Shown: positions 1-56,051 of the stretch, in pieces | Layout of the letters: each line of letters opens with the position of its first letter | Position numbering within the stretch: the first letter of the stretch is position 1 | IMG/VR virus record: IMGVR_UViG_3300031673_016563 | Coordinates: 1 to 56,051 of that record | Length of the DNA: 56,051 nt | Direction: 5' to 3' (one strand) | DNA from: a virus | Taxonomy: Duplodnaviria; Caudoviricetes | Position numbers and translations under genes: made by a program | The notes under the pieces: generated by a model | Told to the model about the DNA's origin: nothing | The model's input: the letters and a program-made list of their open reading frames with translations, nothing else | Database searches by the model: none

Positions 1-543
1 ATGAATAATAGATTAATAAATATAGCTATCAATGGATACCCAAGATCCGGAAAGGATACATTTGTGGATCTTTGCAAAGAGGTTTCGAAATTTAGAGTAG
101 TGTGTAAATATTCCTCAGTTGATCAAGTAAAAAGTGCTGCTCGTTTATTTGGGTGGGATGGCATCAAGGATAAAGATACCAGGGCCTTTTTATCTCTTCT
201 GAAGGATGAGTCGGACAAAGTTTTCGATACATCCTTCAGATATATGATGAATAAAATTGAATGTCACTCCAGATTCATTGATAAATGGAATATTCAGAAT
301 CAATATTTTCTCTTTTTTGCTATAAGAGAGCCTGAGAATATTAAGAGATTTTGTCAGGAGTTTGATAATACACATACTTTGTTCATTCGTCGGGACGGAC
401 TTGAAGAATTTGATAATCATGCGGATAGAAATGTGAATAATTATGCTTATGAATTTGTCATTGATAATAATGGGGGTATAGATGAATTGAGAGTTAAGGC
501 TGAGAAATTTTTGGATAATTTTAAGATAGGGGATGTCCAATGA
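1..543 (+). CDS. P-loop nucleotide monophosphate kinase-like protein
   Basis: N-terminal Walker A-like IAINGYPRSGKDTF; C-terminal IDNNG..LR typical of phage dNMP-kinase-like proteins. Confidence 0.55.
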   Translation: MNNRLINIAINGYPRSGKDTFVDLCKEVSKFRVVCKYSSVDQVKSAARLFGWDGIKDKDTRAFLSLLKDESDKVFDTSFRYMMNKIECHSRFIDKWNIQNQYFLFFAIREPENIKRFCQEFDNTHTLFIRRDGLEEFDNHADRNVNNYAYEFVIDNNGGIDELRVKAEKFLDNFKIGDVQ

Positions 544-716
544 TGTGTGAAGAAATGAAAAAGGCAATATTAAAAGTCTCTAAAGAATTATCCGATATGG
601 AGTGTGAGGAATTTAGAGAAGAATTTGAGAGGCATATTTCAGGGGATATCTCTCAAATTCTTTTGGAATCGGGATATATTGATGCTAATTTCAGTGAGAA
701 TAATTCTGATATATAA
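543..716 (+). CDS. small hypothetical protein (57 aa, not in ORF track)
   Basis: ATG overlaps upstream TGA, GGGG-rich SD upstream, open frame MCEEMKKAIL...NNSDI. Confidence 0.45.
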   Translation: MCEEMKKAILKVSKELSDMECEEFREEFERHISGDISQILLESGYIDANFSENNSDI

Positions 717-763
717 TAAATATCTTTTAAAAATTCATAGGAAATAATGTCAGGAGTATAAAT

Positions 764-967
764 TTGGAAACTTATCGGGTTATAGAGATTTTAAATAAGG
801 ATAAAAATGTTTTTTGGTATCTTGATGATATTGGACATAAATTAACCACGGGTGAAAAATACAAATTTGCTTTTGAGTCTTATTTGAAAAATAAAAATTA
901 TAATATTGATTATAATAAAGTTAATTGGAAACAGGTGAAAAAAGAAATGGATATACATTTAGATTGA
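764..967 (+). CDS. hypothetical protein
   Basis: TTG start behind AGGAG; fills the intergenic gap. Confidence 0.5.
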   Translation: METYRVIEILNKDKNVFWYLDDIGHKLTTGEKYKFAFESYLKNKNYNIDYNKVNWKQVKKEMDIHLD

Positions 968-977
968 TTGGAGTAGT

Positions 978-1193
978 ATGAAAAAATTAAATATAGCTAA
1001 AAAATCGAGTGTAGCTTTTGTTGATAGATGTCTTAAATCGGATATTGTAGATGGGAAAGAGTATTGTATCTACAAGGAGGGGCGTCCTAAGAGTGATCAA
1101 CCTAAGGGGTTCCCTAAACATTTTGAAACTAAGGGTGAGGCTGAGAAATATTTGCAACAGATGGAAATGTTCAAGGATTTAGCTAAAAAATAA
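978..1193 (+). CDS. small protein with MKKLNI N-terminal motif, putative internal head protein
   Basis: GGAG SD; N-terminus shared with seven other ORFs in the window. Confidence 0.55.
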   Translation: MKKLNIAKKSSVAFVDRCLKSDIVDGKEYCIYKEGRPKSDQPKGFPKHFETKGEAEKYLQQMEMFKDLAKK

Positions 1194-1207
1194 GGAGTAT
1201 ATAAAAA

Positions 1208-1687
1208 ATGATTAATTTTGAAAATGAGGTTTTTGAAAGTATAGAAAAAAAGAAATCTTTTACGGCGGGCAGCAATGTTGCTAAAATGGAGAAGGTTCTA
1301 GAGATTACTCCAGCTAAGTTGAAAAGTCAAATGTATAATATTATATCTAAATATACAGGATTGTATAGCGATGATAGCTGGCAAGCTATCACTAAAATGA
1401 TGGGGGAGCTTACCAAATTACTTCCGAATTTAACCGTTATTGGTTCGGAGTATAAGCATGATGAGAAGGGTCAGCCCAATCGTAAGATATGGAATTATGC
1501 CGGAGTAGTCAAGGATAAGAAAGGTAAATATCAAATTGTTGTGGTGGATACAACGGCTCATGGTGCAGGGTCAATTAAAGACCCTTTGGATAAGTATGAT
1601 ATTACTTGTTTAGTGAACATATTAAGCCCTAATTCAATTAAAGATTTGGATCTTCGGGATTACATTGATTCTTTAAACCTGAAGTAA
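1208..1687 (+). CDS. hypothetical protein
   Basis: AAGGAG SD, 159 aa ORF. Confidence 0.65.
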   Translation: MINFENEVFESIEKKKSFTAGSNVAKMEKVLEITPAKLKSQMYNIISKYTGLYSDDSWQAITKMMGELTKLLPNLTVIGSEYKHDEKGQPNRKIWNYAGVVKDKKGKYQIVVVDTTAHGAGSIKDPLDKYDITCLVNILSPNSIKDLDLRDYIDSLNLK

Positions 1688-1696
1688 GGAAGTTTA

Positions 1697-2245
1697 ATGG
1701 AATTATCCCCAAGACCCAAAGCCCATATAGTCATTCTTAACTTTTACAAATGGTCCCTATTACAGCGGTCTCCAAAAATAGATCGGATGCTCAATAATGT
1801 GTTTGATTGGGAATTGGAGGTAATATTCAAAGAGTTTACAATTTATATAATGAATTTGTATAAATCTTTGATTTTACACGCTATAAGAGAGCAGAAGTTT
1901 CCTAAGAAATATAAGCCTTTAAGTCCTAACTATGTCAAATATAAGAAAGATAATAGGATGAAGCAGGGTTTTTGGCAGGCCACGGGGTTTAGCCAGGTCA
2001 ATTTGGATTTTTGGAGGTTGAGAAAGGGGTACTACGCTATAGGATTTAAGAGAAATTTAGTACATCCTGCGAGCGGGGAGAAGGTGTGGAAGATTCATAA
2101 TTACGTAGAAAAAGGTACAAGTAAAATGCCTCCGAGACCATTGTACGGGCCTATAGCAAAGTCAATTCAGAAGAACATATATTCGGTACATTTTAAGAGA
2201 TTTGTGAAAGATCGTCGCCCGGAGTTATTAAAGTTTTTAGATTAG
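1697..2245 (+). CDS. putative neck/tail-completion (HK97 gp10-like) virion morphogenesis protein
   Basis: EKGTSKMPPRPL motif and PLSPNYVKYK, typical of this class. Confidence 0.55.
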   Translation: MELSPRPKAHIVILNFYKWSLLQRSPKIDRMLNNVFDWELEVIFKEFTIYIMNLYKSLILHAIREQKFPKKYKPLSPNYVKYKKDNRMKQGFWQATGFSQVNLDFWRLRKGYYAIGFKRNLVHPASGEKVWKIHNYVEKGTSKMPPRPLYGPIAKSIQKNIYSVHFKRFVKDRRPELLKFLD

Positions 2246-2291
2246 ATATAGCCGATAACTCCGTACAAATTTAAGAAAGTGAGTTTAAGAA

Positions 2292-3821
2292 ATGAAAATT
2301 ATATTTGTTGCTTCAGATTTCAGCGGCCTTGGCAAAGGTACCTTTGCAGCCTCTCTGGGGAGAGTGCTATTATCTTTTGGAGTAAGCACTAAAATCATGA
2401 AAAATGATCTATATTTCAATTATGATGCGGGCACAATAAATCCGGGGGAGCATGGGGAGGTTTATGTTCTCAAGGATGGTACGGAAGTTGATCAAGATTT
2501 TGGAATTTACGAGAGGTTCTTAAATCTTGAACATACCAGCACAGATTATATGACCTCAGGTAGATTATTTCATGAGATTTATTTGAGGGAGAGAGCTGGA
2601 GAATATTTAGGTCAAACGGTATCTATTGAGCATATCATTCAGGAATTAAAGCAAAAAATAATTAATTTTGCGGAAACTTGCCAGGTGGGTATTGTTGAGT
2701 TAGGGGCTACCGTGGGGGATATTAAAGGAGTCTATATAATAGAGGCTTGTAGACAGTTGATTAATGAATTAGGCCCTGAGAATACGTCATTTGTTCTTCT
2801 ATCTTATATACCCTATCTGAATAATGTGGGTGAATTGAAGACCATGGGTTGTCAGAGAAGTGTAGGGGTACTGCGGAGTAAAGGTATTAAGCCCGATATC
2901 ATTATCGCTAGGAGTTCAGAGTGCGATGAATTACCGGATTACCAAATGGATAAAATCCAACTTTATTGTGAGATACCTAAGGAAGCTGTATATTGTTTTC
3001 CGGATCTTCCTGATTATTACCAGATTCCGAAAAGGATTCGATCAACCTCATTACACACTTATATTTCTAATAAAATGGGTATTCCTCTGAAGGAGGATAA
3101 ATTAGATGATTGGTATGAAAATAATTTTAGTCCAGCGTTACCTTTTAGAGTGGCTTTATTAGGAAAATATGCTCATCAAGATGCTTATATCTCAATTGTG
3201 AATCAACTCAAAATGTTTGGCGTTACCTCAGTTGATTTTATTTCAGGGCCGGATGAATCATTAAAGGATTATGATGGGAGTATAGTTCCAGGGGGTTGGG
3301 GATATCGAGGTATTGAGGATATTATATCAGGTATAACAATTTGTAGAGAGAATCATATTCCATGTTTAGGTATCTGTTTAGGTCTTCAATTGATGATAAT
3401 TGAATATGCTAGGAACGTTCTTGGTATGAAAAATGCAAATAGTTTAGAATTTGATGAGTTCACGGAGTGGCCGGTGGTTACCTTACAGGAGGATCAAAAG
3501 AAAGAATCAGGTTTAGGGGGCACAGCGAGGTTAGGGGATTGGGTTACGAATTTAGATCTTAAGAGTAGGTTAAGAAAAATATACGGTCATTGGAGTATCA
3601 CACAACGTCATAGGCATAGATACGAGATTTCACCACATTATAGTTATGGAGATTTCAAAATTGTGGGGGCGGACTCTAAAACAAAATTGATAGAGGCCAT
3701 GGAATTGGATACTCATTTATTTTATATAGGAGTGCAGTACCATCCTGAGTTCTTTATCTCAAGAAATCCGATATTCGAAGGTTTTGTAGAAGCGATGAAA
3801 GTTAATTCAATCAAAAATTAA
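2292..3821 (+). CDS. pyrG: CTP synthase
   Basis: SGLGKG, DAGTINPGEHGEVYVLKDGTEVDQDFGIYERF, GATase GICLGLQ, RHRHRYE, QYHPEF. Confidence 0.96.
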   Translation: MKIIFVASDFSGLGKGTFAASLGRVLLSFGVSTKIMKNDLYFNYDAGTINPGEHGEVYVLKDGTEVDQDFGIYERFLNLEHTSTDYMTSGRLFHEIYLRERAGEYLGQTVSIEHIIQELKQKIINFAETCQVGIVELGATVGDIKGVYIIEACRQLINELGPENTSFVLLSYIPYLNNVGELKTMGCQRSVGVLRSKGIKPDIIIARSSECDELPDYQMDKIQLYCEIPKEAVYCFPDLPDYYQIPKRIRSTSLHTYISNKMGIPLKEDKLDDWYENNFSPALPFRVALLGKYAHQDAYISIVNQLKMFGVTSVDFISGPDESLKDYDGSIVPGGWGYRGIEDIISGITICRENHIPCLGICLGLQLMIIEYARNVLGMKNANSLEFDEFTEWPVVTLQEDQKKESGLGGTARLGDWVTNLDLKSRLRKIYGHWSITQRHRHRYEISPHYSYGDFKIVGADSKTKLIEAMELDTHLFYIGVQYHPEFFISRNPIFEGFVEAMKVNSIKN

Positions 3822-3840
3822 GTTAAAAGGAGTTCAAATT

Positions 3841-5475
3841 ATGAACAGTCAAGAAATTCTAAGTGCAATTCACAGTGCAACAATTCAAGAAAAGTTTGGT
3901 AAGGGTAATATTCGGGGGGATAGAAAATATGAATTGCATTATACAAAAGGAAGAAAGTTTGATAAGCCTGTATTGATTCGGGGTACAAAAAAACAGTTTC
4001 TACCTAATAAGGAGATTGTGAGTTTTGATGCTGAAAATTATTGTTCAATTAATGAACTGGTAGCGATGTGTTCAAAGGTAGATAATAGTCTTCAATTGGA
4101 TACTATTCCCAATATTGCGGAAATAACTTTAGAATTTATTAACGAGGGTTATTTGGTATTAAAACATGATAGCTCTGAGGGGGTTAAATATTATGCTATA
4201 TCTACTCCTTCGGAAGAAAATGATGGAAATAGTCCTGCATTTCACAAATGGTCCGATTTGTTGAAAGTTCCATATGCTTATTCGAAGAAAAATCCTTCTC
4301 ATTTGAATGAAGCCAACTTTGAGTACTGGAAGACCAATCTTACAACGGTTCAAAATAAGGAAACCCCCATTGATATCATCTATATGAAGGAAGAAATCAA
4401 CATTGATTGCGGGGAAGAGAATTATAATGCTTTTTTGGTAGTAAATATTCTGCCTGCTAAGGTGACAAAGATTAGTGAGGATAGCTTTGAGGTTGAAGAT
4501 AGCTTAATAGATACCAGAGTTCCTTTGTTATCAAATATCTTAAGTAACTTGTCAAATATTATAATGCAGATAGGCCCACAATATTCGGATATGGAAGTTT
4601 CAGTTCAACAATATTCCTTAGGGTACACTGGATTAAATGAGGGAAGACATTATGTTAAATTAATCCTAGAGGGGTCAAGTCTGGAGACTCGTATTCCTGG
4701 ATATGGAGTATTAAAGCCTTGTGTTAATATCGATGCTGATTTTATTGGAAGACATTCTGATTTTGAATTCGTGAATATTTCCTTAGGTTTTATTAGAGAA
4801 GATTGTGGTATTTCCTTCATGATCCCTTTTGATGAGGATCTAAAAGATAAATTCCTTGAGGAATACATAGATCATATTAGCACTCTTAGGGAAATATTTA
4901 AATGTGATTCTCGATATACTACTTTGAAAGAGGAATGTGGATTCACTTTTAATAACGCATTCTATAATAGCAGTGTGAATTTAACCTTTGAGGCGGCTAA
5001 CGCAATGAGTCCTGAGCTAGGTATATTCCAAGATTATCTTAAATTCTTCATAAATTATAAAGATAGTTTTAAACAAGGTATATCCGATTTTTTAGATGAT
5101 TTCGAGGGGATAACTTTGAATTTAGATAGCACAGAATTCAACCCTCTAGTATGGTCGGATGAGTATAGAAAAATATTTGTGGCCTCTATGTATAATATTT
5201 CCAATTATATGAAGTTGCCTAATGATATTATAAAATTCCTTCTTGTGGAGTATATTTCCGGACAGATGTCTAAATCAAAGATCCTTGTAGCTCCTATGGA
5301 TATCCTAGAATTTGTTACGTTATTAGGGCAATCATGCAATACTAAGAAACTTCTATATGTAGAGAGAAATATTATCAAATTCGTTGATAAACTTATGGAG
5401 GTATGCAATAAGAATAAGAGTGATTTCATAATATATGATTCCCATTCAAAATATGTGGATTCAGATTTATTATGA
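3841..5475 (+). CDS. hypothetical protein (544 aa)
   Basis: AAGGAG SD, long ORF, no confidently recognised motif. Confidence 0.7.
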   Translation: MNSQEILSAIHSATIQEKFGKGNIRGDRKYELHYTKGRKFDKPVLIRGTKKQFLPNKEIVSFDAENYCSINELVAMCSKVDNSLQLDTIPNIAEITLEFINEGYLVLKHDSSEGVKYYAISTPSEENDGNSPAFHKWSDLLKVPYAYSKKNPSHLNEANFEYWKTNLTTVQNKETPIDIIYMKEEINIDCGEENYNAFLVVNILPAKVTKISEDSFEVEDSLIDTRVPLLSNILSNLSNIIMQIGPQYSDMEVSVQQYSLGYTGLNEGRHYVKLILEGSSLETRIPGYGVLKPCVNIDADFIGRHSDFEFVNISLGFIREDCGISFMIPFDEDLKDKFLEEYIDHISTLREIFKCDSRYTTLKEECGFTFNNAFYNSSVNLTFEAANAMSPELGIFQDYLKFFINYKDSFKQGISDFLDDFEGITLNLDSTEFNPLVWSDEYRKIFVASMYNISNYMKLPNDIIKFLLVEYISGQMSKSKILVAPMDILEFVTLLGQSCNTKKLLYVERNIIKFVDKLMEVCNKNKSDFIIYDSHSKYVDSDLL

Positions 5476-5518
5476 TTTTATTGTAGCTTAAATTATTCTT
5501 ATTTCATAAATAGATTAT

Positions 5519-5558
5519 AAATCGGATACTATGTTAACATAGTATCCGATTTTTGTTT
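5519..5558 (+). terminator. perfect 34-bp palindrome followed by a T tract, probable intrinsic terminator
   Basis: AAATCGGATACTATGTT|AACATAGTATCCGATTT at 5519-5552 then TTGTTT. Confidence 0.7.
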
Positions 5559-5576
5559 TAAGGATACAAATAATCT

Positions 5577-5660
5577 TATCCGGAATAGGCCGGATACCCT
5601 TGGGAATAATTCTCAAGAGAATGGCTCTATAATAGGGTCAAACATAAATTATTAATTTAT
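5577..5660 (+). promoter_or_regulatory. structured leader: consecutive hairpins upstream of the fibre gene
   Basis: stems TATCCGG/CCGGATA, CTTGGGAA/TTCTCAAG, TGGCTCTA/TAGGGTCA (G-U pairs), ATAAATT/AATTTAT. Confidence 0.45.
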
Positions 5661-5673
5661 AGGAGATAGGAGA

Positions 5674-7146
5674 ATGGCTAAACACGATAGTGCAACGAAG
5701 TTCAAAGCTACAACTATTACAGCTTCAACGGGTTTTGTAGGAGACCTCACAGGTGATGTGACCGGAGATCTTACAGGGGATGTTGTTGGTAATGTTGTGG
5801 GTAATTTAACAGGGAATATTGTTACAATATCTCAAGTTTTTGATGTTACTCCTGTGGCGGATGTCGCAGGCTCTTTAAATGATACATATTTTGAGTTTAG
5901 TACTCCGGATGTTGATTATTATGTATGGTTTAATGTAAATTCTGCTGGATCAGATCCTACATTAGCAAGTAAAACTGCTGTTCCAGTGGCTATTGCAACA
6001 GCGGCAACAGCGGCTACGATTGCTACTGCTATTCAAGTGGCTGTTGATGCTTTAACTGATGTTACGGCAACTGTAGCTACTACTGTTGTAACAATTACAA
6101 ATGATGTTGGTGGTGCTACTACTGCTCCTGCGGATACCGGATCAACAGGGTTTACGCTTACGGTTACAACGGCTGGTGTTGGTGGAACTTTATATGGGGA
6201 TATAATTGGCGATGTAACGGGTAACGTTACGGGTGATCTTACAGGCGATGTAACGGGTGATCTTACAGGTGCTGTTACCGGGAATGTCACAGGGGATGTC
6301 ACAGGTGCTGTTACCGGGAATGTAACGGGTGATCTCACTGGCGATGTAACGGGTAACGTTACGGGTGATGTTACGGGTAACGTAACGGGTGATCTCACTG
6401 GTGCTGTTACAGGGAATGTAACGGGGGATCTTACGGGTGATGTAACTGGTAACGTAACGGGTGATCTCACTGGTGCTGTTACCGGGAATGTAACGGGTGA
6501 TGTTACGGGTAACGTAACGGGTGATCTCACTGGTGCTGTTACAGGGAATGTAACGGGGAATGTGATTGGAAATTTAACCCCTACAGCGGAGATTTTTACT
6601 GTGACTCCTGTTGCGGATGTTTCGGGTTCTTTGAATGATACGTATTTTACATTTAGTTCAAGACGTATTGCTTACTACGTATGGTATAACGTAAATTCTG
6701 CGGGATCGGACCCCACCATAGCGGGAAAAGTCGCTGTTCCTGTTGCTCTTGCTACCGATGCGACTGCTGCGACTGTTGCGACTGCTACTCAGGCAGCTAT
6801 TGATGCTTTGTCTGATGTAGGAGCTACGGATGATACGGGTTCTCTTACAGTTACCCTGACAGAGGGTGGTGCCACTACTGCTCCTGTTGACACAGGAGCA
6901 ACTGGTTTCGCTTTCTCTGTGACTACTGCGGGAGTTGGCGGGTCTGCTAGTGTTGGTACTGATGTAGCGGGGGTTGTAACCGCTCCTAGTTATACGGTTT
7001 CCGAATTAGCAGGAATTCCAGCTACTACTAACACTCGTAAAATAGTTTGGTGCTCCGATGGTGATGCTGGAAGTGCTTGTCTTGCGATATCCAACGGAAC
7101 GAATTGGCTACGAGTTGCTTTAGGTGCGGCTGTTGCTACTTCATAG
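5674..7146 (+). CDS. virion fibre/decoration protein with G-[DNA]-[VL]-T tetrapeptide repeats and a duplicated internal domain
   Basis: Thr/Ala/Gly/Val-rich; two copies of VTPVADV.GSLNDTYF.FS...YYVW.NVNSAGSDPT; C-terminal YTVSEL...WCSDG...LAISNGTNW domain. Confidence 0.6.
   Translation: MAKHDSATKFKATTITASTGFVGDLTGDVTGDLTGDVVGNVVGNLTGNIVTISQVFDVTPVADVAGSLNDTYFEFSTPDVDYYVWFNVNSAGSDPTLASKTAVPVAIATAATAATIATAIQVAVDALTDVTATVATTVVTITNDVGGATTAPADTGSTGFTLTVTTAGVGGTLYGDIIGDVTGNVTGDLTGDVTGDLTGAVTGNVTGDVTGAVTGNVTGDLTGDVTGNVTGDVTGNVTGDLTGAVTGNVTGDLTGDVTGNVTGDLTGAVTGNVTGDVTGNVTGDLTGAVTGNVTGNVIGNLTPTAEIFTVTPVADVSGSLNDTYFTFSSRRIAYYVWYNVNSAGSDPTIAGKVAVPVALATDATAATVATATQAAIDALSDVGATDDTGSLTVTLTEGGATTAPVDTGATGFAFSVTTAGVGGSASVGTDVAGVVTAPSYTVSELAGIPATTNTRKIVWCSDGDAGSACLAISNGTNWLRVALGAAVATS
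6196..6579 (+). repeat. coding tandem repeat, 12-bp unit (GDVT/GNVT/GDLT/GAVT)
   Basis: about 30 degenerate 12-nt units such as GGTGATCTCACT and GGGAATGTAACG. Confidence 0.9.
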
Positions 7147-7168
7147 TAATTAGTTTAGATTTTGGTTG

Positions 7169-7197
7169 AAGGAGAGTGTATAATATGCACTCTCCTT
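7169..7197 (+). terminator. hairpin after fibre gene, probable terminator or attenuator
   Basis: AAGGAGAGTGTAT-AAT-ATGCACTCTCCTT. Confidence 0.6.
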
Positions 7198-7223
7198 ATA
7201 AATAAAGATATGAGGTATGGTAT

Positions 7224-7496
7224 ATGGTTAAGCATACGAGTGCGGGGAATTTGAAATGTAAAGTAATGAGGGTGACTACAGCGTATATAGGTAAGATATT
7301 CGGAAATTTAGTTGGATCTATTGTATTACCGGAATATACGGCACAGGAATTGCATAATATGATATCGGAAGATAATCTAGGTAAGATTGTAATATGCTCA
7401 GATGGGAATCATGGAACTAGTTGTTTAGCTAGGTTTAACGGGGTAAGTTGGAAAATAATTGCTATAGAGGATGATATAATCTCTTCTATAGATTGA
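7224..7496 (+). CDS. short paralogue of the upstream fibre protein (N- and C-terminal parts only)
   Basis: MVKHTSA vs MAKHDSA; PEYTAQEL..KIVICSDG..GTSCLA..NG..W vs PSYTVSEL..KIVWCSDG..GSACLA..NG..W. Confidence 0.7.
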   Translation: MVKHTSAGNLKCKVMRVTTAYIGKIFGNLVGSIVLPEYTAQELHNMISEDNLGKIVICSDGNHGTSCLARFNGVSWKIIAIEDDIISSID

Positions 7497-7508
7497 GGTA
7501 TAAAAATA

Positions 7509-8090
7509 ATGCCGAATAAGTATGAAATGATTGATAAAACCATAAGTAATTTGTATAAGATCGCGGATAAATCTTATACAAATTACTCAGACTTGTTGGA
7601 GGAGTTTAATATATTGGATTTGAATGATATTCAAAAATTATCTCCTGCAAATATTGAACAATTGTTCAAAAAAACTAACAATATATTAAAAGGTAAAGCG
7701 AGCATGGGTAAGAAAACATATGGCGGTAAGGAATTTGATGTAGAATTAGAGAAATTATTATTTAGACAGGCTGTCAAGTTAGCGGCGGAGGAAGAACCCC
7801 CTAAAGAAGAACCCCCTAAAGAAGAACCCCCTAAAGAAGAAGCTCCTAAGGAAGAAGCTCCTAAGGAAGAGGAAACTGAGCAGGTAGAGGGAAAGAAGAT
7901 TGAGGATATTGTGAAAGATCAACAGATTGCATTAATGGATAAATTTAATGCGGTTAAATCCTTTAAGCCAGGTAGATCTGAAGCTATTAACTTCAGAAAT
8001 GCTATCAGTGAATTGATCAAAGTGTCCGAAGATACCGTTAAGATCATCAATGATTATTATGCTAAAGAACTTGGCGGCACTGAGGAGTAA
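7509..8090 (+). CDS. hypothetical protein with EEPPK/EEAPK repeat
   Basis: GAGG SD; 15-bp coding repeat x5 near 7791-7870. Confidence 0.7.
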   Translation: MPNKYEMIDKTISNLYKIADKSYTNYSDLLEEFNILDLNDIQKLSPANIEQLFKKTNNILKGKASMGKKTYGGKEFDVELEKLLFRQAVKLAAEEEPPKEEPPKEEPPKEEAPKEEAPKEEETEQVEGKKIEDIVKDQQIALMDKFNAVKSFKPGRSEAINFRNAISELIKVSEDTVKIINDYYAKELGGTEE

Positions 8091-8119
8091 TTATAAACTT
8101 AATACCTTATGGAGTAGTC

Positions 8120-8752
8120 ATGAATCAATTAAAGTCAATAGAAGAAAAAGCAAGTTATTTGTATGAGGCTAATAGAGCGTATAGGGAGGGTAATCCTATA
8201 ATATCGGATGATGTGTATGATTACCTTGAGCGAGAGGTAAGAGAATTAGATCCTGATAATGAAGTTCTAAGTAAGATTCGAGATCATGATTTTGGGGTAA
8301 CGAAGAAATTAACTATCGCTATGGGTAGCCAGGATAAAGCTCGTAATTTAGAGGAGATGGGTAGATTTTATAATAGGATTGATAGTAATGATCTTATATG
8401 TGCTTCTGAGAAACTGGATGGAATGAGTTTTGAGTTAACCTATAAGCATGGAAATTTTGTTAGTGCTATTTCCAGGGGGGATGGAGAATATGGTGTCGAT
8501 TATACCTCCATCATGATCGGCGCAAAGGATATCCCCCCTAAGATATCTTATGGGGGAACACTTATTGTTCGAGGGGAGGTTTTAATACTTAAAAGTGATT
8601 TACCTTCATTAAATAAGGAGCTTGAAGCTGAGGGTAGAGATACCTATATTAATACTAGAAATGGTGTATCGGGGATTGTTAAGACTTTAAAGAATGTAAA
8701 ATATTCTAAATATATTACATTCAGAGCATTTAACGTAATAAAAATAGATTAG
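8120..8752 (+). CDS. ligA: NAD+-dependent DNA ligase, fragment 1 (domain Ia and N-terminal adenylation domain)
   Basis: AY..G.PIISDDVYD, MGSQDK, adenylation motif EKLDG, SRGDG, VRGEV, NTRN. Confidence 0.9.
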   Translation: MNQLKSIEEKASYLYEANRAYREGNPIISDDVYDYLEREVRELDPDNEVLSKIRDHDFGVTKKLTIAMGSQDKARNLEEMGRFYNRIDSNDLICASEKLDGMSFELTYKHGNFVSAISRGDGEYGVDYTSIMIGAKDIPPKISYGGTLIVRGEVLILKSDLPSLNKELEAEGRDTYINTRNGVSGIVKTLKNVKYSKYITFRAFNVIKID

Positions 8753-8762
8753 GAGTGAAATA

Positions 8763-9140
8763 TTGTACAAAAGTAGTCTTCGCAAGTATAGAAGAAAAAA
8801 AGAGGATGATTTAGAACCCTTGAAAAAAGTTCCGGATTATACCAATCAGAAAAAGAGAGGATCTTTTTCTGCGGATAAACATACGGCTTTGAATGTAAAT
8901 CGAATTTATTTTGTGGATGAAAATTATGATCGATTGATAGTATCCTCAGAAGAGGTGCGAACGGGGGGAGATCTTACAAGATTCACAGGTCAATTACCCT
9001 TTATTCCTGAGCGGGGGGATATTTTGTCAAATGATGATTTCTCTCGAAGATTTGAAGTTATCCGAAGACATATGGTTCCTCAACTCTCAACAAATATTCC
9101 TCCGAAAATTTATATAGTGATGAAAGAAATTAAAGTGTAA
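8763..9140 (+). CDS. hypothetical protein
   Basis: TTG start behind AGGAG. Confidence 0.6.
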   Translation: MYKSSLRKYRRKKEDDLEPLKKVPDYTNQKKRGSFSADKHTALNVNRIYFVDENYDRLIVSSEEVRTGGDLTRFTGQLPFIPERGDILSNDDFSRRFEVIRRHMVPQLSTNIPPKIYIVMKEIKV

Positions 9141-9173
9141 AATTTTCTAGAGTTAAATCGAATATATAGTATA
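9136..9173 (+). promoter_or_regulatory. conserved bipartite phage promoter-like motif, copy 1
   Basis: TGTAAAATTTT...ATCGAATATATAGTATA, boxes 21 nt apart, upstream of SD and ATG 9203. Confidence 0.7.
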
Positions 9174-9202
9174 AGTCAAATAAATTTAAAAGGAGATTCA
9201 AA

Positions 9203-9463
9203 ATGAAAATCGGGGATAGGGTCAAAATAAGAGCTTCAAGGAATACGATATCTGAATTATGGGATGTTGTGGGCACCATAGTAAAAGAAAGATTCATTGA
9301 TAAATCAATTACAAGAGAATATTATGATAGAACCCTTGAGCAATGCCCAGATGAGATGTTGTATACTATGTCCTTTGATTTTCCTTTAGAGTGTGAGAGT
9401 ATCAATTTGAATGGATACAAGGGTCTTTTGATTTACGAGAGTGATGTGGAAGCCTTAAGTTAA
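9203..9463 (+). CDS. hypothetical protein, KOW/SH3-like start
   Basis: MKIGDRVKI N-terminus; AAGGAG SD. Confidence 0.65.
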   Translation: MKIGDRVKIRASRNTISELWDVVGTIVKERFIDKSITREYYDRTLEQCPDEMLYTMSFDFPLECESINLNGYKGLLIYESDVEALS

Positions 9464-9564
9464 TGGTCGCCGGGGGGACTGAGGGATATAATTCATTATT
9501 TGTAACAGAGATAAATATTATAACCTTCCTCTCCTTGGATTAAAAAGTAAGGGGGATTAAACAA

Positions 9565-9804
9565 ATGGAAGAAAATACAGTACTAAAACAGGCTAAAGCC
9601 AATCTGGAGCAATTTTTGCAAGAGAACCCTGATATGATTAAATATCAAAGAGAAATAGATTTAGCTTTAATGGGGATTGATGACGCTGCTTTGAGAGTAA
9701 GTGTTCTTATGAGTAAGATTTCAAATAATATGTCTGAAATTAGAGGTTTGTCTGTGGAGTTGGCTAATCAGTTATCCAAGGGGTTACCTAAAGAGTTAAA
9801 ATAG
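9565..9804 (+). CDS. hypothetical helical protein
   Basis: AAGGGGG SD, 79 aa ORF. Confidence 0.6.
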   Translation: MEENTVLKQAKANLEQFLQENPDMIKYQREIDLALMGIDDAALRVSVLMSKISNNMSEIRGLSVELANQLSKGLPKELK

Positions 9805-9856
9805 GTCTCCAATAGTTGCGGATTCTAAGAAATAGATTAAATTAAGGAGCAATAAA

Positions 9857-10513
9857 ATGTTAAATAAAGAAAGAATAAAAGCACAATTAATATCAGATGA
9901 TAAAAAACAAATAAACGTTCACAATGGTATCACAGGATTGCATCATAACGTTTACGGTGATTTCAAAAACGTTAGAGGCAATGTATCAAGATTATATGGT
10001 TCCGTATCACCAAAATTATCCGGAGATATATCAGGATTAATGGGAACCATATCACCAGGATTAGGGGGTGATATATCAAGATTATTCGGAGATATATCAA
10101 GATTATATGGTTCCGTATCACCAAAATTATCCGGAGATATATCAGGATTAATGGGAACCATATCACCAGGATTAGGGGGTGATGTATCAAGATTATTCGG
10201 GGATATATCAGGATTATTCGGTTCCGTATCACCAAAATTATCCGGAGATATATCAGGATTAACGGGAACCATATCACCAGGATTAACGGGAACCATATCA
10301 CCAAAATTATGGGGTGATGTATCAAGATTATTCGGTTCCATATCATCAAGATTAACGGGAACCATATCATCAGATTTATATGGAGATATATCAAGATTAA
10401 CGGGAACCATATCACCAAAATTATCCGGAGATGTATTGGATTTATCCGGGGATATAACAGGTATTGAGGGTGATGTAAAAGAAATAATAAATATTTTAAA
10501 AGGAGAGCAATAG
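9857..10513 (+). CDS. GDISGL-repeat family protein, copy A
   Basis: conserved N-cap MLNKERIKAQL..NVH.GITGLH..YGDF, 7- and 8-aa repeats, C-cap GDITGIEGDVKEIINILKGE. Confidence 0.8.
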   Translation: MLNKERIKAQLISDDKKQINVHNGITGLHHNVYGDFKNVRGNVSRLYGSVSPKLSGDISGLMGTISPGLGGDISRLFGDISRLYGSVSPKLSGDISGLMGTISPGLGGDVSRLFGDISGLFGSVSPKLSGDISGLTGTISPGLTGTISPKLWGDVSRLFGSISSRLTGTISSDLYGDISRLTGTISPKLSGDVLDLSGDITGIEGDVKEIINILKGEQ

Positions 10514-10514
10514 G

Positions 10515-11318
10515 GTGGATCAAATAAAAAGTCTTGAGGAAAGGTTTAAATACCTAGAGAGTTTGGGCTTCAAGACTCCTGAACATGGGTTAATAAAGGT
10601 TGAGAGTATTGAAGACACTTATCAATACTTTATTGATAAGAGGGGTTCCCTTGATTATGGGATAGATGGTATTGTTTTCTCTATAGATGATATGGAAAAA
10701 ATGGAATCCTTGGGAGTGTTGAATGAGAAACAAAAACCAAAAGGTCAGATAGCGTTAAAATTTCCAACTTCAGTGCACTATACCAAAATTCTAGATGTTG
10801 AGCTCAGCTTTAAAGGTACACAGGATATCAGTCTTGTGGCGCATATTGAGCCTGTTGAAATAGATGATACTACGATTAGGAAGGCGAGTCTAAAAAGCTA
10901 TAGGTGGGCTATTGATAATAAAGTATCAATAGGTTCGGTGGTGGGGGTGATAAAAGGGGGGGATATTATTCCTTGTATTACTGAGGTTATAAATACAAAT
11001 ATAAATTCTTTGTATGTTCCTTTTCCCATCCTTTTAAAATGCCCACATTGTGGAGGAGAAATTAAAACGGATGATACCCAATTATATTGCGAAAATGATA
11101 TGTGCAATGCTAAGGAGGCAGCTAGGATCTCTAAATTTTTGAAAATTATCAAGGTAAAAGGTCTAGCCTACAAAACTTTATTGAAATATGTAAATGTGGG
11201 TGTAGGCTTATGTCATTTTTTAGCTAAGAATTGGGATGAGATTGAGAGAATGATTAAAGTGGATTCTAGAATATCTTTAGTGATATGGGATAGGATTAGA
11301 AAATCTTTAGAGGAGTAA
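10515..11318 (+). CDS. ligA: NAD+-dependent DNA ligase, fragment 2 (rest of adenylation domain, OB fold, Zn finger, first HhH motifs)
   Basis: YLESLGF, YGIDGIVF, IALKF, EPVEI, IKGGDIIP, CPHCG..YCEN..C, VKGL. Confidence 0.9.
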   Translation: MDQIKSLEERFKYLESLGFKTPEHGLIKVESIEDTYQYFIDKRGSLDYGIDGIVFSIDDMEKMESLGVLNEKQKPKGQIALKFPTSVHYTKILDVELSFKGTQDISLVAHIEPVEIDDTTIRKASLKSYRWAIDNKVSIGSVVGVIKGGDIIPCITEVINTNINSLYVPFPILLKCPHCGGEIKTDDTQLYCENDMCNAKEAARISKFLKIIKVKGLAYKTLLKYVNVGVGLCHFLAKNWDEIERMIKVDSRISLVIWDRIRKSLEE

Positions 11319-11322
11319 TAAA

Positions 11323-11592
11323 ATGTTAAATAAAGAAAAGATAAAAGAGCAGTTAATATTGAATGTTAAACAACAAGTAAATGTTCATGATAATATCATA
11401 GGATTACATTCCAATATTTATGGTGATTTCAAGAATGTTAAGGGTAACATAACAGGATTATATGGAAACATATCAGGATTATCCGGAAACATGTTACCCT
11501 GTTTGTATGGAGACATATCCGATATATCCGGGGATATAACAGGTATTGAGGGTGATGTAAAAGAAATAATAAATATTTTAAAAGGAGAGTAA
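11323..11592 (+). CDS. GDISGL-repeat family protein, copy B (short)
   Basis: same N- and C-caps as copy A; 65 bp at the 3' end identical to copy A. Confidence 0.8.
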   Translation: MLNKEKIKEQLILNVKQQVNVHDNIIGLHSNIYGDFKNVKGNITGLYGNISGLSGNMLPCLYGDISDISGDITGIEGDVKEIINILKGE

Positions 11593-11596
11593 TAAA

Positions 11597-11779
11597 ATGT
11601 TAAATAAAGAAAGAATAAAAGCACAATTAGATGGGGGTAAACCAATAGATGTTCCTAAGCAGGTGGGTATCCATATAATATCAGAATGTCAGGGGGGTAT
11701 ATTAGTTGATATACCTTTGGAGGGTCAGGGTTGTGTATTAGATAATGATGCTGATATAGTTATTTTGGAGGAACAATAA
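11597..11779 (+). CDS. chimeric small ORF: family N-cap fused to unrelated sequence
   Basis: 11591-11629 identical to 9851-9889 (MLNKERIKAQL), then no repeats. Confidence 0.55.
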   Translation: MLNKERIKAQLDGGKPIDVPKQVGIHIISECQGGILVDIPLEGQGCVLDNDADIVILEEQ

Positions 11780-11781
11780 AA

Positions 11782-11994
11782 ATGCCACTATATGGGTATG
11801 AATGTACATTTTGTGATTTCAAGTTTGAACTGCGGAAGAATATGTTGAAATCGGATGATACAGAGTACTGCCCACAATGCGGGTCGGAATGTAATAAGTT
11901 GATATCCGGAGGTAGCGGATTCATTTTAGAAGGTAGCGGATGGGCTAAAGATGGATATTCAGATTCTCACAGTAAAGGGGGGAGCCACGAATGA
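11782..11994 (+). CDS. FmdB-family zinc-ribbon protein
   Basis: MPLYGYEC..C...FE...CPQCG...GSGFILEGSGWAKDGY. Confidence 0.85.
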   Translation: MPLYGYECTFCDFKFELRKNMLKSDDTEYCPQCGSECNKLISGGSGFILEGSGWAKDGYSDSHSKGGSHE

Positions 11995-12515
11995 ATCTAG
12001 CTAAATTTTTAGATAGTATATCCATTACTGCTGCGGGGGAACTTACCTTTCAGCAATTCATTGATGAGGGGTTTGATACTTTGTATAAGATAAATGAAAT
12101 GTCTATCGATCAAATGGCGAGTTCGGGCAAATCTAAGAATAGAATATTGGGAGAGAAGACTGCTGAGAAAATATATAATAGTCTACATTCGGCAAGGGTA
12201 AGATTATTATTAGAGTTCTCGGATTTATGGATAAACAAATTGGACGATTCTCCTCCACAAGAAGAGGAGAATAATGAGCTCTTAATGAATGTGCGGGGTA
12301 AGAAGTTACTTTTCACTGGGGAGGGGCCTTTTTCTAGAGCAACATTAACGGCGATCTTGAAAAGGAATAATGCAATTGTTCAATCCTCTCTTACAAAAGA
12401 AACTGATATTTTGATTTTGAGTAATTTGGATAGTACTTCAAGTAAGGCTAAGAAGGCTAGAAAATATGGTACAAAAATGATTACTTACGAGGATGTTTTT
12501 GGAGGGCAGGTGTAA
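11991..12515 (+). CDS. ligA: NAD+-dependent DNA ligase, fragment 3 (last HhH motifs and BRCT)
   Basis: LAKFLDSISI..AGE, LGEKTAEKI, BRCT GKKLLFTG...SSLTKETDILI...SSKAKKARKYG. Confidence 0.88.
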   Translation: MNLAKFLDSISITAAGELTFQQFIDEGFDTLYKINEMSIDQMASSGKSKNRILGEKTAEKIYNSLHSARVRLLLEFSDLWINKLDDSPPQEEENNELLMNVRGKKLLFTGEGPFSRATLTAILKRNNAIVQSSLTKETDILILSNLDSTSSKAKKARKYGTKMITYEDVFGGQV

Positions 12516-12548
12516 AATTTTTAAGAGCCAGATCAAATATATAGTATA
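12511..12548 (+). promoter_or_regulatory. conserved bipartite promoter-like motif, copy 2
   Basis: TGTAAAATTTTT...ATCAAATATATAGTATA, 21-nt offset. Confidence 0.7.
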
Positions 12549-12567
12549 AACCAATTAAAAACTTAAT

Positions 12568-13236
12568 ATGAGCAATAAAATGACAAATAAAGAAAAGATA
12601 AAAGCACAGTTAGAATTGGATGTTAAACAACAAATAAACGTTCACGATGGCATCACAGGATTACACCTCTTTATATATGGGAATTTCAAAAACGTTAGAG
12701 GTGATGTATTTAAATTATCCGGAGACATAACAGGATTATCCGGAACCGTATCATCAGGATTGTTCGGGGATATAACAGAATTATCCGGCCACATATCAGA
12801 ATTATCCGGTAACATATCAGGATTATCCGGTAACATATCAGGATTATCCGGTAACATATCAGGATTATCCGGAATCATATCAGGATTATCCGGTAACATA
12901 ACAGGACTATCCGGAACCGTATCATCAGGATTGTTCGGAGATATAACAGGATTATTCGGTAACATATCAGAATTATGGGGTAACATATCAGGATTGTTCG
13001 GAGATATAACAGGATTATCCGGAGACGTATCAGGATTATCCGGTAACATAACAGGATTATTCGGAACTGTATCATCAGGATTATCAGGAAACATATCAGA
13101 ATTATCCGGAGACATAACAGGATTATCCGGAACCGTATCATCAGGATTGTTCGGGGATGTTACCTACTTATCCGGGGATATAACAGGCATTGAGGGTAAT
13201 ATAGAGGATATAATAGATATTTTAAGAGAGGAGTAA
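12568..13236 (+). CDS. GDISGL-repeat family protein, copy C (start may be 12580)
   Basis: MTNKEKIKAQL N-cap, GNISGLS / GTVSSGLF repeats, GDITGIEGNIEDIIDILREE C-cap. Confidence 0.8.
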   Translation: MSNKMTNKEKIKAQLELDVKQQINVHDGITGLHLFIYGNFKNVRGDVFKLSGDITGLSGTVSSGLFGDITELSGHISELSGNISGLSGNISGLSGNISGLSGIISGLSGNITGLSGTVSSGLFGDITGLFGNISELWGNISGLFGDITGLSGDVSGLSGNITGLFGTVSSGLSGNISELSGDITGLSGTVSSGLFGDVTYLSGDITGIEGNIEDIIDILREE

Positions 13237-13243
13237 TAAAGGG

Positions 13244-13281
13244 TGTAAAATTTTTTAGATTCAAATCGAATATATAGTATA
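13244..13281 (+). promoter_or_regulatory. conserved bipartite promoter-like motif, copy 3
   Basis: TGTAAAATTTTTT...ATCGAATATATAGTATA, 21-nt offset. Confidence 0.7.
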
Positions 13282-13315
13282 GGCTCTTAAAAACTTAAAA
13301 TTAAGGAGATTAAAA

Positions 13316-13648
13316 ATGAGTAATGTAATAACAAGTACGGCATCAATTATTGATCATGTTCGATCCAAAAAGAATATCAAGGTAGCATTTGTAAAGAAGA
13401 ATGGCGATGATCGAGTAATGAATTGCACTTTGGATTTTGATCGTATCCCAGAATTTCATCATCCTGACGATTCAGAGAAGGAAGTAGACCCTATGGAGGA
13501 GAAGGATAAAACTTATCTGAAGGTTTATGATTTAGAGAGCCATGGTTGGAGGAGTATCCCTTTGAGGGGGCTTAATTGGTTAAGTGTGGATGATGAGAAA
13601 TATGAAATGAGCTTGGATTCTAAACAAAATCCTCAAATTCTAAGATAA
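13316..13648 (+). CDS. WYL_2/DUF2693-like SH3-fold protein
   Basis: VAFVKKNGDDRVMNCTL and VYDLE..GWRS motifs. Confidence 0.75.
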   Translation: MSNVITSTASIIDHVRSKKNIKVAFVKKNGDDRVMNCTLDFDRIPEFHHPDDSEKEVDPMEEKDKTYLKVYDLESHGWRSIPLRGLNWLSVDDEKYEMSLDSKQNPQILR

Positions 13649-13659
13649 AGGAGAATAGA

Positions 13660-14199
13660 ATGACCGGAAAGGAAAAATTGATTCAAGAAGCTGAAATAAG
13701 ATATATTAAATACCTAACCTCTAAGGAGATTAGACAGTTAACATGTACGGAGGTAGAGCATCTCTCCGTACATGAAATTAAAGCTCTATCCCCATTCCAA
13801 ATAGGTTTTTTCAATTCGGAACAAGTGAAATATATGAGTTGTGAGTTTTTCAGATTTGTGGGAAGGGATCAACTGAAGGTGTTTGTTGATAGGCATATAT
13901 CGGATTTAACTCCCATTCAATTAGAGGCATTGATTGATTTACAATCAGACATCCTCACGAAAAAGAATGTGCGGATGTTAACTATACCACAGATATCTGA
14001 GTTGGATGAGGCTCGATGTGAAGTACTATGTCGAATAATGGAGATCCCAGAGGGGGGAATAAAAATGGCTGAATCAAATATAACAATTAATGGCCATACA
14101 CTTAATGATCTTGAAGTTCGAAAAGGGTTGGGAGATATGTGTAAGGTGTACATTGAGAATACTAAAAGTATAAAGGAGTTAATTGATGGGGGGAAATAA
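13660..14199 (+). CDS. hypothetical protein with 8-aa L[ST]xx[EQ]I repeats
   Basis: LTSKEIRQ LTCTEVEH LSVHEIKA LSPFQIGF FNSEQVKY periodicity. Confidence 0.6.
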   Translation: MTGKEKLIQEAEIRYIKYLTSKEIRQLTCTEVEHLSVHEIKALSPFQIGFFNSEQVKYMSCEFFRFVGRDQLKVFVDRHISDLTPIQLEALIDLQSDILTKKNVRMLTIPQISELDEARCEVLCRIMEIPEGGIKMAESNITINGHTLNDLEVRKGLGDMCKVYIENTKSIKELIDGGK

Positions 14200-14524
14200 T
14201 GAGGATCTCAAGCGAAAGACATTAATGGAGGATATTCAGAGTAAATTATATAAATTCGCAAAGGAGATATATGAATTAATGGAGCAGGGTATTGGGGTAA
14301 AAGAAGAATTTGAGGAGGATATCATAAATTATCTTGAGGAGTTAGTAGAGGATAATATCATCCAGGATTTCCGATTAATGGAATTGATTGTGTATCCAAG
14401 CCCTATTACCTCTATAAGTGTCATGTTGTCACTAGGAGATCCGGAAGGAATATTTTCTGAATTTCATGTGGGAGCAGGTTACACTAAAAATAACCCTATT
14501 TCATGTGGATGTAGTATACTCTAA
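14183..14524 (+). CDS. hypothetical protein, weak resemblance to tail-sheath C-terminal domain
   Basis: IINYLEELVEDNIIQDFRL pattern. Confidence 0.5.
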   Translation: MMGGNNEDLKRKTLMEDIQSKLYKFAKEIYELMEQGIGVKEEFEEDIINYLEELVEDNIIQDFRLMELIVYPSPITSISVMLSLGDPEGIFSEFHVGAGYTKNNPISCGCSIL

Positions 14525-14543
14525 AAATAATTTTTAAATAGGG

Positions 14544-14581
14544 TGTAAAATTTTTCTTCTTAGAATCGAATATATAGTATA
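14544..14581 (+). promoter_or_regulatory. conserved bipartite promoter-like motif, copy 4
   Basis: TGTAAAATTTTT...ATCGAATATATAGTATA, 21-nt offset. Confidence 0.7.
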
Positions 14582-14617
14582 GAATAATTAAATATTTTAA
14601 AGGGGGAGTAATAATAA

Positions 14618-14653
14618 ATGCTAAATAAGGAAAAGATAGGAATACATCCTTGA
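14618..14653 (+). pseudogene. collapsed remnant of a GDISGL-family gene (MLNKEKIGIHP*)
   Basis: family start MLNKEKI joined to GIHP (family G-L-H-P); preceded by sequence matching the family 3' end. Confidence 0.6.
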
Positions 14654-14769
14654 ATCGAGCTTTATGAAATATTACTGAGAAAACGGCTGAATTAAAGCAA
14701 AATTAAAGTTAACCTTGAGGAAGATACGAGGAAATGGGATATTTTCCTCGTATCTCGGAGGCATGAAAA

Positions 14770-15183
14770 ATGCAAGTTAAAGATTATGTAATAACAAAAG
14801 TTGTAAATGGGGTCAATCATGGGACAGTAGAAATATGTAATTCCTCAAATTTGCTTGACTCCATAAGAGAGTATTTCAAGGATACATCAAAATTGAGATT
14901 TTCTCAGGAGGAGAGTAATAAGATTTATGTCACGGATGAGAAATATGTTTTAGCGTATGTTTGTACTTGGGGAGAGCCTAAGACGGCTACGGTGTTGACT
15001 TTGGAGGATATAGAAAAGATATCTGATTTCATTATGTCCGAAGATCCGGCCTTATTAACTGTGACAGACTCCGATTGGATAAGGTATTTAATTTCTGAGG
15101 CTATACGAAAGATAAAAGGCGTCAATTTTCTAGAGGGAGAAGAAGAAATAAAAGGAATTAATTTTTTCAAGGAGGGGATATAG
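14770..15183 (+). CDS. hypothetical protein
   Basis: GGAGG SD, 137 aa ORF. Confidence 0.65.
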   Translation: MQVKDYVITKVVNGVNHGTVEICNSSNLLDSIREYFKDTSKLRFSQEESNKIYVTDEKYVLAYVCTWGEPKTATVLTLEDIEKISDFIMSEDPALLTVTDSDWIRYLISEAIRKIKGVNFLEGEEEIKGINFFKEGI

Positions 15184-16284
15184 ATGACAACATATAAAGA
15201 ATCAGGTGTGAATATTGAGGCGGGGGATGATTTTTCAAAGTATATTTACAAAGCTATACAATCCACTTGGGTAGATTCGGGGTGGAGAAAAATGATCACA
15301 CCTCTTGATGATTTTTCGGGATTGAGATATGTGGATATTTCAAATCTGGATAATGTTGTAATGGGTATGAATTTTGATGGGATTGGCACGAAGGTTAATA
15401 TTGCGGAAGCTTTGGGAGATTTTTCAACCATAGGTTATGATCTTGTTGCCATGGTGTGTGACGATGCTATAATTCGGGGGGCAGAGCCAGTGCTAATGGG
15501 GTCAATCATAGATCTGAATCATATCCCTTTGAATTATCATTCTCAGTTAAAGGATTTGATCAAAGGTTATGTGGAAGCTGCAAAAGTAGCAAATGTCCAA
15601 ATCATAAATGGGGAAGTAGCGGAACTTGGAAATAGAGTCCAAGGGTCTGGACCTTTAAATTTGAATTGGGGTGCTGGGGTGGTATGGTTTGCTAATAAAG
15701 ATCGAATAATATCGGGGAAAAATATTGAGGTTGACGATAGTGTAGTTTTATTTAAAGAAGATGGTTTTCGATCGAATGGTATATCCTTGGTAAGAAGAAT
15801 ATTTGTAGTAGAGTATGGAGCTTTTGTCACGGATAGAGAAGGATATCTTGAAAAAATGTTGACTCCTTCTCGAATATATACTCCAGCTATAATAGAAATG
15901 ACCGGGGGTGTTTACGGAGAGATTAAGGTTGATATTCAAGGTATGGCGAATATTACAGGGGGTGGATTACCTGGAAAATTAGGAAGGATGATGAAACCTT
16001 CAGGATTAGGTATTGATTTGAATGATCCCTTTGAGCCTCCTGATATTATGTTAGAATTTCAGGAGAAAGGGGATGTTAAAAGTAAAGAAGCCTACCGAAC
16101 TTGGAATATGGGTAATGGGTTTGCGGTGGTTACAAAAGATCCTGATAAGGTTATTGAGCTTGCCAAGAAGCATGGTATCGAGGCCAAAATCGGAGGAAAT
16201 GTCATTGATAGCAAAATAATAAAGATAAAAGATAAGGGGGCGTTTAGTAAGAATAAAACGTTACTCTTTCCTTTGGAGGAATAG
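15184..16284 (+). CDS. purM: phosphoribosylformylglycinamidine cyclo-ligase (AIR synthetase)
   Basis: YKESGVNIEAG, DGIGTK, DLVAM, GEVAE, GFRSNGISLVR, NITGGG, TWNMGNG. Confidence 0.93.
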   Translation: MTTYKESGVNIEAGDDFSKYIYKAIQSTWVDSGWRKMITPLDDFSGLRYVDISNLDNVVMGMNFDGIGTKVNIAEALGDFSTIGYDLVAMVCDDAIIRGAEPVLMGSIIDLNHIPLNYHSQLKDLIKGYVEAAKVANVQIINGEVAELGNRVQGSGPLNLNWGAGVVWFANKDRIISGKNIEVDDSVVLFKEDGFRSNGISLVRRIFVVEYGAFVTDREGYLEKMLTPSRIYTPAIIEMTGGVYGEIKVDIQGMANITGGGLPGKLGRMMKPSGLGIDLNDPFEPPDIMLEFQEKGDVKSKEAYRTWNMGNGFAVVTKDPDKVIELAKKHGIEAKIGGNVIDSKIIKIKDKGAFSKNKTLLFPLEE

Positions 16285-16286
16285 AG

Positions 16287-16562
16287 ATGTATAATTATTT
16301 AATCAAATGCCTTAGAATTTATATTTGGAATATCCTGCAATACATTAATCGAAAGTTCCTAAAAACTTATTCTCTAATTGAGGAGTGCGCTAGATGTAGA
16401 GATTGTGGCAGAAATGTCCATGATTACGATATCCCAAATGAGGTATGGTTAAAAGTTATAGGTAGATCTGACGGAGTTTGGTGCTATGATTGTTTTTGTG
16501 ATAGGGCGGATAAAAGCCTTGGATTTGAATGGCGATTAAAAACTAGTAAGATTAATCTTTAA
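16287..16562 (+). CDS. small Cys-rich hypothetical protein
   Basis: CRDCG...WCYDCF; GGAGG SD. Confidence 0.55.
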   Translation: MYNYLIKCLRIYIWNILQYINRKFLKTYSLIEECARCRDCGRNVHDYDIPNEVWLKVIGRSDGVWCYDCFCDRADKSLGFEWRLKTSKINL

Positions 16563-16573
16563 GGCGGATAAGA

Positions 16574-16876
16574 ATGGAAATTATAAATGAAGTAATTAGA
16601 AATAAATCTAATTGGGATTTTGAGAAGAAGAATAATATTGTTGAGGGTATAAGGAATGATATTAAGAACATCTTAGATAATTCCTCATCTATCACGGATT
16701 TAAGATCATCAATATGGGATTATTTAGATCAATACATCAAGAATGGGAGCCTATTGGAGTTTAATATCCCTTTGACCCTTTATTCAAGAGGATGGGTCAA
16801 AATCATTGTGGTATTTAAATTGCAATCTAATCCTAAGAAAGAAATAACCTTGACTATTAAAAAAGGAGATAAATAA
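16574..16876 (+). CDS. hypothetical protein, weak resemblance to tail-sheath C-terminal domain
   Basis: LRSSIWDYLDQYIKNGSLLEFNI...KEITLTI pattern. Confidence 0.55.
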   Translation: MEIINEVIRNKSNWDFEKKNNIVEGIRNDIKNILDNSSSITDLRSSIWDYLDQYIKNGSLLEFNIPLTLYSRGWVKIIVVFKLQSNPKKEITLTIKKGDK

Positions 16877-16877
16877 A

Positions 16878-18173
16878 ATGATTAATAGGTATACACATAA
16901 AGAAATGGGGGATATCTGGACTGAGGAGAACATGTATAAGACCTGGTTAGAGGTTGAATTGGCGGTATGTAAAGCTTGGGTTGAATTGGGGGAGCTACCA
17001 CAGAAAACATACAATGAAATTTATGATAAAGCTAATTTTGATGCGAATAGAATTGAAGAAATTGAAAAAGACGTGAAACATGACGTTATTGCATTTCTCA
17101 CTAATGTATCTGAGTATGTAGGCCCTGAGAACTCAAGATTTATACATAAAGGGCTGACATCCTCAGATATTTTAGATACTTCTTTAGCTATGAGGATGAA
17201 TCAATCTATAAGTATCATAGTGAGTAAGATCCGAGCTTTAATGGAGGCGGTCAAAAAGAGAGCATATCAATATAAGGATACTATAATTATGGGTCGATCT
17301 CACGGTATGCACGCGGAGCCCACAACTTTTGGATTAAAACTTGCAAGTTGGTATGCCGAGATTGAAAGAAGTTTACAAAGAATATATTCCGTTTGGGAGA
17401 GTATATGTTGTGGTAAGATATCCGGTGCAGTGGGTACATATGCACATATACCAATGGAATTAGAAGTGTTTACATTAGATATTCTAGGTTTAGAGTGTCC
17501 CAAAATATCTAATCAGATCTTACAAAGAGATCGTCATGCTGAATGTATCACCGCATTGGCTATTGTGGGGGCTTCTCTTGAAAAATTTGCAACGGAAATT
17601 AGACATTTGGCACGAACAGAGATTCATGAAGTGGAGGAACCTTTTACAAAAAACCAAAAAGGCTCCTCGGCTATGCCACAAAAGAGGAACCCCATAAGAT
17701 CCGAGAATGTATGTGGATGTGCGAGAGTTCTTCGGGGCTATGCCTTAACCGCGATGGAGAATGTAGCTTTATAGCATGAGAGGGATATCAGCCATTCATC
17801 GGCTGAGAGGATAATAATTCCGGACGCTTTCATTTTGTTGGATCATATGCTTTCCAAGATGATCAATATTGTGGGGAATATGGTGGTATATGAGGATAGG
17901 ATGAAAAAGAATATGGAGTTATCTTCCTCAACCATATTAGCACAAAAAGTTCTATTATTTTTAGTGAATAAGGGGATGGCAAGAGATGTGGCATATAAAA
18001 TAATTCAGAGTACGGCTATGGAGGCTATGCAATCAAATAAAAATTTCATAACTCTACTAAAGGAGAATAAATTAATAAATTCTTGGATAACTGAGGAGGA
18101 TCTGAAACAATTTGATTATTCCAGTTATCTTATTAACGTGGATGAGATATTTAATCGTGTTTTTGGGGAATAA
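16878..18173 (+). pseudogene. purB: adenylosuccinate lyase interrupted by one in-frame TAG (17772-17774); pseudogene or recoded gene
   Basis: HDVIAF, GLTSSD, GRSHG.HAEPTTFG, GSSAMPQKRNP, then MENVAL*HERDISHSSAER continuing in frame to a 431-aa product. Confidence 0.92.
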
Positions 18174-18204
18174 GATCAATTGAATAAGATCAATTGAATA
18201 AGAT
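18168..18204 (+). repeat. 14-bp tandem repeat at a gene junction
   Basis: GAATAAGATCAATT x2 plus partial GAATAAGAT, spanning the purB stop and next start. Confidence 0.85.
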
Positions 18205-18772
18205 TACAATTTTTATAGAAAGAGATGGGGTTATTAATATAAATAGTGAAGCAGTCAATAAGAAAGAGGATATTGAGTTTAATCCTCATATTTTTGAATT
18301 GCTTAGATCATTTAAGGATCATGATTATAGAGTTATTGTGATATCGGATCAAAATGATGTGGGGGTATATGATTACCCTTTAAATACCGATTTAGATATT
18401 ACAAACATACATGTGATGTATGTTTGTAATATCTTGGATCAGAAAGGGCAAATAGACCATATATATCAATGCAATCATGTTTTCATAGAGGATTGTGCAT
18501 GTCTTATGCCAAATAGTACCCTGATTCAAAGGGCTTTGGATAGTTATCCGGATATTGATATAGATAATTCTTTGATGATCGGGGAGAGTTGGAGAGCTAT
18601 GAATGCAGCTTCTAGTCTTGGTATAAAGACTTGCTTTCTTATAAGTGAATTACAAAATCTGCATATGTGCAATAAAGAGCCTGATTTTTGTATATCGGAT
18701 GTGTTGCAGGCTTCTAAATTAATTCCCTCATATTTTAAGAATAAAAGGAAGTTAGATGATAAAAATTCTTAA
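18194..18772 (+). CDS. GmhB/HisB-N-like HAD-IIIA phosphatase homologue with degenerate catalytic motifs
   Basis: IFIERDGVIN, YQCNH....CACLMP, SLMIGES, PDF. Confidence 0.75.
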   Translation: MNKITIFIERDGVININSEAVNKKEDIEFNPHIFELLRSFKDHDYRVIVISDQNDVGVYDYPLNTDLDITNIHVMYVCNILDQKGQIDHIYQCNHVFIEDCACLMPNSTLIQRALDSYPDIDIDNSLMIGESWRAMNAASSLGIKTCFLISELQNLHMCNKEPDFCISDVLQASKLIPSYFKNKRKLDDKNS

Positions 18773-18858
18773 GAGATATTTTTGGTATATTATATTATCT
18801 ATGATATATGGGTCAGCATTATATTTAATCTTAAACGGAGTCAATTGGAGATAGGAGT

Positions 18859-19233
18859 ATGAAGGAATATAAACCTTTCATTTATCCGGATAGTTCAAGA
18901 TGGGGTTCTAGCAGGCATAAGTCTTGTTGGGATTGTGATCATATTTTACTAAGAGGTCAGTTCAATAGGAGATGTGTGGTACACCTTAAAGTCTTTGTGT
19001 GGAGTGGTGATTCTGAAAGTGAGTTATTGGATTATCCCTTTGGTATAGGTAATACATTAGCGGATAAGTGTCCGGATTATGTGCTCAATTCTGAATATAA
19101 AACTTTACCTGAGGATAGGCCATATGAAGTTAATCTGGAGAAGGAGGAATTTATGAGGAGTTTATATAAAGAGCGTGATTTTGAATGCCTACTAGAATTG
19201 ATAGAAATTAGAAAGAAGGAATTAACAATTTAA
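18859..19233 (+). CDS. hypothetical Cys-containing protein
   Basis: AGGAG SD; CWDC...C...CPDY. Confidence 0.6.
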   Translation: MKEYKPFIYPDSSRWGSSRHKSCWDCDHILLRGQFNRRCVVHLKVFVWSGDSESELLDYPFGIGNTLADKCPDYVLNSEYKTLPEDRPYEVNLEKEEFMRSLYKERDFECLLELIEIRKKELTI

Positions 19234-19243
19234 GTTGGAGGTA
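19224..19243 (+). repeat. direct repeat left of purD
   Basis: AACAATTTAAGTTGGAGGTA, 19/20 identical to 20517-20536. Confidence 0.8.
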
Positions 19244-19251
19244 TATTTATA

Positions 19252-20526
19252 ATGAATATAATGGTGATAGGATCAGGGGCTAGAGAACATGCTATGGTTT
19301 GGGCTTTGAAGAAAGATTCTGAAGTAAGTAAAATAATTTGTGTTCCAGGGAATGCAGGTATATCTAAGGTTGCAAAATGTATAAAAGGAGATATTAATAA
19401 TATTTCTGAGTTGTATAATATAGCAAAATATGAGGAAATAGATTTAACTATAATTGGTCCGGAATTACCTTTATCGTTGGGAGTGGTGAACTTCTTTAAT
19501 GAAAGAGGGATGCAAATATTTGGGCCTTGCAAAGAAGTTGCTCAACTAGAGTCCAGCAAATGTTTTTCAAAATCTTTCATGCAGAGGCATAACATACCCA
19601 CTTCGGATTTTAAGCAATTTGAAGATCCGATAGAAGCAAAGAAATATATTAAATTTATTAAAAACACATACGTTGTGAAAGCGGACGGATTAGCCTCTGG
19701 CAAAGGTGTTTTTATATGCCATAATGAATCCGAAGGTATTGATGCTATAAATAAAATAATGATGTATAAAAATTTTGGAGGTGATGCGGGTAAAAAAATC
19801 GTTATAGAAGATTTTTTAAAGGGAAAAGAAGTATCTTTAATGGTAGTTACGGATGGGGTTAATATTAAATTATTGGAGACTTCCGTGGACTATAAAGCAT
19901 TGAGAGTAAATAATATTACGTTGAATACGGGTGGAATGGGTGCGTATAGCCCCTCTGAAATAATGGGTGGGAAGTTATCCGATAATATACTTAGAGATAT
20001 AGTAATACCAACATTAGACAATATATATTTGGAGACGGGGAATAAATATAAAGGTGTATTATATTTGGGGTTAATGATTGATGAGGAAGGTATGCCTTTT
20101 GTTTTAGAATATAATGTTAGATTAGGAGATCCTGAGACGCAAGCATTATTAGTAAGGCTTGAAAGTAGTTTTTTAAAATTATGTTTAGCTACAATAAATG
20201 AAAATTTAAATGAGGTGGATATATTGTGGAAAAATACTCCATCGGTTTGTATAGTTGCTGCATCTAAGGGGTATCCTAATTGCTATGACATAAATAAAGA
20301 GATATTTGGATTGGAGACATTTAATGAATCTTTTAAATCTGTTGAGATATTTCATGGAGGTACGATTTTTGGAGAAGAGGGTAAAATATTAACCGGAGGT
20401 GGAAGAGTACTTTCAATTGTCTCAATAGGAGATTCTATAAATTCTGCCAAACAATTAGCATATGAAGCTATAAGAAGCATATATTTCGATGGTATGTTTT
20501 ATATTGAGAATATAGGAACAATTTAA
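19252..20526 (+). CDS. purD: phosphoribosylamine-glycine ligase (GAR synthetase)
   Basis: IGSGAREHA, PGNAG, GPELPL, LESSK, KADGLASGKGV, NTGGMGAY, EYNVRLGDPETQ, GYP, GGRVL. Confidence 0.96.
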   Translation: MNIMVIGSGAREHAMVWALKKDSEVSKIICVPGNAGISKVAKCIKGDINNISELYNIAKYEEIDLTIIGPELPLSLGVVNFFNERGMQIFGPCKEVAQLESSKCFSKSFMQRHNIPTSDFKQFEDPIEAKKYIKFIKNTYVVKADGLASGKGVFICHNESEGIDAINKIMMYKNFGGDAGKKIVIEDFLKGKEVSLMVVTDGVNIKLLETSVDYKALRVNNITLNTGGMGAYSPSEIMGGKLSDNILRDIVIPTLDNIYLETGNKYKGVLYLGLMIDEEGMPFVLEYNVRLGDPETQALLVRLESSFLKLCLATINENLNEVDILWKNTPSVCIVAASKGYPNCYDINKEIFGLETFNESFKSVEIFHGGTIFGEEGKILTGGGRVLSIVSIGDSINSAKQLAYEAIRSIYFDGMFYIENIGTI

Positions 20527-20536
20527 ATTGGAGGTA
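20517..20536 (+). repeat. direct repeat right of purD
   Basis: AACAATTTAAATTGGAGGTA, includes purD stop and next SD. Confidence 0.8.
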
Positions 20537-20541
20537 AAATT

Positions 20542-20865
20542 ATGTTTGATGATATTTTGAACAGAGAGCCGGAGTTAACCCCGGAACAAAAAAGAAGTCA
20601 GGAAATTTCCAGGATGAATGAGATGCGTAAACAATTCATATCATCTCTAATGAGTTTTGTTGAAAATGCAGTGGTATCCAAAAGGAAGGTGGTTGAAATC
20701 CCTATATATGCGGGATCAGAGGTTTCTAAATTGAGGCATATCATAAAGAGAATAGCCACGGGGTTTGGATATCAAATAAAAAATATGAAGAAGAGACATA
20801 TCATCATTGAAAATACAAAATTTGTGATCAAAGTTATCCCTAAACCAAAGGATGTAAAATTATGA
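20542..20865 (+). CDS. hypothetical protein
   Basis: GGAGGT SD, 107 aa ORF. Confidence 0.65.
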   Translation: MFDDILNREPELTPEQKRSQEISRMNEMRKQFISSLMSFVENAVVSKRKVVEIPIYAGSEVSKLRHIIKRIATGFGYQIKNMKKRHIIIENTKFVIKVIPKPKDVKL

Positions 20866-20890
20866 GAAGTTAAATCGAATATAATGTAAA
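20853..20890 (+). promoter_or_regulatory. conserved bipartite promoter-like motif, copy 5
   Basis: TGTAAAATT...ATCGAATATAAT, 21-nt offset. Confidence 0.6.
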
Positions 20891-20902
20891 GGAGGTAGTA
20901 TA

Positions 20903-22294
20903 ATGATCCCAGAAAAAGTCAAATATGACTTAAACAAATTAGTGTTCTCTAATCCTGATTTGATATATATCTTAGATGAGTTTATGAAGGGTTGCCATAA
21001 TATATATCTTGTTGGAGGGTGTGTGAGAGATACCTTGATAGGTATGGGATGTAAAGATATTGATTTAGTAACGGATGCTTCTCCGGAGGAAATTAAGGAG
21101 ATGTTCCCTGAGGCCAAATGTCACGGTCAATTTTTGATCACTGTGGTAAGAGGTGTTGAGATTGCTACATATAGGGAGGATGTATTTAACACGGGTAAGG
21201 CTACGGAATGTAAAGTTCGGAGAGTTCAAACGATTGAGGAGGATTTAGCAAGAAGAGATTTTACTTGCAATGCTATGGCATTTGATCCTATAGGTCAAAA
21301 CATAGTTGATTTGTACGGTGGATATACATCTTGTCTTTTTAGAGAGTTATCCTTTGTGGGGAAACCTGATAGGAGAATTCAGGAATCTAATGCGAGGATT
21401 TTGAGAGCTTGTAGATTTGTTGCCGTATTAAATGGGAGCTTTGATATAGACACTTTAGAGGCCTTAAAGAGGAATGCTCATTTAGTGAACAATATTTCCA
21501 AAGAAAAGATCATGTTGGAAATAAAAAAGGCTATGAGTATCAAAAGAGCTTCAATGTTCTTCAAGGCTCTACATGCTATTGGAGCTTTACAATATATCTT
21601 TCCTTCCTTAGAGGATTGTGTGAATCAAGATGGCGGCCCGCATCATGCCGAAACGGTATTTGATCATTGTATGGAGGTGGGAGATGCTATTACCACAAAA
21701 AATTGGAGATTGAAGTTGGCCGGGTATTTGCATGATATTGGTAAGCCTCCTTGTGCTGAGATTGCAGCGGAAACAAATGCTTTGAGATTTAGGAATCATC
21801 CCGTAACGGGGGCAAAACTAGCAACCAAGGAGTTAAAGGATCTGAAGTTCAGCAATGAGGATGAGGCTTATATCTCTAATCTGGTGTTACTGCATATGAC
21901 CTCCTTGAAAGAGGATTTCACCAAAAAAGCAGTAAAGAAATTTATAAGGAAATTGAAAGAGAAGAATATTAATTATAAAGATTGGTTCAAATTGCGGATA
22001 GCGGATAGAAAGGGGAATCGAAAGAGCTTCAATTATACCTTCAGAGAGATTTACGATAGAGTGGGATTGATCCATGATATACTCAAGGAGAAAAATGTAT
22101 TCTCATTAAAGGATTTGGCGGTTAACGGTCAAGATGTTATGAATATTCTTCATATTTTACCAGGGCCTTTGGTGGGGGCGGTATTGAAAGCATTATTTGA
22201 GGATTGCTTCAATAATCCTGAGCGTAATAACAAAGAATTTTTGTTGTATCGAATGAGTAACCTATCTGAGTTGATGTGCGATGATTTAAATTAA
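20903..22294 (+). CDS. cca: class II tRNA nucleotidyltransferase (CCA-adding/poly(A) polymerase family) with HD domain
   Basis: YLVGGCVRD..G..KDID, EIATYR, EDLARRDFTCNAMA, RILRA, LHDIGKP, DLAVNGQD. Confidence 0.9.
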   Translation: MIPEKVKYDLNKLVFSNPDLIYILDEFMKGCHNIYLVGGCVRDTLIGMGCKDIDLVTDASPEEIKEMFPEAKCHGQFLITVVRGVEIATYREDVFNTGKATECKVRRVQTIEEDLARRDFTCNAMAFDPIGQNIVDLYGGYTSCLFRELSFVGKPDRRIQESNARILRACRFVAVLNGSFDIDTLEALKRNAHLVNNISKEKIMLEIKKAMSIKRASMFFKALHAIGALQYIFPSLEDCVNQDGGPHHAETVFDHCMEVGDAITTKNWRLKLAGYLHDIGKPPCAEIAAETNALRFRNHPVTGAKLATKELKDLKFSNEDEAYISNLVLLHMTSLKEDFTKKAVKKFIRKLKEKNINYKDWFKLRIADRKGNRKSFNYTFREIYDRVGLIHDILKEKNVFSLKDLAVNGQDVMNILHILPGPLVGAVLKALFEDCFNNPERNNKEFLLYRMSNLSELMCDDLN

Positions 22295-22308
22295 CGGAGT
22301 AAATAATA

Positions 22309-22614
22309 ATGGAAAATAAAAATATAGAAAAGATGAAGGAAGAAATCAAGAGTGTTATATTTGATATGTATTCTGAAGTTGAGGCCTCAGAGATATATGA
22401 AAGATTTTGTGAGGACTTGGAAGATCTGGGTTTTTTAGTAGAATCCTCCATTTTAAGTTCATATATGCCAGAGTCTGTGAAAAATAATTGGGGTACTTTG
22501 TCCCAGGAGTCTAAGGTGTCCGTCTATTTAACTATTTGCCATATAGTGGGTGCTATATTGTTGCAGGCACAAAGTAAAGACGCCCCAAATATACCTAAGA
22601 ATCAGATAAATTAA
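22309..22614 (+). CDS. hypothetical protein
   Basis: GGAG SD; flanked by similar stop-RBS-start segments. Confidence 0.65.
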   Translation: MENKNIEKMKEEIKSVIFDMYSEVEASEIYERFCEDLEDLGFLVESSILSSYMPESVKNNWGTLSQESKVSVYLTICHIVGAILLQAQSKDAPNIPKNQIN

Positions 22615-22627
22615 GGAGTTAATAATT

Positions 22628-23173
22628 ATGAGTCAAGAAAAAGGTAGAGAGCAAGTATTTCAATTGGGGGTTAATTATATCAATGGATATATAGATAGAG
22701 AATTTCAAGGCAAATTTGAGGGTATGGAGTGGAATCATGATACCAAACTTAAGATGTTGGGAATTGTTCTAGATGGATATAGAAAAATGCGTTCTTCAGC
22801 GCCATTTTTGCATATAGTAGAGTATCCAAGAATATCAATCTACATGGATGTAGATAAATTAAAGATAAATGTTCAAGGTTGGGGGAATACTTGTAGGCAT
22901 TGTCAATTATTAGGGTCTATGCAATATAATAAAGGTACATATTATGATATATATTATTGTAATCCTAATCATTTAGTAGGGGGGGAGATTGATTTAAAGA
23001 TAAGATATGGAGATAATCCGGAAGAAGTATATCTTAGAGAAGTTAAGTATGCTCAAGATTGCGGCCTTAAATGGAGGGCTGCTGTTCAGTTATTCAACAA
23101 TAGGGCTGATATCTTGATTATCAATCCTTATGATCTTAGTTCAGAGATTGAATATAAGAAGGAAAGGAAATAA
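22628..23173 (+). CDS. hypothetical protein
   Basis: AAGGAG SD, 181 aa ORF. Confidence 0.65.
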   Translation: MSQEKGREQVFQLGVNYINGYIDREFQGKFEGMEWNHDTKLKMLGIVLDGYRKMRSSAPFLHIVEYPRISIYMDVDKLKINVQGWGNTCRHCQLLGSMQYNKGTYYDIYYCNPNHLVGGEIDLKIRYGDNPEEVYLREVKYAQDCGLKWRAAVQLFNNRADILIINPYDLSSEIEYKKERK

Positions 23174-23176
23174 ATT

Positions 23177-24082
23177 ATGGGAGATCCTAAAAGATCTATT
23201 TCTCGGTTCGATAGCAAAGGAGCTGTCACAAGTAATGCAGTAACTATTAAATCTATTCCTAAGATGGGGAAGAAAGATGAATCTTTTGATGCTTTACTTG
23301 CGGAACAATCTAAAGCAGCCTCATTAAAGACTGATAAATTATTAAAGAAAGTTAAATCAAAACCTACTCCAAAACCTACTCCAAAACCTACTCCAAAACC
23401 TACTCCAAAACCTACTCCAAAACCTGAGGGGGAAATCATTGAATCAATGGATGATATAGATCTATCTTTCTTAGGTTTGGATTCCTCATCGGAAAAAGAA
23501 TATGATATGGAATCCGCTATTCTCAAGGAGGAGGTGGATAATATAGTAAAAAATCCATCTAAACTTGAGTCTTCTGATGAGAACGTAATTTCAGAGGCCA
23601 TTAAACCTTCGGAGCCATATGTGAAACAATATTATTATAATGAACCTAATCAAGAGAATTTCGAGTTAAAGGTTGCACCACTCAAAGATATTTGTATAAC
23701 TCTACCTTCAGGGGGTAGGCGAAATGCAAATGTTCAGATCTTTCATTTATTTAAGGAATCATCATTATGGAGGGAGGTTCTAAATCAAATTAAGAAATCC
23801 GGAGGCGAAGTACGTTGGATATATAAAGATTCTTTGTTAAGTAAGATTTTTATTCATGCCTTAGAGGATATATATGCTTGTGATAATTCGGCTTATATGG
23901 AATGTCTTCCATATTTACATGTTATAAAGAAAAATAAAAAATATGTGATAGTCTTGGCCTCAATTATTTTTCTTTATTTAGGTATACCTTGTTATGTAGT
24001 ATGTGAGGTATCTGATTTCAATCGGGGAAACATAGAGGATATATTTTTGGTAGGGGTGGATATAATAGAGGCCATAGAATAA
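23177..24082 (+). CDS. hypothetical protein with KPTP repeat linker
   Basis: 12-bp AAACCTACTCCA x5 near 23360-23420. Confidence 0.7.
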   Translation: MGDPKRSISRFDSKGAVTSNAVTIKSIPKMGKKDESFDALLAEQSKAASLKTDKLLKKVKSKPTPKPTPKPTPKPTPKPTPKPEGEIIESMDDIDLSFLGLDSSSEKEYDMESAILKEEVDNIVKNPSKLESSDENVISEAIKPSEPYVKQYYYNEPNQENFELKVAPLKDICITLPSGGRRNANVQIFHLFKESSLWREVLNQIKKSGGEVRWIYKDSLLSKIFIHALEDIYACDNSAYMECLPYLHVIKKNKKYVIVLASIIFLYLGIPCYVVCEVSDFNRGNIEDIFLVGVDIIEAIE

Positions 24083-24100
24083 TTAAGGATACGAGGAGTT

Positions 24101-24334
24101 ATGAAGATTATATTTGGTAAAAAGGCGAATTATCCAACTTTTCATTTATTGAAATTGGATTTGGAGCCTAAAGGTTTAAGGAAAAACTTTGATTATTTGT
24201 ATTATGATTTGCAGACAAAAGAAGGATATGAAGAATTTAAATCTAGGGGTTTTACTGATTTAGAGTACCAAGATTTTTTAGTTAATATAAAAGATTTTGA
24301 ATCAAAATTACCAATAATTTTAGAGGAGTATTAA
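24101..24334 (+). CDS. hypothetical protein
   Basis: GAGGAG SD. Confidence 0.6.
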   Translation: MKIIFGKKANYPTFHLLKLDLEPKGLRKNFDYLYYDLQTKEGYEEFKSRGFTDLEYQDFLVNIKDFESKLPIILEEY

Positions 24335-24336
24335 TC

Positions 24337-24696
24337 ATGACAAATAGAGAAAAAATATTTACGCAATTGAGATTCAGTTTAAGATTACAAAAAAATGTCC
24401 ACGATAGTATTATAGGATTACACCCTAATATTTACGGTGATTTCCAAGACATTAGGGGGACCATATCATCAGAATTATCGGGAGATATAACAGAATTATC
24501 AGGAGATATAACAGGTATTAAGGGGATTATATGTCCAGAATTATCTGGAACCATATCATCGGAATTATCAGGAGATATAACAGAATTATATGGTGATGTA
24601 TCAGGATTATATGGAAACATATCAGGATTATCAGGAGATATAACAGGTATTGAGGGTAACATAGAAGACATAATAAAAATTTTAAAGGAGGATTAA
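24337..24696 (+). CDS. GDISGL-repeat family protein, copy D
   Basis: MTNREKI..QL..NVHD.IIGLHPNIYGDF N-cap, repeats, GDITGIEGNIEDIIKILKED C-cap; 25-bp flanking direct repeats. Confidence 0.8.
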   Translation: MTNREKIFTQLRFSLRLQKNVHDSIIGLHPNIYGDFQDIRGTISSELSGDITELSGDITGIKGIICPELSGTISSELSGDITELYGDVSGLYGNISGLSGDITGIEGNIEDIIKILKED

Positions 24697-24698
24697 TC

Positions 24699-25124
24699 AT
24701 GATGGATAATTTTAAAAAAAGTGTAATGTTAACACCGGATGCTATATTTGATAATCTTATGGGGAATATGAGTTTAGATGATATGCAGAGGGTATTTAGA
24801 GATTATGATAAATTATCAAATATCTCAACAAAAGAAATATTTGATAACGGAGGCAAGTATTCTGTTGTAGACATCCCGAATTCATTATTTGAATTTATGA
24901 TGAACAAGCTTTTAATTTCAGAGGGGCAGATAAAGTTGGCCTCTCATATGCATGTATTCAATAAAACTATGGAGGTGGTATTGTGTCTTCCTATTAGCCA
25001 ATATAACAAGAATATCTATGAGTATCGGATTATATTGTCAAATAATAAAGCAAGGTTGCTAAATCAAATAAATCAAATAGCGGATGAGCTGAAATTATTG
25101 TCGGATATAGAGTTGGGAGAATAA
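24699..25124 (+). CDS. hypothetical protein
   Basis: AGGAGG SD. Confidence 0.65.
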   Translation: MMDNFKKSVMLTPDAIFDNLMGNMSLDDMQRVFRDYDKLSNISTKEIFDNGGKYSVVDIPNSLFEFMMNKLLISEGQIKLASHMHVFNKTMEVVLCLPISQYNKNIYEYRIILSNNKARLLNQINQIADELKLLSDIELGE

Positions 25125-25128
25125 TTAA

Positions 25129-25995
25129 ATGATAAATTTGAGTAGTATAAATAAAAGTTTGATAACCTCAAAGAATGATTTTAATTCATGGGCCGAGGAA
25201 ATCTTGGAATTAAGTAAAGTTCAAGGAGGATCTACTCTAGGGTTTGATCTTGAGACTAATGGTAAGATTTTTCCGGATACTGAGTTGGTGGGATTTTCCT
25301 TATATAATAGAACTCTATCTAAAGCTTGTTATGTGCCCATACATCATATAGAGACAACTATATCATATAATGTTTTTTTAAGTGATATAAAATCCAGCCT
25401 CCAATTATTATTTGATACTTCCTTAATTACGGTGCATAATGGGGTATATGATTTCTTGTTAATGAATAAATTAGGGTACAAGTTCAATAAGGTATTCTGT
25501 ACCTATACATTAGCGAATATGCTCCAGTTCATTAATCTGGGTTTGAAGGAGCTTTCTTTGGAGTTTGGGTTGATCAAGTATAATGAGGTTATGACATATC
25601 TAAAATTAATGGGTCTATTGGGATTTCCGGAAGATCATTATGATTTCTCGGATATTGATATCACTTCAAGTAAAGAAGCATTTGATTACGCGGTCAATGA
25701 TTCAATATTTGTGGTTCATTTGGCGGAGATTTTGTTCAACAAATATTATGAGTTGATTGGCAATGGAAATTTAGTACGATTCAATCTAGACTCCCAGTTC
25801 AATACCATGCTGCTATTAGCTGAAACATCTACTTCAAAAGGATATTATGTAGATAAGAATTATCTGGATGTTTTCATAAAGCAATTTGGCACGGAACTTG
25901 AATCAAAAGAGAAAGAGCTCATGGACAAAGTTAGAACTTTTATGGGGTGGGCAGTTTCGGAGGATAACATGAAATCAATCTCAGCGGGGGTATGA
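25129..25995 (+). CDS. polA: family A DNA polymerase, fragment 1 (3'-5' exonuclease and start of thumb)
   Basis: ExoI GFDLETNG, ACYVPIHH, ExoII HNGVYD, LGLKEL, ExoIII YAVND, G..VD..YL. Confidence 0.85.
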   Translation: MINLSSINKSLITSKNDFNSWAEEILELSKVQGGSTLGFDLETNGKIFPDTELVGFSLYNRTLSKACYVPIHHIETTISYNVFLSDIKSSLQLLFDTSLITVHNGVYDFLLMNKLGYKFNKVFCTYTLANMLQFINLGLKELSLEFGLIKYNEVMTYLKLMGLLGFPEDHYDFSDIDITSSKEAFDYAVNDSIFVVHLAEILFNKYYELIGNGNLVRFNLDSQFNTMLLLAETSTSKGYYVDKNYLDVFIKQFGTELESKEKELMDKVRTFMGWAVSEDNMKSISAGV

Positions 25996-26525
25996 TTATG
26001 GCCAAGAAAACTTTAGCTGATTTGAAGGATGCATTTAAGGAGGAGCCTCTAAAGAATGTTAAGATAGATGAGGTTAAGAAGAAAGTACCTAAATGGAACA
26101 TGGATTCAAGGAATTTAATGATCAACTTATTCTTCAATGTTCTGAAGGAGAAACATAGAACGGCTGCGGATAAGTTGCCGAGTATAAATGCTGATGCTTT
26201 GGATAAAATGAGAAATCCAATAGCTCAAGAGGTCATTAAATTTCGTTCGGATACAAACTTATTAAATAGCTTTAAGAATGTGGGTTCCTATGTCCATTCT
26301 AATAGAAAATATGGGTATTCGGATGAATGGGATAGAGCTAATATAAAATATAATATGGTGGGGTTTGACAATGTTGAGCGAATTTATCCAGTGGCTAAAG
26401 AGAGTATTCCTCTAAGTGCTAATAAGAAGGTTAGGAAGGCTTTTGTAATTCCAAGAAGCCATTTGATTTTTGAGGATCATCTAAAGGATGATATACGAAA
26501 AATTTTAGACAATTTGAAGGAGTAG
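25992..26525 (+). CDS. polA: family A DNA polymerase, fragment 2 (thumb region)
   Basis: WNMDS..L..LFF (cf. FNxxSxxQL), PSINADAL, NPIAQEVIKFR, VRKAFV. Confidence 0.7.
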   Translation: MIMAKKTLADLKDAFKEEPLKNVKIDEVKKKVPKWNMDSRNLMINLFFNVLKEKHRTAADKLPSINADALDKMRNPIAQEVIKFRSDTNLLNSFKNVGSYVHSNRKYGYSDEWDRANIKYNMVGFDNVERIYPVAKESIPLSANKKVRKAFVIPRSHLIFEDHLKDDIRKILDNLKE

Positions 26526-26529
26526 TATT

Positions 26530-26721
26530 ATGGATAAGAAATGTAGATTTTGTGGGGAAAAGGCTAATGTTTCAGGGTTATGTGATGATTGTCATGATTG
26601 CATTAGACATTTAGAAGAGATTATAAATGTTAACCCTAGAGAGGCTATCAAATATTTAGAGGTGAAACTAGCCTATGCTAAGAGAATGCGAGCTAATAGA
26701 TATATGTCAAAGGAGGTGTAA
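26530..26721 (+). CDS. small Zn-finger-like protein between polymerase fragments
   Basis: CRFCG....GLCDDC; AAGGAG SD. Confidence 0.6.
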   Translation: MDKKCRFCGEKANVSGLCDDCHDCIRHLEEIINVNPREAIKYLEVKLAYAKRMRANRYMSKEV

Positions 26722-26724
26722 ATT

Positions 26725-27549
26725 ATGGGGGAGGATAGAAAAACATATCCTACTAAGATTTGGCTTTCTTTTGATTGGAAGCAAGCTGAAATGTATTTCT
26801 TATGTTTATTTAGTAAGGATAGTGTATTGAAACAGGCCTTATATTCTCAGGATTTTCATAGCTATGTTGCAAGTTTGCTGGATAACATTTCTATTGAGGA
26901 TGTAAATCCAACTAATCGGGAGATAGCTAAGGCGATAAGTTTTAATTTGATATATTCGGGATTTAATGCCAAGATCACTATGGCAAATATCCTGAAGAAG
27001 AGACCTGATTTGAATGAGGATCAGGTCTCAGATATGCTAGATAAATATCAGAGCACCTTCTTCTGTTTGTTTAATTGGGTTAAGAAATCGGTTCTGGATT
27101 GGAGGGATAATGCGGGGTATATGACATATTTCATGGGGGCTAAAAAATTTATACCTATCCCAAAATATGTCACTGCGGATTGTGATCCTGATAAATTATT
27201 ATACACTAAGCAAGGCCGTTTGTGTATAAATACTTTTGGTCAAAATTCTGTGGGGCTTCTATTAAAGTCGGTATGCTCAAAAATTTTTAGTAATGCTTTA
27301 TTAAGGGAAAAGACAACTCAATATATTCCTTTGTTTGACTCCCTTAGTTTTTTGGCTGATACTGAAAACTTAGATTATATTCTGAGAGCTGTGGATGAGT
27401 ATGCTACTCCAATTATAACACATGATGGTTTTGAGATTAGTATGAAGGTGGATTGGTCCATATCGGATAAATCCTGGGGGGATCTAAAGAAATTTGAGTA
27501 TGTCAACGAGTGTAAAAATAAATTATATTATCAATGGGATATCGTATGA
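26725..27549 (+). CDS. polA: family A DNA polymerase, fragment 3 (palm and fingers)
   Basis: motif A SFDWKQAEM, DFHSYVA, motif B REIAKAISFNLIY, INTFGQ, motif C PLFDSL. Confidence 0.85.
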   Translation: MGEDRKTYPTKIWLSFDWKQAEMYFLCLFSKDSVLKQALYSQDFHSYVASLLDNISIEDVNPTNREIAKAISFNLIYSGFNAKITMANILKKRPDLNEDQVSDMLDKYQSTFFCLFNWVKKSVLDWRDNAGYMTYFMGAKKFIPIPKYVTADCDPDKLLYTKQGRLCINTFGQNSVGLLLKSVCSKIFSNALLREKTTQYIPLFDSLSFLADTENLDYILRAVDEYATPIITHDGFEISMKVDWSISDKSWGDLKKFEYVNECKNKLYYQWDIV

Positions 27550-27812
27550 ATAGATTATTGAATTTTAAGCAAAAAGAGGATAAGAGGTACACTCCTTCTG
27601 AGAATAGTCAGGGGGATAAGATTGTTAAAGTAAAGAATTTGCTTAAAGGGTTAGGGGTTGAGTATAGAATATGCAATCCTAATCATATTAAAGTTGGAAG
27701 AGTAAATTATTATGTATCTACAGGTACCTGCTATATCGATGGGGAATTGAAATCATTGTCAGGTAGGGGATTGGATGTTTTTAAACGAGCTTTAAATCAG
27801 TATAAAGATTAA
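27546..27812 (+). CDS. hypothetical protein
   Basis: ATGA overlap with upstream stop; VNYYVSTGT motif. Confidence 0.6.
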   Translation: MNRLLNFKQKEDKRYTPSENSQGDKIVKVKNLLKGLGVEYRICNPNHIKVGRVNYYVSTGTCYIDGELKSLSGRGLDVFKRALNQYKD

Positions 27813-27822
27813 AAAAGGAGAA

Positions 27823-28164
27823 TTGATGTTCGAAAATATCAATGTTATGGACGCTAAAGAATTTCGGGAGAAAGGGTATCTCCAAGAATTGAATAGGAGA
27901 TTTCTACACCCCTTAGGTTTAGCTCTAGAGATAAGTATTGAGGAGGATGGCACGGAGTCATTAGGAAGAATTTGGGATTATCGAGGAGATCCTGAAGGAA
28001 TTTCCTATGATATAGCCAATCCCCAATATTCTAACGAGGAGCAGGTTGAAAAATTTCAGAAGAGTTTTGATTTTATTGAGGGGGAGATTAAATTTCGTAA
28101 GATGAAAAGAATAGATGGGGTAGGATTTTGGGTGGAACCTATTCCGGGGAGGATCAAATCATGA
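27823..28164 (+). CDS. hypothetical protein, tandem paralogue 1
   Basis: GYLQELNRRFLHPLGLAL...WDYRGDPEG. Confidence 0.75.
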   Translation: MMFENINVMDAKEFREKGYLQELNRRFLHPLGLALEISIEEDGTESLGRIWDYRGDPEGISYDIANPQYSNEEQVEKFQKSFDFIEGEIKFRKMKRIDGVGFWVEPIPGRIKS

Positions 28165-28505
28165 GTAATAGTGTGTATAGTACTTTAGATTTTAACCGCA
28201 TAAAACCTTTAGATTTTTGTAAACGAGGGTATTTACAAGAAGCCAATAGAAGATTCTTTCATCCTTTAGGGTTATCTCTAGTTGTCATTACAAATGAGGA
28301 TGGGTCAGAGGGGGTATTTGATATAGTTGATAGAAGAGAAGATCCTAATGGTTGCGTCTTTGATTTTAAAGATGAGTCTCATTTTGATTCGGATAGGATA
28401 GAAGAGATTAAACATAAGGCTAAAATTTTTGAGGATGAGTGGGACGCTCGTTTAAAGAGTAGATTAGAGAATTTAGGCTTCACCAACGAACCTTTACCCG
28501 AATAA
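28161..28505 (+). CDS. hypothetical protein, tandem paralogue 2
   Basis: GYLQEANRRFFHPLGLSL...VDRREDPNG; ATGA overlap with GGAGG SD. Confidence 0.75.
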   Translation: MSNSVYSTLDFNRIKPLDFCKRGYLQEANRRFFHPLGLSLVVITNEDGSEGVFDIVDRREDPNGCVFDFKDESHFDSDRIEEIKHKAKIFEDEWDARLKSRLENLGFTNEPLPE

Positions 28506-28524
28506 TTAAGGATAGGACAATATT

Positions 28525-29220
28525 ATGATATTAAATTTTAATTGTTATATTGTGTTAGGGGTGGAGAATAATGCAAGTAAGAAGGATATCAAAAAGGCCT
28601 ATCGAGCTATGAGTAAAAAATATCATCCTGATAATTCCGATACGGGGGATATAGATAAATTCAAAAATATCAGTGTGGCTTACTCGATACTCAGTGACGA
28701 TAAGAAAAGAACTCTATATGATCTGGGTAAATGGTCCGAATTGGATGCTGAGAGTGAGATCGAATTGACGGAGGCGGAGCAGAATATAGTGGCCCTATTT
28801 TCAGAGGGTTTAGAGAAGATATATTATGATTTTGAGTATGATGAGGAGGATAATCCAGAACAGAATGCTTATGCATTCAAGTTGATCCAAAGAATTAAGG
28901 AGCAGGTGAATAAGGAAGTTATAGATTACGAGAGATCCATATATGATTTAGAGGAGTCCGTCAAATTAATCAAGAGCCTAAAACCATACATAAAGTATAA
29001 GAAGGATAATAGTAAATATAATTTGGTGGGTATGGCTATGGATCAGACAGTATCTAATAAGGAGCATGAAATAGAGGATATAAAAGATCAAATCAATTTG
29101 GCGGAGAATATGCTAAAGCTATTAGAAGATTTTGAAGTTTGTGATCCGAAATCCGACCTGTTAGGGCTTATAGATTGGGTACATGATAAAATGAAATCAA
29201 ATACCCCTTCGGAGAAATAA
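28525..29220 (+). CDS. J-domain (DnaJ-like) protein
   Basis: Y.VLGV..NAS..DIKKAYR..SKKYHPD...F..I..AY.ILSD..KR..YD. Confidence 0.9.
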
Positions 29221-29223
29221 ATT

Positions 29224-29454
29224 ATGAATGGTAAAAATTATTTGTACCTAACTAATACGTTTTTTGAGGGGGATACACGAAGTCAAATTGATAATGTTTA
29301 TAGAGATCGAGAGGAGAAGCCTGAGAAAGTAGTAGAGTATAAGAGAGCTTTAAGATGCGGGGATTGTAGAATTGTATTTAAAGCTCTAACGAAGTATCAA
29401 ATCAATAAGATTGTTGAATTAGGGGTTATTGAATTAATAAATTATTTAGATTAG
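29224..29454 (+). CDS. hypothetical protein
   Basis: GGAG SD. Confidence 0.55.
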   Translation: MNGKNYLYLTNTFFEGDTRSQIDNVYRDREEKPEKVVEYKRALRCGDCRIVFKALTKYQINKIVELGVIELINYLD

Positions 29455-29467
29455 AGAGGATAGAATT

Positions 29468-30343
29468 ATGATAATTATCCATCATTATGACCTTGACGGG
29501 CAATGTGCTGCGGCAATAGTAAAATATAAGTACCCGGATGCCAAAACATATGAGATGACTTATGGGGATGAGATTCCCTGGGGAATTATAAAGAATAATG
29601 ACGTTTGTATAGTGGATTTCTCATTTGAATTGGAAGATATGAAAAGAGCGTTAGCGGAATCTCAATCCCTATATTGGATTGACCACCATATTGGGGCTAT
29701 AGACAAACTCAAAAGTATTGAGAATGATATATTAGGCATTAGAGACAAGGAAGAAAAATTTGCGGGGTGCGAATTAGCTTGGAAATATATCTTCCCTCAT
29801 GATCCGATGCCAAGGGTAGTCAGTTTATTAGGGAGATATGACACTCACGATTATATAGATGATACAATTTTACCTTTTCAATATGCAATGAGGACAAAGG
29901 ATACAGATCCCAGTGGTAATTTTGAATTTTGGGTGGATCTATTTACAGATATTGATGGAGATAGTGAGTTTGATTTTTTAAATGAGGAATCCTTAATTGA
30001 TTCAATCATCGAGGAGGGCGGGCCAATTGAGAAGTTTGTAGAGGGTAGAAATGCTAACTTTGTGCGAGATAATGCTGTATGTGTTAATTTGGAGGGATAT
30101 AAATTTTTAGCAGTCAACACATATTTAGACAATTCTAATGCGTTGGAGAAATTCTTTGATCCGAATAAATGGGATGCTATGATGGTATTTTATAGGAAAT
30201 CAGGTGGGTGGAGTGTGTCTTTGTATAACGGAGATGAGGATGCTGGAAAAGTTGATTGTGCTAAAATAGCTCAGAAATTTGGTGGGGGAGGCCATTTTTC
30301 AGCAAGCAATTTCTTCTGTGAGCGATTACCCTTTGAGGTATAG
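29468..30343 (+). CDS. DHH/DHHA1 family phosphoesterase
   Basis: H.DLDG, IVDFS, WIDHH, FGGGGH. Confidence 0.9.
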   Translation: MIIIHHYDLDGQCAAAIVKYKYPDAKTYEMTYGDEIPWGIIKNNDVCIVDFSFELEDMKRALAESQSLYWIDHHIGAIDKLKSIENDILGIRDKEEKFAGCELAWKYIFPHDPMPRVVSLLGRYDTHDYIDDTILPFQYAMRTKDTDPSGNFEFWVDLFTDIDGDSEFDFLNEESLIDSIIEEGGPIEKFVEGRNANFVRDNAVCVNLEGYKFLAVNTYLDNSNALEKFFDPNKWDAMMVFYRKSGGWSVSLYNGDEDAGKVDCAKIAQKFGGGGHFSASNFFCERLPFEV

Positions 30344-30348
30344 ATGAT

Positions 30349-30441
30349 ATGGAAGATTTAATATTACAAATAGGAGAGGAAATAGAATCCATTGAAGGAT
30401 ATGAGGGGTTATACTCTATTACATCTTTTGGTAGAGTATAA
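30349..30441 (+). pseudogene. truncated NUMOD4-motif remnant (dead homing endonuclease)
   Basis: EEIESIEGYEGLYSITSFGRV* matches the NUMOD4 consensus and stops after 30 codons. Confidence 0.7.
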
Positions 30442-30484
30442 TCTGAATAGACCTTTGAATGATTTGCCGGAGGGGATATAAAAT

Positions 30485-31480
30485 ATGTTAATACACACTC
30501 ATAGTATGCTATCAAGTATTTTTCATAAATTATTACATAAGGATCATTTTGAGGGCACGTTGAAAAAACTGAACCCAACGTGCCTGGAGGGTATAGCCGG
30601 TATAGGTAAGATATACTATATTAAAGAATTCATACGAGATTGTTTGTGCTCTGAGTATAATCCTTTTCTAAACACGAGAGAGGATTATACTCAAGATTGT
30701 TCCTGTAAGGTGTGTAATTCCATATCTAATAATACTTTGGTGGATATGTTTGTTTTAGACAATAAGGAGGATATTGAAGCCATTAGAGGATATTTAGAGG
30801 TATTTGTTTATTCTTACCCGAAGGAATACAATTATAAATTTTTGATTGTGCCAGATTTGCATTTAATTTCTAATAGAAAAACGGATATTTTGTTAAAGAT
30901 ATTTGAGGAGTCCCCTAAATATTTGAAAATATTTGCAACGTGTTTGAATGCAAATAAGGCCCCTCAAACTTTAATGTCGAGGCTGAATATTATACATTGT
31001 AATCCCTTATCTAAGGATAATTTGAGATTCATCCTATCACTATCATCTACTACAGAAAATCAATTATCTAATCTGGATAAATATAATTTCAAAAGTCTAG
31101 ATCAAGTTATGGTATATAGTAAATATAGATTTGAGGATAAATTCAAATCTATATTTGTAGAGAGGGCTAATGCCTATACGATAACAAAAGAGGTAAAATA
31201 TTTGTTGGATATTTTAGATTCCGAGGATCAACTGGGAGAGGCATTGTTATTCTTCATGGAATATTATTTAGATAAGATATATGAATTCTGCGATCTTAAC
31301 AAGGATACTATCAAGGTACAATACTTTAAGCAGCATATTCAAGAAAAGGTGATACCTAAATTTGCTAAATGCTTCTTTGGGTATCTTGATTCTCCGAAGC
31401 AATATCGTATATCTAAGTCCAATCAATTATTCTTATTTCTAAATCTGATAAATATTGCACGATTAACTATTGAGGGGTAA
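30485..31480 (+). CDS. holB: clamp-loader delta-prime-like subunit
   Basis: GIAGIGK, C.CKVC Zn cluster, LLKIFEESP, TLMSR. Confidence 0.7.
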   Translation: MLIHTHSMLSSIFHKLLHKDHFEGTLKKLNPTCLEGIAGIGKIYYIKEFIRDCLCSEYNPFLNTREDYTQDCSCKVCNSISNNTLVDMFVLDNKEDIEAIRGYLEVFVYSYPKEYNYKFLIVPDLHLISNRKTDILLKIFEESPKYLKIFATCLNANKAPQTLMSRLNIIHCNPLSKDNLRFILSLSSTTENQLSNLDKYNFKSLDQVMVYSKYRFEDKFKSIFVERANAYTITKEVKYLLDILDSEDQLGEALLFFMEYYLDKIYEFCDLNKDTIKVQYFKQHIQEKVIPKFAKCFFGYLDSPKQYRISKSNQLFLFLNLINIARLTIEG

Positions 31481-31483
31481 AGG

Positions 31484-32494
31484 ATGATAGATTTGGAATT
31501 CATAATGTCTAATCGCAATTCATTCAAGAGATGTATAATTTACTCTTACATCTCTTCAGCGTTCAAATTTGAGGTTACGGAGAAAATAAAATCTGTTTTT
31601 GATTTCCGAGGAATTCTACTCAATGAGGCGGATTACTCTTCCTTTCTGGATTCTTGTAATGGATTATCATTATTTGGGGAGTCGCTAATCTTGATAGATT
31701 TAGAGAAATTTAAGGGAGTATCTAAATCCTGGGTGGCGGAGTTTGATAAATTTTGTCTGGATTTTGTGGCGGAGAGATTAGAGAACAGATTTGTGGTATT
31801 TGGGTTGCAGGATTCATTCGATGGGTTGAATAATTCTAAGAATTTTATTGAGTTTAAAGATAAATCCTCTCTGATTGAGGAGGCTCCTCCTGAAAAATTA
31901 TCTGCTTCTATATTTTTAGATTATATTAGTTTTAGAAATAAAAATGCATTTGATTTGACAAAGGTAAAAAATTCTGATACAATGTATAAGTCTATCGGTC
32001 AAATATTAAAGTCTAAGGAGTTGGATATATTTGAGATCATATCCTTATGTGAGGAGTGCCTATTTGTGGCTTTGAATAATGATAAATTTGATGCTGTTTT
32101 GTCTAATCTTTTGATAAATAATGTATCTAAGCAAGATAATTTCATTCTATATGATCTAGTATTTAATGTTCTAGCTACGGGGTCCAAGATATCAAAGGAT
32201 AGATTATATAAGTATCTCTTAGAACTTAATACGATTGAGGAATTTAGTGTCGAATTAATATCGTATCGGTTTATGAAGGTATACAAGGATTTTCTATATA
32301 TTAATGTTGAATATGGCCCTTCGGAGGATTACTTAAATACTCTGAACGTTTATTATAGGAAGTATTTAGGGAAATTCAAGGATATAAAGTTACATAAATT
32401 ATTTCGAGTAGGCATGTTACTTGCAATATATGAATCATTGTTAAATTCAAATAATTTCACAACATTATTATATGAGTTCGTAGCAATGCTGTGA
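31484..32494 (+). CDS. clamp-loader delta-like subunit (divergent)
   Basis: SLFG..LILID motif, size 336 aa, position between holB-like gene and dnaX. Confidence 0.5.
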   Translation: MIDLEFIMSNRNSFKRCIIYSYISSAFKFEVTEKIKSVFDFRGILLNEADYSSFLDSCNGLSLFGESLILIDLEKFKGVSKSWVAEFDKFCLDFVAERLENRFVVFGLQDSFDGLNNSKNFIEFKDKSSLIEEAPPEKLSASIFLDYISFRNKNAFDLTKVKNSDTMYKSIGQILKSKELDIFEIISLCEECLFVALNNDKFDAVLSNLLINNVSKQDNFILYDLVFNVLATGSKISKDRLYKYLLELNTIEEFSVELISYRFMKVYKDFLYINVEYGPSEDYLNTLNVYYRKYLGKFKDIKLHKLFRVGMLLAIYESLLNSNNFTTLLYEFVAML

Positions 32495-32510
32495 TCAGAT
32501 AGGGGTTATT

Positions 32511-33833
32511 ATGAGTGAGTCTTTAGTTCAAAAATACCGTCCTATCCGTTTTGAAGATATTTTGGGGCAAGATATAAATAACCGATTGTTATCCAATTTC
32601 ATTAAGTTGGGATATATAGGAAAGAATATTATATTACATGGCCCTTTTGGAGCATCTAAGACCTCCTCAGCCAGGATATATGCTAGGGCTTTAAATTGCT
32701 TAAAGGCCACGAATTCAGGGTCTCCTTGTAACGAATGTGAACATTGTGTTCAATTTTTCAACAACTCTTATTCGGATTTCATTGAAGTGGATGGAGCTAC
32801 GCAAGGTAAAAAAGATAAAATACAAGATTTGATTGAGATTATAAGTTCGCCTCCTATCTTGGGGAGATATAGAGTCATTATTATTGATGAGTGTCAAAAT
32901 CTATCTCGATCAGCATGGGATACTCTACTAAAGATAACGGAGGAGCCACCCTCTTATTTAGTATTCATTTTTACCACTACGGAATATAACAAAGTACCTA
33001 AAACTATACAATCACGATGTCATTCCAGACAGGTTTCTTTACTACAGGATGAGTTAGCTAAGAATCATCTAGTAGATATTTGCACCAAAGAAAATATACC
33101 TTATGAGAATGCGGCTTTGGAGATTATAATTTCAATCTCCAAAGGGCACGCTAGAGATCTATTAAAGAATTTAGAGCAATGTTTTTTGTTTGGAGGTGTG
33201 ACTGAGGAAAATGCTTTACAATTATTTAATCTTGGGTATATACAGCATATTGAGGGTATTGTATTCCAATTATTAAGTGGTGGAGATATATCCCCTATAT
33301 TTTTAATTCTGGATAATTGGGGGGAAGATGCTACTAGGGTTTTGGGTATTTTGAATTCCTTTGTAATTTACATTTATATGCTAAAATGTAGGAATATCAA
33401 ATTGAATATAGATCCTATATTTCATTCTATACCTTCTAAGGATATCGAGATAATTTTTGGGGTGGCCAAAGAATTATCTAACTCTTTGAGGGTAGATGTG
33501 GATACTTTGTTTGATAAGATACTTGAACTTTTTAAGGGGGTCAATGTAAGATCAAATTTAGAACTATATTCTTTCATTATAGGGTTTTTTAATAGTATTC
33601 ATAGAATATCATTAAAAGTATTCGAGGATAGTTCTTCCATTGGGGCAGGTAGTATGGTTGGTAGCAAGATTGGCGCATCAAATGTTAAGGGTAGGAAATT
33701 CATTGAGGGGTTTGAGGATAAAAATAAAACAACTTCAAGTACTCAAACCAGTTCTAAGTTATATACCCATTCACTTACTGCACATAATTTCAAATTTAAA
33801 GATAAAGAACATATGAAGATAGGGAGGGTTTAA
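32511..33833 (+). CDS. dnaX: clamp-loader gamma/tau ATPase subunit
   Basis: KYRP..FEDILGQ, GPFGASKTS, ALNC..PCNECEHC, IIIDE, LLKITEEPP, TIQSRC, GHARD. Confidence 0.92.
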   Translation: MSESLVQKYRPIRFEDILGQDINNRLLSNFIKLGYIGKNIILHGPFGASKTSSARIYARALNCLKATNSGSPCNECEHCVQFFNNSYSDFIEVDGATQGKKDKIQDLIEIISSPPILGRYRVIIIDECQNLSRSAWDTLLKITEEPPSYLVFIFTTTEYNKVPKTIQSRCHSRQVSLLQDELAKNHLVDICTKENIPYENAALEIIISISKGHARDLLKNLEQCFLFGGVTEENALQLFNLGYIQHIEGIVFQLLSGGDISPIFLILDNWGEDATRVLGILNSFVIYIYMLKCRNIKLNIDPIFHSIPSKDIEIIFGVAKELSNSLRVDVDTLFDKILELFKGVNVRSNLELYSFIIGFFNSIHRISLKVFEDSSSIGAGSMVGSKIGASNVKGRKFIEGFEDKNKTTSSTQTSSKLYTHSLTAHNFKFKDKEHMKIGRV

Positions 33834-33834
33834 T

Positions 33835-35310
33835 ATGGCTATTGAGAGAGATAAGACATATATTTTGATTTACGTATCTATATCTTTTAGGAACAATGTC
33901 TCATTTCTAAAGAAGATTAAGAAGGTTTTTAATTTTGATATCCCTTATCTGGAGGTCTCCAATTTGTCTGAAGAGCTCAAAAATGTACTTGATTCCTACA
34001 TATATCTAGAGAAGTCTAAATATGATTCTAAGATATTTGCTCAGCTATATGAGAAATATAAGCAAATGAGTTTTACGGAGTTGGGGGAGATATCCGGGAA
34101 TGAAATTCAAAATCTCATTGATAGCTGTATAAAAGATATTCAAGACTCTATAGTTATCGGGGAGTATTATAAGATATGTAAACTCCATCCTCTCAAAAAT
34201 TTAGTTGTTCAAGCAGTCAGTCGAGATGAGGAAAATATGATTGGTGAGTATGAGGTTATGGGGGGGAATAAGAGAATTAAGTTGCCTATATCCAAGGTGA
34301 CCCCATTTGAAAACAAGTTTTTATTAGAGAAAGAAGCTCAATTTACGAGTTATATTGATATATATAGGGAGAGAGATATGAAAAATGCTATCGTGATAGA
34401 TGGAGATAATACATTGTGGAGAAATATGTTTGGGTTTGGTAATCTATATACTGCTAAAGATCATACTTTTGTGGGTGGTGCTTATGGGATGTATTTTTCT
34501 TTATTGAAATTGAAGGAGTTATATCCTGAGTACGAAATTCATCTAGTGTTTGACGGATACGATAAAGTTAAATTTGAAGCTAATCCAGACTATAAGAAAA
34601 ATAGAGTTCAGAAAACGGATCAAGTCAAACAAGATTTCAAAAATAATAGAAGATGGACTAAAGCTATGGCAAGCTCCTTAGGGTTTAATGCGTATCATAT
34701 CCTGGATTCCGAAGGGGATGATGTCGTGGGCTCCGTGGCCCACTTTTTAGAGCATGATTTAGAGTACAATCATATCTTTATTCAATCAGTGGATACGGAT
34801 TTTTATTCCTTAGTGTCGGATGTAGTCAACTTGTACGTACCTCGTGTAGAATTTCGAGGCATATCCAATAAGATAACAATGAGGGAAGCCTTGGATAAGT
34901 TTGAAATAAATGAGATACGTAAGATTAATTGGGTGCGATCTCTTAAGGGTGATAAAAGCGATAATATATATTCTGTGAATCTGTATAATTTAGATAATGG
35001 GATAAAGTGTTCTCGCGTAAAGAAGCAACATTATTTGGATATCATAAATGATTTGGATAATTTCAATGATGTCAAAATAAGATTGATGCAAAATAAAAGA
35101 TTCAAGAGCTTTGTGGAGAGTGGTCAGATGGATAAGAATTATAACCTACTCACTATAAATACCAATATATTCAAAGGCAAGACTAATCTAGATGATTATT
35201 CCAATATCTGTAATCAAGAGAGAGCTATTGAATTATTGGAGGAGTTCTCATTTTATAAGGAGTTAGAATTATTTGATAGAAGCTATAGGATATTTAGAGG
35301 GGGGTGGTGA
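33835..35310 (+). CDS. 5'-3' exonuclease (FEN/PolI N-terminal type) with possible NusG-like N-terminal region
   Basis: IVIDG, LVFDG, YKKNR, EGDDV, SVDTDF, LKGDKSDNI; first 181 aa resemble an NGN+KOW layout. Confidence 0.8.
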   Translation: MAIERDKTYILIYVSISFRNNVSFLKKIKKVFNFDIPYLEVSNLSEELKNVLDSYIYLEKSKYDSKIFAQLYEKYKQMSFTELGEISGNEIQNLIDSCIKDIQDSIVIGEYYKICKLHPLKNLVVQAVSRDEENMIGEYEVMGGNKRIKLPISKVTPFENKFLLEKEAQFTSYIDIYRERDMKNAIVIDGDNTLWRNMFGFGNLYTAKDHTFVGGAYGMYFSLLKLKELYPEYEIHLVFDGYDKVKFEANPDYKKNRVQKTDQVKQDFKNNRRWTKAMASSLGFNAYHILDSEGDDVVGSVAHFLEHDLEYNHIFIQSVDTDFYSLVSDVVNLYVPRVEFRGISNKITMREALDKFEINEIRKINWVRSLKGDKSDNIYSVNLYNLDNGIKCSRVKKQHYLDIINDLDNFNDVKIRLMQNKRFKSFVESGQMDKNYNLLTINTNIFKGKTNLDDYSNICNQERAIELLEEFSFYKELELFDRSYRIFRGGW

Positions 35311-35311
35311 T

Positions 35312-35578
35312 ATGTCGAAAGTAATATGTCATGATTTTAAACCAGAACCTATATTGATATGGGAAGACTGCCTAGATAATGGATACTCTAAAACATGGTG
35401 GGTTGATACACCCTCGAATATGACTGAAGAGGAGTGCATAGAACTTGAGGAGGAGCGTATAGAGTTTTATAGGTGGATGAGAAAAGCTTTAGATGAATAT
35501 AAAGCTAAGGAGGAACGAAAAGATTTTATTAGGAAGTCTAATATCAAGGTAATTCGAGGAGGAGAGTATGGAAAGTAA
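35312..35578 (+). CDS. hypothetical protein
   Basis: GGTG SD before ATG 35312. Confidence 0.55.
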   Translation: MSKVICHDFKPEPILIWEDCLDNGYSKTWWVDTPSNMTEEECIELEEERIEFYRWMRKALDEYKAKEERKDFIRKSNIKVIRGGEYGK

Positions 35579-36245
35579 TGCGCAATTTTCGTATGAGGAT
35601 AATCCCGATTTTTTTAGTAGTGTATCCTCTAAGGTGGTGGCTCCAAATAGCAGAAGTATTTTTAAGAATTTGTTTAAAAATTCTTATTCTTTCATATCTA
35701 AGTATTTAACTTTATTATCCCCGATAGACTATAACATAGCCAAATTTTATTATATTGATGGATTGTCTCAGGAACAAATAAAGAGAGTATTTAATATCTC
35801 TCAATCTGCGGTGTCTCGTAGGATACGATATATCACTAATAGGATAAATTTCTTGTTACGTGCTCCTTCTTTAAATCCTATTCAAGTTAGAAGAGATTTA
35901 GAATTTTTGTTTCCTGAGGATATGTTTGAATTCGCATATTTCTACTATTTTGAGTTGGCTCAGAATAGGGTTAAGTATTTTGTTCAAGCTTCTCAGTCCG
36001 GGGTGGCTAATAAATTTAAGGATATTTTGGAATATTTAGAGAGAGTGATTGAGAATCATCTTGTGTTGAAAAATGATAGATTTAATAAAGACCTTATGAA
36101 CATCGAAAAGAAAAGGTGCTTGGCTTTGACCTACTTGGATTATTTTAGATTCATCAATAACAAGGCCAATATTATTAATTTCTTATGTAAGAAGAATGAT
36201 GAGGTTAGGAGTAAATCTTTGATCCTTGATGAATTCATTTTATGA
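35568..36245 (+). CDS. sigma-70 region 4-like HTH protein
   Basis: L..ID..I..FYY.DGLSQEQI...FNISQSAVSRRI; second degenerate HTH (QASQSGVANKF). Confidence 0.7.
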   Translation: MESNAQFSYEDNPDFFSSVSSKVVAPNSRSIFKNLFKNSYSFISKYLTLLSPIDYNIAKFYYIDGLSQEQIKRVFNISQSAVSRRIRYITNRINFLLRAPSLNPIQVRRDLEFLFPEDMFEFAYFYYFELAQNRVKYFVQASQSGVANKFKDILEYLERVIENHLVLKNDRFNKDLMNIEKKRCLALTYLDYFRFINNKANIINFLCKKNDEVRSKSLILDEFIL

Positions 36246-36649
36246 GGTATGCTATGAGTTATGATTCTATTTTTGAAAAATGTTTTTTTAATTCCACGGA
36301 TAAATGTTTTAGATCTAAGAAGCACGAAGCATTCAGTTTTGGTTCTGATAAATTTGAGGATGAGGTTAGAAGTAATCTGTTAAATTTTGATAATCTAAAA
36401 TCTAAAGATTGCAATGCAAGAATAACTCAAGTCGGTGGAGGATACCAGGTTAAGTTGTCGCGGCCTCATTTGGCATTTAGTATGAAAGATTTATTATCGG
36501 AGAGTAATCCTGGGATAGATTTAAAATTTTCTGAGGATTTGCTAGACTATGAGCCCGATGAGGATTTAATAATAAAAACGAAGATTCCTTTGTGGGTTAT
36601 TAAGCCTATGGCGGGTGGAAATACAGTTTCAATTCAGAGAGTATGGTAG
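36242..36649 (+). CDS. hypothetical protein
   Basis: contiguous ORF, start may be 36254. Confidence 0.6.
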   Translation: MRYAMSYDSIFEKCFFNSTDKCFRSKKHEAFSFGSDKFEDEVRSNLLNFDNLKSKDCNARITQVGGGYQVKLSRPHLAFSMKDLLSESNPGIDLKFSEDLLDYEPDEDLIIKTKIPLWVIKPMAGGNTVSIQRVW

Positions 36650-36663
36650 AGGAGAGATAGGTT

Positions 36664-37620
36664 ATGGGTGAATTTATTTTAGATGAGATATCTTTAGATC
36701 CATTTGAGGTTGAGGATAATTTACTATCTCTTGATTCAGATGAGCCTAATATGGATAGTGACTTTATGGAGCTAGAGTATGGGGATGAGATTAATATTGA
36801 TTCCCCAATCAGAGAGAAGAGTCCCGAACAGTTATCAGAAGAGATTGAGGATTTATTTATATCTCTATTGGCTCAAGATGATATAAATACTATTCTGGCT
36901 TTAACGGGAGAATCTCCTTATGCTACTGATGTAGTATCCGAGGATTTTTTTAAGGGGTTTACAGGGTCTTATATGCAAGCAGTGTTATTTAATCCGGCTA
37001 TTAAATGGTATTCAAAATTATTGAAGATGTTACCTGAGGGTAAGTTTGCAATAGAGGGTGGAAATCTTAAATTAAAGATATCTCCTCAATTTTTTAAGAA
37101 AACCTTATATCCTTTCCTTGGAGATTTTAAAATTGGATTACGTGAGGATTCTCCTATCGTAAATTTGATATACAATTTAGCAGAATCAGTAAAAGATAAG
37201 AGTGTTCAGGATAATTTAGATATTCTGAATCAAACTCAGAAATCTCGATCCTTAGAAGAAGATGGATTAAATCCGGGGAGTATGGATTTTCAGGATAGTA
37301 TGTTAGATACTCAATCGGTGGAGGCCGATTTGACCTTAGATGATTCCGATTCTTTAGGAGGAACTAGTTTTGATTTTACGGATAATAATTCAATCAATAT
37401 AAAGCTTCAGGATCTTGCGAATAAGACTATATCTCAATACTTGATTGAGCATAACGTTGTTGACCAAGAGATGATTGTCAATAAATTATCGGAAGAGGGT
37501 TTTCCAAGACGGAGAATTCACGAGATTTTAGGTATTATGAATTATATGCTTTTAGAGGATTCCTTACCAAGACAGATGGGAAATAAGGGTGGCGGCAATA
37601 TTGAGTTCAGCTACAGGTAA
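36664..37620 (+). CDS. acidic hypothetical protein
   Basis: SD upstream, 318 aa ORF. Confidence 0.65.
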   Translation: MGEFILDEISLDPFEVEDNLLSLDSDEPNMDSDFMELEYGDEINIDSPIREKSPEQLSEEIEDLFISLLAQDDINTILALTGESPYATDVVSEDFFKGFTGSYMQAVLFNPAIKWYSKLLKMLPEGKFAIEGGNLKLKISPQFFKKTLYPFLGDFKIGLREDSPIVNLIYNLAESVKDKSVQDNLDILNQTQKSRSLEEDGLNPGSMDFQDSMLDTQSVEADLTLDDSDSLGGTSFDFTDNNSINIKLQDLANKTISQYLIEHNVVDQEMIVNKLSEEGFPRRRIHEILGIMNYMLLEDSLPRQMGNKGGGNIEFSYR

Positions 37621-37626
37621 CACGTT

Positions 37627-38190
37627 ATGAAAGAAAATAGAGATAATATAAAAGTCCTTAAAGGGAACAAGCCTAATAAATTTCCGGAGTCTCCAAATAT
37701 GTCTTTGGAGGAAATTGAAAAAGATAGACAAATATTTAAAGATTTCTTGTTGAATATTCAAGAAAAAGATACCTCATTTCAGGACAAAATGGATGAGGTT
37801 CTTAAGATGAATGCTACAATAGTACCCTATATCTTTCAAGAGCTCACTAGTGATTTTCCGGATTTAGATAGGGCTGCGGTAGCCTCAAAGGCTATGAGTT
37901 CAATAAAAGAAATTTGTAATGTGATCATTAAGAAAAGAGATATGGAGATATCCGATGATATTAATCCGAATTCTGCTAAATTTCAAGCTGTATTCGGATG
38001 GTTTATGGAATTGATTCATGATGTTATTTCCAGGCAAGGCTTGGATACAATACAAATTAATAATATTTTCAGTGAGATTTCAATTGAATTATCAGGATGG
38101 GAAGAGATCATCTTGAAAAAATTGAAAGGATTATCGGCCAAAGCCTTGGCCGAGGTTAAAAACCCATTATTAAAAACAGAAGGGAAGTAA
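37627..38190 (+). CDS. helical hypothetical protein, candidate small terminase
   Basis: size and position upstream of terL only. Confidence 0.4.
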   Translation: MKENRDNIKVLKGNKPNKFPESPNMSLEEIEKDRQIFKDFLLNIQEKDTSFQDKMDEVLKMNATIVPYIFQELTSDFPDLDRAAVASKAMSSIKEICNVIIKKRDMEISDDINPNSAKFQAVFGWFMELIHDVISRQGLDTIQINNIFSEISIELSGWEEIILKKLKGLSAKALAEVKNPLLKTEGK

Positions 38191-38194
38191 AAAA

Positions 38195-38467
38195 ATGAAT
38201 TATGATGTGGACAAGTTTGTATCAGATTTAAAAGAAGTAAGCAATATGGGGAAAGTTTCGCAAGCATCTAAAAGTAAGGTTGCAGATTTAAGTATGATTA
38301 ATGAGCAGATTAAGAATATTGAAGGACAAATGAAGAATGTTGTATCTTTCGTGTCTAAATCAAACTTAAAGAGAGCCTTAGTATATGCTGAAATAGTTCA
38401 GACTTCTGCGGACTTATTAGTCGATAGTATATATGAAGAAAGAGAAAAGGAAAAGGAGAATAAATAG
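38195..38467 (+). CDS. hypothetical protein
   Basis: 90 aa ORF. Confidence 0.6.
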   Translation: MNYDVDKFVSDLKEVSNMGKVSQASKSKVADLSMINEQIKNIEGQMKNVVSFVSKSNLKRALVYAEIVQTSADLLVDSIYEEREKEKENK

Positions 38468-38503
38468 GTCATAACTCAATGTTGAGGATGGTGCGGATGT
38501 TAC

Positions 38504-38638
38504 AGGTTAAGAAGGTAGGTTAAGAAGGTAGGTTAAAGGGGATGAGCATAATATATTATGCTCATCCCAAAAATAAATATACTGAGAGTAATATACAAAG
38601 TAGGTTAATGAGGTAGGTTAATGAGGTAGGTTAAAGGG
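38504..38638. repeat. two arrays of 13-bp tandem repeats flanking a perfect 30-bp palindrome
   Basis: AGGTTAA cores at 38504/38517/38530 and 38602/38615/38628; GGGATGAGCATAATA|TATTATGCTCATCCC at 38539-38568. Confidence 0.9.
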
Positions 38639-38654
38639 AAATTAATTTTAAGCA

Positions 38655-40574
38655 ATGTCATTATCATCAAGAGCAAAAAAATATTCTTCCAATGTATCCG
38701 ATCTAGATGTAATTGAATTCGCTACAAGTGCTCAAGGTTTAAATATAAATCTATTTCCGACACAAATATTTTTCTTAAAGTTGTTCGATAAAATACCCTT
38801 AGATAATAAAATAAAATCCATCAGTATTCGGGATCGATTCAATAAAAAAACACTCCAAACTCTAACCGAGGTTGAGTATTATAATTATCTTTTGGATGAT
38901 GGGCGTATATCTCTACCCTATGAGGAATATATGGCTCATGACGTTATTCAGATAATGCTTGCTATAGGGCGAAGGGGTACTAAATCAACCACCATATGCA
39001 CCTGGGTTGCGCATAAGGTGTATAAGATTCTCAATATTTACAGACCTCAGGAATATTTCGGTATCATCTTGACAGATAGTATGAATATTACTATGACCGC
39101 TTTAGGTCAAGATAATGCGAATAAGCTCTTCAAGAAATTTTATGGTATAATGAGGGGGGCTCCATTTTTTAGACCTCATATGCTTGAAAAACCTTCTTCA
39201 AATAGGTTGAGATTATGGACTAAGTATGATCTTGATCAATTAAATTCCAAAACAAGTCCGGGGACTTATTCCAATAGTATAGACATTTATTCTTTACCAA
39301 ATACACCGGGTGTTCGTGGAGACAATAATATCTATGTTATTATGGATGAGTTTGCACACTTTATGAATTCGGCGGGATCATCTAGAGAAAAGCCTATGGA
39401 TGATCTAATATATGAGGCGTTGACTCCCTCGGTATCAGGTTTCAAAAATCCAGACGGATCTCCTTTTGGTAAGACTCTTATATTATCCTCTCCAAATGGT
39501 AAAAAGGGTAAATTCTTTGAGGAGTATGATAGTGCTTTTGAATTGGGTGCGGATTCAGGCACTTTAGCATTGCGGGCTCCAACATGGGAAACTAACCCAG
39601 ATGTATCCCCAATATATTTAGAGAAAAAATATTTAAAGAATGCTACTTTGTATTTCCAGGAATTCGGGGCGGAGTTTGTTGAGGGAGGGGATAGATGGAT
39701 AAAGGAGTTAGGAAAATTTTACGCCTGTTTCAATAAAACGGCAGATCCTCAAAGATATGCGGGGGAGTACTCTAAGAAGTATTTCATGGGAGCGGATTTT
39801 GCTCTATCCCATGATGGTACTGCGGTGGCTATCTCTCATTATGAGCCCAATTATATTATGACTAAGGCGGATTATCCTTCCGAAGTATTTTCATATGATG
39901 AAGAATTAGCCGAATATTTTGAGAAAAATGAAACCTTAGTGCAACCGAGAATCGTAGTGGATTATGCTGAGGTGAGATATGCGGGATGTCCTCCTTGGGA
40001 AGATCATAGTGTTTTATTGATAGATGAGTTGCTTGATTGGGTAGAGGATTTATTTAAGAGATGGCCGATTCAATGTGGGATATATGATCAATGGTCAGGT
40101 GAGATTATAAATCAGATGCTTCAGAATAGAGGTCTCAAAAGATTGGATATGCTGAATCATACTGCGCTAATAAATGACAGCATGTATAAATTGTTTTCTA
40201 TGGTGATGCATCAAACTCAATTAATAATGCCCTGGTTTAAAGATTTGGAGAAAGAGTTATTAGCCTTACAATGTTATATTAGGAATCAAGGGGTAATCAA
40301 GGTGGAAGCTCCGGCGGGGAAAACGAATCATGATGATATGTTTTCGGCTTTAATACGATCAGTATATCTTTGCTATTCTTACATAAAAAAGAATAAGGTT
40401 CTGGCAGGATCATTACCTATGCTATTCAAAGATGGTAAATTGGTTGAGGCTTTGAATAAGTTTAAAAATGTTCAGAATTACGGCCAGTATAGAACCTTAC
40501 AGAAGATGTATCATAAGACCAATACAGGGCGGGAAGTTAAAAATAGGGGTACAGGAAGATCTATAACTAGATAA
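38655..40574 (+). CDS. terL: terminase large subunit
   Basis: GRRGTKS Walker A, VIMDEFAH Walker B, LSSPNG, PTWE.NP, F.QEFGAEF, nuclease MGAD..SHDG, YDQW, HDD. Confidence 0.92.
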   Translation: MSLSSRAKKYSSNVSDLDVIEFATSAQGLNINLFPTQIFFLKLFDKIPLDNKIKSISIRDRFNKKTLQTLTEVEYYNYLLDDGRISLPYEEYMAHDVIQIMLAIGRRGTKSTTICTWVAHKVYKILNIYRPQEYFGIILTDSMNITMTALGQDNANKLFKKFYGIMRGAPFFRPHMLEKPSSNRLRLWTKYDLDQLNSKTSPGTYSNSIDIYSLPNTPGVRGDNNIYVIMDEFAHFMNSAGSSREKPMDDLIYEALTPSVSGFKNPDGSPFGKTLILSSPNGKKGKFFEEYDSAFELGADSGTLALRAPTWETNPDVSPIYLEKKYLKNATLYFQEFGAEFVEGGDRWIKELGKFYACFNKTADPQRYAGEYSKKYFMGADFALSHDGTAVAISHYEPNYIMTKADYPSEVFSYDEELAEYFEKNETLVQPRIVVDYAEVRYAGCPPWEDHSVLLIDELLDWVEDLFKRWPIQCGIYDQWSGEIINQMLQNRGLKRLDMLNHTALINDSMYKLFSMVMHQTQLIMPWFKDLEKELLALQCYIRNQGVIKVEAPAGKTNHDDMFSALIRSVYLCYSYIKKNKVLAGSLPMLFKDGKLVEALNKFKNVQNYGQYRTLQKMYHKTNTGREVKNRGTGRSITR

Positions 40575-40625
40575 ATTTGATAGAGATAATAAACACATTA
40601 TAAAAGATTTGTAGTAAACTACAAT

Positions 40626-40649
40626 AGGTGAGGTGAGGTGAGGTGAGGT
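40626..40649 (+). repeat. tandem GAGGT pentamers forming a reiterated Shine-Dalgarno
   Basis: AGGT GAGGT GAGGT GAGGT GAGGT directly before the portal ATG. Confidence 0.8.
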
Positions 40650-42572
40650 ATGGAGAATAAAAATTCTAATTTGAGAAATAAAGTAAAAATAAGTCCGATA
40701 GAGCGTAAGTTAAAGGGTTTAGATTTGAAAGATAGGAGTCTCGTGAATAGGAGGAAAGCAAAGGCTTCTAAGGAGACATCTATAGAAAAGAATATTACAC
40801 AGAAACCTGGGGATAAGTTTGAACCACATATAGCTACAGGAATACACAGCTTAAAAAGTAAGAATGCTTTTGATATATCCTCATTATCCTCTCATTTGTC
40901 AAATATTGGATTAGATACTCAAGAGGATGATTTTGACTTATTAGACTTGTACGCTTCACATATCATTGAATTACTCAATGAGGGGGTATATATCTTTGCA
41001 AATTTGACCAAACATGAAAGATTTATATTATTTAGATATTTTTACAAGACTAATCCAGTATTAGGTAGAATTATGGATATTCATACTGAGATTCCAATAT
41101 CCAAGTTAAGATTACAGGCCCCTAAAAATTGTCCCGAAATAGTTAAGGATTATATAGTTCAATATTATGAGAAAATATTTGAGGGATTAAATCTTACTGA
41201 AGTGTTAAGGGATTTAGCCTTACATTATTGGGTCTATGGGGAGGCTTATTGTTTAGTTGATGATTATTACAAGAAGTTTGATCGTAAATTGCAAGACCTG
41301 AGAACTATTGATGAGAAGATATATGTTCAATCGGAAGAGGATATGGCCTTTATGGAGAAAGTGGAGGATGCATATAAAGAAGATCCGGATAGCATTGGAC
41401 TAAGTGATAGGTTCAAATATTTGGATAAGAAATTTGGGGGTTTCTTCGTTAAAGGATATACAGGTCCGGATAGAATTAGAGTGCTTAAATTCTATAATAT
41501 TATGGAATATTATCATAATGAAGATATTGACTTCGAGGCAATAAGAGTCCAGATAAGTAATGGCCTTAAAGAACTGGTGGATGAGGGTACAACGGAAGAA
41601 GACCTTTTGGAGATGGGGTATACTCCTGGATATCTGGATTTGATTTCAAACCCAGAGAATACTTCAAGTAATTCGGTCTTGATAGAAAATAATACAAATT
41701 CGGGGGAACCTTTTATATTTATATTTAAAAGATATGAATCTACTTCCGTAATGCAAAGGGTATTTGAGGCTTGTCTTGGGTGGGAAAATTCCAAACGAGC
41801 TTTGAAGGCTAAAATAAATCAAGTGGGAAAGCTTGGCAGGATTGTAACATCAGAAGGTTTGGGGGAGGAGCAGACTGAGTTACTTAAGATAGAAGTTGAG
41901 CAAATGTTGAGTGACCCTAATCATGCTATTGTTGCTAACTACCCAATCGATTGGGCGGAGGTTAATAATTTTATTAAAGAGGAACTTAATGAGCTTATTC
42001 AATCCACTAATGATTTGAAAGAAGAGATTGCTATGGGTATGGGCGTACCCGATTCTTTGATCTCAGGGGATTCCCAATATAGTGGGGATAATATCAAGCT
42101 TGATATTCTCAATAATCAATATTTTTCTTTCAAGGTTATGATGCAGAATCTCTTAGAGGATAATATTCTTAAACCAATAGCCTTAAGAAAAGGATTCATA
42201 AGTGTTGATGTTTGGGGGAGTCCTGCATTATTATATCCAAAACTTACATTTTCAAGAGTATCCTTGAGATCCGAGGATTATTTTGATCTTTTGTTTGATT
42301 TATACCAGAAGAATAGTTTACCAATTTCTGTTATTTATGAGATGTTGAACCTTGATGTGGATGATGTCACGAGAGCTATTCAAGAGGATCTATTTACTTT
42401 AAAGGACGCTACTTTTAATGATTTGGTTAGGGATATATACGGTCAGATATCGGATTCTATTGTATCCAAGACTGATTTGGTTGAAAAGATCATTGAGGGT
42501 CTAGGATTACCAAGGAAAAAAGAAGAAGGTATAGAGCAGAATATGGAGGATAAGGATTGGGGTAATGCGTAA
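40650..42572 (+). CDS. portal protein
   Basis: follows terL; RYFY..NP.....MDIH.E.PIS, YWVYGEA, GMGVP.SL..G...YS, ILKPIA. Confidence 0.8.
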   Translation: MENKNSNLRNKVKISPIERKLKGLDLKDRSLVNRRKAKASKETSIEKNITQKPGDKFEPHIATGIHSLKSKNAFDISSLSSHLSNIGLDTQEDDFDLLDLYASHIIELLNEGVYIFANLTKHERFILFRYFYKTNPVLGRIMDIHTEIPISKLRLQAPKNCPEIVKDYIVQYYEKIFEGLNLTEVLRDLALHYWVYGEAYCLVDDYYKKFDRKLQDLRTIDEKIYVQSEEDMAFMEKVEDAYKEDPDSIGLSDRFKYLDKKFGGFFVKGYTGPDRIRVLKFYNIMEYYHNEDIDFEAIRVQISNGLKELVDEGTTEEDLLEMGYTPGYLDLISNPENTSSNSVLIENNTNSGEPFIFIFKRYESTSVMQRVFEACLGWENSKRALKAKINQVGKLGRIVTSEGLGEEQTELLKIEVEQMLSDPNHAIVANYPIDWAEVNNFIKEELNELIQSTNDLKEEIAMGMGVPDSLISGDSQYSGDNIKLDILNNQYFSFKVMMQNLLEDNILKPIALRKGFISVDVWGSPALLYPKLTFSRVSLRSEDYFDLLFDLYQKNSLPISVIYEMLNLDVDDVTRAIQEDLFTLKDATFNDLVRDIYGQISDSIVSKTDLVEKIIEGLGLPRKKEEGIEQNMEDKDWGNA

Positions 42573-42723
42573 ATTAAATATAATATCCGAGAACTTATTC
42601 CATAAAGCCCCTAGAAAAAATCCTCCTAGATACGATTTAAGGAAACATAAAAATTTGGATGATCCTGATTTTGAGGAATTAGAGGAAGAAAAAGATCCAG
42701 ATCTGGAAACAAAAAGCTCTTAA
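42565..42723 (+). CDS. small protein with MRKLNII N-terminal motif (52 aa, not in ORF track)
   Basis: MRKLNIISENLFHKAPRKNPPRYDLRKH...DPDLETKSS; overlaps portal stop. Confidence 0.65.
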   Translation: MRKLNIISENLFHKAPRKNPPRYDLRKHKNLDDPDFEELEEEKDPDLETKSS

Positions 42724-42776
42724 TTTGTTAATTATACTATATTTAGGTATATTTGATTTGGAGGTAATTTTAAAAT

Positions 42777-43538
42777 ATGGGATTCAAGGTTATAGCAAGT
42801 GGTAGGAAAACGGGTACACAAAGTATTGCTAAAGATGTGGCCACGATTGAGTTATCCTCAAATGATTTTATATTCTCCCAAGCTTCTATAGTAACCTCGG
42901 CTATGGTTGAACCTAATTCTTATAAGATTCATCCCAGTACAGCAAGATTTATTAATAATAACGGGGATGGGTGGACGAATGAGGCGTTGAAGAATAACTA
43001 TGATTCTTTCATTGGAGCATATAACTTTGTAAATCATGTTCAAGAACATGATAAAGCGGTGGGGTTTGTTGGTGATGCTATCTCAAGAAGGATTATTATA
43101 GATCCTGAAGATAATATTTATGTCCGTTACATAGAGATTCTTATTGCGACAAGTAGAGATTTTCAAACTTTGGTTAATAAGATACTAAAGGATGATATTA
43201 AATATCTGTCTATGGGTTGTGAGGCTGAGACTTCACAATGTTCCTATTGTGGGGAAGTTTTTGAGGATGAGGAACTATGCGATCATTTAGCTTATTCTAA
43301 GGGTAAGTATTATATTGATCCTAATTCAGGTAAAAAAAGAATTATAGCTGAATTATTAGGAAATGAAAAGAAGGGTTCGATTGAATTTATAGAGGCTTCT
43401 TATTTGACACAAGTTCCGGCTTCGGGTATGGCTGTTAAACGTCATGTTCTTCCTATACCTCCCGGATGTAATGTTCAGATTTTTATGTCTAAAAGTGCAA
43501 TTGAAAAAAAAGCGGTTCAGAAATTTGTGAAAAGTTAA
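42777..43538 (+). CDS. putative prohead protease
   Basis: between portal and scaffold; NNNGD, FVNH, G...DA, LSMGC....CSYCG...CDHL, FIEAS...PA. Confidence 0.7.
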   Translation: MGFKVIASGRKTGTQSIAKDVATIELSSNDFIFSQASIVTSAMVEPNSYKIHPSTARFINNNGDGWTNEALKNNYDSFIGAYNFVNHVQEHDKAVGFVGDAISRRIIIDPEDNIYVRYIEILIATSRDFQTLVNKILKDDIKYLSMGCEAETSQCSYCGEVFEDEELCDHLAYSKGKYYIDPNSGKKRIIAELLGNEKKGSIEFIEASYLTQVPASGMAVKRHVLPIPPGCNVQIFMSKSAIEKKAVQKFVKS

Positions 43539-43590
43539 AGTTATTTCGTTAAGTGGTATAATAATTAATTTGTGTAAAGGAGATTATTAA

Positions 43591-44475
43591 ATGATCAAAA
43601 GATTTAGTGATTCAGTAACTAGTAACAAAAAGAAAGAGTCCGCTCAAGTTCGTAGAGCTAAACTCTTGGTAGCATCTGTGAAGAATACAGATTCAGAAAT
43701 TAGTAAAACGGATAAGGTTGTGAATAGTGTATTCGCTTCTTTTAATGATCCTAATAGGAAATTTCAAGAGTCTCAGATTAAAAAGGCTATTGTGGCATTT
43801 TCAAAAATGGAGTGTTCTTTAGCTAAGTTATATAAGGGTTCGTATACTAACCTAAAGGTTGCACTTAACGATGCATTACCAATCGAGCGTATTGCTTCCC
43901 ACATTGAGGATTTGGCTGGATTACGAGCAAAATTAGCTATTCTTAAAGCGAATGCCGCCGCCTCCTTAGGTTTTGTTGGTGAAGAGATTGATGATGAGTT
44001 TGTTGAGATGGATGAGGCTGGATTTGATGTAAGTGGTGTAGATGAGATGGATGATGGTGTTATAGAGGATGAGGAGGAAGAGATTCCTGAGGCTCCTGTA
44101 GCCGCTGAAGCTCCTGTAGCCGCTGAAGCTCCTGTAGCCGCTGAAGCTCCTGTAGCCGCTGAAGCTCCTGTAGCTGCTGAGGAAATCATTGAGGATAACT
44201 TAGAGGGTTTAGAGGACTTAGAGGAGGATGAGTTTGTAGAGGATGATGAGTTATCCGATTCTATTGAATTAGAAGATTCTGGTATTGATGATATGTTGGG
44301 GCAGGATATCTTAGGCGATGAGTTTGTAGAGGATGAAGAGGATGATATGGAATTATCAGCCTCAGCTTCTTTAAAGAATAAGAAAATGGCGTCCGCTAAA
44401 GTTCAGTCCGGGGGAGTAGCTAATCTCAGTGAGGATAAAATTTTGGCCGGATTAATGGATGAATTGATGATTTAA
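43591..44475 (+). CDS. putative scaffold protein, acidic with EAPVAA repeat
   Basis: position; D/E-rich low complexity; 18-bp repeat x5 near 44089-44180. Confidence 0.55.
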   Translation: MIKRFSDSVTSNKKKESAQVRRAKLLVASVKNTDSEISKTDKVVNSVFASFNDPNRKFQESQIKKAIVAFSKMECSLAKLYKGSYTNLKVALNDALPIERIASHIEDLAGLRAKLAILKANAAASLGFVGEEIDDEFVEMDEAGFDVSGVDEMDDGVIEDEEEEIPEAPVAAEAPVAAEAPVAAEAPVAAEAPVAAEEIIEDNLEGLEDLEEDEFVEDDELSDSIELEDSGIDDMLGQDILGDEFVEDEEDDMELSASASLKNKKMASAKVQSGGVANLSEDKILAGLMDELMI

Positions 44476-44551
44476 CAATGGTTTAATAAAGATTTAATTA
44501 GGAATCATATAGTTAGATTCTAAATAATCAAAATTATAAGGAGGAATAAAT

Positions 44552-45019
44552 ATGTTACAAGTTTTGCACAAGGGATTACAAATTAGTTTGGATCTTGATA
44601 CTTCAAGTTTCACGGGCGATGCTGAGACTGATGCAGCTTTGGCTTATATCCAAGGTCTTGATGCTGGCCGTGTTGCGGGGTATAATGTAAGTGGCTATGC
44701 TGCTTTGGCCGATGGCGCAATAGCTAATGCTATTTTACCTATTGGATTTATCATAAATGATGCAGCGGGAAATTTCTTTGAGAATAAACCTGCTTTAGCT
44801 TCTAAAAAGATCGCTGTCACATTTGGAAATTGTGTCGTGATTACGGATCAGATTGATACAACTCTTACATTTACCCCTGGTGAAAAGGTGTATGTTGGTA
44901 CCTCCACAAAAGTTGGTTTGATTACTAATATCCAACCTACCAACGCAAGATGTATTGGTATCACGATGAGCTCCGCAACCTCTGCGGCTCCAAATTTAAC
45001 AATTGCTGTATTAGGTTAA
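44552..45019 (+). CDS. putative capsid decoration protein
   Basis: small Gly/Ala/Thr-rich beta protein directly before the capsid gene. Confidence 0.55.
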   Translation: MLQVLHKGLQISLDLDTSSFTGDAETDAALAYIQGLDAGRVAGYNVSGYAALADGAIANAILPIGFIINDAAGNFFENKPALASKKIAVTFGNCVVITDQIDTTLTFTPGEKVYVGTSTKVGLITNIQPTNARCIGITMSSATSAAPNLTIAVLG

Positions 45020-45056
45020 TAAGTTTAATTTATAGAATATAAGGAGATAAAGTAAT

Positions 45057-45923
45057 ATGAAACAAGTAAATGCTGCACAAAGACATAAATTAATGACTAA
45101 GCTTTTGGCTACAACTAAGGGGCGGAGTCGAATTGCTTCTTCTATGCAAGAACCTTTACGTCGATTAAGAGATTTTGTCTCTAACGGTCGTAAAATGTTG
45201 TTTGTGGATGAGCTTCCTGATGGGACTCTACCAATTTATGATAAGGATATTGATACTCCGGCATATGTGGTCGGTGAAGAGGCTGACTCTGTGGCTACTG
45301 TTGTAAAGGGTGAGAGAGTTCTTGCCCCTTTGTTTGAGTTGGCAAGTTGGCCTAAAGTTCCTTTTGTCCAGGTAAAAGAAAGAAGGTTCGATATCGTTCG
45401 CAGGATCAAACAAAAAGCCAAAGATGAGTTATTTCGTAAAGAGGATAACCTTATTATGACTGCTGCTACTACGGCGGCTGATGCTAATACTACTAATACT
45501 GTAATTGCTGAAACTGGTGCTGATTTTGATATGACCACTATCGTAGAAGCATTCGCAAAGATTGAGCGACACGGCCTTCGTGTTGATAAAATTTATTGTA
45601 ATCCTAATGAGTTTAGAGTATTTAGGAATGCAGGTCGAGATTACATGGATTTCGAAACACAACGTGAATTGTTACGTACAGGATTCATGGGGAGTGTGTA
45701 CGGTGCTCAAATATTTACCAATGTTGAGTTAACCGCTGGTAGAATGATTCTTGTGACTGAACCTGAATATCTCGGCGTGATACCCGTTCGTATTGATCTC
45801 ACGGTAATCCCCGCTGATGATCCTGGAAATAGATCATTCGGTTGGTCAATATTCGAGAACATAGGTATTTTGTACCATAACGCTGACTATGGATTGCAAG
45901 GTATAACAATTACATATAGTTAA
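45057..45923 (+). CDS. major capsid protein (HK97 fold, short form)
   Basis: PLR..RD....RK...VDELPDG..P.YD, PLFELAS.P, RRF....R, IERHGLRV, G.IPVR..LTV; strong SD and terminator. Confidence 0.85.
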   Translation: MKQVNAAQRHKLMTKLLATTKGRSRIASSMQEPLRRLRDFVSNGRKMLFVDELPDGTLPIYDKDIDTPAYVVGEEADSVATVVKGERVLAPLFELASWPKVPFVQVKERRFDIVRRIKQKAKDELFRKEDNLIMTAATTAADANTTNTVIAETGADFDMTTIVEAFAKIERHGLRVDKIYCNPNEFRVFRNAGRDYMDFETQRELLRTGFMGSVYGAQIFTNVELTAGRMILVTEPEYLGVIPVRIDLTVIPADDPGNRSFGWSIFENIGILYHNADYGLQGITITYS

Positions 45924-45947
45924 GAATATTAACTATATCTTAATAAG

Positions 45948-45990
45948 AAAACCCCTATGAGATCAATTCTCATAGGGGTTTTTAATTTTT
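45948..45990 (+). terminator. intrinsic terminator after capsid gene
   Basis: AAAACCCCTATGAGA-TCAAT-TCTCATAGGGGTTTT then T tract. Confidence 0.9.
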
Positions 45991-46001
45991 ATGGGGGTAA
46001 C

Positions 46002-46039
46002 TATAAAAATTTGTAAAGATAAATCGAATATATAATAAA
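46002..46039 (+). promoter_or_regulatory. conserved bipartite promoter-like motif, copy 6
   Basis: TATAAAAATTT...ATCGAATATATAATAAA, 21-nt offset. Confidence 0.6.
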
Positions 46040-46054
46040 GGGGGTGAAATATAA

Positions 46055-48349
46055 GTGGGTCAGAAAAGATCTCTTGAGGAGGCTAAAAAATTATTCCTAG
46101 ATTCAGGGGTTACACCATTATTTAGTGAGTATACTTCTGCTAACAAGCCTTTAGGATATAGATGCTCCTGTGGGCGAGAGGATAGTATGTCAATAAGTTC
46201 TTTATTTAGATCATTGAAGAACTTTCCTACACTCAAATGCAAGAGATGTAGATTAAATGATCTAGAGAAATTTAGAGCTCAAGATAATGAAAGTAGAATA
46301 AGGAATCAATTCCCGGAAGTAGAAATACTAGATATAATTCCTGGAAAATACGGAGTACATCCTATTAAGATAATATATATCTGCCCAATATGTGGGGATA
46401 AATCAAGCATATACTATAAAAAACATTTGTCTAGTCTTATATGTAAGAAATGCTCCAGAAAATCTATAATTGAGAAACAGAGATTAGATCAATTAGAGGT
46501 GAAAAGTTTATTTGAAGTACATAATGCTATTTTGTATTCTGAGTATAAACACACTAATCAAAAATTGATATTTAGATGTGAATGTGGAAATATAGGAGGT
46601 ATAATGCTTACAAATTTAAAGTATAAAGGGGTAAAGCCTCTTTGTAAGCAATGTCAATTGAAATATTCTTATCTTAGGGGGGAGAATAGTCCTAGTTGGA
46701 ATCCAAATCTTACTGAGGAGAGTAGATCAAATTGGGGAAGATCCTCTGAGGATAAGCAATGGTATAATCAAATCTTTGAGCAGTTCAATTATACTTGTTT
46801 TGTATCAGGACGGAGGAATATCCCCTTGTCAGCGCATCATCTTAATCCTTACTCAAGATATCCTGAATTAAGATTAGACTTGGATAATGGTATTTGTATT
46901 AGTAGAGAGCTACATCTGAAATTTCATAGGGAGTATTCATATATTAATATGACGATAGAAGATTTTTGTGAGTTTTTTCGGAAGGAGACAGGAGAAGATT
47001 TCAAATTTTATTATGATACGAACAATAAATTATGGAGAGAGAAAAAGATGAGTTCATTACAAGAAAAAGGTAAAAGGGTTAGACATTCCACGGAATCTAT
47101 AAAAAGAGATTTTTTGAAATATGGGGCAGAGCCATTATTTGAGGAATATAAGAATATTAGAGAAGAATTGGGATATAGATGCTTCTGTGGTAATATATCT
47201 TTTACCACTTGCGAACAATTTTACATGCATATACGAAAATATCCTAGATATAAGTTGATGTGTCAAAGTTGCACTTGTAAAGAAGCTTTGAACAATAAGA
47301 GAGATAATTTCTTTGAGCATACAATAAAGCCATATTTCCTAGAAAGAGGGGTGAGGCTATTATCCGAGACATATGAGAATAATCATACCCCTTTAAGATT
47401 TATATGTTCATGTGGAAAGGAAAGTTTAGTAACTTGGATATCCTTAAAAAATAACAATTGCTTAAAGTGTAAGGATTGCCAAGCCTCGGATAAATCTAAG
47501 AGAGTGGAGCAAGATAGTATAAGACATATTGCCTCAAAGGTAGAGGATAATGCTATAACTCAATTTAAGGATTTTTGCGAGGAGTATAAAAATATTTCCT
47601 CACTAGAGAAGGGTACGATAATAGAATTTATTGAGGGGACACCTCACCCCAGTTACTTGCTTAATAAGAAGAAGGAGTATAGTGATCAGGGTAGAAATTA
47701 TATTCCATTTTTTGCGCCTGAAATTCGAATGAAACACGATATTGTTTTGAGTATGTCTCGATATAAGTGGAGGGATATACAAAATAAAATCTTTGCAAGG
47801 AAATTGAGAATTGTTGAGGTGAAGGATTTTCAAAAGGTGAGTAGATTTCTAGATGAAAATCATATACAAGGCTCTACTGTATCCAGCATCAATCTTGCAT
47901 TAATGAATGGGGATGATATGGTATCCCTTATGACGTTCAATAAGGAATCTAAGAAAGGGGATAAAGAATTTTCATTGCAGCGGTTCTGTAGCAAGATAAA
48001 TACCATTGTTGTGGGGGGAGCTTCAAAATTATTTAAATATTTTGTTAAAGAATATGATCCTCTCAAGATAACAACCTATGGGGATGTTAGATTCTCGGAA
48101 TTAGTACCTCAGAATTCGATATATTTCCGGTTAGGGTTTAAGTATTCTCATACATCAAAACCTAATTATTGGTATACTAGTGATGGTCTGAATATGATTT
48201 TCAGAAGGAAATTTCAAAGGAAATATTTACCCAAGATATTTAAAAAGGAGTATGATTCAACTTTATCCGAGAGAGATATCATGTTAGCTGAGGGATATCA
48301 AAGATTATACGATTGTGGAAACCACGTATTCATCTATGAGAAGAATTAA
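46055..48349 (+). CDS. Zn-ribbon-array HNH endonuclease fused to a Hef-like domain
   Basis: five CxC/CxxC modules; CFVSG..LSAHHL..NGICI..LH..FH; C-terminal IFARK, FLDENHIQG, RFCSK..VVGGASKL, PNYWY, YDCGN. Confidence 0.8.
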   Translation: MGQKRSLEEAKKLFLDSGVTPLFSEYTSANKPLGYRCSCGREDSMSISSLFRSLKNFPTLKCKRCRLNDLEKFRAQDNESRIRNQFPEVEILDIIPGKYGVHPIKIIYICPICGDKSSIYYKKHLSSLICKKCSRKSIIEKQRLDQLEVKSLFEVHNAILYSEYKHTNQKLIFRCECGNIGGIMLTNLKYKGVKPLCKQCQLKYSYLRGENSPSWNPNLTEESRSNWGRSSEDKQWYNQIFEQFNYTCFVSGRRNIPLSAHHLNPYSRYPELRLDLDNGICISRELHLKFHREYSYINMTIEDFCEFFRKETGEDFKFYYDTNNKLWREKKMSSLQEKGKRVRHSTESIKRDFLKYGAEPLFEEYKNIREELGYRCFCGNISFTTCEQFYMHIRKYPRYKLMCQSCTCKEALNNKRDNFFEHTIKPYFLERGVRLLSETYENNHTPLRFICSCGKESLVTWISLKNNNCLKCKDCQASDKSKRVEQDSIRHIASKVEDNAITQFKDFCEEYKNISSLEKGTIIEFIEGTPHPSYLLNKKKEYSDQGRNYIPFFAPEIRMKHDIVLSMSRYKWRDIQNKIFARKLRIVEVKDFQKVSRFLDENHIQGSTVSSINLALMNGDDMVSLMTFNKESKKGDKEFSLQRFCSKINTIVVGGASKLFKYFVKEYDPLKITTYGDVRFSELVPQNSIYFRLGFKYSHTSKPNYWYTSDGLNMIFRRKFQRKYLPKIFKKEYDSTLSERDIMLAEGYQRLYDCGNHVFIYEKN

Positions 48350-48438
48350 GATCTCATTTTTCCTCCAATTTTGTAATGATATGTTAAAATATAACTAAGA
48401 ATACAATTATAAATTATAAAATTGGAGGATTTTTTGTC

Positions 48439-48855
48439 ATGGAGTATGAGGTATTAGTGTCATTTTCACATAAGTTAAATGAAAGGCGTATTGAATTATC
48501 TAAGAAGAATGTTATAACTGAAGAGGATATACAGGCTCCTATATTAAGATGGGCCTTGGCTAATAAATTTTTGAAGGCTAAGGGTATTGTGGAAAAAGCC
48601 GTTGTAGAAGGTGCTTCTAAAGAGGTTAAAGATCCTAAAGAGAAAATGAAAATTAATCGTGGATCTACTAAGGAGGCTTCAATGATCAATGAAGTGGAAA
48701 CTGTGATACCTATCAAAAGAAGTTTTGATTTAAGTAAAGAAGGATTAAAAGATTTGTCTAAGGATGAATTAAAATCAATTGCAAATCAATTGGGAATATC
48801 AAAAAGGGGATCGGAGAAGACTTTAATTAATAACATCTTAAATTCAGGGGTATAA
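48439..48855 (+). CDS. hypothetical protein with C-terminal Rho-N/SAP-like helix-extension-helix
   Basis: LKDLSKDELKSIANQLGI..RGSEKTLI..I. Confidence 0.6.
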   Translation: MEYEVLVSFSHKLNERRIELSKKNVITEEDIQAPILRWALANKFLKAKGIVEKAVVEGASKEVKDPKEKMKINRGSTKEASMINEVETVIPIKRSFDLSKEGLKDLSKDELKSIANQLGISKRGSEKTLINNILNSGV

Positions 48856-48860
48856 AAAAA

Positions 48861-49202
48861 ATGAAAAAATTAAATTTAGAAAAGGAAAGAGAATTTTTGG
48901 CGGGAATAAGTAGACAGGCTTCAGACCATTCCATAATGAATTATATTATTCCGGAGAAGGATTTCTTGAATATTGCTATTGGGAAGAAAGGCATTATGGA
49001 TGAGGAATCACAAAAATTATTGATCCAGGTATATACTACTTTAAAAAACAAATTGAAATTATCCGATAGTGAGAATGAGGCTTTAAATAAAATTAGGAGC
49101 AGCATTGGACGCGGAAAAGATCTGAGTCCCGCTGAGCATAGAAATCAAATTTTTCATGCCGCAAGCGAGCTGGGTATCAGACTACCCAGTAGTAGCTTTT
49201 AA
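48861..49202 (+). CDS. hypothetical protein with MKKLNL N-terminus
   Basis: 113 aa ORF; shared N-terminal motif. Confidence 0.65.
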   Translation: MKKLNLEKEREFLAGISRQASDHSIMNYIIPEKDFLNIAIGKKGIMDEESQKLLIQVYTTLKNKLKLSDSENEALNKIRSSIGRGKDLSPAEHRNQIFHAASELGIRLPSSSF

Positions 49203-49529
49203 GAAATAAATTAAGTTTGGATTATGTATGAAGAGCTGAGAAATCAAAATATTCTTCAGCTCTTTGATGAATAGATTTTTAAATTGGTTGAATTAGAGAA
49301 GTGTGGGGTTGTATTAAGAGTGTAGGAATTAAAGAACTTTATGCAATTTTATGGGAGACTTGGTTTCAGAATAAATTAAAGAATCCTGCTAAGACTTGGT
49401 TTGAAAATTGTACAAGATCATTTGGCTGAATTTGATAATTATTATATTCCATATTTAAAAGAGATGGAAGAGAAGGCAGCTAAAGAATCAGGCCAGGTAT
49501 TAGATTAAATATACTTACATAGGAGGCAT

Positions 49530-50126
49530 ATGAGAAAACTTAGAATTATATCAAAGAAAATGGGGGTCGAGGGGCCTAATGGAAATATCCTGATAGAATA
49601 TGAGTGGAGAACGGTTGAGGGTGAGAAGTGGAGTGACTATGAGGGAGGCATGGTTGCTACAAGGGTAAGTGATTGGGATCGGTCTGAGAAATGCATTACC
49701 TGTAATAGAAGAATTGTTCATATATTCTGGGTTCAAGATAAAGATAATGGAAGAGTTTCCTCTTATGGTAAGGAGCATTTGCATTTAGCTTTAGGATTCA
49801 AGAATGAATTATCCAAATCTCAGATAGATAATTATAAGTCTAAATTTGAGGATATCACTAGGATGCGGGGGATAAGAAAGGATGAGCTTCTAAATAGATC
49901 CGAACCTTATTTTTTTGATTCGGTTAGGAGTATGCGGAAATTAACAGGATTTTCGGATGTTGCAGATAAAATAGGGTGGACTACTTTGTTTAGAATTAAG
50001 GATGGCAGATTTATTACCATTCTTAATGATAGCGAGGAGGATCTAGATATTCTTAAAAAGGAGAGGTTTAAAAAGATTGACCCTCAAGAAGCTAGAAAAC
50101 TTAATAAGTTCAGTTTGAATAATTAG
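49530..50126 (+). CDS. hypothetical protein with MRKLRII N-terminus
   Basis: AGGAGG SD; CITC. Confidence 0.7.
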   Translation: MRKLRIISKKMGVEGPNGNILIEYEWRTVEGEKWSDYEGGMVATRVSDWDRSEKCITCNRRIVHIFWVQDKDNGRVSSYGKEHLHLALGFKNELSKSQIDNYKSKFEDITRMRGIRKDELLNRSEPYFFDSVRSMRKLTGFSDVADKIGWTTLFRIKDGRFITILNDSEEDLDILKKERFKKIDPQEARKLNKFSLNN

Positions 50127-50141
50127 AAGGAGGGATTAACA

Positions 50142-50507
50142 ATGGGTATATCGGAATCAGATTTGAAATATCTTGCCAGCATATCAGATGCGTCAGGGGA
50201 AGTAGGTAAAAAGATTTACAACCAAATAAAATCTATTGATACTATGGCTCTTCCGGCGTGGGGAGCTAAGAATATGATAATATTGGATAAGGGTAAGACT
50301 CAAGATGTGGGGGATTACCTTGGGGGATTTCAATTTGATGCTAAAGGGGTTGATTTCAAAGGAAGGGTTATAATTTATCTTAAACCTGATGATACCTATA
50401 CTATATTATTTGGTAAGTTGAGAGGTACGAATTGGAATCCTTTAAAAAAAATTGATGGTGTAGTGGTGTATAATTTAGTATCCGCGATAAATGAGTATGT
50501 AAAATAA
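50142..50507 (+). CDS. hypothetical protein
   Basis: AGGAGG SD, 121 aa ORF. Confidence 0.7.
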   Translation: MGISESDLKYLASISDASGEVGKKIYNQIKSIDTMALPAWGAKNMIILDKGKTQDVGDYLGGFQFDAKGVDFKGRVIIYLKPDDTYTILFGKLRGTNWNPLKKIDGVVVYNLVSAINEYVK

Positions 50508-50535
50508 TTTTGATCAAAATCGAATATATAATAAA
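50498..50535 (+). promoter_or_regulatory. conserved bipartite promoter-like motif, copy 7
   Basis: TGTAAAATAATT...ATCGAATATATAATAAA, 21-nt offset. Confidence 0.6.
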
Positions 50536-50549
50536 GGAGGAATTAAAAA

Positions 50550-50912
50550 ATGAGGAAATTAAATATAGTAGCTGCTAATCAAAATAAACTTGTGGGAATT
50601 ACATTATACGACTCTCTTACAAAATCGGATAAATTATACACTTTCACGGACGGCAAAGGTAATTATGCGTTAACTCATGGGGATGCCATTTGGTGGGCGG
50701 ATAATAGTAATAAGTCCTTATTGGTGAAGGAGGATAAAGTGGATGGTAAGCCAAAGAAATCATCCTCTCCCGAATATAGTGTGGCCGAGGTTAGTGGTAA
50801 ATTAGGGATTTATGATCTGGACATCTTGGATATGGTTGTAGGGCCTTATAAGAATATGGATCTCATTGAGGGGGATGTTTTCGGTAGGGGTCATTTACCC
50901 CCTAAGGTTTGA
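50550..50912 (+). CDS. hypothetical protein with MRKLNIV N-terminus
   Basis: AGGAGG SD. Confidence 0.7.
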   Translation: MRKLNIVAANQNKLVGITLYDSLTKSDKLYTFTDGKGNYALTHGDAIWWADNSNKSLLVKEDKVDGKPKKSSSPEYSVAEVSGKLGIYDLDILDMVVGPYKNMDLIEGDVFGRGHLPPKV

Positions 50913-51005
50913 GACAATTTGACTTTTGAAAAATAATAACTTTAAATTGTTATTTATGTTATAATATGTTTAGGTGTATATTAAAAATAGGAAAGGATAA
51001 AAAAA

Positions 51006-51314
51006 ATGAGAAAATTATCTATTATTGAGGCTAAGACTGCTGAAAATGACAAGGATAAATTGTTAAGGATAGAACTACAAAAGAAGAAATTGAGACAAGA
51101 TATTGCTAGGCCTAAATTGAAACGAGAAATTGCTAAGATTAACAGTAATTTAAAGGATTTAGCTAAAGAGGTGGATAAAACTGATCTAAATAAAGATGCT
51201 ATAGATCAAATAATAGAGAGCACTATAGAATCTTTGAAAAGTGCAAAATCTTATATTAGCTTTGGAATCAAACTAGATAGAATCAAACCTGAGGATTGGA
51301 TTAAATATGATTAA
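51006..51314 (+). CDS. coiled-coil hypothetical protein with MRKLSII N-terminus
   Basis: AAGGA SD. Confidence 0.7.
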   Translation: MRKLSIIEAKTAENDKDKLLRIELQKKKLRQDIARPKLKREIAKINSNLKDLAKEVDKTDLNKDAIDQIIESTIESLKSAKSYISFGIKLDRIKPEDWIKYD

Positions 51315-51418
51315 ATTCGATAGAATTTGAATAAATATAGAAGGAAGATAAAAATAAGAAATCTATCAATGAGCTTAAATAATACTTTAATGAGCATTTT
51401 GAACAGAATGATTAAGAT

Positions 51419-52099
51419 ATGACATTACGAGATTTGGTGAGTCTTACCACATATGAATTAAATCATGAACGAGCGAGCAATTCCAAGGTCTTGAAGATAA
51501 GACCACGAAAGAATTTTAAAAGATTTTCTTTCGTGGTCAAAGGTAACGAGGATTGGTCTAGTAAAACTGGATGGGTGTCCACACTCTTATACCCATCCCT
51601 AAAGGAGGAGGATTTTGAGAGAGGCAGCGGAGTAACTCCTATGGACTCCGATGTCCTTGTGTATTGTACTTGTGATGCTTATTTATACTGGGGGAGTAAA
51701 TATTGGGGAACTCAAGATGATTATAATATCAAGGTTTATAAAGAGAATAGACCTCCCTACGTAAGAGATCCACATAAAGAGCGTTATGTGTGCAAACATA
51801 TAATTCGAGCTTCAAGATATATGAGGAAAAAAGGTTTTAATTATTTCAGCCCTAAAATTTTAAATAATTCCTCTTCAAAAGAGTTTGCTAGTATGGATCA
51901 TATGAGATCTATTATATCCCAATTCATGAGGAAGAGATATAATGCTTCTAATGAGGATGTTGATAATATTATTCTTTCTTTAAATGAAGATAATCTTGAG
52001 AGCAGACTTGAAGAGTGTGGGATATATCCCACACTAAGATCCGAGGAGGGTAGGAGTAGTTTGTTAGATAGTATTATCAATAAGGATGTATTATGGTAA
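51419..52099 (+). CDS. SWIM zinc-finger protein
   Basis: VYCTCDAYLYWG...VCKHI. Confidence 0.7.
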   Translation: MTLRDLVSLTTYELNHERASNSKVLKIRPRKNFKRFSFVVKGNEDWSSKTGWVSTLLYPSLKEEDFERGSGVTPMDSDVLVYCTCDAYLYWGSKYWGTQDDYNIKVYKENRPPYVRDPHKERYVCKHIIRASRYMRKKGFNYFSPKILNNSSSKEFASMDHMRSIISQFMRKRYNASNEDVDNIILSLNEDNLESRLEECGIYPTLRSEEGRSSLLDSIINKDVLW

Positions 52100-52932
52100 C
52101 AAAGGTGACTTGTTTAGGGAAGATACAAAGATTTCCTGGGCATAGAACGGTAGATTTTGAGGCGTATATGAAGGAAAATAATGTCATGCCGTTAAAGGAT
52201 TACGAAGGATATAACTCCCATATAACTTATGCATGTAAGAGATGCTCTAAACCAACTATCACTAAATTTTCTTCTTTAAGAATGAGTAAGAATAAATTAT
52301 TTTTGTGTGAGGAGTGTAGAAAGATATGGTTACGGGAGTTGACAATCAAGAAGGGTCAAGCTCTTACTCAAGATAAAATGGATAAATATTTTAAAAAATA
52401 CAATTGTAAATTAGTTGGTCAATATGTGAATAATGGTTCAAAAATGCGATTTATATGCTCCTGTGGAGAAGAGGGTATAACTAGTTGGGTTTGTTTGAGA
52501 TATGGTAGGTCAGTCCCTAGATGCAAGATTTGTAGGTCTAAAAATGCTCACTTTAGACCTGGAAAGGATCACCCTAATTATAATCATGAATTAACGGATG
52601 CGGATAGAAAATGTGGGAGGAGAAAAGAGGGGGATGTAGCTTGGAAACGTAAAATATTATCTCGTGGTAAATGTTGTATTACAGGGGATACTAAAGGCCC
52701 ATTTTCAGCACATCATTTGTTAAGTTATAGGAGATTTCCGGATAAGAGAACGGACCTTAATAATGGAGTATGCATATTAAGACGATTACATATTAAATTT
52801 CATACTATATATGGATATACCAAGTTTACTCCTCAAGATTTCCATGTTTTTGCTACGCAGGAACATGGAAATCTTACACTCTATTGTAATGAGGAGAAGG
52901 AAGTATCTTTATTGAAAGGGAGTGGGATATAG
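52093..52932 (+). CDS. Zn-ribbon HNH endonuclease (two modules)
   Basis: CKRC..CEEC, FICSCG..CKIC, GKDHPNY, CCITG..SAHHL..NGVCI..LH..FH..YG. Confidence 0.8.
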   Translation: MVTKVTCLGKIQRFPGHRTVDFEAYMKENNVMPLKDYEGYNSHITYACKRCSKPTITKFSSLRMSKNKLFLCEECRKIWLRELTIKKGQALTQDKMDKYFKKYNCKLVGQYVNNGSKMRFICSCGEEGITSWVCLRYGRSVPRCKICRSKNAHFRPGKDHPNYNHELTDADRKCGRRKEGDVAWKRKILSRGKCCITGDTKGPFSAHHLLSYRRFPDKRTDLNNGVCILRRLHIKFHTIYGYTKFTPQDFHVFATQEHGNLTLYCNEEKEVSLLKGSGI

Positions 52933-52935
52933 AGA

Positions 52936-53619
52936 ATGACGGATCAAGAGATTTTGAATGCTATATGTGGTTTTTTTGGAGCAGCTACAGCCACAGTGGC
53001 TAATAAATTGGTGAATTCTTCCGCTACATTTGTGACTGATGGTATAGTAGCCGGAGATTTATTAATTAATAGAACGGATGCTACGAGTACGATTGTATTA
53101 GCTATTGATAGTGAAACAACTCTCTCGGTTCGGGATGATATTTTTGTATCCGGGGAGGAGTATTTGATTGCAGGTCATTTGGAGAAACGGTGGCGATTCA
53201 GTAAGCAAGATAATTTATTAGATCAGCCTCCTCTTAAAGAAGAATTAGAGGAAACAGTGGGTAGTGCTCTTGGGGAAATAAATGCTTATCCCCCTGTGAC
53301 CTCTTGGACTTTGAGTGAATGTTATGAGGATATCGTGGGAGGCCGGAGAAGTTTACTATTGTATGGTTCTGCTAAAAATGTAGTACAACTCCTTTTAAAT
53401 CACTGGCAACAAGAGGGGTTTGATGCCATACTAGGATCGTTGCAAGCTAACTCAAAATTCGGTGATTATTCTTCCATGTACTCACAGATAGAATCAACTT
53501 TCAATGAGAGATTAGAAAAATTAAAAACTGCTAAGGGCAAATATATTAAAAGAGCTACAGTATCTGATAATACTGCGAATATATTAAGTACAACTCATTT
53601 CTGGGGGTTTAGGTGGTAG
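52936..53619 (+). CDS. hypothetical virion protein, possible head-tail connector
   Basis: position after capsid module; A..EIN..PP.T motif; beta-rich N-terminal insert. Confidence 0.45.
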   Translation: MTDQEILNAICGFFGAATATVANKLVNSSATFVTDGIVAGDLLINRTDATSTIVLAIDSETTLSVRDDIFVSGEEYLIAGHLEKRWRFSKQDNLLDQPPLKEELEETVGSALGEINAYPPVTSWTLSECYEDIVGGRRSLLLYGSAKNVVQLLLNHWQQEGFDAILGSLQANSKFGDYSSMYSQIESTFNERLEKLKTAKGKYIKRATVSDNTANILSTTHFWGFRW

Positions 53620-53622
53620 AAT

Positions 53623-54984
53623 ATGGGGGCTAGTAAATGGAATTCGGAAACAGTTTCGCAGTGGTTTAGGGATAAGAATAGTGAATTGCTATCTGAATAT
53701 AAAAATTTGAAGGATAAAATAAGATTCAAATGCTCTAGATGTGGGGAAAATGCTGAGTATCATAGTTTTGATGCATTAAAGGGATATAATTCAAAATGTT
53801 TGTGTAAGAATTGTAATAAAGAAAATAGAGGTAAACATAATGCTTTAGATCCTGAGAGAGTTAAAAAATGGTTTATAGATAGGGGCAGTGAGTTATTATC
53901 CGAGTATGTATCCTCTAGTAGGAGGATTATATTTAAGTGTTCAAAATGTGGAAGTATAGCTGAGCATTCAAATTTAACCAATTTCAGAATTAGGAGATCA
54001 GATTGTCTCTGTAAGAAATGCGCTAGGGAAAAACAAGATCAAGGAAATAGATTATCTCAAAAAGAAGTAGAGAAATGGTTTATAGATAGGGGCAGTGAGT
54101 TATTATCCGAGTATAAGAATAATTCTACTAAGATAATTTTTAAATGCTCAAGATGTGGGAGTATTGGAGAAAACTATAGTTTCAATAATATGAAGGGAAA
54201 AGACTCTCAATGTCTCTGCACAAAATGTGCGAGGGATAATACGGTAGCTTCAAGAAAAGTTACAAAAGATCGAGTTGAGATATGGATGAGAGAACATAAC
54301 TCAAAATTATTAAAATTTACAGGCAATAGAGATGAAATTCATTATATATGCTCGAAATGCGGTATGAATGCGATATATAGTAATTTTATTCACTTAAGGG
54401 AAAGAAATTCCGATTGTTTATGTAGGGAGTGTATAAAAAAAGGATTCACTGAAAAGAGAAGGCTTCCTGAATCCGATGTGAGACAATGGTTTTTGGATCG
54501 TAATTCAGAATTATTATCACCATATGAGGGAATAGATTCAGAAATTACTTATAAATGCTCTAATTGTGGGGTATCCGCTAAGGGTTATTCATTCTATAAC
54601 TTCAGAAGTCGAAATTCGAAATGTTTATGTGGAGTATGCAGAAAGATTTTTGTATCCGGGGAGAATAATAATTTTTGGAGTCTCACTTTAGATGATAGCA
54701 AGAGACGGAGTTTCAGAAAATATAACAACCCGTGGTATTTACCTTGGAAGAAGGCTGTATTGCGAGAACATAACTATACTTGCACTATTACGGGGGAGAA
54801 TAAAGGAGATATAGTTATCCATCATTTATATAATTGGGCCGATTTCCCGGAACAGAGAGTATTTTTAAGTAATGGGGTAGTAATTAGACGGGATCTTCAT
54901 AAGGAGTTTCACGAGATATATGGTAGGAGGAATAACACTCCGGAACAGTTTATGGAGTTTGTGGAGAGGTATTATGTCAATTAA
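53623..54984 (+). CDS. Zn-ribbon-array HNH endonuclease (five modules)
   Basis: five ~69-aa W[FM]....S.LL...[FY].CS.CG...CLC..C units, then CTITG..VIHHL..NGV.I..LH.EFH..YG. Confidence 0.85.
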   Translation: MGASKWNSETVSQWFRDKNSELLSEYKNLKDKIRFKCSRCGENAEYHSFDALKGYNSKCLCKNCNKENRGKHNALDPERVKKWFIDRGSELLSEYVSSSRRIIFKCSKCGSIAEHSNLTNFRIRRSDCLCKKCAREKQDQGNRLSQKEVEKWFIDRGSELLSEYKNNSTKIIFKCSRCGSIGENYSFNNMKGKDSQCLCTKCARDNTVASRKVTKDRVEIWMREHNSKLLKFTGNRDEIHYICSKCGMNAIYSNFIHLRERNSDCLCRECIKKGFTEKRRLPESDVRQWFLDRNSELLSPYEGIDSEITYKCSNCGVSAKGYSFYNFRSRNSKCLCGVCRKIFVSGENNNFWSLTLDDSKRRSFRKYNNPWYLPWKKAVLREHNYTCTITGENKGDIVIHHLYNWADFPEQRVFLSNGVVIRRDLHKEFHEIYGRRNNTPEQFMEFVERYYVN

Positions 54985-55468
54985 GAGCCTGACTGATTAT
55001 GAACTCCTACTAAAAGAGAAGGTTGCATATAAAACTATAGTATTTTTTCTGAAGAAATTTGGATTGAATGTTACAATAATAAGAGAGAAGAACAACGCTG
55101 AGAGACAAGAGGAGAATGCAGAACCCGTAAGTTCCTTAACGGATGCGGCTATTTCAGTTTATGGGGAGTTTAGCGGAGTATCCCCAGCGAAAGCCAATGC
55201 GGGGGATACCGATGTTGATCTTGTAAATGTGGCTTTTCCCGCCAGAGTTCTATTTACGAATATACTATCTAATCCCTATGATGCCGCTGCTTCGGGGGAT
55301 TTTGAGGAGCAGGTCATATATACTTTTGATGATATAACTACTAATGATAGGATTGAATTGACCAGTACGGACGGGTCTAAAAAATATTATCTAGTGATGG
55401 AGCCACAAGTAATGGGCAAAACTGTGGACATTTATAAGAGTTTCAAGGTCGTAAATATAGGGGAGTAA
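54974..55468 (+). CDS. hypothetical protein, possible head-completion protein
   Basis: GAGG SD before ATG 54974; position in structural module. Confidence 0.5.
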   Translation: MSIKSLTDYELLLKEKVAYKTIVFFLKKFGLNVTIIREKNNAERQEENAEPVSSLTDAAISVYGEFSGVSPAKANAGDTDVDLVNVAFPARVLFTNILSNPYDAAASGDFEEQVIYTFDDITTNDRIELTSTDGSKKYYLVMEPQVMGKTVDIYKSFKVVNIGE

Positions 55469-55470
55469 GA

Positions 55471-55680
55471 ATGAGAAAGCTTATCATTATTGGAAATCAA
55501 GCAGGAGATATGTTGAGAGTGAGAAAGCTTTTGAAGCACTTTTATGATAAAGATCGTGGGGATATGAAAAAAGTGAGGAATGATCTTGTTAATCATGTTG
55601 TGAATAATGCATACGTTAGAGAATCAAATGAATTTATAGATTTATTGTGGGAGGAATTTAATAAAATATTCGTAAGTTGA
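55471..55680 (+). CDS. small protein with MRKLIII N-terminus
   Basis: GGGAG SD. Confidence 0.65.
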   Translation: MRKLIIIGNQAGDMLRVRKLLKHFYDKDRGDMKKVRNDLVNHVVNNAYVRESNEFIDLLWEEFNKIFVS

Positions 55681-55700
55681 GAGAAGGAATGGAGATAAAG

Positions 55701-56051
55701 ATGAGAAAATTAAGTATTGTAGCGAAGAGTATTGTCCCAAATAGTTGGATATCGGGTCAAGGTAAAGAAAAACGTTTAAATATTGATTTACCAAATTTTA
55801 GTAAGGATGTAATTAAAAAATTCCTTACTAAGTTTGGTATTCCTCCTGTGGAAAGCCATTTCTGGGTAAAAAATAAAAATGATAAAGGCTATCTTGAGGT
55901 TACTAAGATAAATCCCTCTAGACAATGGGACGATGAAAAAAATCATTTTGAATATATTCCCGGTAAATATGATGTGCATATAATGTACTCTAAGGATGGG
56001 AGAGTTTACACTTGGTATAAATTGGATAAAGTATTGAGTAAAAAAGAGGTT
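55701..56051 (+). CDS. partial protein with MRKLSIV N-terminus (runs off window)
   Basis: GGAG SD; open frame MRKLSIVAKSIVPNSW... to the end. Confidence 0.65.
   Translation, partial: MRKLSIVAKSIVPNSWISGQGKEKRLNIDLPNFSKDVIKKFLTKFGIPPVESHFWVKNKNDKGYLEVTKINPSRQWDDEKNHFEYIPGKYDVHIMYSKDGRVYTWYKLDKVLSKKEV

What the first reader, a model, noticed from the sequence alone, without database searches (positions are those of the whole stretch)
9846..24702. Candidate gene-cassette system: genes bounded by duplicated stop-RBS-start junctions
Seen: copy D is flanked by AATTTTAGAGGAGTATTAATCATGA (24316-24340) and AATTTTAAAGGAGGATTAATCATGA (24678-24702), 23/25 identical. Copy B is flanked by GAGTAATAAAATGTTAAATAAAGAAA on both sides, and copy A by GAGCAATA. 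Related junctions (TTTxxxGGAG..[TC]AATAAAATG-like) recur near 11306, 11577, 11764, 13221 and 14595. purD and the 22309 gene show the same layout with different repeat sequences. The repeats include the last codons of the upstream gene, so neighbours end alike (LEE/LREE/LKGE/LEEQ/LEEY/LKED). Inference: genes enter or shuffle by recombination at translation junctions so each insert inherits an RBS and regenerates one for the next gene, an integron-like logic with no integrase visible in the window. This may explain how ligase was split without being inactivated.
Basis: partly seen in the sequence, partly recalled or inferred. Interest (0 to 1): 0.8.

Follow-up and report, generated by a model that had tools for sequence, protein, structure and literature searches.

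The report
Gene gain and loss at phage junctions
In a variable stretch of a large soil phage genome, whole genes are gained, lost, duplicated and swapped at the short repeated signals between genes, which looks like ordinary phage recombination and not a new integron-like machine.

Summary
The quoted repeats sit at the stated coordinates. Flanking junctions resemble each other more than random junction pairs do (3 of 80 adjacent pairs against 8 of 3160 others; 34 of 20000 permutations reach this).

Three causes explain it.
- Five "copies" belong to one heptad-repeat gene family. Its repeat unit runs from one stop-RBS-start junction to the next, so each copy carries a family tail as its leader.
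- Where genes abut, the ribosome-binding site lies in the last codons. This forces E-rich endings.
- Contigs of related strains from other soil runs lack whole genes, and the breakpoints lie in short direct repeats: a 9-mer at the ribosome-binding site (gene 13660-14199), TGGAG (gene 18859-19233) and a roughly 55-nt promoter-like element (family copy 12580-13236).

Genes therefore do move at junctions. I found no integrase, no attC-like hairpin and no shared core beyond stop plus RBS. The best reading is recombination between short repeats using the phage's general machinery, a close analogue of PeSL shuffling in T4-type phages.

The NAD ligase is cleanly cut into three contiguous ORFs. Its first piece is under purifying selection.

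No empty site was seen for copy D, purD or gene 22309, and the direction of change (gain or loss) is unresolved.

The parts
8120..8752 (+). NAD-dependent DNA ligase, piece 1 (adenylation domain, N part, KxDG present)
   Evidence: Pfam DNA_ligase_aden profile 10-146. PDB alignment reaches about residue 226-231 of full-length LigA chains. 14 of 17 listed differences to strain X2 are synonymous.
8753..10514 (+). Insert 1 in the ligase: ORFs 8763-9140, 9203-9463 and 9565-9804, a promoter-like element at 9135-9184, and family copy A
   Evidence: ORF list. No Pfam or PHROG family for the three ORFs. Strains X2 and X4 diverge right after the start codon at 9208/9211.
9857..10513 (+). Family copy A (heptad-repeat protein, 218 aa). 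Its tail supplies the RBS for the GTG start of ligase piece 2.
   Evidence: Alignment A1; sequence.
10515..11318 (+). Ligase piece 2 (end of adenylation domain, OB fold, Zn finger, start of HhH)
   Evidence: Pfam DNA_ligase_aden 170-252 and DNA_ligase_OB. PDB 1v9p residues 237-464 match query residues 4-229.
11323..11592 (+). Family copy B (89 aa)
   Evidence: Alignment A1. Identical 26-mer at both junctions (D16).
11597..11779 (+). Family copy C, keeping only the family N-terminus and tail (60 aa)
   Evidence: Alignments A1, A2 and A3.
11782..11994 (+). Small zinc-ribbon ORF. Its stop overlaps the ATG of ligase piece 3.
   Evidence: Pfam Zn_ribbon_8; sequence.
11991..12515 (+). Ligase piece 3 (HhH and BRCT)
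   Evidence: Pfam BRCT. PDB 1dgs residues 505-654 match query residues 5-169.
12510..12566 (+). Promoter-like conserved element, left of copy E
   Evidence: One of 7 copies in the window against 0.2 expected (D10, 41, 59).
12580..13236 (+). Family copy E (218 aa), absent in strain X4
   Evidence: Alignment A1. X4 joint 12566 to 13313 with 20 other letters between (table 5c).
13243..13299 (+). Promoter-like conserved element, right of copy E
   Evidence: Left and right flanks of E align over about 90 nt.
13645..13653 (+). 9-mer ATAAAGGAG, left direct repeat of gene 13660-14199
   Evidence: Sequence. The X4 allele keeps one copy.
13660..14199 (+). Gene of 179 aa, absent in strain X4
   Evidence: X4 joint 13609 to 14170 with 35 homologous letters between (table 5c). 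The depth bins fit (table 2).
14170..14178 (+). 9-mer ATAAAGGAG, right direct repeat of gene 13660-14199
   Evidence: Sequence.
14543..14650 (+). Promoter-like element followed by a family tail-like leader and a decayed family start (MLNKEKI..)
   Evidence: D10, D15; alignment A3.
18845..18850 (+). TTGGAG, left boundary repeat of gene 18859-19233
   Evidence: Sequence; joints in X2, X3 and X4.
18859..19233 (+). ORFan of 124 aa, absent in strains X2, X3 and X4
   Evidence: Joint 18850 to 19246 in 3 of 4 runs, sides 255, 64 and 147. No homologue but itself.
19224..19250 (+). Left junction of purD: last codons of gene 18859-19233 plus the purD RBS. A secondary copy of the purD 3' junction.
   Evidence: 24 of 27 identical to 20517-20543.
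19252..20526 (+). purD (GAR synthetase)
   Evidence: Pfam GARS_N, GARS_A and GARS_C. GARS_C profile 1-91 of 92 reaches residue 423 of 424, so its end is native.
20517..20543 (+). Right junction of purD (native purD end plus RBS of the next gene)
22287..22311 (+). Left junction of gene 22309
22309..22614 (+). ORF of 101 aa, no family. Present in X2 and X4.
22607..22630 (+). Right junction of gene 22309
24316..24340 (+). Left junction of copy D. It forms the last codons (ILEEY) of gene 24101-24334.
   Evidence: In X2 the same junction type follows a family copy. A 96% identical homologue ends ILEED.
24337..24696 (+). Family copy D (119 aa)
   Evidence: Alignment A1.
24678..24702 (+). Right junction of copy D (family tail, RBS, ATGA)

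Best explanation
Positions 8.7-25 kb of the window are a hyperplastic region of a large soil phage. Its capsid protein is 36-40% identical to those of phage G-like jumbo phages.

Gene-sized segments there are duplicated, lost, gained and exchanged by recombination or replication slippage between short sequences that recur at gene boundaries. These sequences are the stop-plus-Shine-Dalgarno junction (5 to 27 nt) and a roughly 40-60-nt promoter-like element. The enzymes would be the phage's general recombination and replication machinery, not a dedicated integrase.

Breakpoints lie at junctions for two reasons. The junctions supply the microhomology, and only events that keep a stop, an RBS and a start survive.

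The heptad-repeat family forms tandem arrays whose period runs from junction to junction. Any copy taken from an array therefore carries a family tail as its leader and is flanked by the same junction.

What is shown:
- the repeats themselves and their excess over chance;
- three presence/absence polymorphisms with breakpoints in the repeats;
- the clean three-way split of the ligase.

What is inferred:
- the recombination mechanism;
- the direction of each event;
- the tandem-array origin of the repeats around copy D;
- a tandem-duplication origin of the purD repeat.
For: 1. Excess similarity of flanking junctions.

2. Strain contigs.
- Gene 18859-19233 is absent in X2, X3 and X4, which come from three studies. 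The three alleles all differ by segments bounded by TGGAG.
- Gene 13660-14199 is absent in X4, which keeps one copy of the 9-mer ATAAAGGAG. Its left context matches the window's left junction and its right context matches the right junction.
- Copy E plus one promoter-like element is absent in X4, which keeps a single element.
- In X2 a different, copy-A-like family copy starts exactly after 24340, the end of the left repeat. An L-type junction also follows a family copy there.

3. Family leaders resemble family tails for 13 to about 34 nt even where no family copy lies upstream (copy A, the relic at 14581, copy D). The two junctions of copy D share a stretch, ATTAATCATGA, that no other family junction has.

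4. The end of purD is native. The matching end of the strain-variable gene 18859-19233 is therefore the secondary copy.

5. Glutamate occurs in the last two residues of 12 of 21 genes that lie 0-6 nt from the next gene (8 of 17 without the family). It occurs in 6 of 43 genes that lie 12 nt or more away.

6. No mobility enzyme was found in 80 of 82 ORFs, and no hairpins at cassette ends.

7. The layout of copy E matches the published PeSL scheme: an ORFan flanked by two elements in one phage and a single element in its relative (PMC2839356, abstract and section 16 read).
Against: - X2 and X4 both carry purD and gene 22309.
- The two X4 joints (12566 to 13313 and 13609 to 14170) appear only in table 5c. 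Their side lengths were not shown, and all runs are contigs laid at 88% likeness, so rare forms and circles cannot be seen.
- The X2 arrangement at the D locus is read from a joint table of one contig, not from its sequence.
- Repeats of 24-27 nt are longer than usual microhomology. My account of the purD repeat needs two events.
- With the family junctions removed, the statistical excess is modest (218 of 20000 permutations).
- The window is only part of the genome. A protein of the window occurs on a contig of 134,860 bases, so a recombinase may lie outside.
- The promoter-like element does not fit the sigma-70 consensus and has no stem-loop. Its function is inferred from position and conservation only.
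Confidence: 0.6

Rival explanations
1. A dedicated cassette system. A recombinase or reverse transcriptase encoded outside the window recognises the stop-RBS-start junction and inserts or excises genes there.
For: Flanking repeats of 23-27 nt around D, purD and gene 22309 exceed usual microhomology. Whole genes differ between strains at junctions. The window covers only part of the genome.
Against: No such enzyme in 80 of 82 ORFs of the window. The repeats differ in sequence and length (5 to about 60 nt) and share only a stop plus GGAG. There is no hairpin or palindrome common to the junctions. Family structure explains the family cases.
Confidence: 0.07
2. The heptad-repeat genes are themselves selfish cassettes without an enzyme. 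Each unit carries its own tail as leader. It can therefore recombine into any junction or coding stretch that resembles the tail, and it restores a stop, an RBS and a start on both sides. That is how it split the ligase.
For: Family copies sit at the edge of both ligase inserts and just after the ligase. Ligase piece 2 ends in codons that resemble the family tail. The family copy at the D locus differs between strains, with the breakpoint at the junction. The leader resembles the tail even away from arrays.
Against: Only five copies and one relic, in one lineage. No relatives of this subfamily were found elsewhere to test spread. Non-family genes (13660-14199, 18859-19233) show the same kind of polymorphism, so nothing family-specific is needed.
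Confidence: 0.12
3. Homing endonuclease or other mobile-element insertions made the splits and indels. The endonuclease genes have since decayed or lie elsewhere, and the junction repeats are by-products of repair.
For: Split ligase, split PolA and several tiny ORFs inside the splits, including zinc-ribbon ORFs just before the downstream piece in both. From my own knowledge, free-standing endonuclease genes split genes in T4-like phages.
Against: No HNH, GIY-YIG, LAGLIDADG or related family in any ORF of the inserts. Homing does not predict direct repeats on both sides.
Confidence: 0.08
4. No recombination meaning at all. Junctions look alike only because all carry a stop codon and a strong RBS in AT-rich DNA.
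For: Baseline likeness is high. Motifs such as AATTAAGGAG recur at unrelated junctions, and non-adjacent pairs score up to 17.5. E-rich endings follow from RBS overlap. Gene 22309 alone is borderline.
Against: Adjacent pairs exceed permutations (34 of 20000). D and purD score above every non-adjacent, non-family pair. Strain indels have breakpoints in the repeats.
Confidence: 0.08

Closest known systems
PeSL-mediated modular shuffling in T4-type phages (Arbiol et al. 2010, PMC2839356; abstract and section 16 read)
   Same: A conserved regulatory element occurs many times in a variable region. An ORFan (copy E) is flanked by two elements in one strain, while a close relative has a single element. 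The inserted gene brings or inherits expression signals. No dedicated recombinase is needed.
   Different: The element here is about 40-60 nt, does not match the sigma-70 consensus and has no stem-loop terminator. Most boundaries here are not this element but the stop-RBS-start junction itself. Mini-circles could not be looked for.
Short-homology (illegitimate) recombination or slippage between direct repeats, the classical source of phage deletions and tandem duplications (general knowledge, recalled)
   Same: Indel alleles have breakpoints in 5-9-nt direct repeats and retain one copy (genes 13660-14199 and 18859-19233).
   Different: Here the repeats are ribosome-binding sites, so events remove or add exactly one gene and keep translation signals. 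Some flanking repeats are much longer (23-27 nt).
Integron gene cassettes
   Same: A one-directional array of small genes. Genes come and go as units between repeated boundary sequences.
   Different: No IntI in the window, no attC hairpins and no common core site. Each cassette has its own RBS, and some have their own promoter-like element (and the Pfam calls).
Morons of lambdoid phages (recalled, no paper read)
   Same: Extra genes are slotted between neighbours. Copy E sits between two promoter-like elements.
   Different: No terminators were found. Most inserts here have no promoter of their own and rely on translational junctions.
Two-chain NAD-dependent DNA ligase, PDB 9hu3/9i5i (chains named 'DNA ligase (NAD(+))' and 'DNA ligase subunit B'; that it is from phage T5 is my recollection)
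   Same: An NAD ligase encoded as separate polypeptides in a virus-like setting. Residues 173-266 of piece 2 match subunit B residues 6-99.
   Different: Here there are three pieces, cut inside the adenylation domain and inside the HhH region. They are separated by 1.76 kb and 0.67 kb of other genes.

Membership tests
Integron | IntI tyrosine recombinase next to the array | tested here: not met
   No Phage_integrase or other recombinase family in 80 of 82 + strand ORFs of the window. The rest of the genome is not held.
Integron | attC sites: imperfect inverted repeats at the 3' end of each cassette | tested here: not met
   27 inverted-repeat pairs in 8700-25200; none recurs at cassette ends. 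Only a weak palindrome lies at the right junction of D.
Integron | Promoterless cassettes expressed from one common promoter | tested here: inconclusive
   Seven promoter-like elements are interspersed, four of them inside 9-15 kb. Their function was not tested.
PeSL-type regulatory-cassette shuffling | Conserved multi-copy regulatory element in the variable region | tested here: met
   7 matches with at most 3 mismatches against 0.20 expected, all on the + strand and upstream of genes.
PeSL-type regulatory-cassette shuffling | Element made of a sigma-70-like early promoter plus a stem-loop terminator | tested here: not met
   The consensus scan finds no more promoters than shuffles do (89 against 86) and none at the elements. 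No terminator-like hairpin lies beside them.
PeSL-type regulatory-cassette shuffling | Differential ORFan flanked by two elements; a single element in the relative | tested here: met
   Copy E lies between elements 12510-12566 and 13243-13299. X4 joins 12566 to 13313 (table 5c; side length not shown).
PeSL-type regulatory-cassette shuffling | Excised mini-circles | not testable with these tools
   Only assembled contigs were available.
Short-homology deletion or duplication | Breakpoints in short direct repeats with one copy kept | tested here: met
   Gene 13660-14199 (9-mer) and gene 18859-19233 (TGGAG).
NAD-dependent DNA ligase (LigA) | Adenylation domain with KxDG, OB fold, Zn finger, HhH, BRCT, in order and complete | tested here: met
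   The pieces cover about residues 1-231, 235-502 and 501 to the end of full-length chains. KLDG is present in piece 1. Activity was not tested.
Homing-endonuclease insertion | Endonuclease gene within or beside the insert | tested here: not met
   No nuclease family in the ORFs of either ligase insert.

The most novel reading that the evidence does not exclude
The heptad-repeat genes are an enzyme-free, self-targeting gene cassette. Each unit begins with a copy of the family's own stop-RBS tail. The host phage's recombination can therefore drop it into any junction, or any coding stretch, that resembles that tail. The unit then ends the upstream reading frame and restarts the downstream one. 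This would let it split essential genes such as the ligase without killing the phage, and spread within and between genomes.
Probability: 0.12. Interest if true: 0.75.

Novelty: new variant of a known kind. Interest (0 to 1): 0.4.

Why it matters
The window shows, at nucleotide resolution and with natural strain variants, how a large phage adds and drops single genes without disturbing its neighbours. The ribosome-binding site and stop codon double as the recombination homology, and a short promoter-like element does the same over longer distances. This extends the PeSL idea from T4-type coliphages to an unrelated soil jumbo phage, and from promoter cassettes down to translation junctions. It also documents a three-piece NAD ligase that seems to be kept by selection. 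That matters for annotation and for understanding how split enzymes arise.

Tried and rejected
Searches for relatives found nothing usable.
- DNA search of the phage collection with 8100-13400: no match.
- IMG/VR scans with ligase piece 2, gene 24699-25124 and purD: no relative.
- A 17-nt core of the promoter-like element in IMG/VR gave 57 loci with one match each. I treat these as chance, and used them only as control loci.
No full sequences of strain variants could be fetched.
- The wide family alignment had no stretch conserved enough for a locus search.

Structure of the family. The AlphaFold model of copy D had mean pLDDT 44, so I made no fold search and make no fold claim. The Atlas look-alikes (viral hypothetical clusters; hexapeptide beta-helix proteins at TM about 0.5) are leads only.

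Homologue searches. Genes 18859-19233 and 24101-24334 have no homologues beyond near-identical ones, so the native ends of those genes could not be judged from relatives.

Other tests.
- Tandem paralogy as the cause of the repeats around gene 22309 and copy D is rejected: no protein similarity to the downstream neighbours.
- The gene-end motif TAGATTRR is not enriched overall (12 found against 17.6 expected).
- A possible 13-of-14 repeat (near 8737-8750 and 9825-9838) around the 1.1-kb block in ligase insert 1 was read by eye. By my own rough estimate, made without a script, it is not beyond chance, so it is not used.

Parts of the laid stretch without contig cover in X3 and X4 are not used as evidence.

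Full report
**What the window is.** All 82 ORFs of 40 aa or more that I kept lie on the + strand, mostly 0-20 nt apart, in DNA of 32-42% G+C. It is a virus record of 56,051 bases.
- Its capsid-like protein (45057-45923) is 36-40% identical to the major head proteins of Bacillus phage G, Tunturiibacter phage Tunturi_5 and a 485-kb uncultured phage.
- One of its proteins also occurs on a contig of 134,860 bases.
- The window is therefore part of a large soil phage. The six sequencing runs that hold it are all labelled soil metagenome.
- The finding's span encodes a ligase in pieces, purM, purB, purD, a CCA-adding enzyme and many ORFans.

- I scored 81 junctions (30 nt upstream plus 4) by local alignment. 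The left and right junctions of copy D, purD and gene 22309 scored 20.5, 19.5 and 16.0.
- Only 3 of 3003 pairs lying at least four genes apart reached 16.
- Using the upstream 30 nt only, 3 of 80 adjacent pairs reached 14 against 8 of 3160 other pairs. Just 34 of 20000 permutations of gene order did as well.
- After removing the nine junctions linked to the gene family, 2 of 71 adjacent pairs remained, and 218 of 20000 permutations did as well.
- In unrelated viral loci the same script found 7 of 407 adjacent and 19 of 1549 non-adjacent pairs at 16 or more. Four of the 7 came from one locus. Loci under 4 kb or holding N were dropped and not counted.
- The effect is thus real in this genome: strong for D, clear for purD and borderline for 22309.

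**First cause: a gene family whose unit runs from junction to junction.** Copies A (9857-10513), B (11323-11592), C (11597-11779), E (12580-13236) and D (24337-24696) are paralogues.
- They share an N-terminus (MLNKE.IKAQL..NVHD.I.GLH), a variable run of heptads (GDISGLS-like) and a shared C-terminus ending ILKGE or similar.
- A decayed sixth copy follows the element at 14543.
- Homologues are few and metagenomic: 14 proteins at E of 0.001 or better. There is no Pfam or PHROG family above threshold.
- B and C are in tandem, so the tail of B is the leader of C.
- The DNA upstream of A, of the relic and of D also resembles a family tail for about 25-34 nt, although no family copy lies upstream there.
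- The two junctions of D share a stretch (ATTAATCATGA) that no other family junction has.
- In strain X2 one contig runs through gene 24101-24334 to 24340. It then continues with a family copy closer to A than to D. In the same joint table, a family tail is followed by the L-type junction 24316-24340.
- I read this as a tandem array at the D locus whose length and content differ between strains. The last codons of gene 24101-24334 would then be a captured family tail. This reading comes from a joint table and not from the contig's sequence.
- A 96% identical homologue of that gene ends ILEED instead of ILEEY. By my own reading of the codons, not by any search, this would bring the left junction closer to the right one.

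**Second cause: coding constraint.** Where the next gene starts 0-6 nt after the stop, the Shine-Dalgarno sequence must lie in the last codons (GGAG and GAGG read as G and E).
- Glutamate is among the last two residues in 12 of 21 such genes, or 8 of 17 without the family.
- The figure is 6 of 43 for genes followed by 12 nt or more.
- This explains the LEE, LKGE and LEEQ endings without any recombination.

**Third cause: genes really do come and go at repeats.** I laid the contigs of four runs on 8000-27000 at 88% likeness. X1 is probably the source sample. X2, X3 and X4 come from other studies and differ by roughly 1-6%.
- *Gene 18859-19233.* A joint 18850 to 19246 occurs in X2, X3 and X4, with sides of 255, 64 and 147 letters. 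The gene is replaced by 22 letters in X2 and X3 and by 8 letters in X4. Set against the window sequence, the three alleles differ by segments bounded by TGGAG, the ribosome-binding motif.
- *Gene 13660-14199.* X4 joins 13609 to 14170 with 35 letters between. Those letters are a diverged version, of the same length, of the end of gene 13316-13648. The X4 junction consists of the left context of the window's left junction, one copy of the 9-mer ATAAAGGAG, and the right context of the right junction.
- *Copy E.* X4 joins 12566 to 13313, which removes copy E and one of the two promoter-like elements that flank it.
- *Limits.* The last two joints come from table 5c only. They have the same depth (6.22), and I take them to lie on one contig because of that equal depth. 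Their side lengths were not listed, but the depth bins fit them.
- *Other variation.* X2 and X4 also diverge from the window directly after the start codon at 9203 (loose ends at 9208 and 9211).

**The promoter-like element.** A conserved stretch (GTGTAAAATTTT, a spacer, then AAATCGAATATATAGTATA) occurs 7 times against 0.2 expected. All copies are on the + strand and lie 2-35 nt before an RBS.
- In two copies (9135 and 12510) its first letters supply the last codon and the stop of the upstream gene, read.
- It does not fit the sigma-70 consensus and carries no hairpin.
- I infer its function from position and conservation only.

**purD.** The GARS_C profile reaches residue 423 of 424, so the end of purD is native.
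- The 24-of-27 match upstream of purD therefore means that the strain-variable gene 18859-19233 ends with a copy of the last codons, stop and RBS of purD.
- purD itself is present in X2 and X4. The variable unit is thus its neighbour, not purD.
- A tandem duplication of purD between the two similar ribosome-binding sites, followed by replacement of the first copy, would give this layout. That is inference and needs two events.

**Gene 22309.** I found no polymorphism and no further clue for gene 22309. It is not a paralogue of its downstream neighbour, and neither is copy D.

**The ligase.** There are three ORFs.
- They cover about residues 1-231, 235-502 and 501 to the end of full-length LigA chains. 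Nothing is missing and KLDG is present.
- Insert 1 (8753-10514) ends with copy A, whose tail provides the RBS for the GTG start of piece 2.
- Insert 2 (11319-11990) starts with copy B directly after the codons SLEE. It ends with a zinc-ribbon ORF whose stop overlaps the ATG of piece 3.
- Of the 17 differences to X2 listed within piece 1, 14 are synonymous (758 rows of that table were not shown). Piece 1 is therefore kept by selection.
- A two-chain NAD ligase has been solved (PDB 9hu3), but it is cut at a different place.
Activity is untested.

**What it is not.**
- There is no integrase, resolvase, transposase, reverse transcriptase or homing endonuclease in 80 of 82 ORFs. Copy B was scanned against PHROGs only, and the 42-aa ORF at 49301 was not scanned.
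- No inverted repeat recurs at cassette ends.
- The boundary repeats range from 5 to about 60 nt and share only a stop codon and GGAG.
- This fails the defining features of an integron.

**Closest known system.** The closest is PeSL shuffling in T4-type phages. There, ORFans that differ between close relatives are flanked by conserved regulatory cassettes, and the relative keeps one chimeric cassette (PMC2839356, abstract and section 16). Copy E reproduces that picture. The smaller events reproduce classical deletion or duplication between short direct repeats (recalled knowledge), with the twist that the repeats are ribosome-binding sites.

**Verdict.** The pattern is genuine, and there is direct evidence that genes are gained or lost at junction repeats. 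It is best explained by general recombination in a hyperplastic region together with the architecture of one gene family, not by a new cassette machine.

**Still open.**
- The direction of each event.
- The origin of the long repeats around purD and gene 22309.
- Whether the heptad family is actively selfish.
- What lies in the unseen rest of the genome.

Supplements of the cited paper were not opened, and no claim here depends on them.

Noticed in passing
window 16878-18173: purB (adenylosuccinate lyase) is interrupted by an in-frame TAG at 17772-17774, where the conserved motif LWHERD has tryptophan. The frame continues undisturbed (..ENVAL*HERDISHSS..). It may be a nonsense mutation, read-through or a sequencing error. 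TAG ends 16 of the 81 genes tallied, so recoding is unlikely.
   Followed up: partly
window 25129-27549: DNA polymerase A is also in pieces: exonuclease domain (25129-25995), an ORF with no family (25992-26525), a 63-aa cysteine-rich ORF (26530-26721), and the C-terminal polymerase part matching profile 152-380 (26725-27549). As in the ligase, a small zinc-ribbon-like ORF sits just before the downstream piece.
   Followed up: partly
window 18394-18434: A perfect 19-nt inverted repeat with a 3-nt loop lies inside the HAD-like gene 18194-18772. It is close to a place where X2 and X3 contigs skip or replace 18363-18544.
   Followed up: no
window 12580-13236 and protein P0001: P0001 (89 aa, on a contig of 86,425 bases) equals copy E with 129 residues of heptads missing. 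This is either a length polymorphism of the repeat array or an assembly collapse.
   Followed up: no
window 24280-24342: In all four runs a contig matches the window from 24280 onward but has unrelated sequence before it. In X1 another does so from 24342. The end of gene 24101-24334 plus the junction seems to occur in a second context that I could not see (table 7).
   Followed up: no
window 960-967, 2238-2245, 7489-7496, 8745-8752, 29447-29454: Five genes end with the same letters, TAGATT followed by two purines (giving L/I-D-stop), although the motif is not enriched in the window as a whole (12 found, 17.6 expected).
   Followed up: partly
window 5674-7146: A 490-aa protein with a long run of 12-nt repeats (6133-6624, four-residue G-D/N-V/L-T units), a duplicated 260-nt segment (5837-6098 and 6593-6854) and a glycine-zipper match.
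   Followed up: no
window 2292-3821, 15184-16284, 19252-20526, 20903-22294, 28525-29220: Auxiliary genes: CTP synthase, purM, purD, a CCA-adding enzyme with an HD domain and a DnaJ-domain protein. Clamp-loader subunits and a 5'-3' exonuclease lie at 30485-35310.
   Followed up: no
window 9203-9290: In X2 the first 80 nt of gene 9203-9463 are replaced by a longer stretch that matches family heptad repeats. In X4 the letters after 9211 read like a heptad repeat. Family repeats seem to be fused to other genes in sister strains.
   Followed up: no

Follow-up and report, generated by a model that had tools for sequence, protein, structure and literature searches.

Organization of the polymerase locus

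The 56,051-nt stretch of DNA analysed here (the window) is the whole of IMG/VR record IMGVR_UViG_3300031673_016563. Its source is a large soil phage, and the 56-kb record is ∼24% complete. The locus under study comprises the following ORFs:

25129..25995, + strand: piece 1 (288 aa), 3′-5′ exonuclease domain and the first ∼60 polymerase-domain residues
25992..26525, + strand: piece 2 (177 aa), thumb and the R-x-A-F strand preceding motif A
26530..26721, + strand: zinc-ribbon mini-gene (63 aa), CxxC-x9-CxxCxxC, then a basic helical tail
26725..27549, + strand: piece 3 (274 aa), palm/fingers carrying motifs A, B, 6 and C
27534..27812, + strand: ORF of no recognised family (92 aa), in synteny with the palm gene in distant relatives

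The first four of these ORFs had been proposed in an initial annotation, and all were recovered at the same coordinates on the + strand, together with the ATGA overlap that joins piece 1 to piece 2, which is read in a different frame. Piece 1 stops 14 residues past a conserved M-G-W, and piece 3 starts 16 residues ahead of the motif A aspartate. The zinc-ribbon ORF is flanked by gaps of 4 and 3 nt and is in frame with piece 3, TAA ATT alone dividing the two. The frame of piece 2 is open upstream from 25968, and its translation probably starts at the second ATG (25998), which would give a protein of 175 aa; a Shine-Dalgarno-like GGGGG run lies 7 nt 5′ of this ATG, and the relatives of piece 2 begin with M-A-K-K. 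The zinc-ribbon ATG has AAGGAG 7 nt upstream, and AAGGAGGTG precedes the ATG of piece 3. No terminator-like site was found in 24000-29500, and promoter-like sites were not above the level of shuffled sequences (37 versus 27.4 ± 7.1). The four cistrons are probably co-transcribed and translationally coupled, because they are packed head to tail, with Shine-Dalgarno sequences of their own and no terminator between them.

The 92-aa ORF matched no Pfam or PHROG family. Homologous ORFs are located 3′ of the palm gene in the related loci L014 (1157-1450), L021 (9117-9434) and L013 (840 onward), and the product may be an accessory protein that only synteny would place in the polymerase unit.

The initial annotation had raised the possibility that indel errors conceal a single ORF, and no such error was found. 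A related contig, L012, aligns to 24562-27771 with 96.7% nucleotide identity, 110 mismatches and no indel; all four ORFs are intact in it and contain 50 of the substitutions. Contigs of four other runs also carry substitutions without any inserted or deleted letter, two of them covering 25000-27700 unbroken (25 and 52 substitutions, no gaps). The split arrangement is not an assembly artefact, since L012 and the contigs of the four other runs differ from the window by substitutions only.

Domain assignment and catalytic motifs

Piece 1 matches Pfam DNA_pol_A_exo1 above the cut-off (E = 1.2e-6) and the DNA polymerase family phrog_17 (E = 3.9e-14), and its family profile aligns to residues 8-120 and 152-248 of the Klenow-fragment chain. 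Piece 3 matches positions 152-380 of Pfam DNA_pol_A (E = 2.3e-19, 70.1 bits for a cut-off of 34.3), and the corresponding family profile covers Klenow chain residues 376-585, including motifs A, B, 6 and C. The matches of piece 2 are weak: positions 5-92 of DNA_pol_A, under the cut-off (E = 0.0037, 16.7 bits), and the thumb segment of Pol I in a PDB profile search (E = 0.0031). The Pfam matches and the Klenow profile alignments agree with the initial reading of the three pieces as collinear parts of one divergent family A polymerase.

In piece 1, motifs Exo I, II and III (DxE, D and YxxxD) are present, with D40, E42, D108, Y187 and D191 invariant in the 20 aligned rows. The motif A residues D17 and E22 of piece 3, equivalent to Klenow D705 and E710, are invariant in 24 and 21 rows, respectively; R65, K69 and Y77 of motif B (R-x3-K-x7-Y), which aligns to the Klenow motif, are also invariant, as are R165, N169, Q173, F204 and D205. 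Piece 2 has 32 invariant columns (12 rows). The unusual motifs that had caught the attention of the first annotator are real and family-wide. Motif A reads D-W-x-Q-A-E throughout the piece 3 family. Motif C keeps D205, and every row has F at the position of H and either S or A at that of E, giving F-D-[S/A] for H-D-E. The T-G-R element (TGRLSS) is absent, and an invariant G-[FY]-D-N-[VI]-E-R stands in its place, before an R-R-x-F strand; the available text of PMC10201439 describes for this element a T-to-A change alone, in one of 19 PolA clusters. With a motif C devoid of His and Glu and a replaced T-G-R element, catalysis may be altered or reduced. G-F-D and H-D-S also occur in P0061, a distant cousin that is not split; these variants are therefore older than the split and do not reflect decay.

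Comparison with L012 gave dN/dS values of 0.09 (piece 1) and 0.05 (piece 3), and the pieces are under purifying selection; the value for piece 2 (0.95) comes from only five differences. The AF2 model of piece 2 alone was too poor for a fold search (pLDDT 42.7), which fits a non-autonomous fragment and is also the outcome expected of a shallow alignment. A four-chain complex prediction, run without controls and with the zinc-ribbon protein as a partner, scored 0.00 and is evidence neither way.

Conservation of the break points and reshuffling of the modules

Of the 23 best piece 1 representatives (E ≤ 1e-10), 22 are stand-alone proteins of 174-349 aa, ending just past M-G-W with tails of 0 to 31 residues; 12 of the 13 homologues of piece 2 are also stand-alone (151-188 aa) and have their start and end in common. 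For piece 3, a search that covered proteins up to 480 aa gave 24 homologues, 23 of them stand-alone with the same start (263-346 aa). Both breaks recur in relatives down to ∼25-40% identity, and they sit in family-specific insertions between conserved PolA elements. This recurrence makes fragmentation a lineage trait, as first suggested, and not a lesion of one genome. The description of the tails as non-homologous was wrong for piece 2, whose head and tail are family-conserved, the tail aligning with the linker of a fused relative. A C-terminal S-L-F-like peptide is found in 12 of 20 piece 1 relatives, and 8 of 24 piece 3 relatives end in N-P-F. Finally, the longest contigs of the piece 2 and piece 3 homologues agree in six sizes (12207, 3951, 5788, 32133, 4557 and 1803), which suggests that the two occur together on the same contigs.

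Some relatives join the same modules differently. P0021 (475 aa) contains pieces 2 and 3 in one frame; its N-terminal half is 40% identical to piece 2, and its AF2 model (pLDDT 66.9) aligns over ∼410 columns to the large fragments of Bst and Taq Pol I (E ∼4e-13). P0016, encoded by L014, carries a version of the 75-residue end of piece 1 on the C-terminal side of its palm domain (tblastn E = 6.5e-9, profile E = 3.6e-17), and the genes 3′ of it are the same as those downstream in the window.

Scans of viral contigs with pieces 1 and 3 and with the alignments revealed no close relative, one of them returning only 10 distant PolA loci (24-32% identity). Nine loci were obtained from the metagenome scan, four relatives (L012-L015) and five distant ones, and a single locus, L021, from the genome scan. 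L021 belongs to a fragmented MAG, in which piece 2 has no match and the sole match of piece 1 lies within a frame of 963 aa that presumably encodes Pol I of the host. The TerL relatives Tunturi_5 and LR745208 were considered as members of the clade and rejected, their exonuclease/polymerase frames being unsplit (1423 and 1763 aa).

The zinc-ribbon gene

The zinc-ribbon ORF fills the entire gap between pieces 2 and 3; at the local base composition, the probability that 63 codons stay open across this gap by chance is P = 0.0036. Only weak zinc-ribbon matches were found in Pfam (E = 0.01), no endonuclease domain was detectable in the ORF, and ESM Atlas gave nothing usable, returning small proteins without names and structural neighbours below threshold. 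The ORF is identical in L012, and the sole homologue detected is 95% identical and retains every Cys; the ORFs that L015, L021 and L014 have 5′ of their palm genes are unrelated to it. This distribution supports the initial impression of an inserted gene. The insertion is probably specific to this lineage and may be of mobile origin. The junction between pieces 2 and 3 would accept different genes in different lineages, and the zinc-ribbon protein could be an accessory subunit, a regulator or the remnant of a selfish element.

Genomic context

Further replication genes are found downstream in the record:

30485..33833, + strand: clamp-loader region (delta′-like gene, unassigned 336-aa ORF and DnaX-like gene)
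30485-31480, + strand: delta′-like gene (Pfam DNA_pol3_delta2)
32511-33833, + strand: DnaX-like gene (Pfam DNA_pol3_delta2)
33835..35310, + strand: FEN-like 5′-3′ exonuclease (491 aa; Pfam 5_3_exonuc_N, E = 2.3e-18)

The DNA_pol3_delta2 matches of the clamp-loader region have E values of 7e-13 and 3e-32, and PHROG also gives a clamp-loader match there. The exonuclease corresponds to the third activity of Pol I, here on a gene of its own. A Pfam scan of the 56-kb record, ∼24% complete, gave no match to DnaE, PolB, beta-clamp or PurZ, and the suggestion of a modified-base polymerase made in the initial annotation found no support in this partial record, where a PurZ-type gene is absent. The clamp-loader neighbours and the separate 5′-3′ exonuclease fit either a replicase or a Pol I-like gap-filling enzyme.

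Other genes of the record are also in pieces. The parallel drawn earlier with a split ligase holds: the NAD-ligase is encoded by three ORFs, and a second small zinc-ribbon ORF precedes its BRCT piece. PurB consists of two ORFs; one in-frame TAG separates them, and the homology runs on past it. TAA is the commonest ordinary stop (46 of 71 ORFs).

A proposed polymerase in three polypeptides and the alternatives

We consider it likely that the locus encodes a proofreading family A polymerase composed of three polypeptides that reassemble non-covalently. These would be the exonuclease with the first polymerase helices, the thumb with the pre-motif-A strand, and the palm/fingers. Reassembly into one enzyme is what we infer from the relatives that join the same modules differently. 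The multi-subunit PolA of the initial annotation thus stands as far as separate, conserved genes with breaks recurring in relatives are concerned, the assembly being deduced from sequence; such a split is not unprecedented, as published splits exist (see below).

The pieces could instead be rejoined on expression, pieces 1 and 2 by a programmed -1 frameshift, or the pieces on either side of the zinc-ribbon ORF by an intron, an intein or read-through, so that one or two larger products are made. The ATGA overlap and the five-G run lie inside the eight codons of open upstream piece 2 frame, a minor -1 slip on GGGGG just ahead of the piece 1 stop could join the two pieces, the zinc-ribbon ORF shares its frame with piece 3, and the PurB homology is continuous across the in-frame TAG, so some stop suppression in the phage is conceivable. 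However, a separate Shine-Dalgarno sequence and ATG are present for every downstream piece, relatives start uniformly (M-A-K-K for piece 2 and a common start for piece 3) and the tails of piece 1 vary in length. Moreover, the piece 1 end module of L014 terminates and is followed by a gene other than piece 2, and the intervening TAA is an ordinary stop and the commonest one, which leaves rejoining very improbable in our view. A group I or group II intron was rejected, as no intron family was found by Rfam in 24000-29000 (E ≤ 1) and the flanking gaps are 4 and 3 nt. In split inteins, the upstream piece ends in an N-intein (∼100 aa) and the downstream one begins with a C-intein (∼35 aa); the non-PolA tails of 23 and 12 aa are too short for such halves, and a split-intein 'fractured gene' was rejected on these sizes and on a Pfam scan that gave no intein family. 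An intron at the motif A site was also looked for in Twort polA, and the idea was discarded, Twort polA being one ORF. Still less probable, and indeed extremely so, is decay, in which a frameshift and an inserted ORF would have broken the gene and abolished its polymerase function. A motif C without H and E, the missing TGRLSS, the in-frame stop in PurB of the same record and a piece 2 dN/dS near 1, on five differences, would be in line with decay; against it, the breaks and motif variants do not change across families that range over 23-63% identity, pieces 3 and 1 have dN/dS values of 0.05-0.09, L012 and the contigs of the four other runs have neither indels nor stops, and the unsplit P0061 already has the G-F-D and H-D-S variants.

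It is also quite improbable that the polypeptides work independently, with piece 1 serving as a free exonuclease in proofreading or repair and pieces 2 and 3 forming a polymerase of their own, which might be specialised for repair or modified nucleotides. Piece 1 has a complete exonuclease site and, in the 12 relatives mentioned above, an end peptide of its own, and L021 has neither piece 1 nor piece 2 in the 8 kb upstream of its palm gene. However, piece 1 always includes ∼60 polymerase-domain residues, which would have no role in a free exonuclease, its end module is attached to the palm protein in L014, and no base-modification gene was seen in the record (∼24% complete); in addition, PolAs structurally require the exonuclease domain for stability, according to the available text of PMC10201439. 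Finally, the zinc-ribbon protein might be a fourth integral subunit, clamping the junction of pieces 2 and 3 or adding DNA binding, a possible but rather unlikely role. Its gene has a strong ribosome-binding site, is probably coupled in translation to the pieces on either side, is unchanged in L012 while the flanking genes differ, and keeps all Cys in the 95% identical homologue; the small zinc-ribbon ORF ahead of the BRCT piece of the ligase and the zinc module described within the PolA of HMO-2011-type phages (see below) offer parallels. Nevertheless, it has no homologues beyond 95% identity whereas pieces 2 and 3 have many, the junction ORFs of other lineages are unrelated, including the Cys-free 77-aa ORF at the same site in phage MEP401, and the fused relative P0021 has no such module.

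A wider interpretation builds on the three-polypeptide enzyme. The polymerase could represent an undescribed, truly modular PolA subfamily in large environmental phages, its subunits re-joined variously, its new ends serving as replisome-docking peptides and its fragmentation adaptive, which we hold to be unlikely. The modules would then form three, sometimes two, subunits joined in different orders between lineages. The S-L-F-like ends of the piece 1 relatives presumably resemble the bacterial sliding-clamp-binding motif, and the N-P-F ends of the piece 3 relatives would be further candidates for docking. A clamp loader is encoded in the same record, an observation that we place beside the docking-peptide reading.

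Comparison with known split polymerases

In T7-like cyanophages of the S-SBP1/S-TIP37 type, PolA is encoded by two genes, one for the exonuclease and the other for the polymerase (Czernecki et al. 2023, PMC10201439; PMC12695635), a split that the available text of PMC10201439 calls the first seen in PolAs. As at our locus, the proofreading part is on a separate gene, the ORFs overlap or abut, and non-covalent association is presumed. In these accounts, as far as their available text goes, a single recent fission took place at the exonuclease/polymerase boundary within a T7-like subfamily, whereas the first break here lies ∼60 residues into the polymerase domain (Klenow chain ∼248), is old, being shared by 22 of the 23 best representatives, and is accompanied by a second break inside the palm. 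The best phage matches are not T7-like.

The Methylophilales (OM43) phages MEP401 and MEP402 have a split DNA polymerase with a small ORF between the halves, as described in the available text of PMC10580990. In MEP401 (OP830906), gp13 ends at about DNA_pol_A position 132-145 and gp15 starts at 154, compared with 152 for piece 3 of the window. In both phages, the break falls between the R-x-A-F strand and motif A, and the gap is filled by an ORF of 63-77 aa of no known family. However, MEP401 is a 43-kb podophage with two pieces, in which exonuclease and thumb are still fused, and its inserted ORF (77 aa) lacks Cys and is unrelated to the zinc-ribbon ORF. MEP401 is absent among the tblastn matches listed for piece 3; the likeness is architectural only, and the polymerases are not close relatives. 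The common break point and small ORF suggest a recurrent insertion hot spot just 5′ of motif A. An exonuclease/polymerase split and a pre-motif-A split with a small ORF have already been published, and the present locus is a more extreme form.

The available descriptions of other phage polymerases offer looser parallels. In HMO-2011-type phages, a partial DnaJ zinc-binding domain is present in frame between the exonuclease and polymerase domains of PolA (PMC9038755), which is likewise a Cys-rich zinc module associated with a phage PolA; that module is described as in frame, elsewhere in PolA and group-wide, whereas ours is a separate gene of one species-level lineage. PhiKZ has a split family B polymerase, DNAP-N/DNAP-C, in a stable complex (PMC13648687), and jumbo phages are described with a split minimal Pol III alpha (PMC7824862). 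In these cases too, a large phage has its replicative polymerase in separate polypeptides; however, they concern families B and C, and their break points are not homologous to those found here. 'Genes in pieces' reportedly arise in T4-related phages from insertions of free-standing homing endonucleases. There too, an inserted ORF is said to interrupt an essential gene of DNA metabolism at a site of high conservation, its function being kept; our 63-aa ORF, however, has no detectable endonuclease domain.

Family A enzymes are textbook single-chain polymerases. Here, a whole clade distributes the enzyme over three chains, one for the exonuclease and two for the polymerase domain, the second cut falling one strand ahead of the catalytic motif A. 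The same clade appears to do without two of the H-D-E residues and the T-G-R element, a change whose catalytic effect is worth testing. If the modular interpretation is true, splitting would be adaptive, not just tolerated, and part of a genome-wide habit of genes in pieces that includes the ligase and PurB. The natural split sites and permutations offer a test of how much covalent continuity the PolA fold needs, as well as a guide for split-polymerase engineering.

Organization of the polymerase locus

The 56,051-bp IMG/VR virus record has an estimated completeness of ∼24% (CheckV) and a G+C content of ∼34%, and essentially all of its long ORFs lie on the + strand. The initial annotation had placed a family A DNA polymerase (PolA) in pieces here, and four abutting ORFs were indeed found:

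25129-25995, +, piece 1, ORF of 288 aa
25992-26525, +, piece 2, ORF of 177 aa in another frame, its ATG overlapping the TGA of piece 1
26530-26721, +, zinc-ribbon ORF of 63 aa with a CxxC...CxxCxxC pattern
26725-27549, +, piece 3, ORF of 274 aa

This four-ORF arrangement is real. A metagenome contig (L012) is 96.7% identical across window positions 24185-27771 (110 mismatches), with indels only upstream, at or before 24561. Within the four ORFs it has no indel or internal stop and differs by 34 nucleotides in piece 1, 5 in piece 2, 0 in the zinc-ribbon ORF and 11 in piece 3. Contigs of four further runs have no letters missing or added over 25000-27700, and two of them span this whole interval without a gap, differing by 25 and 52 substitutions. 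The initial annotation had considered that reads might restore a single ORF; restoring indels are absent from L012 and from the contigs of the four runs, which therefore rules out indel read errors hiding one ORF, and the split stands.

In Pfam, piece 1 matches a 3'-5' exonuclease (E = 1.2e-6), piece 2 weakly matches DNA_pol_A positions 5-92 (E = 0.0037) and piece 3 matches DNA_pol_A positions 152-380 (E = 2.3e-19); PHROGs assigns pieces 1 and 3 to phrog_17 (DNA polymerase). The family profiles of all three pieces were also compared against PDB sequences. The piece 1 profile covered residues 8-120 and 152-248 of a Klenow-fragment chain, a comparison that gives this piece the exonuclease domain and some 50-60 residues from the start of the polymerase domain. 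The piece 2 profile weakly matched the thumb segment of Pol I (E = 0.0031), and that of piece 3 covered Klenow residues 376-585, where motifs A, B, 6 and C line up. Since successive parts of Klenow are covered, the pieces are collinear, as first proposed, and no PolA segment is missing.

Conservation of the pieces

Between the window and L012, dN/dS was 0.09 for piece 1 and 0.05 for piece 3; the value of 0.95 for piece 2 rests on only 5 differences, and no ratio can be calculated for the zinc-ribbon ORF, where the two sequences are identical. We consider it more telling on constraint that each piece has a protein family of its own. An exhaustive search of 1.84 billion representatives with piece 1 gave 51 matches at E ≤ 1e-3. 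At E ≤ 1e-10, 22 of 23 were proteins of 174-349 aa in which the match reached the protein end; the first unsplit form was a 624-aa protein, P0061 (E = 1.9e-11). All aligned relatives of piece 1 end 0-31 residues past a conserved M-G-W, and the exonuclease residues D40, E42, D108, Y187 and D191 are invariant in the 20 rows. Twelve of the 13 piece 2 homologues are 151-188 aa long, and they share an M-A-K-K start, an end point and 37-59% identity, one near-identical strain variant (97%) apart; 32 columns are invariant in 12 rows. For piece 3, 23 of 24 homologues are 263-346 aa long (40-63% identity, plus a 99% row that is the window's own protein) and all start within a few residues of one point. 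Residues of motifs A (D17, E22), B (R65, K69, Y77), 6 (R165, N169, Q173) and C (F204, D205) are invariant. Six 'longest contig' lengths are identical between the piece 2 and piece 3 sets, which suggests that these homologues sit on the same contigs.

The odd motifs reported by the initial annotation, FDSL for HDEL and a missing TGRLSS, hold throughout the alignments: motif C is F-D-[S/A] in the piece 3 family versus H-D-E in Klenow, and T-G-R-L-S-S is replaced by an invariant G-[FY]-D-N-[VI]-E-R in the piece 2 family. The unsplit distant cousin P0061 also deviates, with G-F-D-G-T-A-R and H-D-S at these elements; the changes are thus traits of a broader divergent subfamily and do not reflect post-split decay. 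In PMC10201439, even the T of T-G-R is altered in only one of 19 PolA clusters, so the split clade may lie outside the clusters described there.

Break points and rearranged relatives

Break 1 falls between M-G-W of piece 1 and W-N-x-x-S-R-x-L of piece 2. The counterparts of these motifs in P0061 are just a few residues apart, and the split family therefore has an insertion of ∼45 residues that holds the cut. Break 2 separates the R-x-A-F-[VI]-P strand from that of motif A. The tail of piece 2 had been described as non-homologous; however, its 23 residues are conserved and align to the linker in P0021, a relative of 475 aa that joins pieces 2 and 3 in one protein and has no zinc-ribbon module. 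An AF2 model of P0021 (pLDDT 66.9, pTM 0.62) aligned with the Bst and Taq Pol I large fragments over ∼410 columns (E ∼4e-13, TM ∼0.5). In the unrooted tree of palm proteins (piece 3 and relatives), P0021 is the first branch in one of two well-supported clades (99/99), a clade that also includes proteins whose upstream neighbour is not piece 2 (contig L015 and L021, a locus in a MAG). This placement implies that the break 2 split arose more than once or reverted once, and the tree, being unrooted, would accommodate either history.

P0016, on contig L014, is a palm protein extended in frame by a copy of the C-terminal 75 residues of piece 1 (tblastn E = 6.5e-9; profile E = 3.6e-17, profile positions 214-281), and downstream of its stop lie homologues of window ORFs 27534-27812 and 29224-29454. 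This small module can therefore be carried by either of the neighbouring chains, as would be expected if the chains meet within one folded enzyme.

A separate ribosome-binding site precedes each cistron: GGGGG for the ATG at 25998, AAGGAG for that at 26530 and AAGGAGGTG for that at 26725. The interval 24000-29500 contains no terminator-like site, and no Rfam intron was detected at the polymerase locus at E ≤ 1. Split inteins are ruled out by non-PolA tails that are too short. The frame of piece 2 is open from 25968, and a −1 slip on the G-run near the end of piece 1 may occur at a low level. Separate synthesis of the pieces is favoured by three observations: the conserved starts in the piece 2 family, the variability of the piece 1 tails and the gene order on L014.

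A zinc-ribbon gene at the second break

The zinc-ribbon ORF is very likely a real gene, as the initial annotation supposed, because it occupies the gap between pieces 2 and 3 exactly, is preceded by a good ribosome-binding site and has an open frame of a length expected by chance with a probability of 0.0036. The one homologue detected shares 95% identity with it, differs by 3 conservative substitutions and retains every Cys; Pfam, PHROGs and Atlas gave no family. More distant lineages have different content directly upstream of the palm gene, namely a 160-aa ORF (L015), a 311-aa ORF (L021) or the end of an unrelated ORF (L014). In our reading, the gene was probably inserted in this lineage at a junction that tolerates foreign sequence; that its product has an accessory role seems rather unlikely.

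Genomic context and other genes in pieces

The window contains terminase, portal and capsid genes, and encodes a DnaJ-domain protein, a DHH phosphoesterase, a sigma-like protein and a separate 5'-3' exonuclease. The nearest TerL relatives (27-30% identity) belong to a 485-kb uncultured phage and the 309-kb Tunturiibacter phage Tunturi_5, both of which have large unsplit exonuclease/polymerase frames. Other features are as follows:

2292-3821, CTP synthase
8120-8752, NAD-ligase, adenylation positions 10-146
10515-11318, NAD-ligase, adenylation positions 170-252 and OB
11991-12515, NAD-ligase, BRCT
15184-16284, PurM
16878-17774 and 17835-18173, PurB (adenylosuccinate lyase) in two ORFs of one frame, with a single TAG at 17772-17774
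19252-20526, PurD
20903-22294, CCA-adding or poly(A) polymerase-type enzyme with an HD domain
30485-33833, clamp-loader set (delta'-like, a 336-aa ORF without assignment, DnaX-like)

CTP synthase, PurM, PurD and the CCA-adding-type nucleotidyltransferase are auxiliary metabolic genes unusual for a phage. No sliding clamp or Pol III alpha was detected beside the clamp-loader set within the 56 kb. The search for another replicase (DnaE/PolB) gave no Pfam match, nor did beta-clamp or PurZ, in these 56 kb, ∼24% of a genome of which three quarters are unseen.

The parallel once drawn with a split ligase is borne out by the three NAD-dependent DNA ligase ORFs, between which unrelated ORFs intervene. 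A 71-aa Zn_ribbon_8 ORF (11779-11994, E = 1e-10) directly precedes the BRCT piece, paralleling the zinc-ribbon ORF in the polymerase. Ser/Gly/Asp-rich short-repeat ORFs (9857-10513, ∼11379-11593, 12568-13236 and 24337-24696; mutual nucleotide similarity 70-80%) adjoin the ligase pieces and also lie a short way upstream of the polymerase. They could represent a mobile cassette or a dispersed family of repeat-protein genes. Translation through the PurB TAG continues into clear PurB-like sequence, which points either to a recent nonsense mutation or to amber suppression in the phage; TAG is the stop of 14 of 71 long ORFs. Three successive same-frame ORFs (52093-54984), spaced only by TAG, one codon and ATG, carry repeated CxxC zinc-ribbon units like those at the start of the 764-aa ORF (46055-48349); these three represent either tandem paralogues or a single protein translated through TAG.

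The palm gene is invariably followed by an ORF of ∼92-105 aa that belongs to no known family, also in relatives of just 39-49% identity; its product is a candidate polymerase accessory protein:

27534-27812, window
1157-1450, L014
9117-9434, L021
840-1025, L013 (metagenome contig)

An S-L-F-like C-terminal peptide, which resembles the bacterial clamp-binding motif, is present in 12 of 20 piece 1 relatives (among P0040-P0062), and 8 of 24 piece 3 relatives end in N-P-F (P0017-P0024; L021 7995-8966, which has two); the window's own pieces have neither end.

Comparison with known split polymerases

S-SBP1-like T7-like phages have an exonuclease/polymerase fission, termed the first split in PolAs (PMC10201439; also PMC12695635), the OM43 phages MEP401/402 have an exonuclease with N-terminal PolA, a small unknown ORF and a C-terminal PolA (PMC10580990), and the family B enzyme of PhiKZ is split into parts that associate stably in a complex (PMC13648687). 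In the MEP401 record, gp13 extends to Pfam position 132 (+13 residues) and gp15 starts from position 154, a break at the same site as break 2; however, the interposed ORF is 77 aa long, has no Cys and is unrelated to the zinc-ribbon ORF. No three-piece PolA was found in the literature searched. In the present case a single gene is broken at two points, one of which is unreported in the passages of the split-PolA literature compared, and this is combined with conservation of the breaks over a sizeable uncultured clade, natural module permutations and a divergent active site.

The locus thus encodes a genuine family A polymerase that is conserved as three cistrons, and a zinc-ribbon gene specific to this lineage is inserted at the second break. 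Its pieces probably work as subunits of a split enzyme, serving as either a replicase or a repair polymerase.
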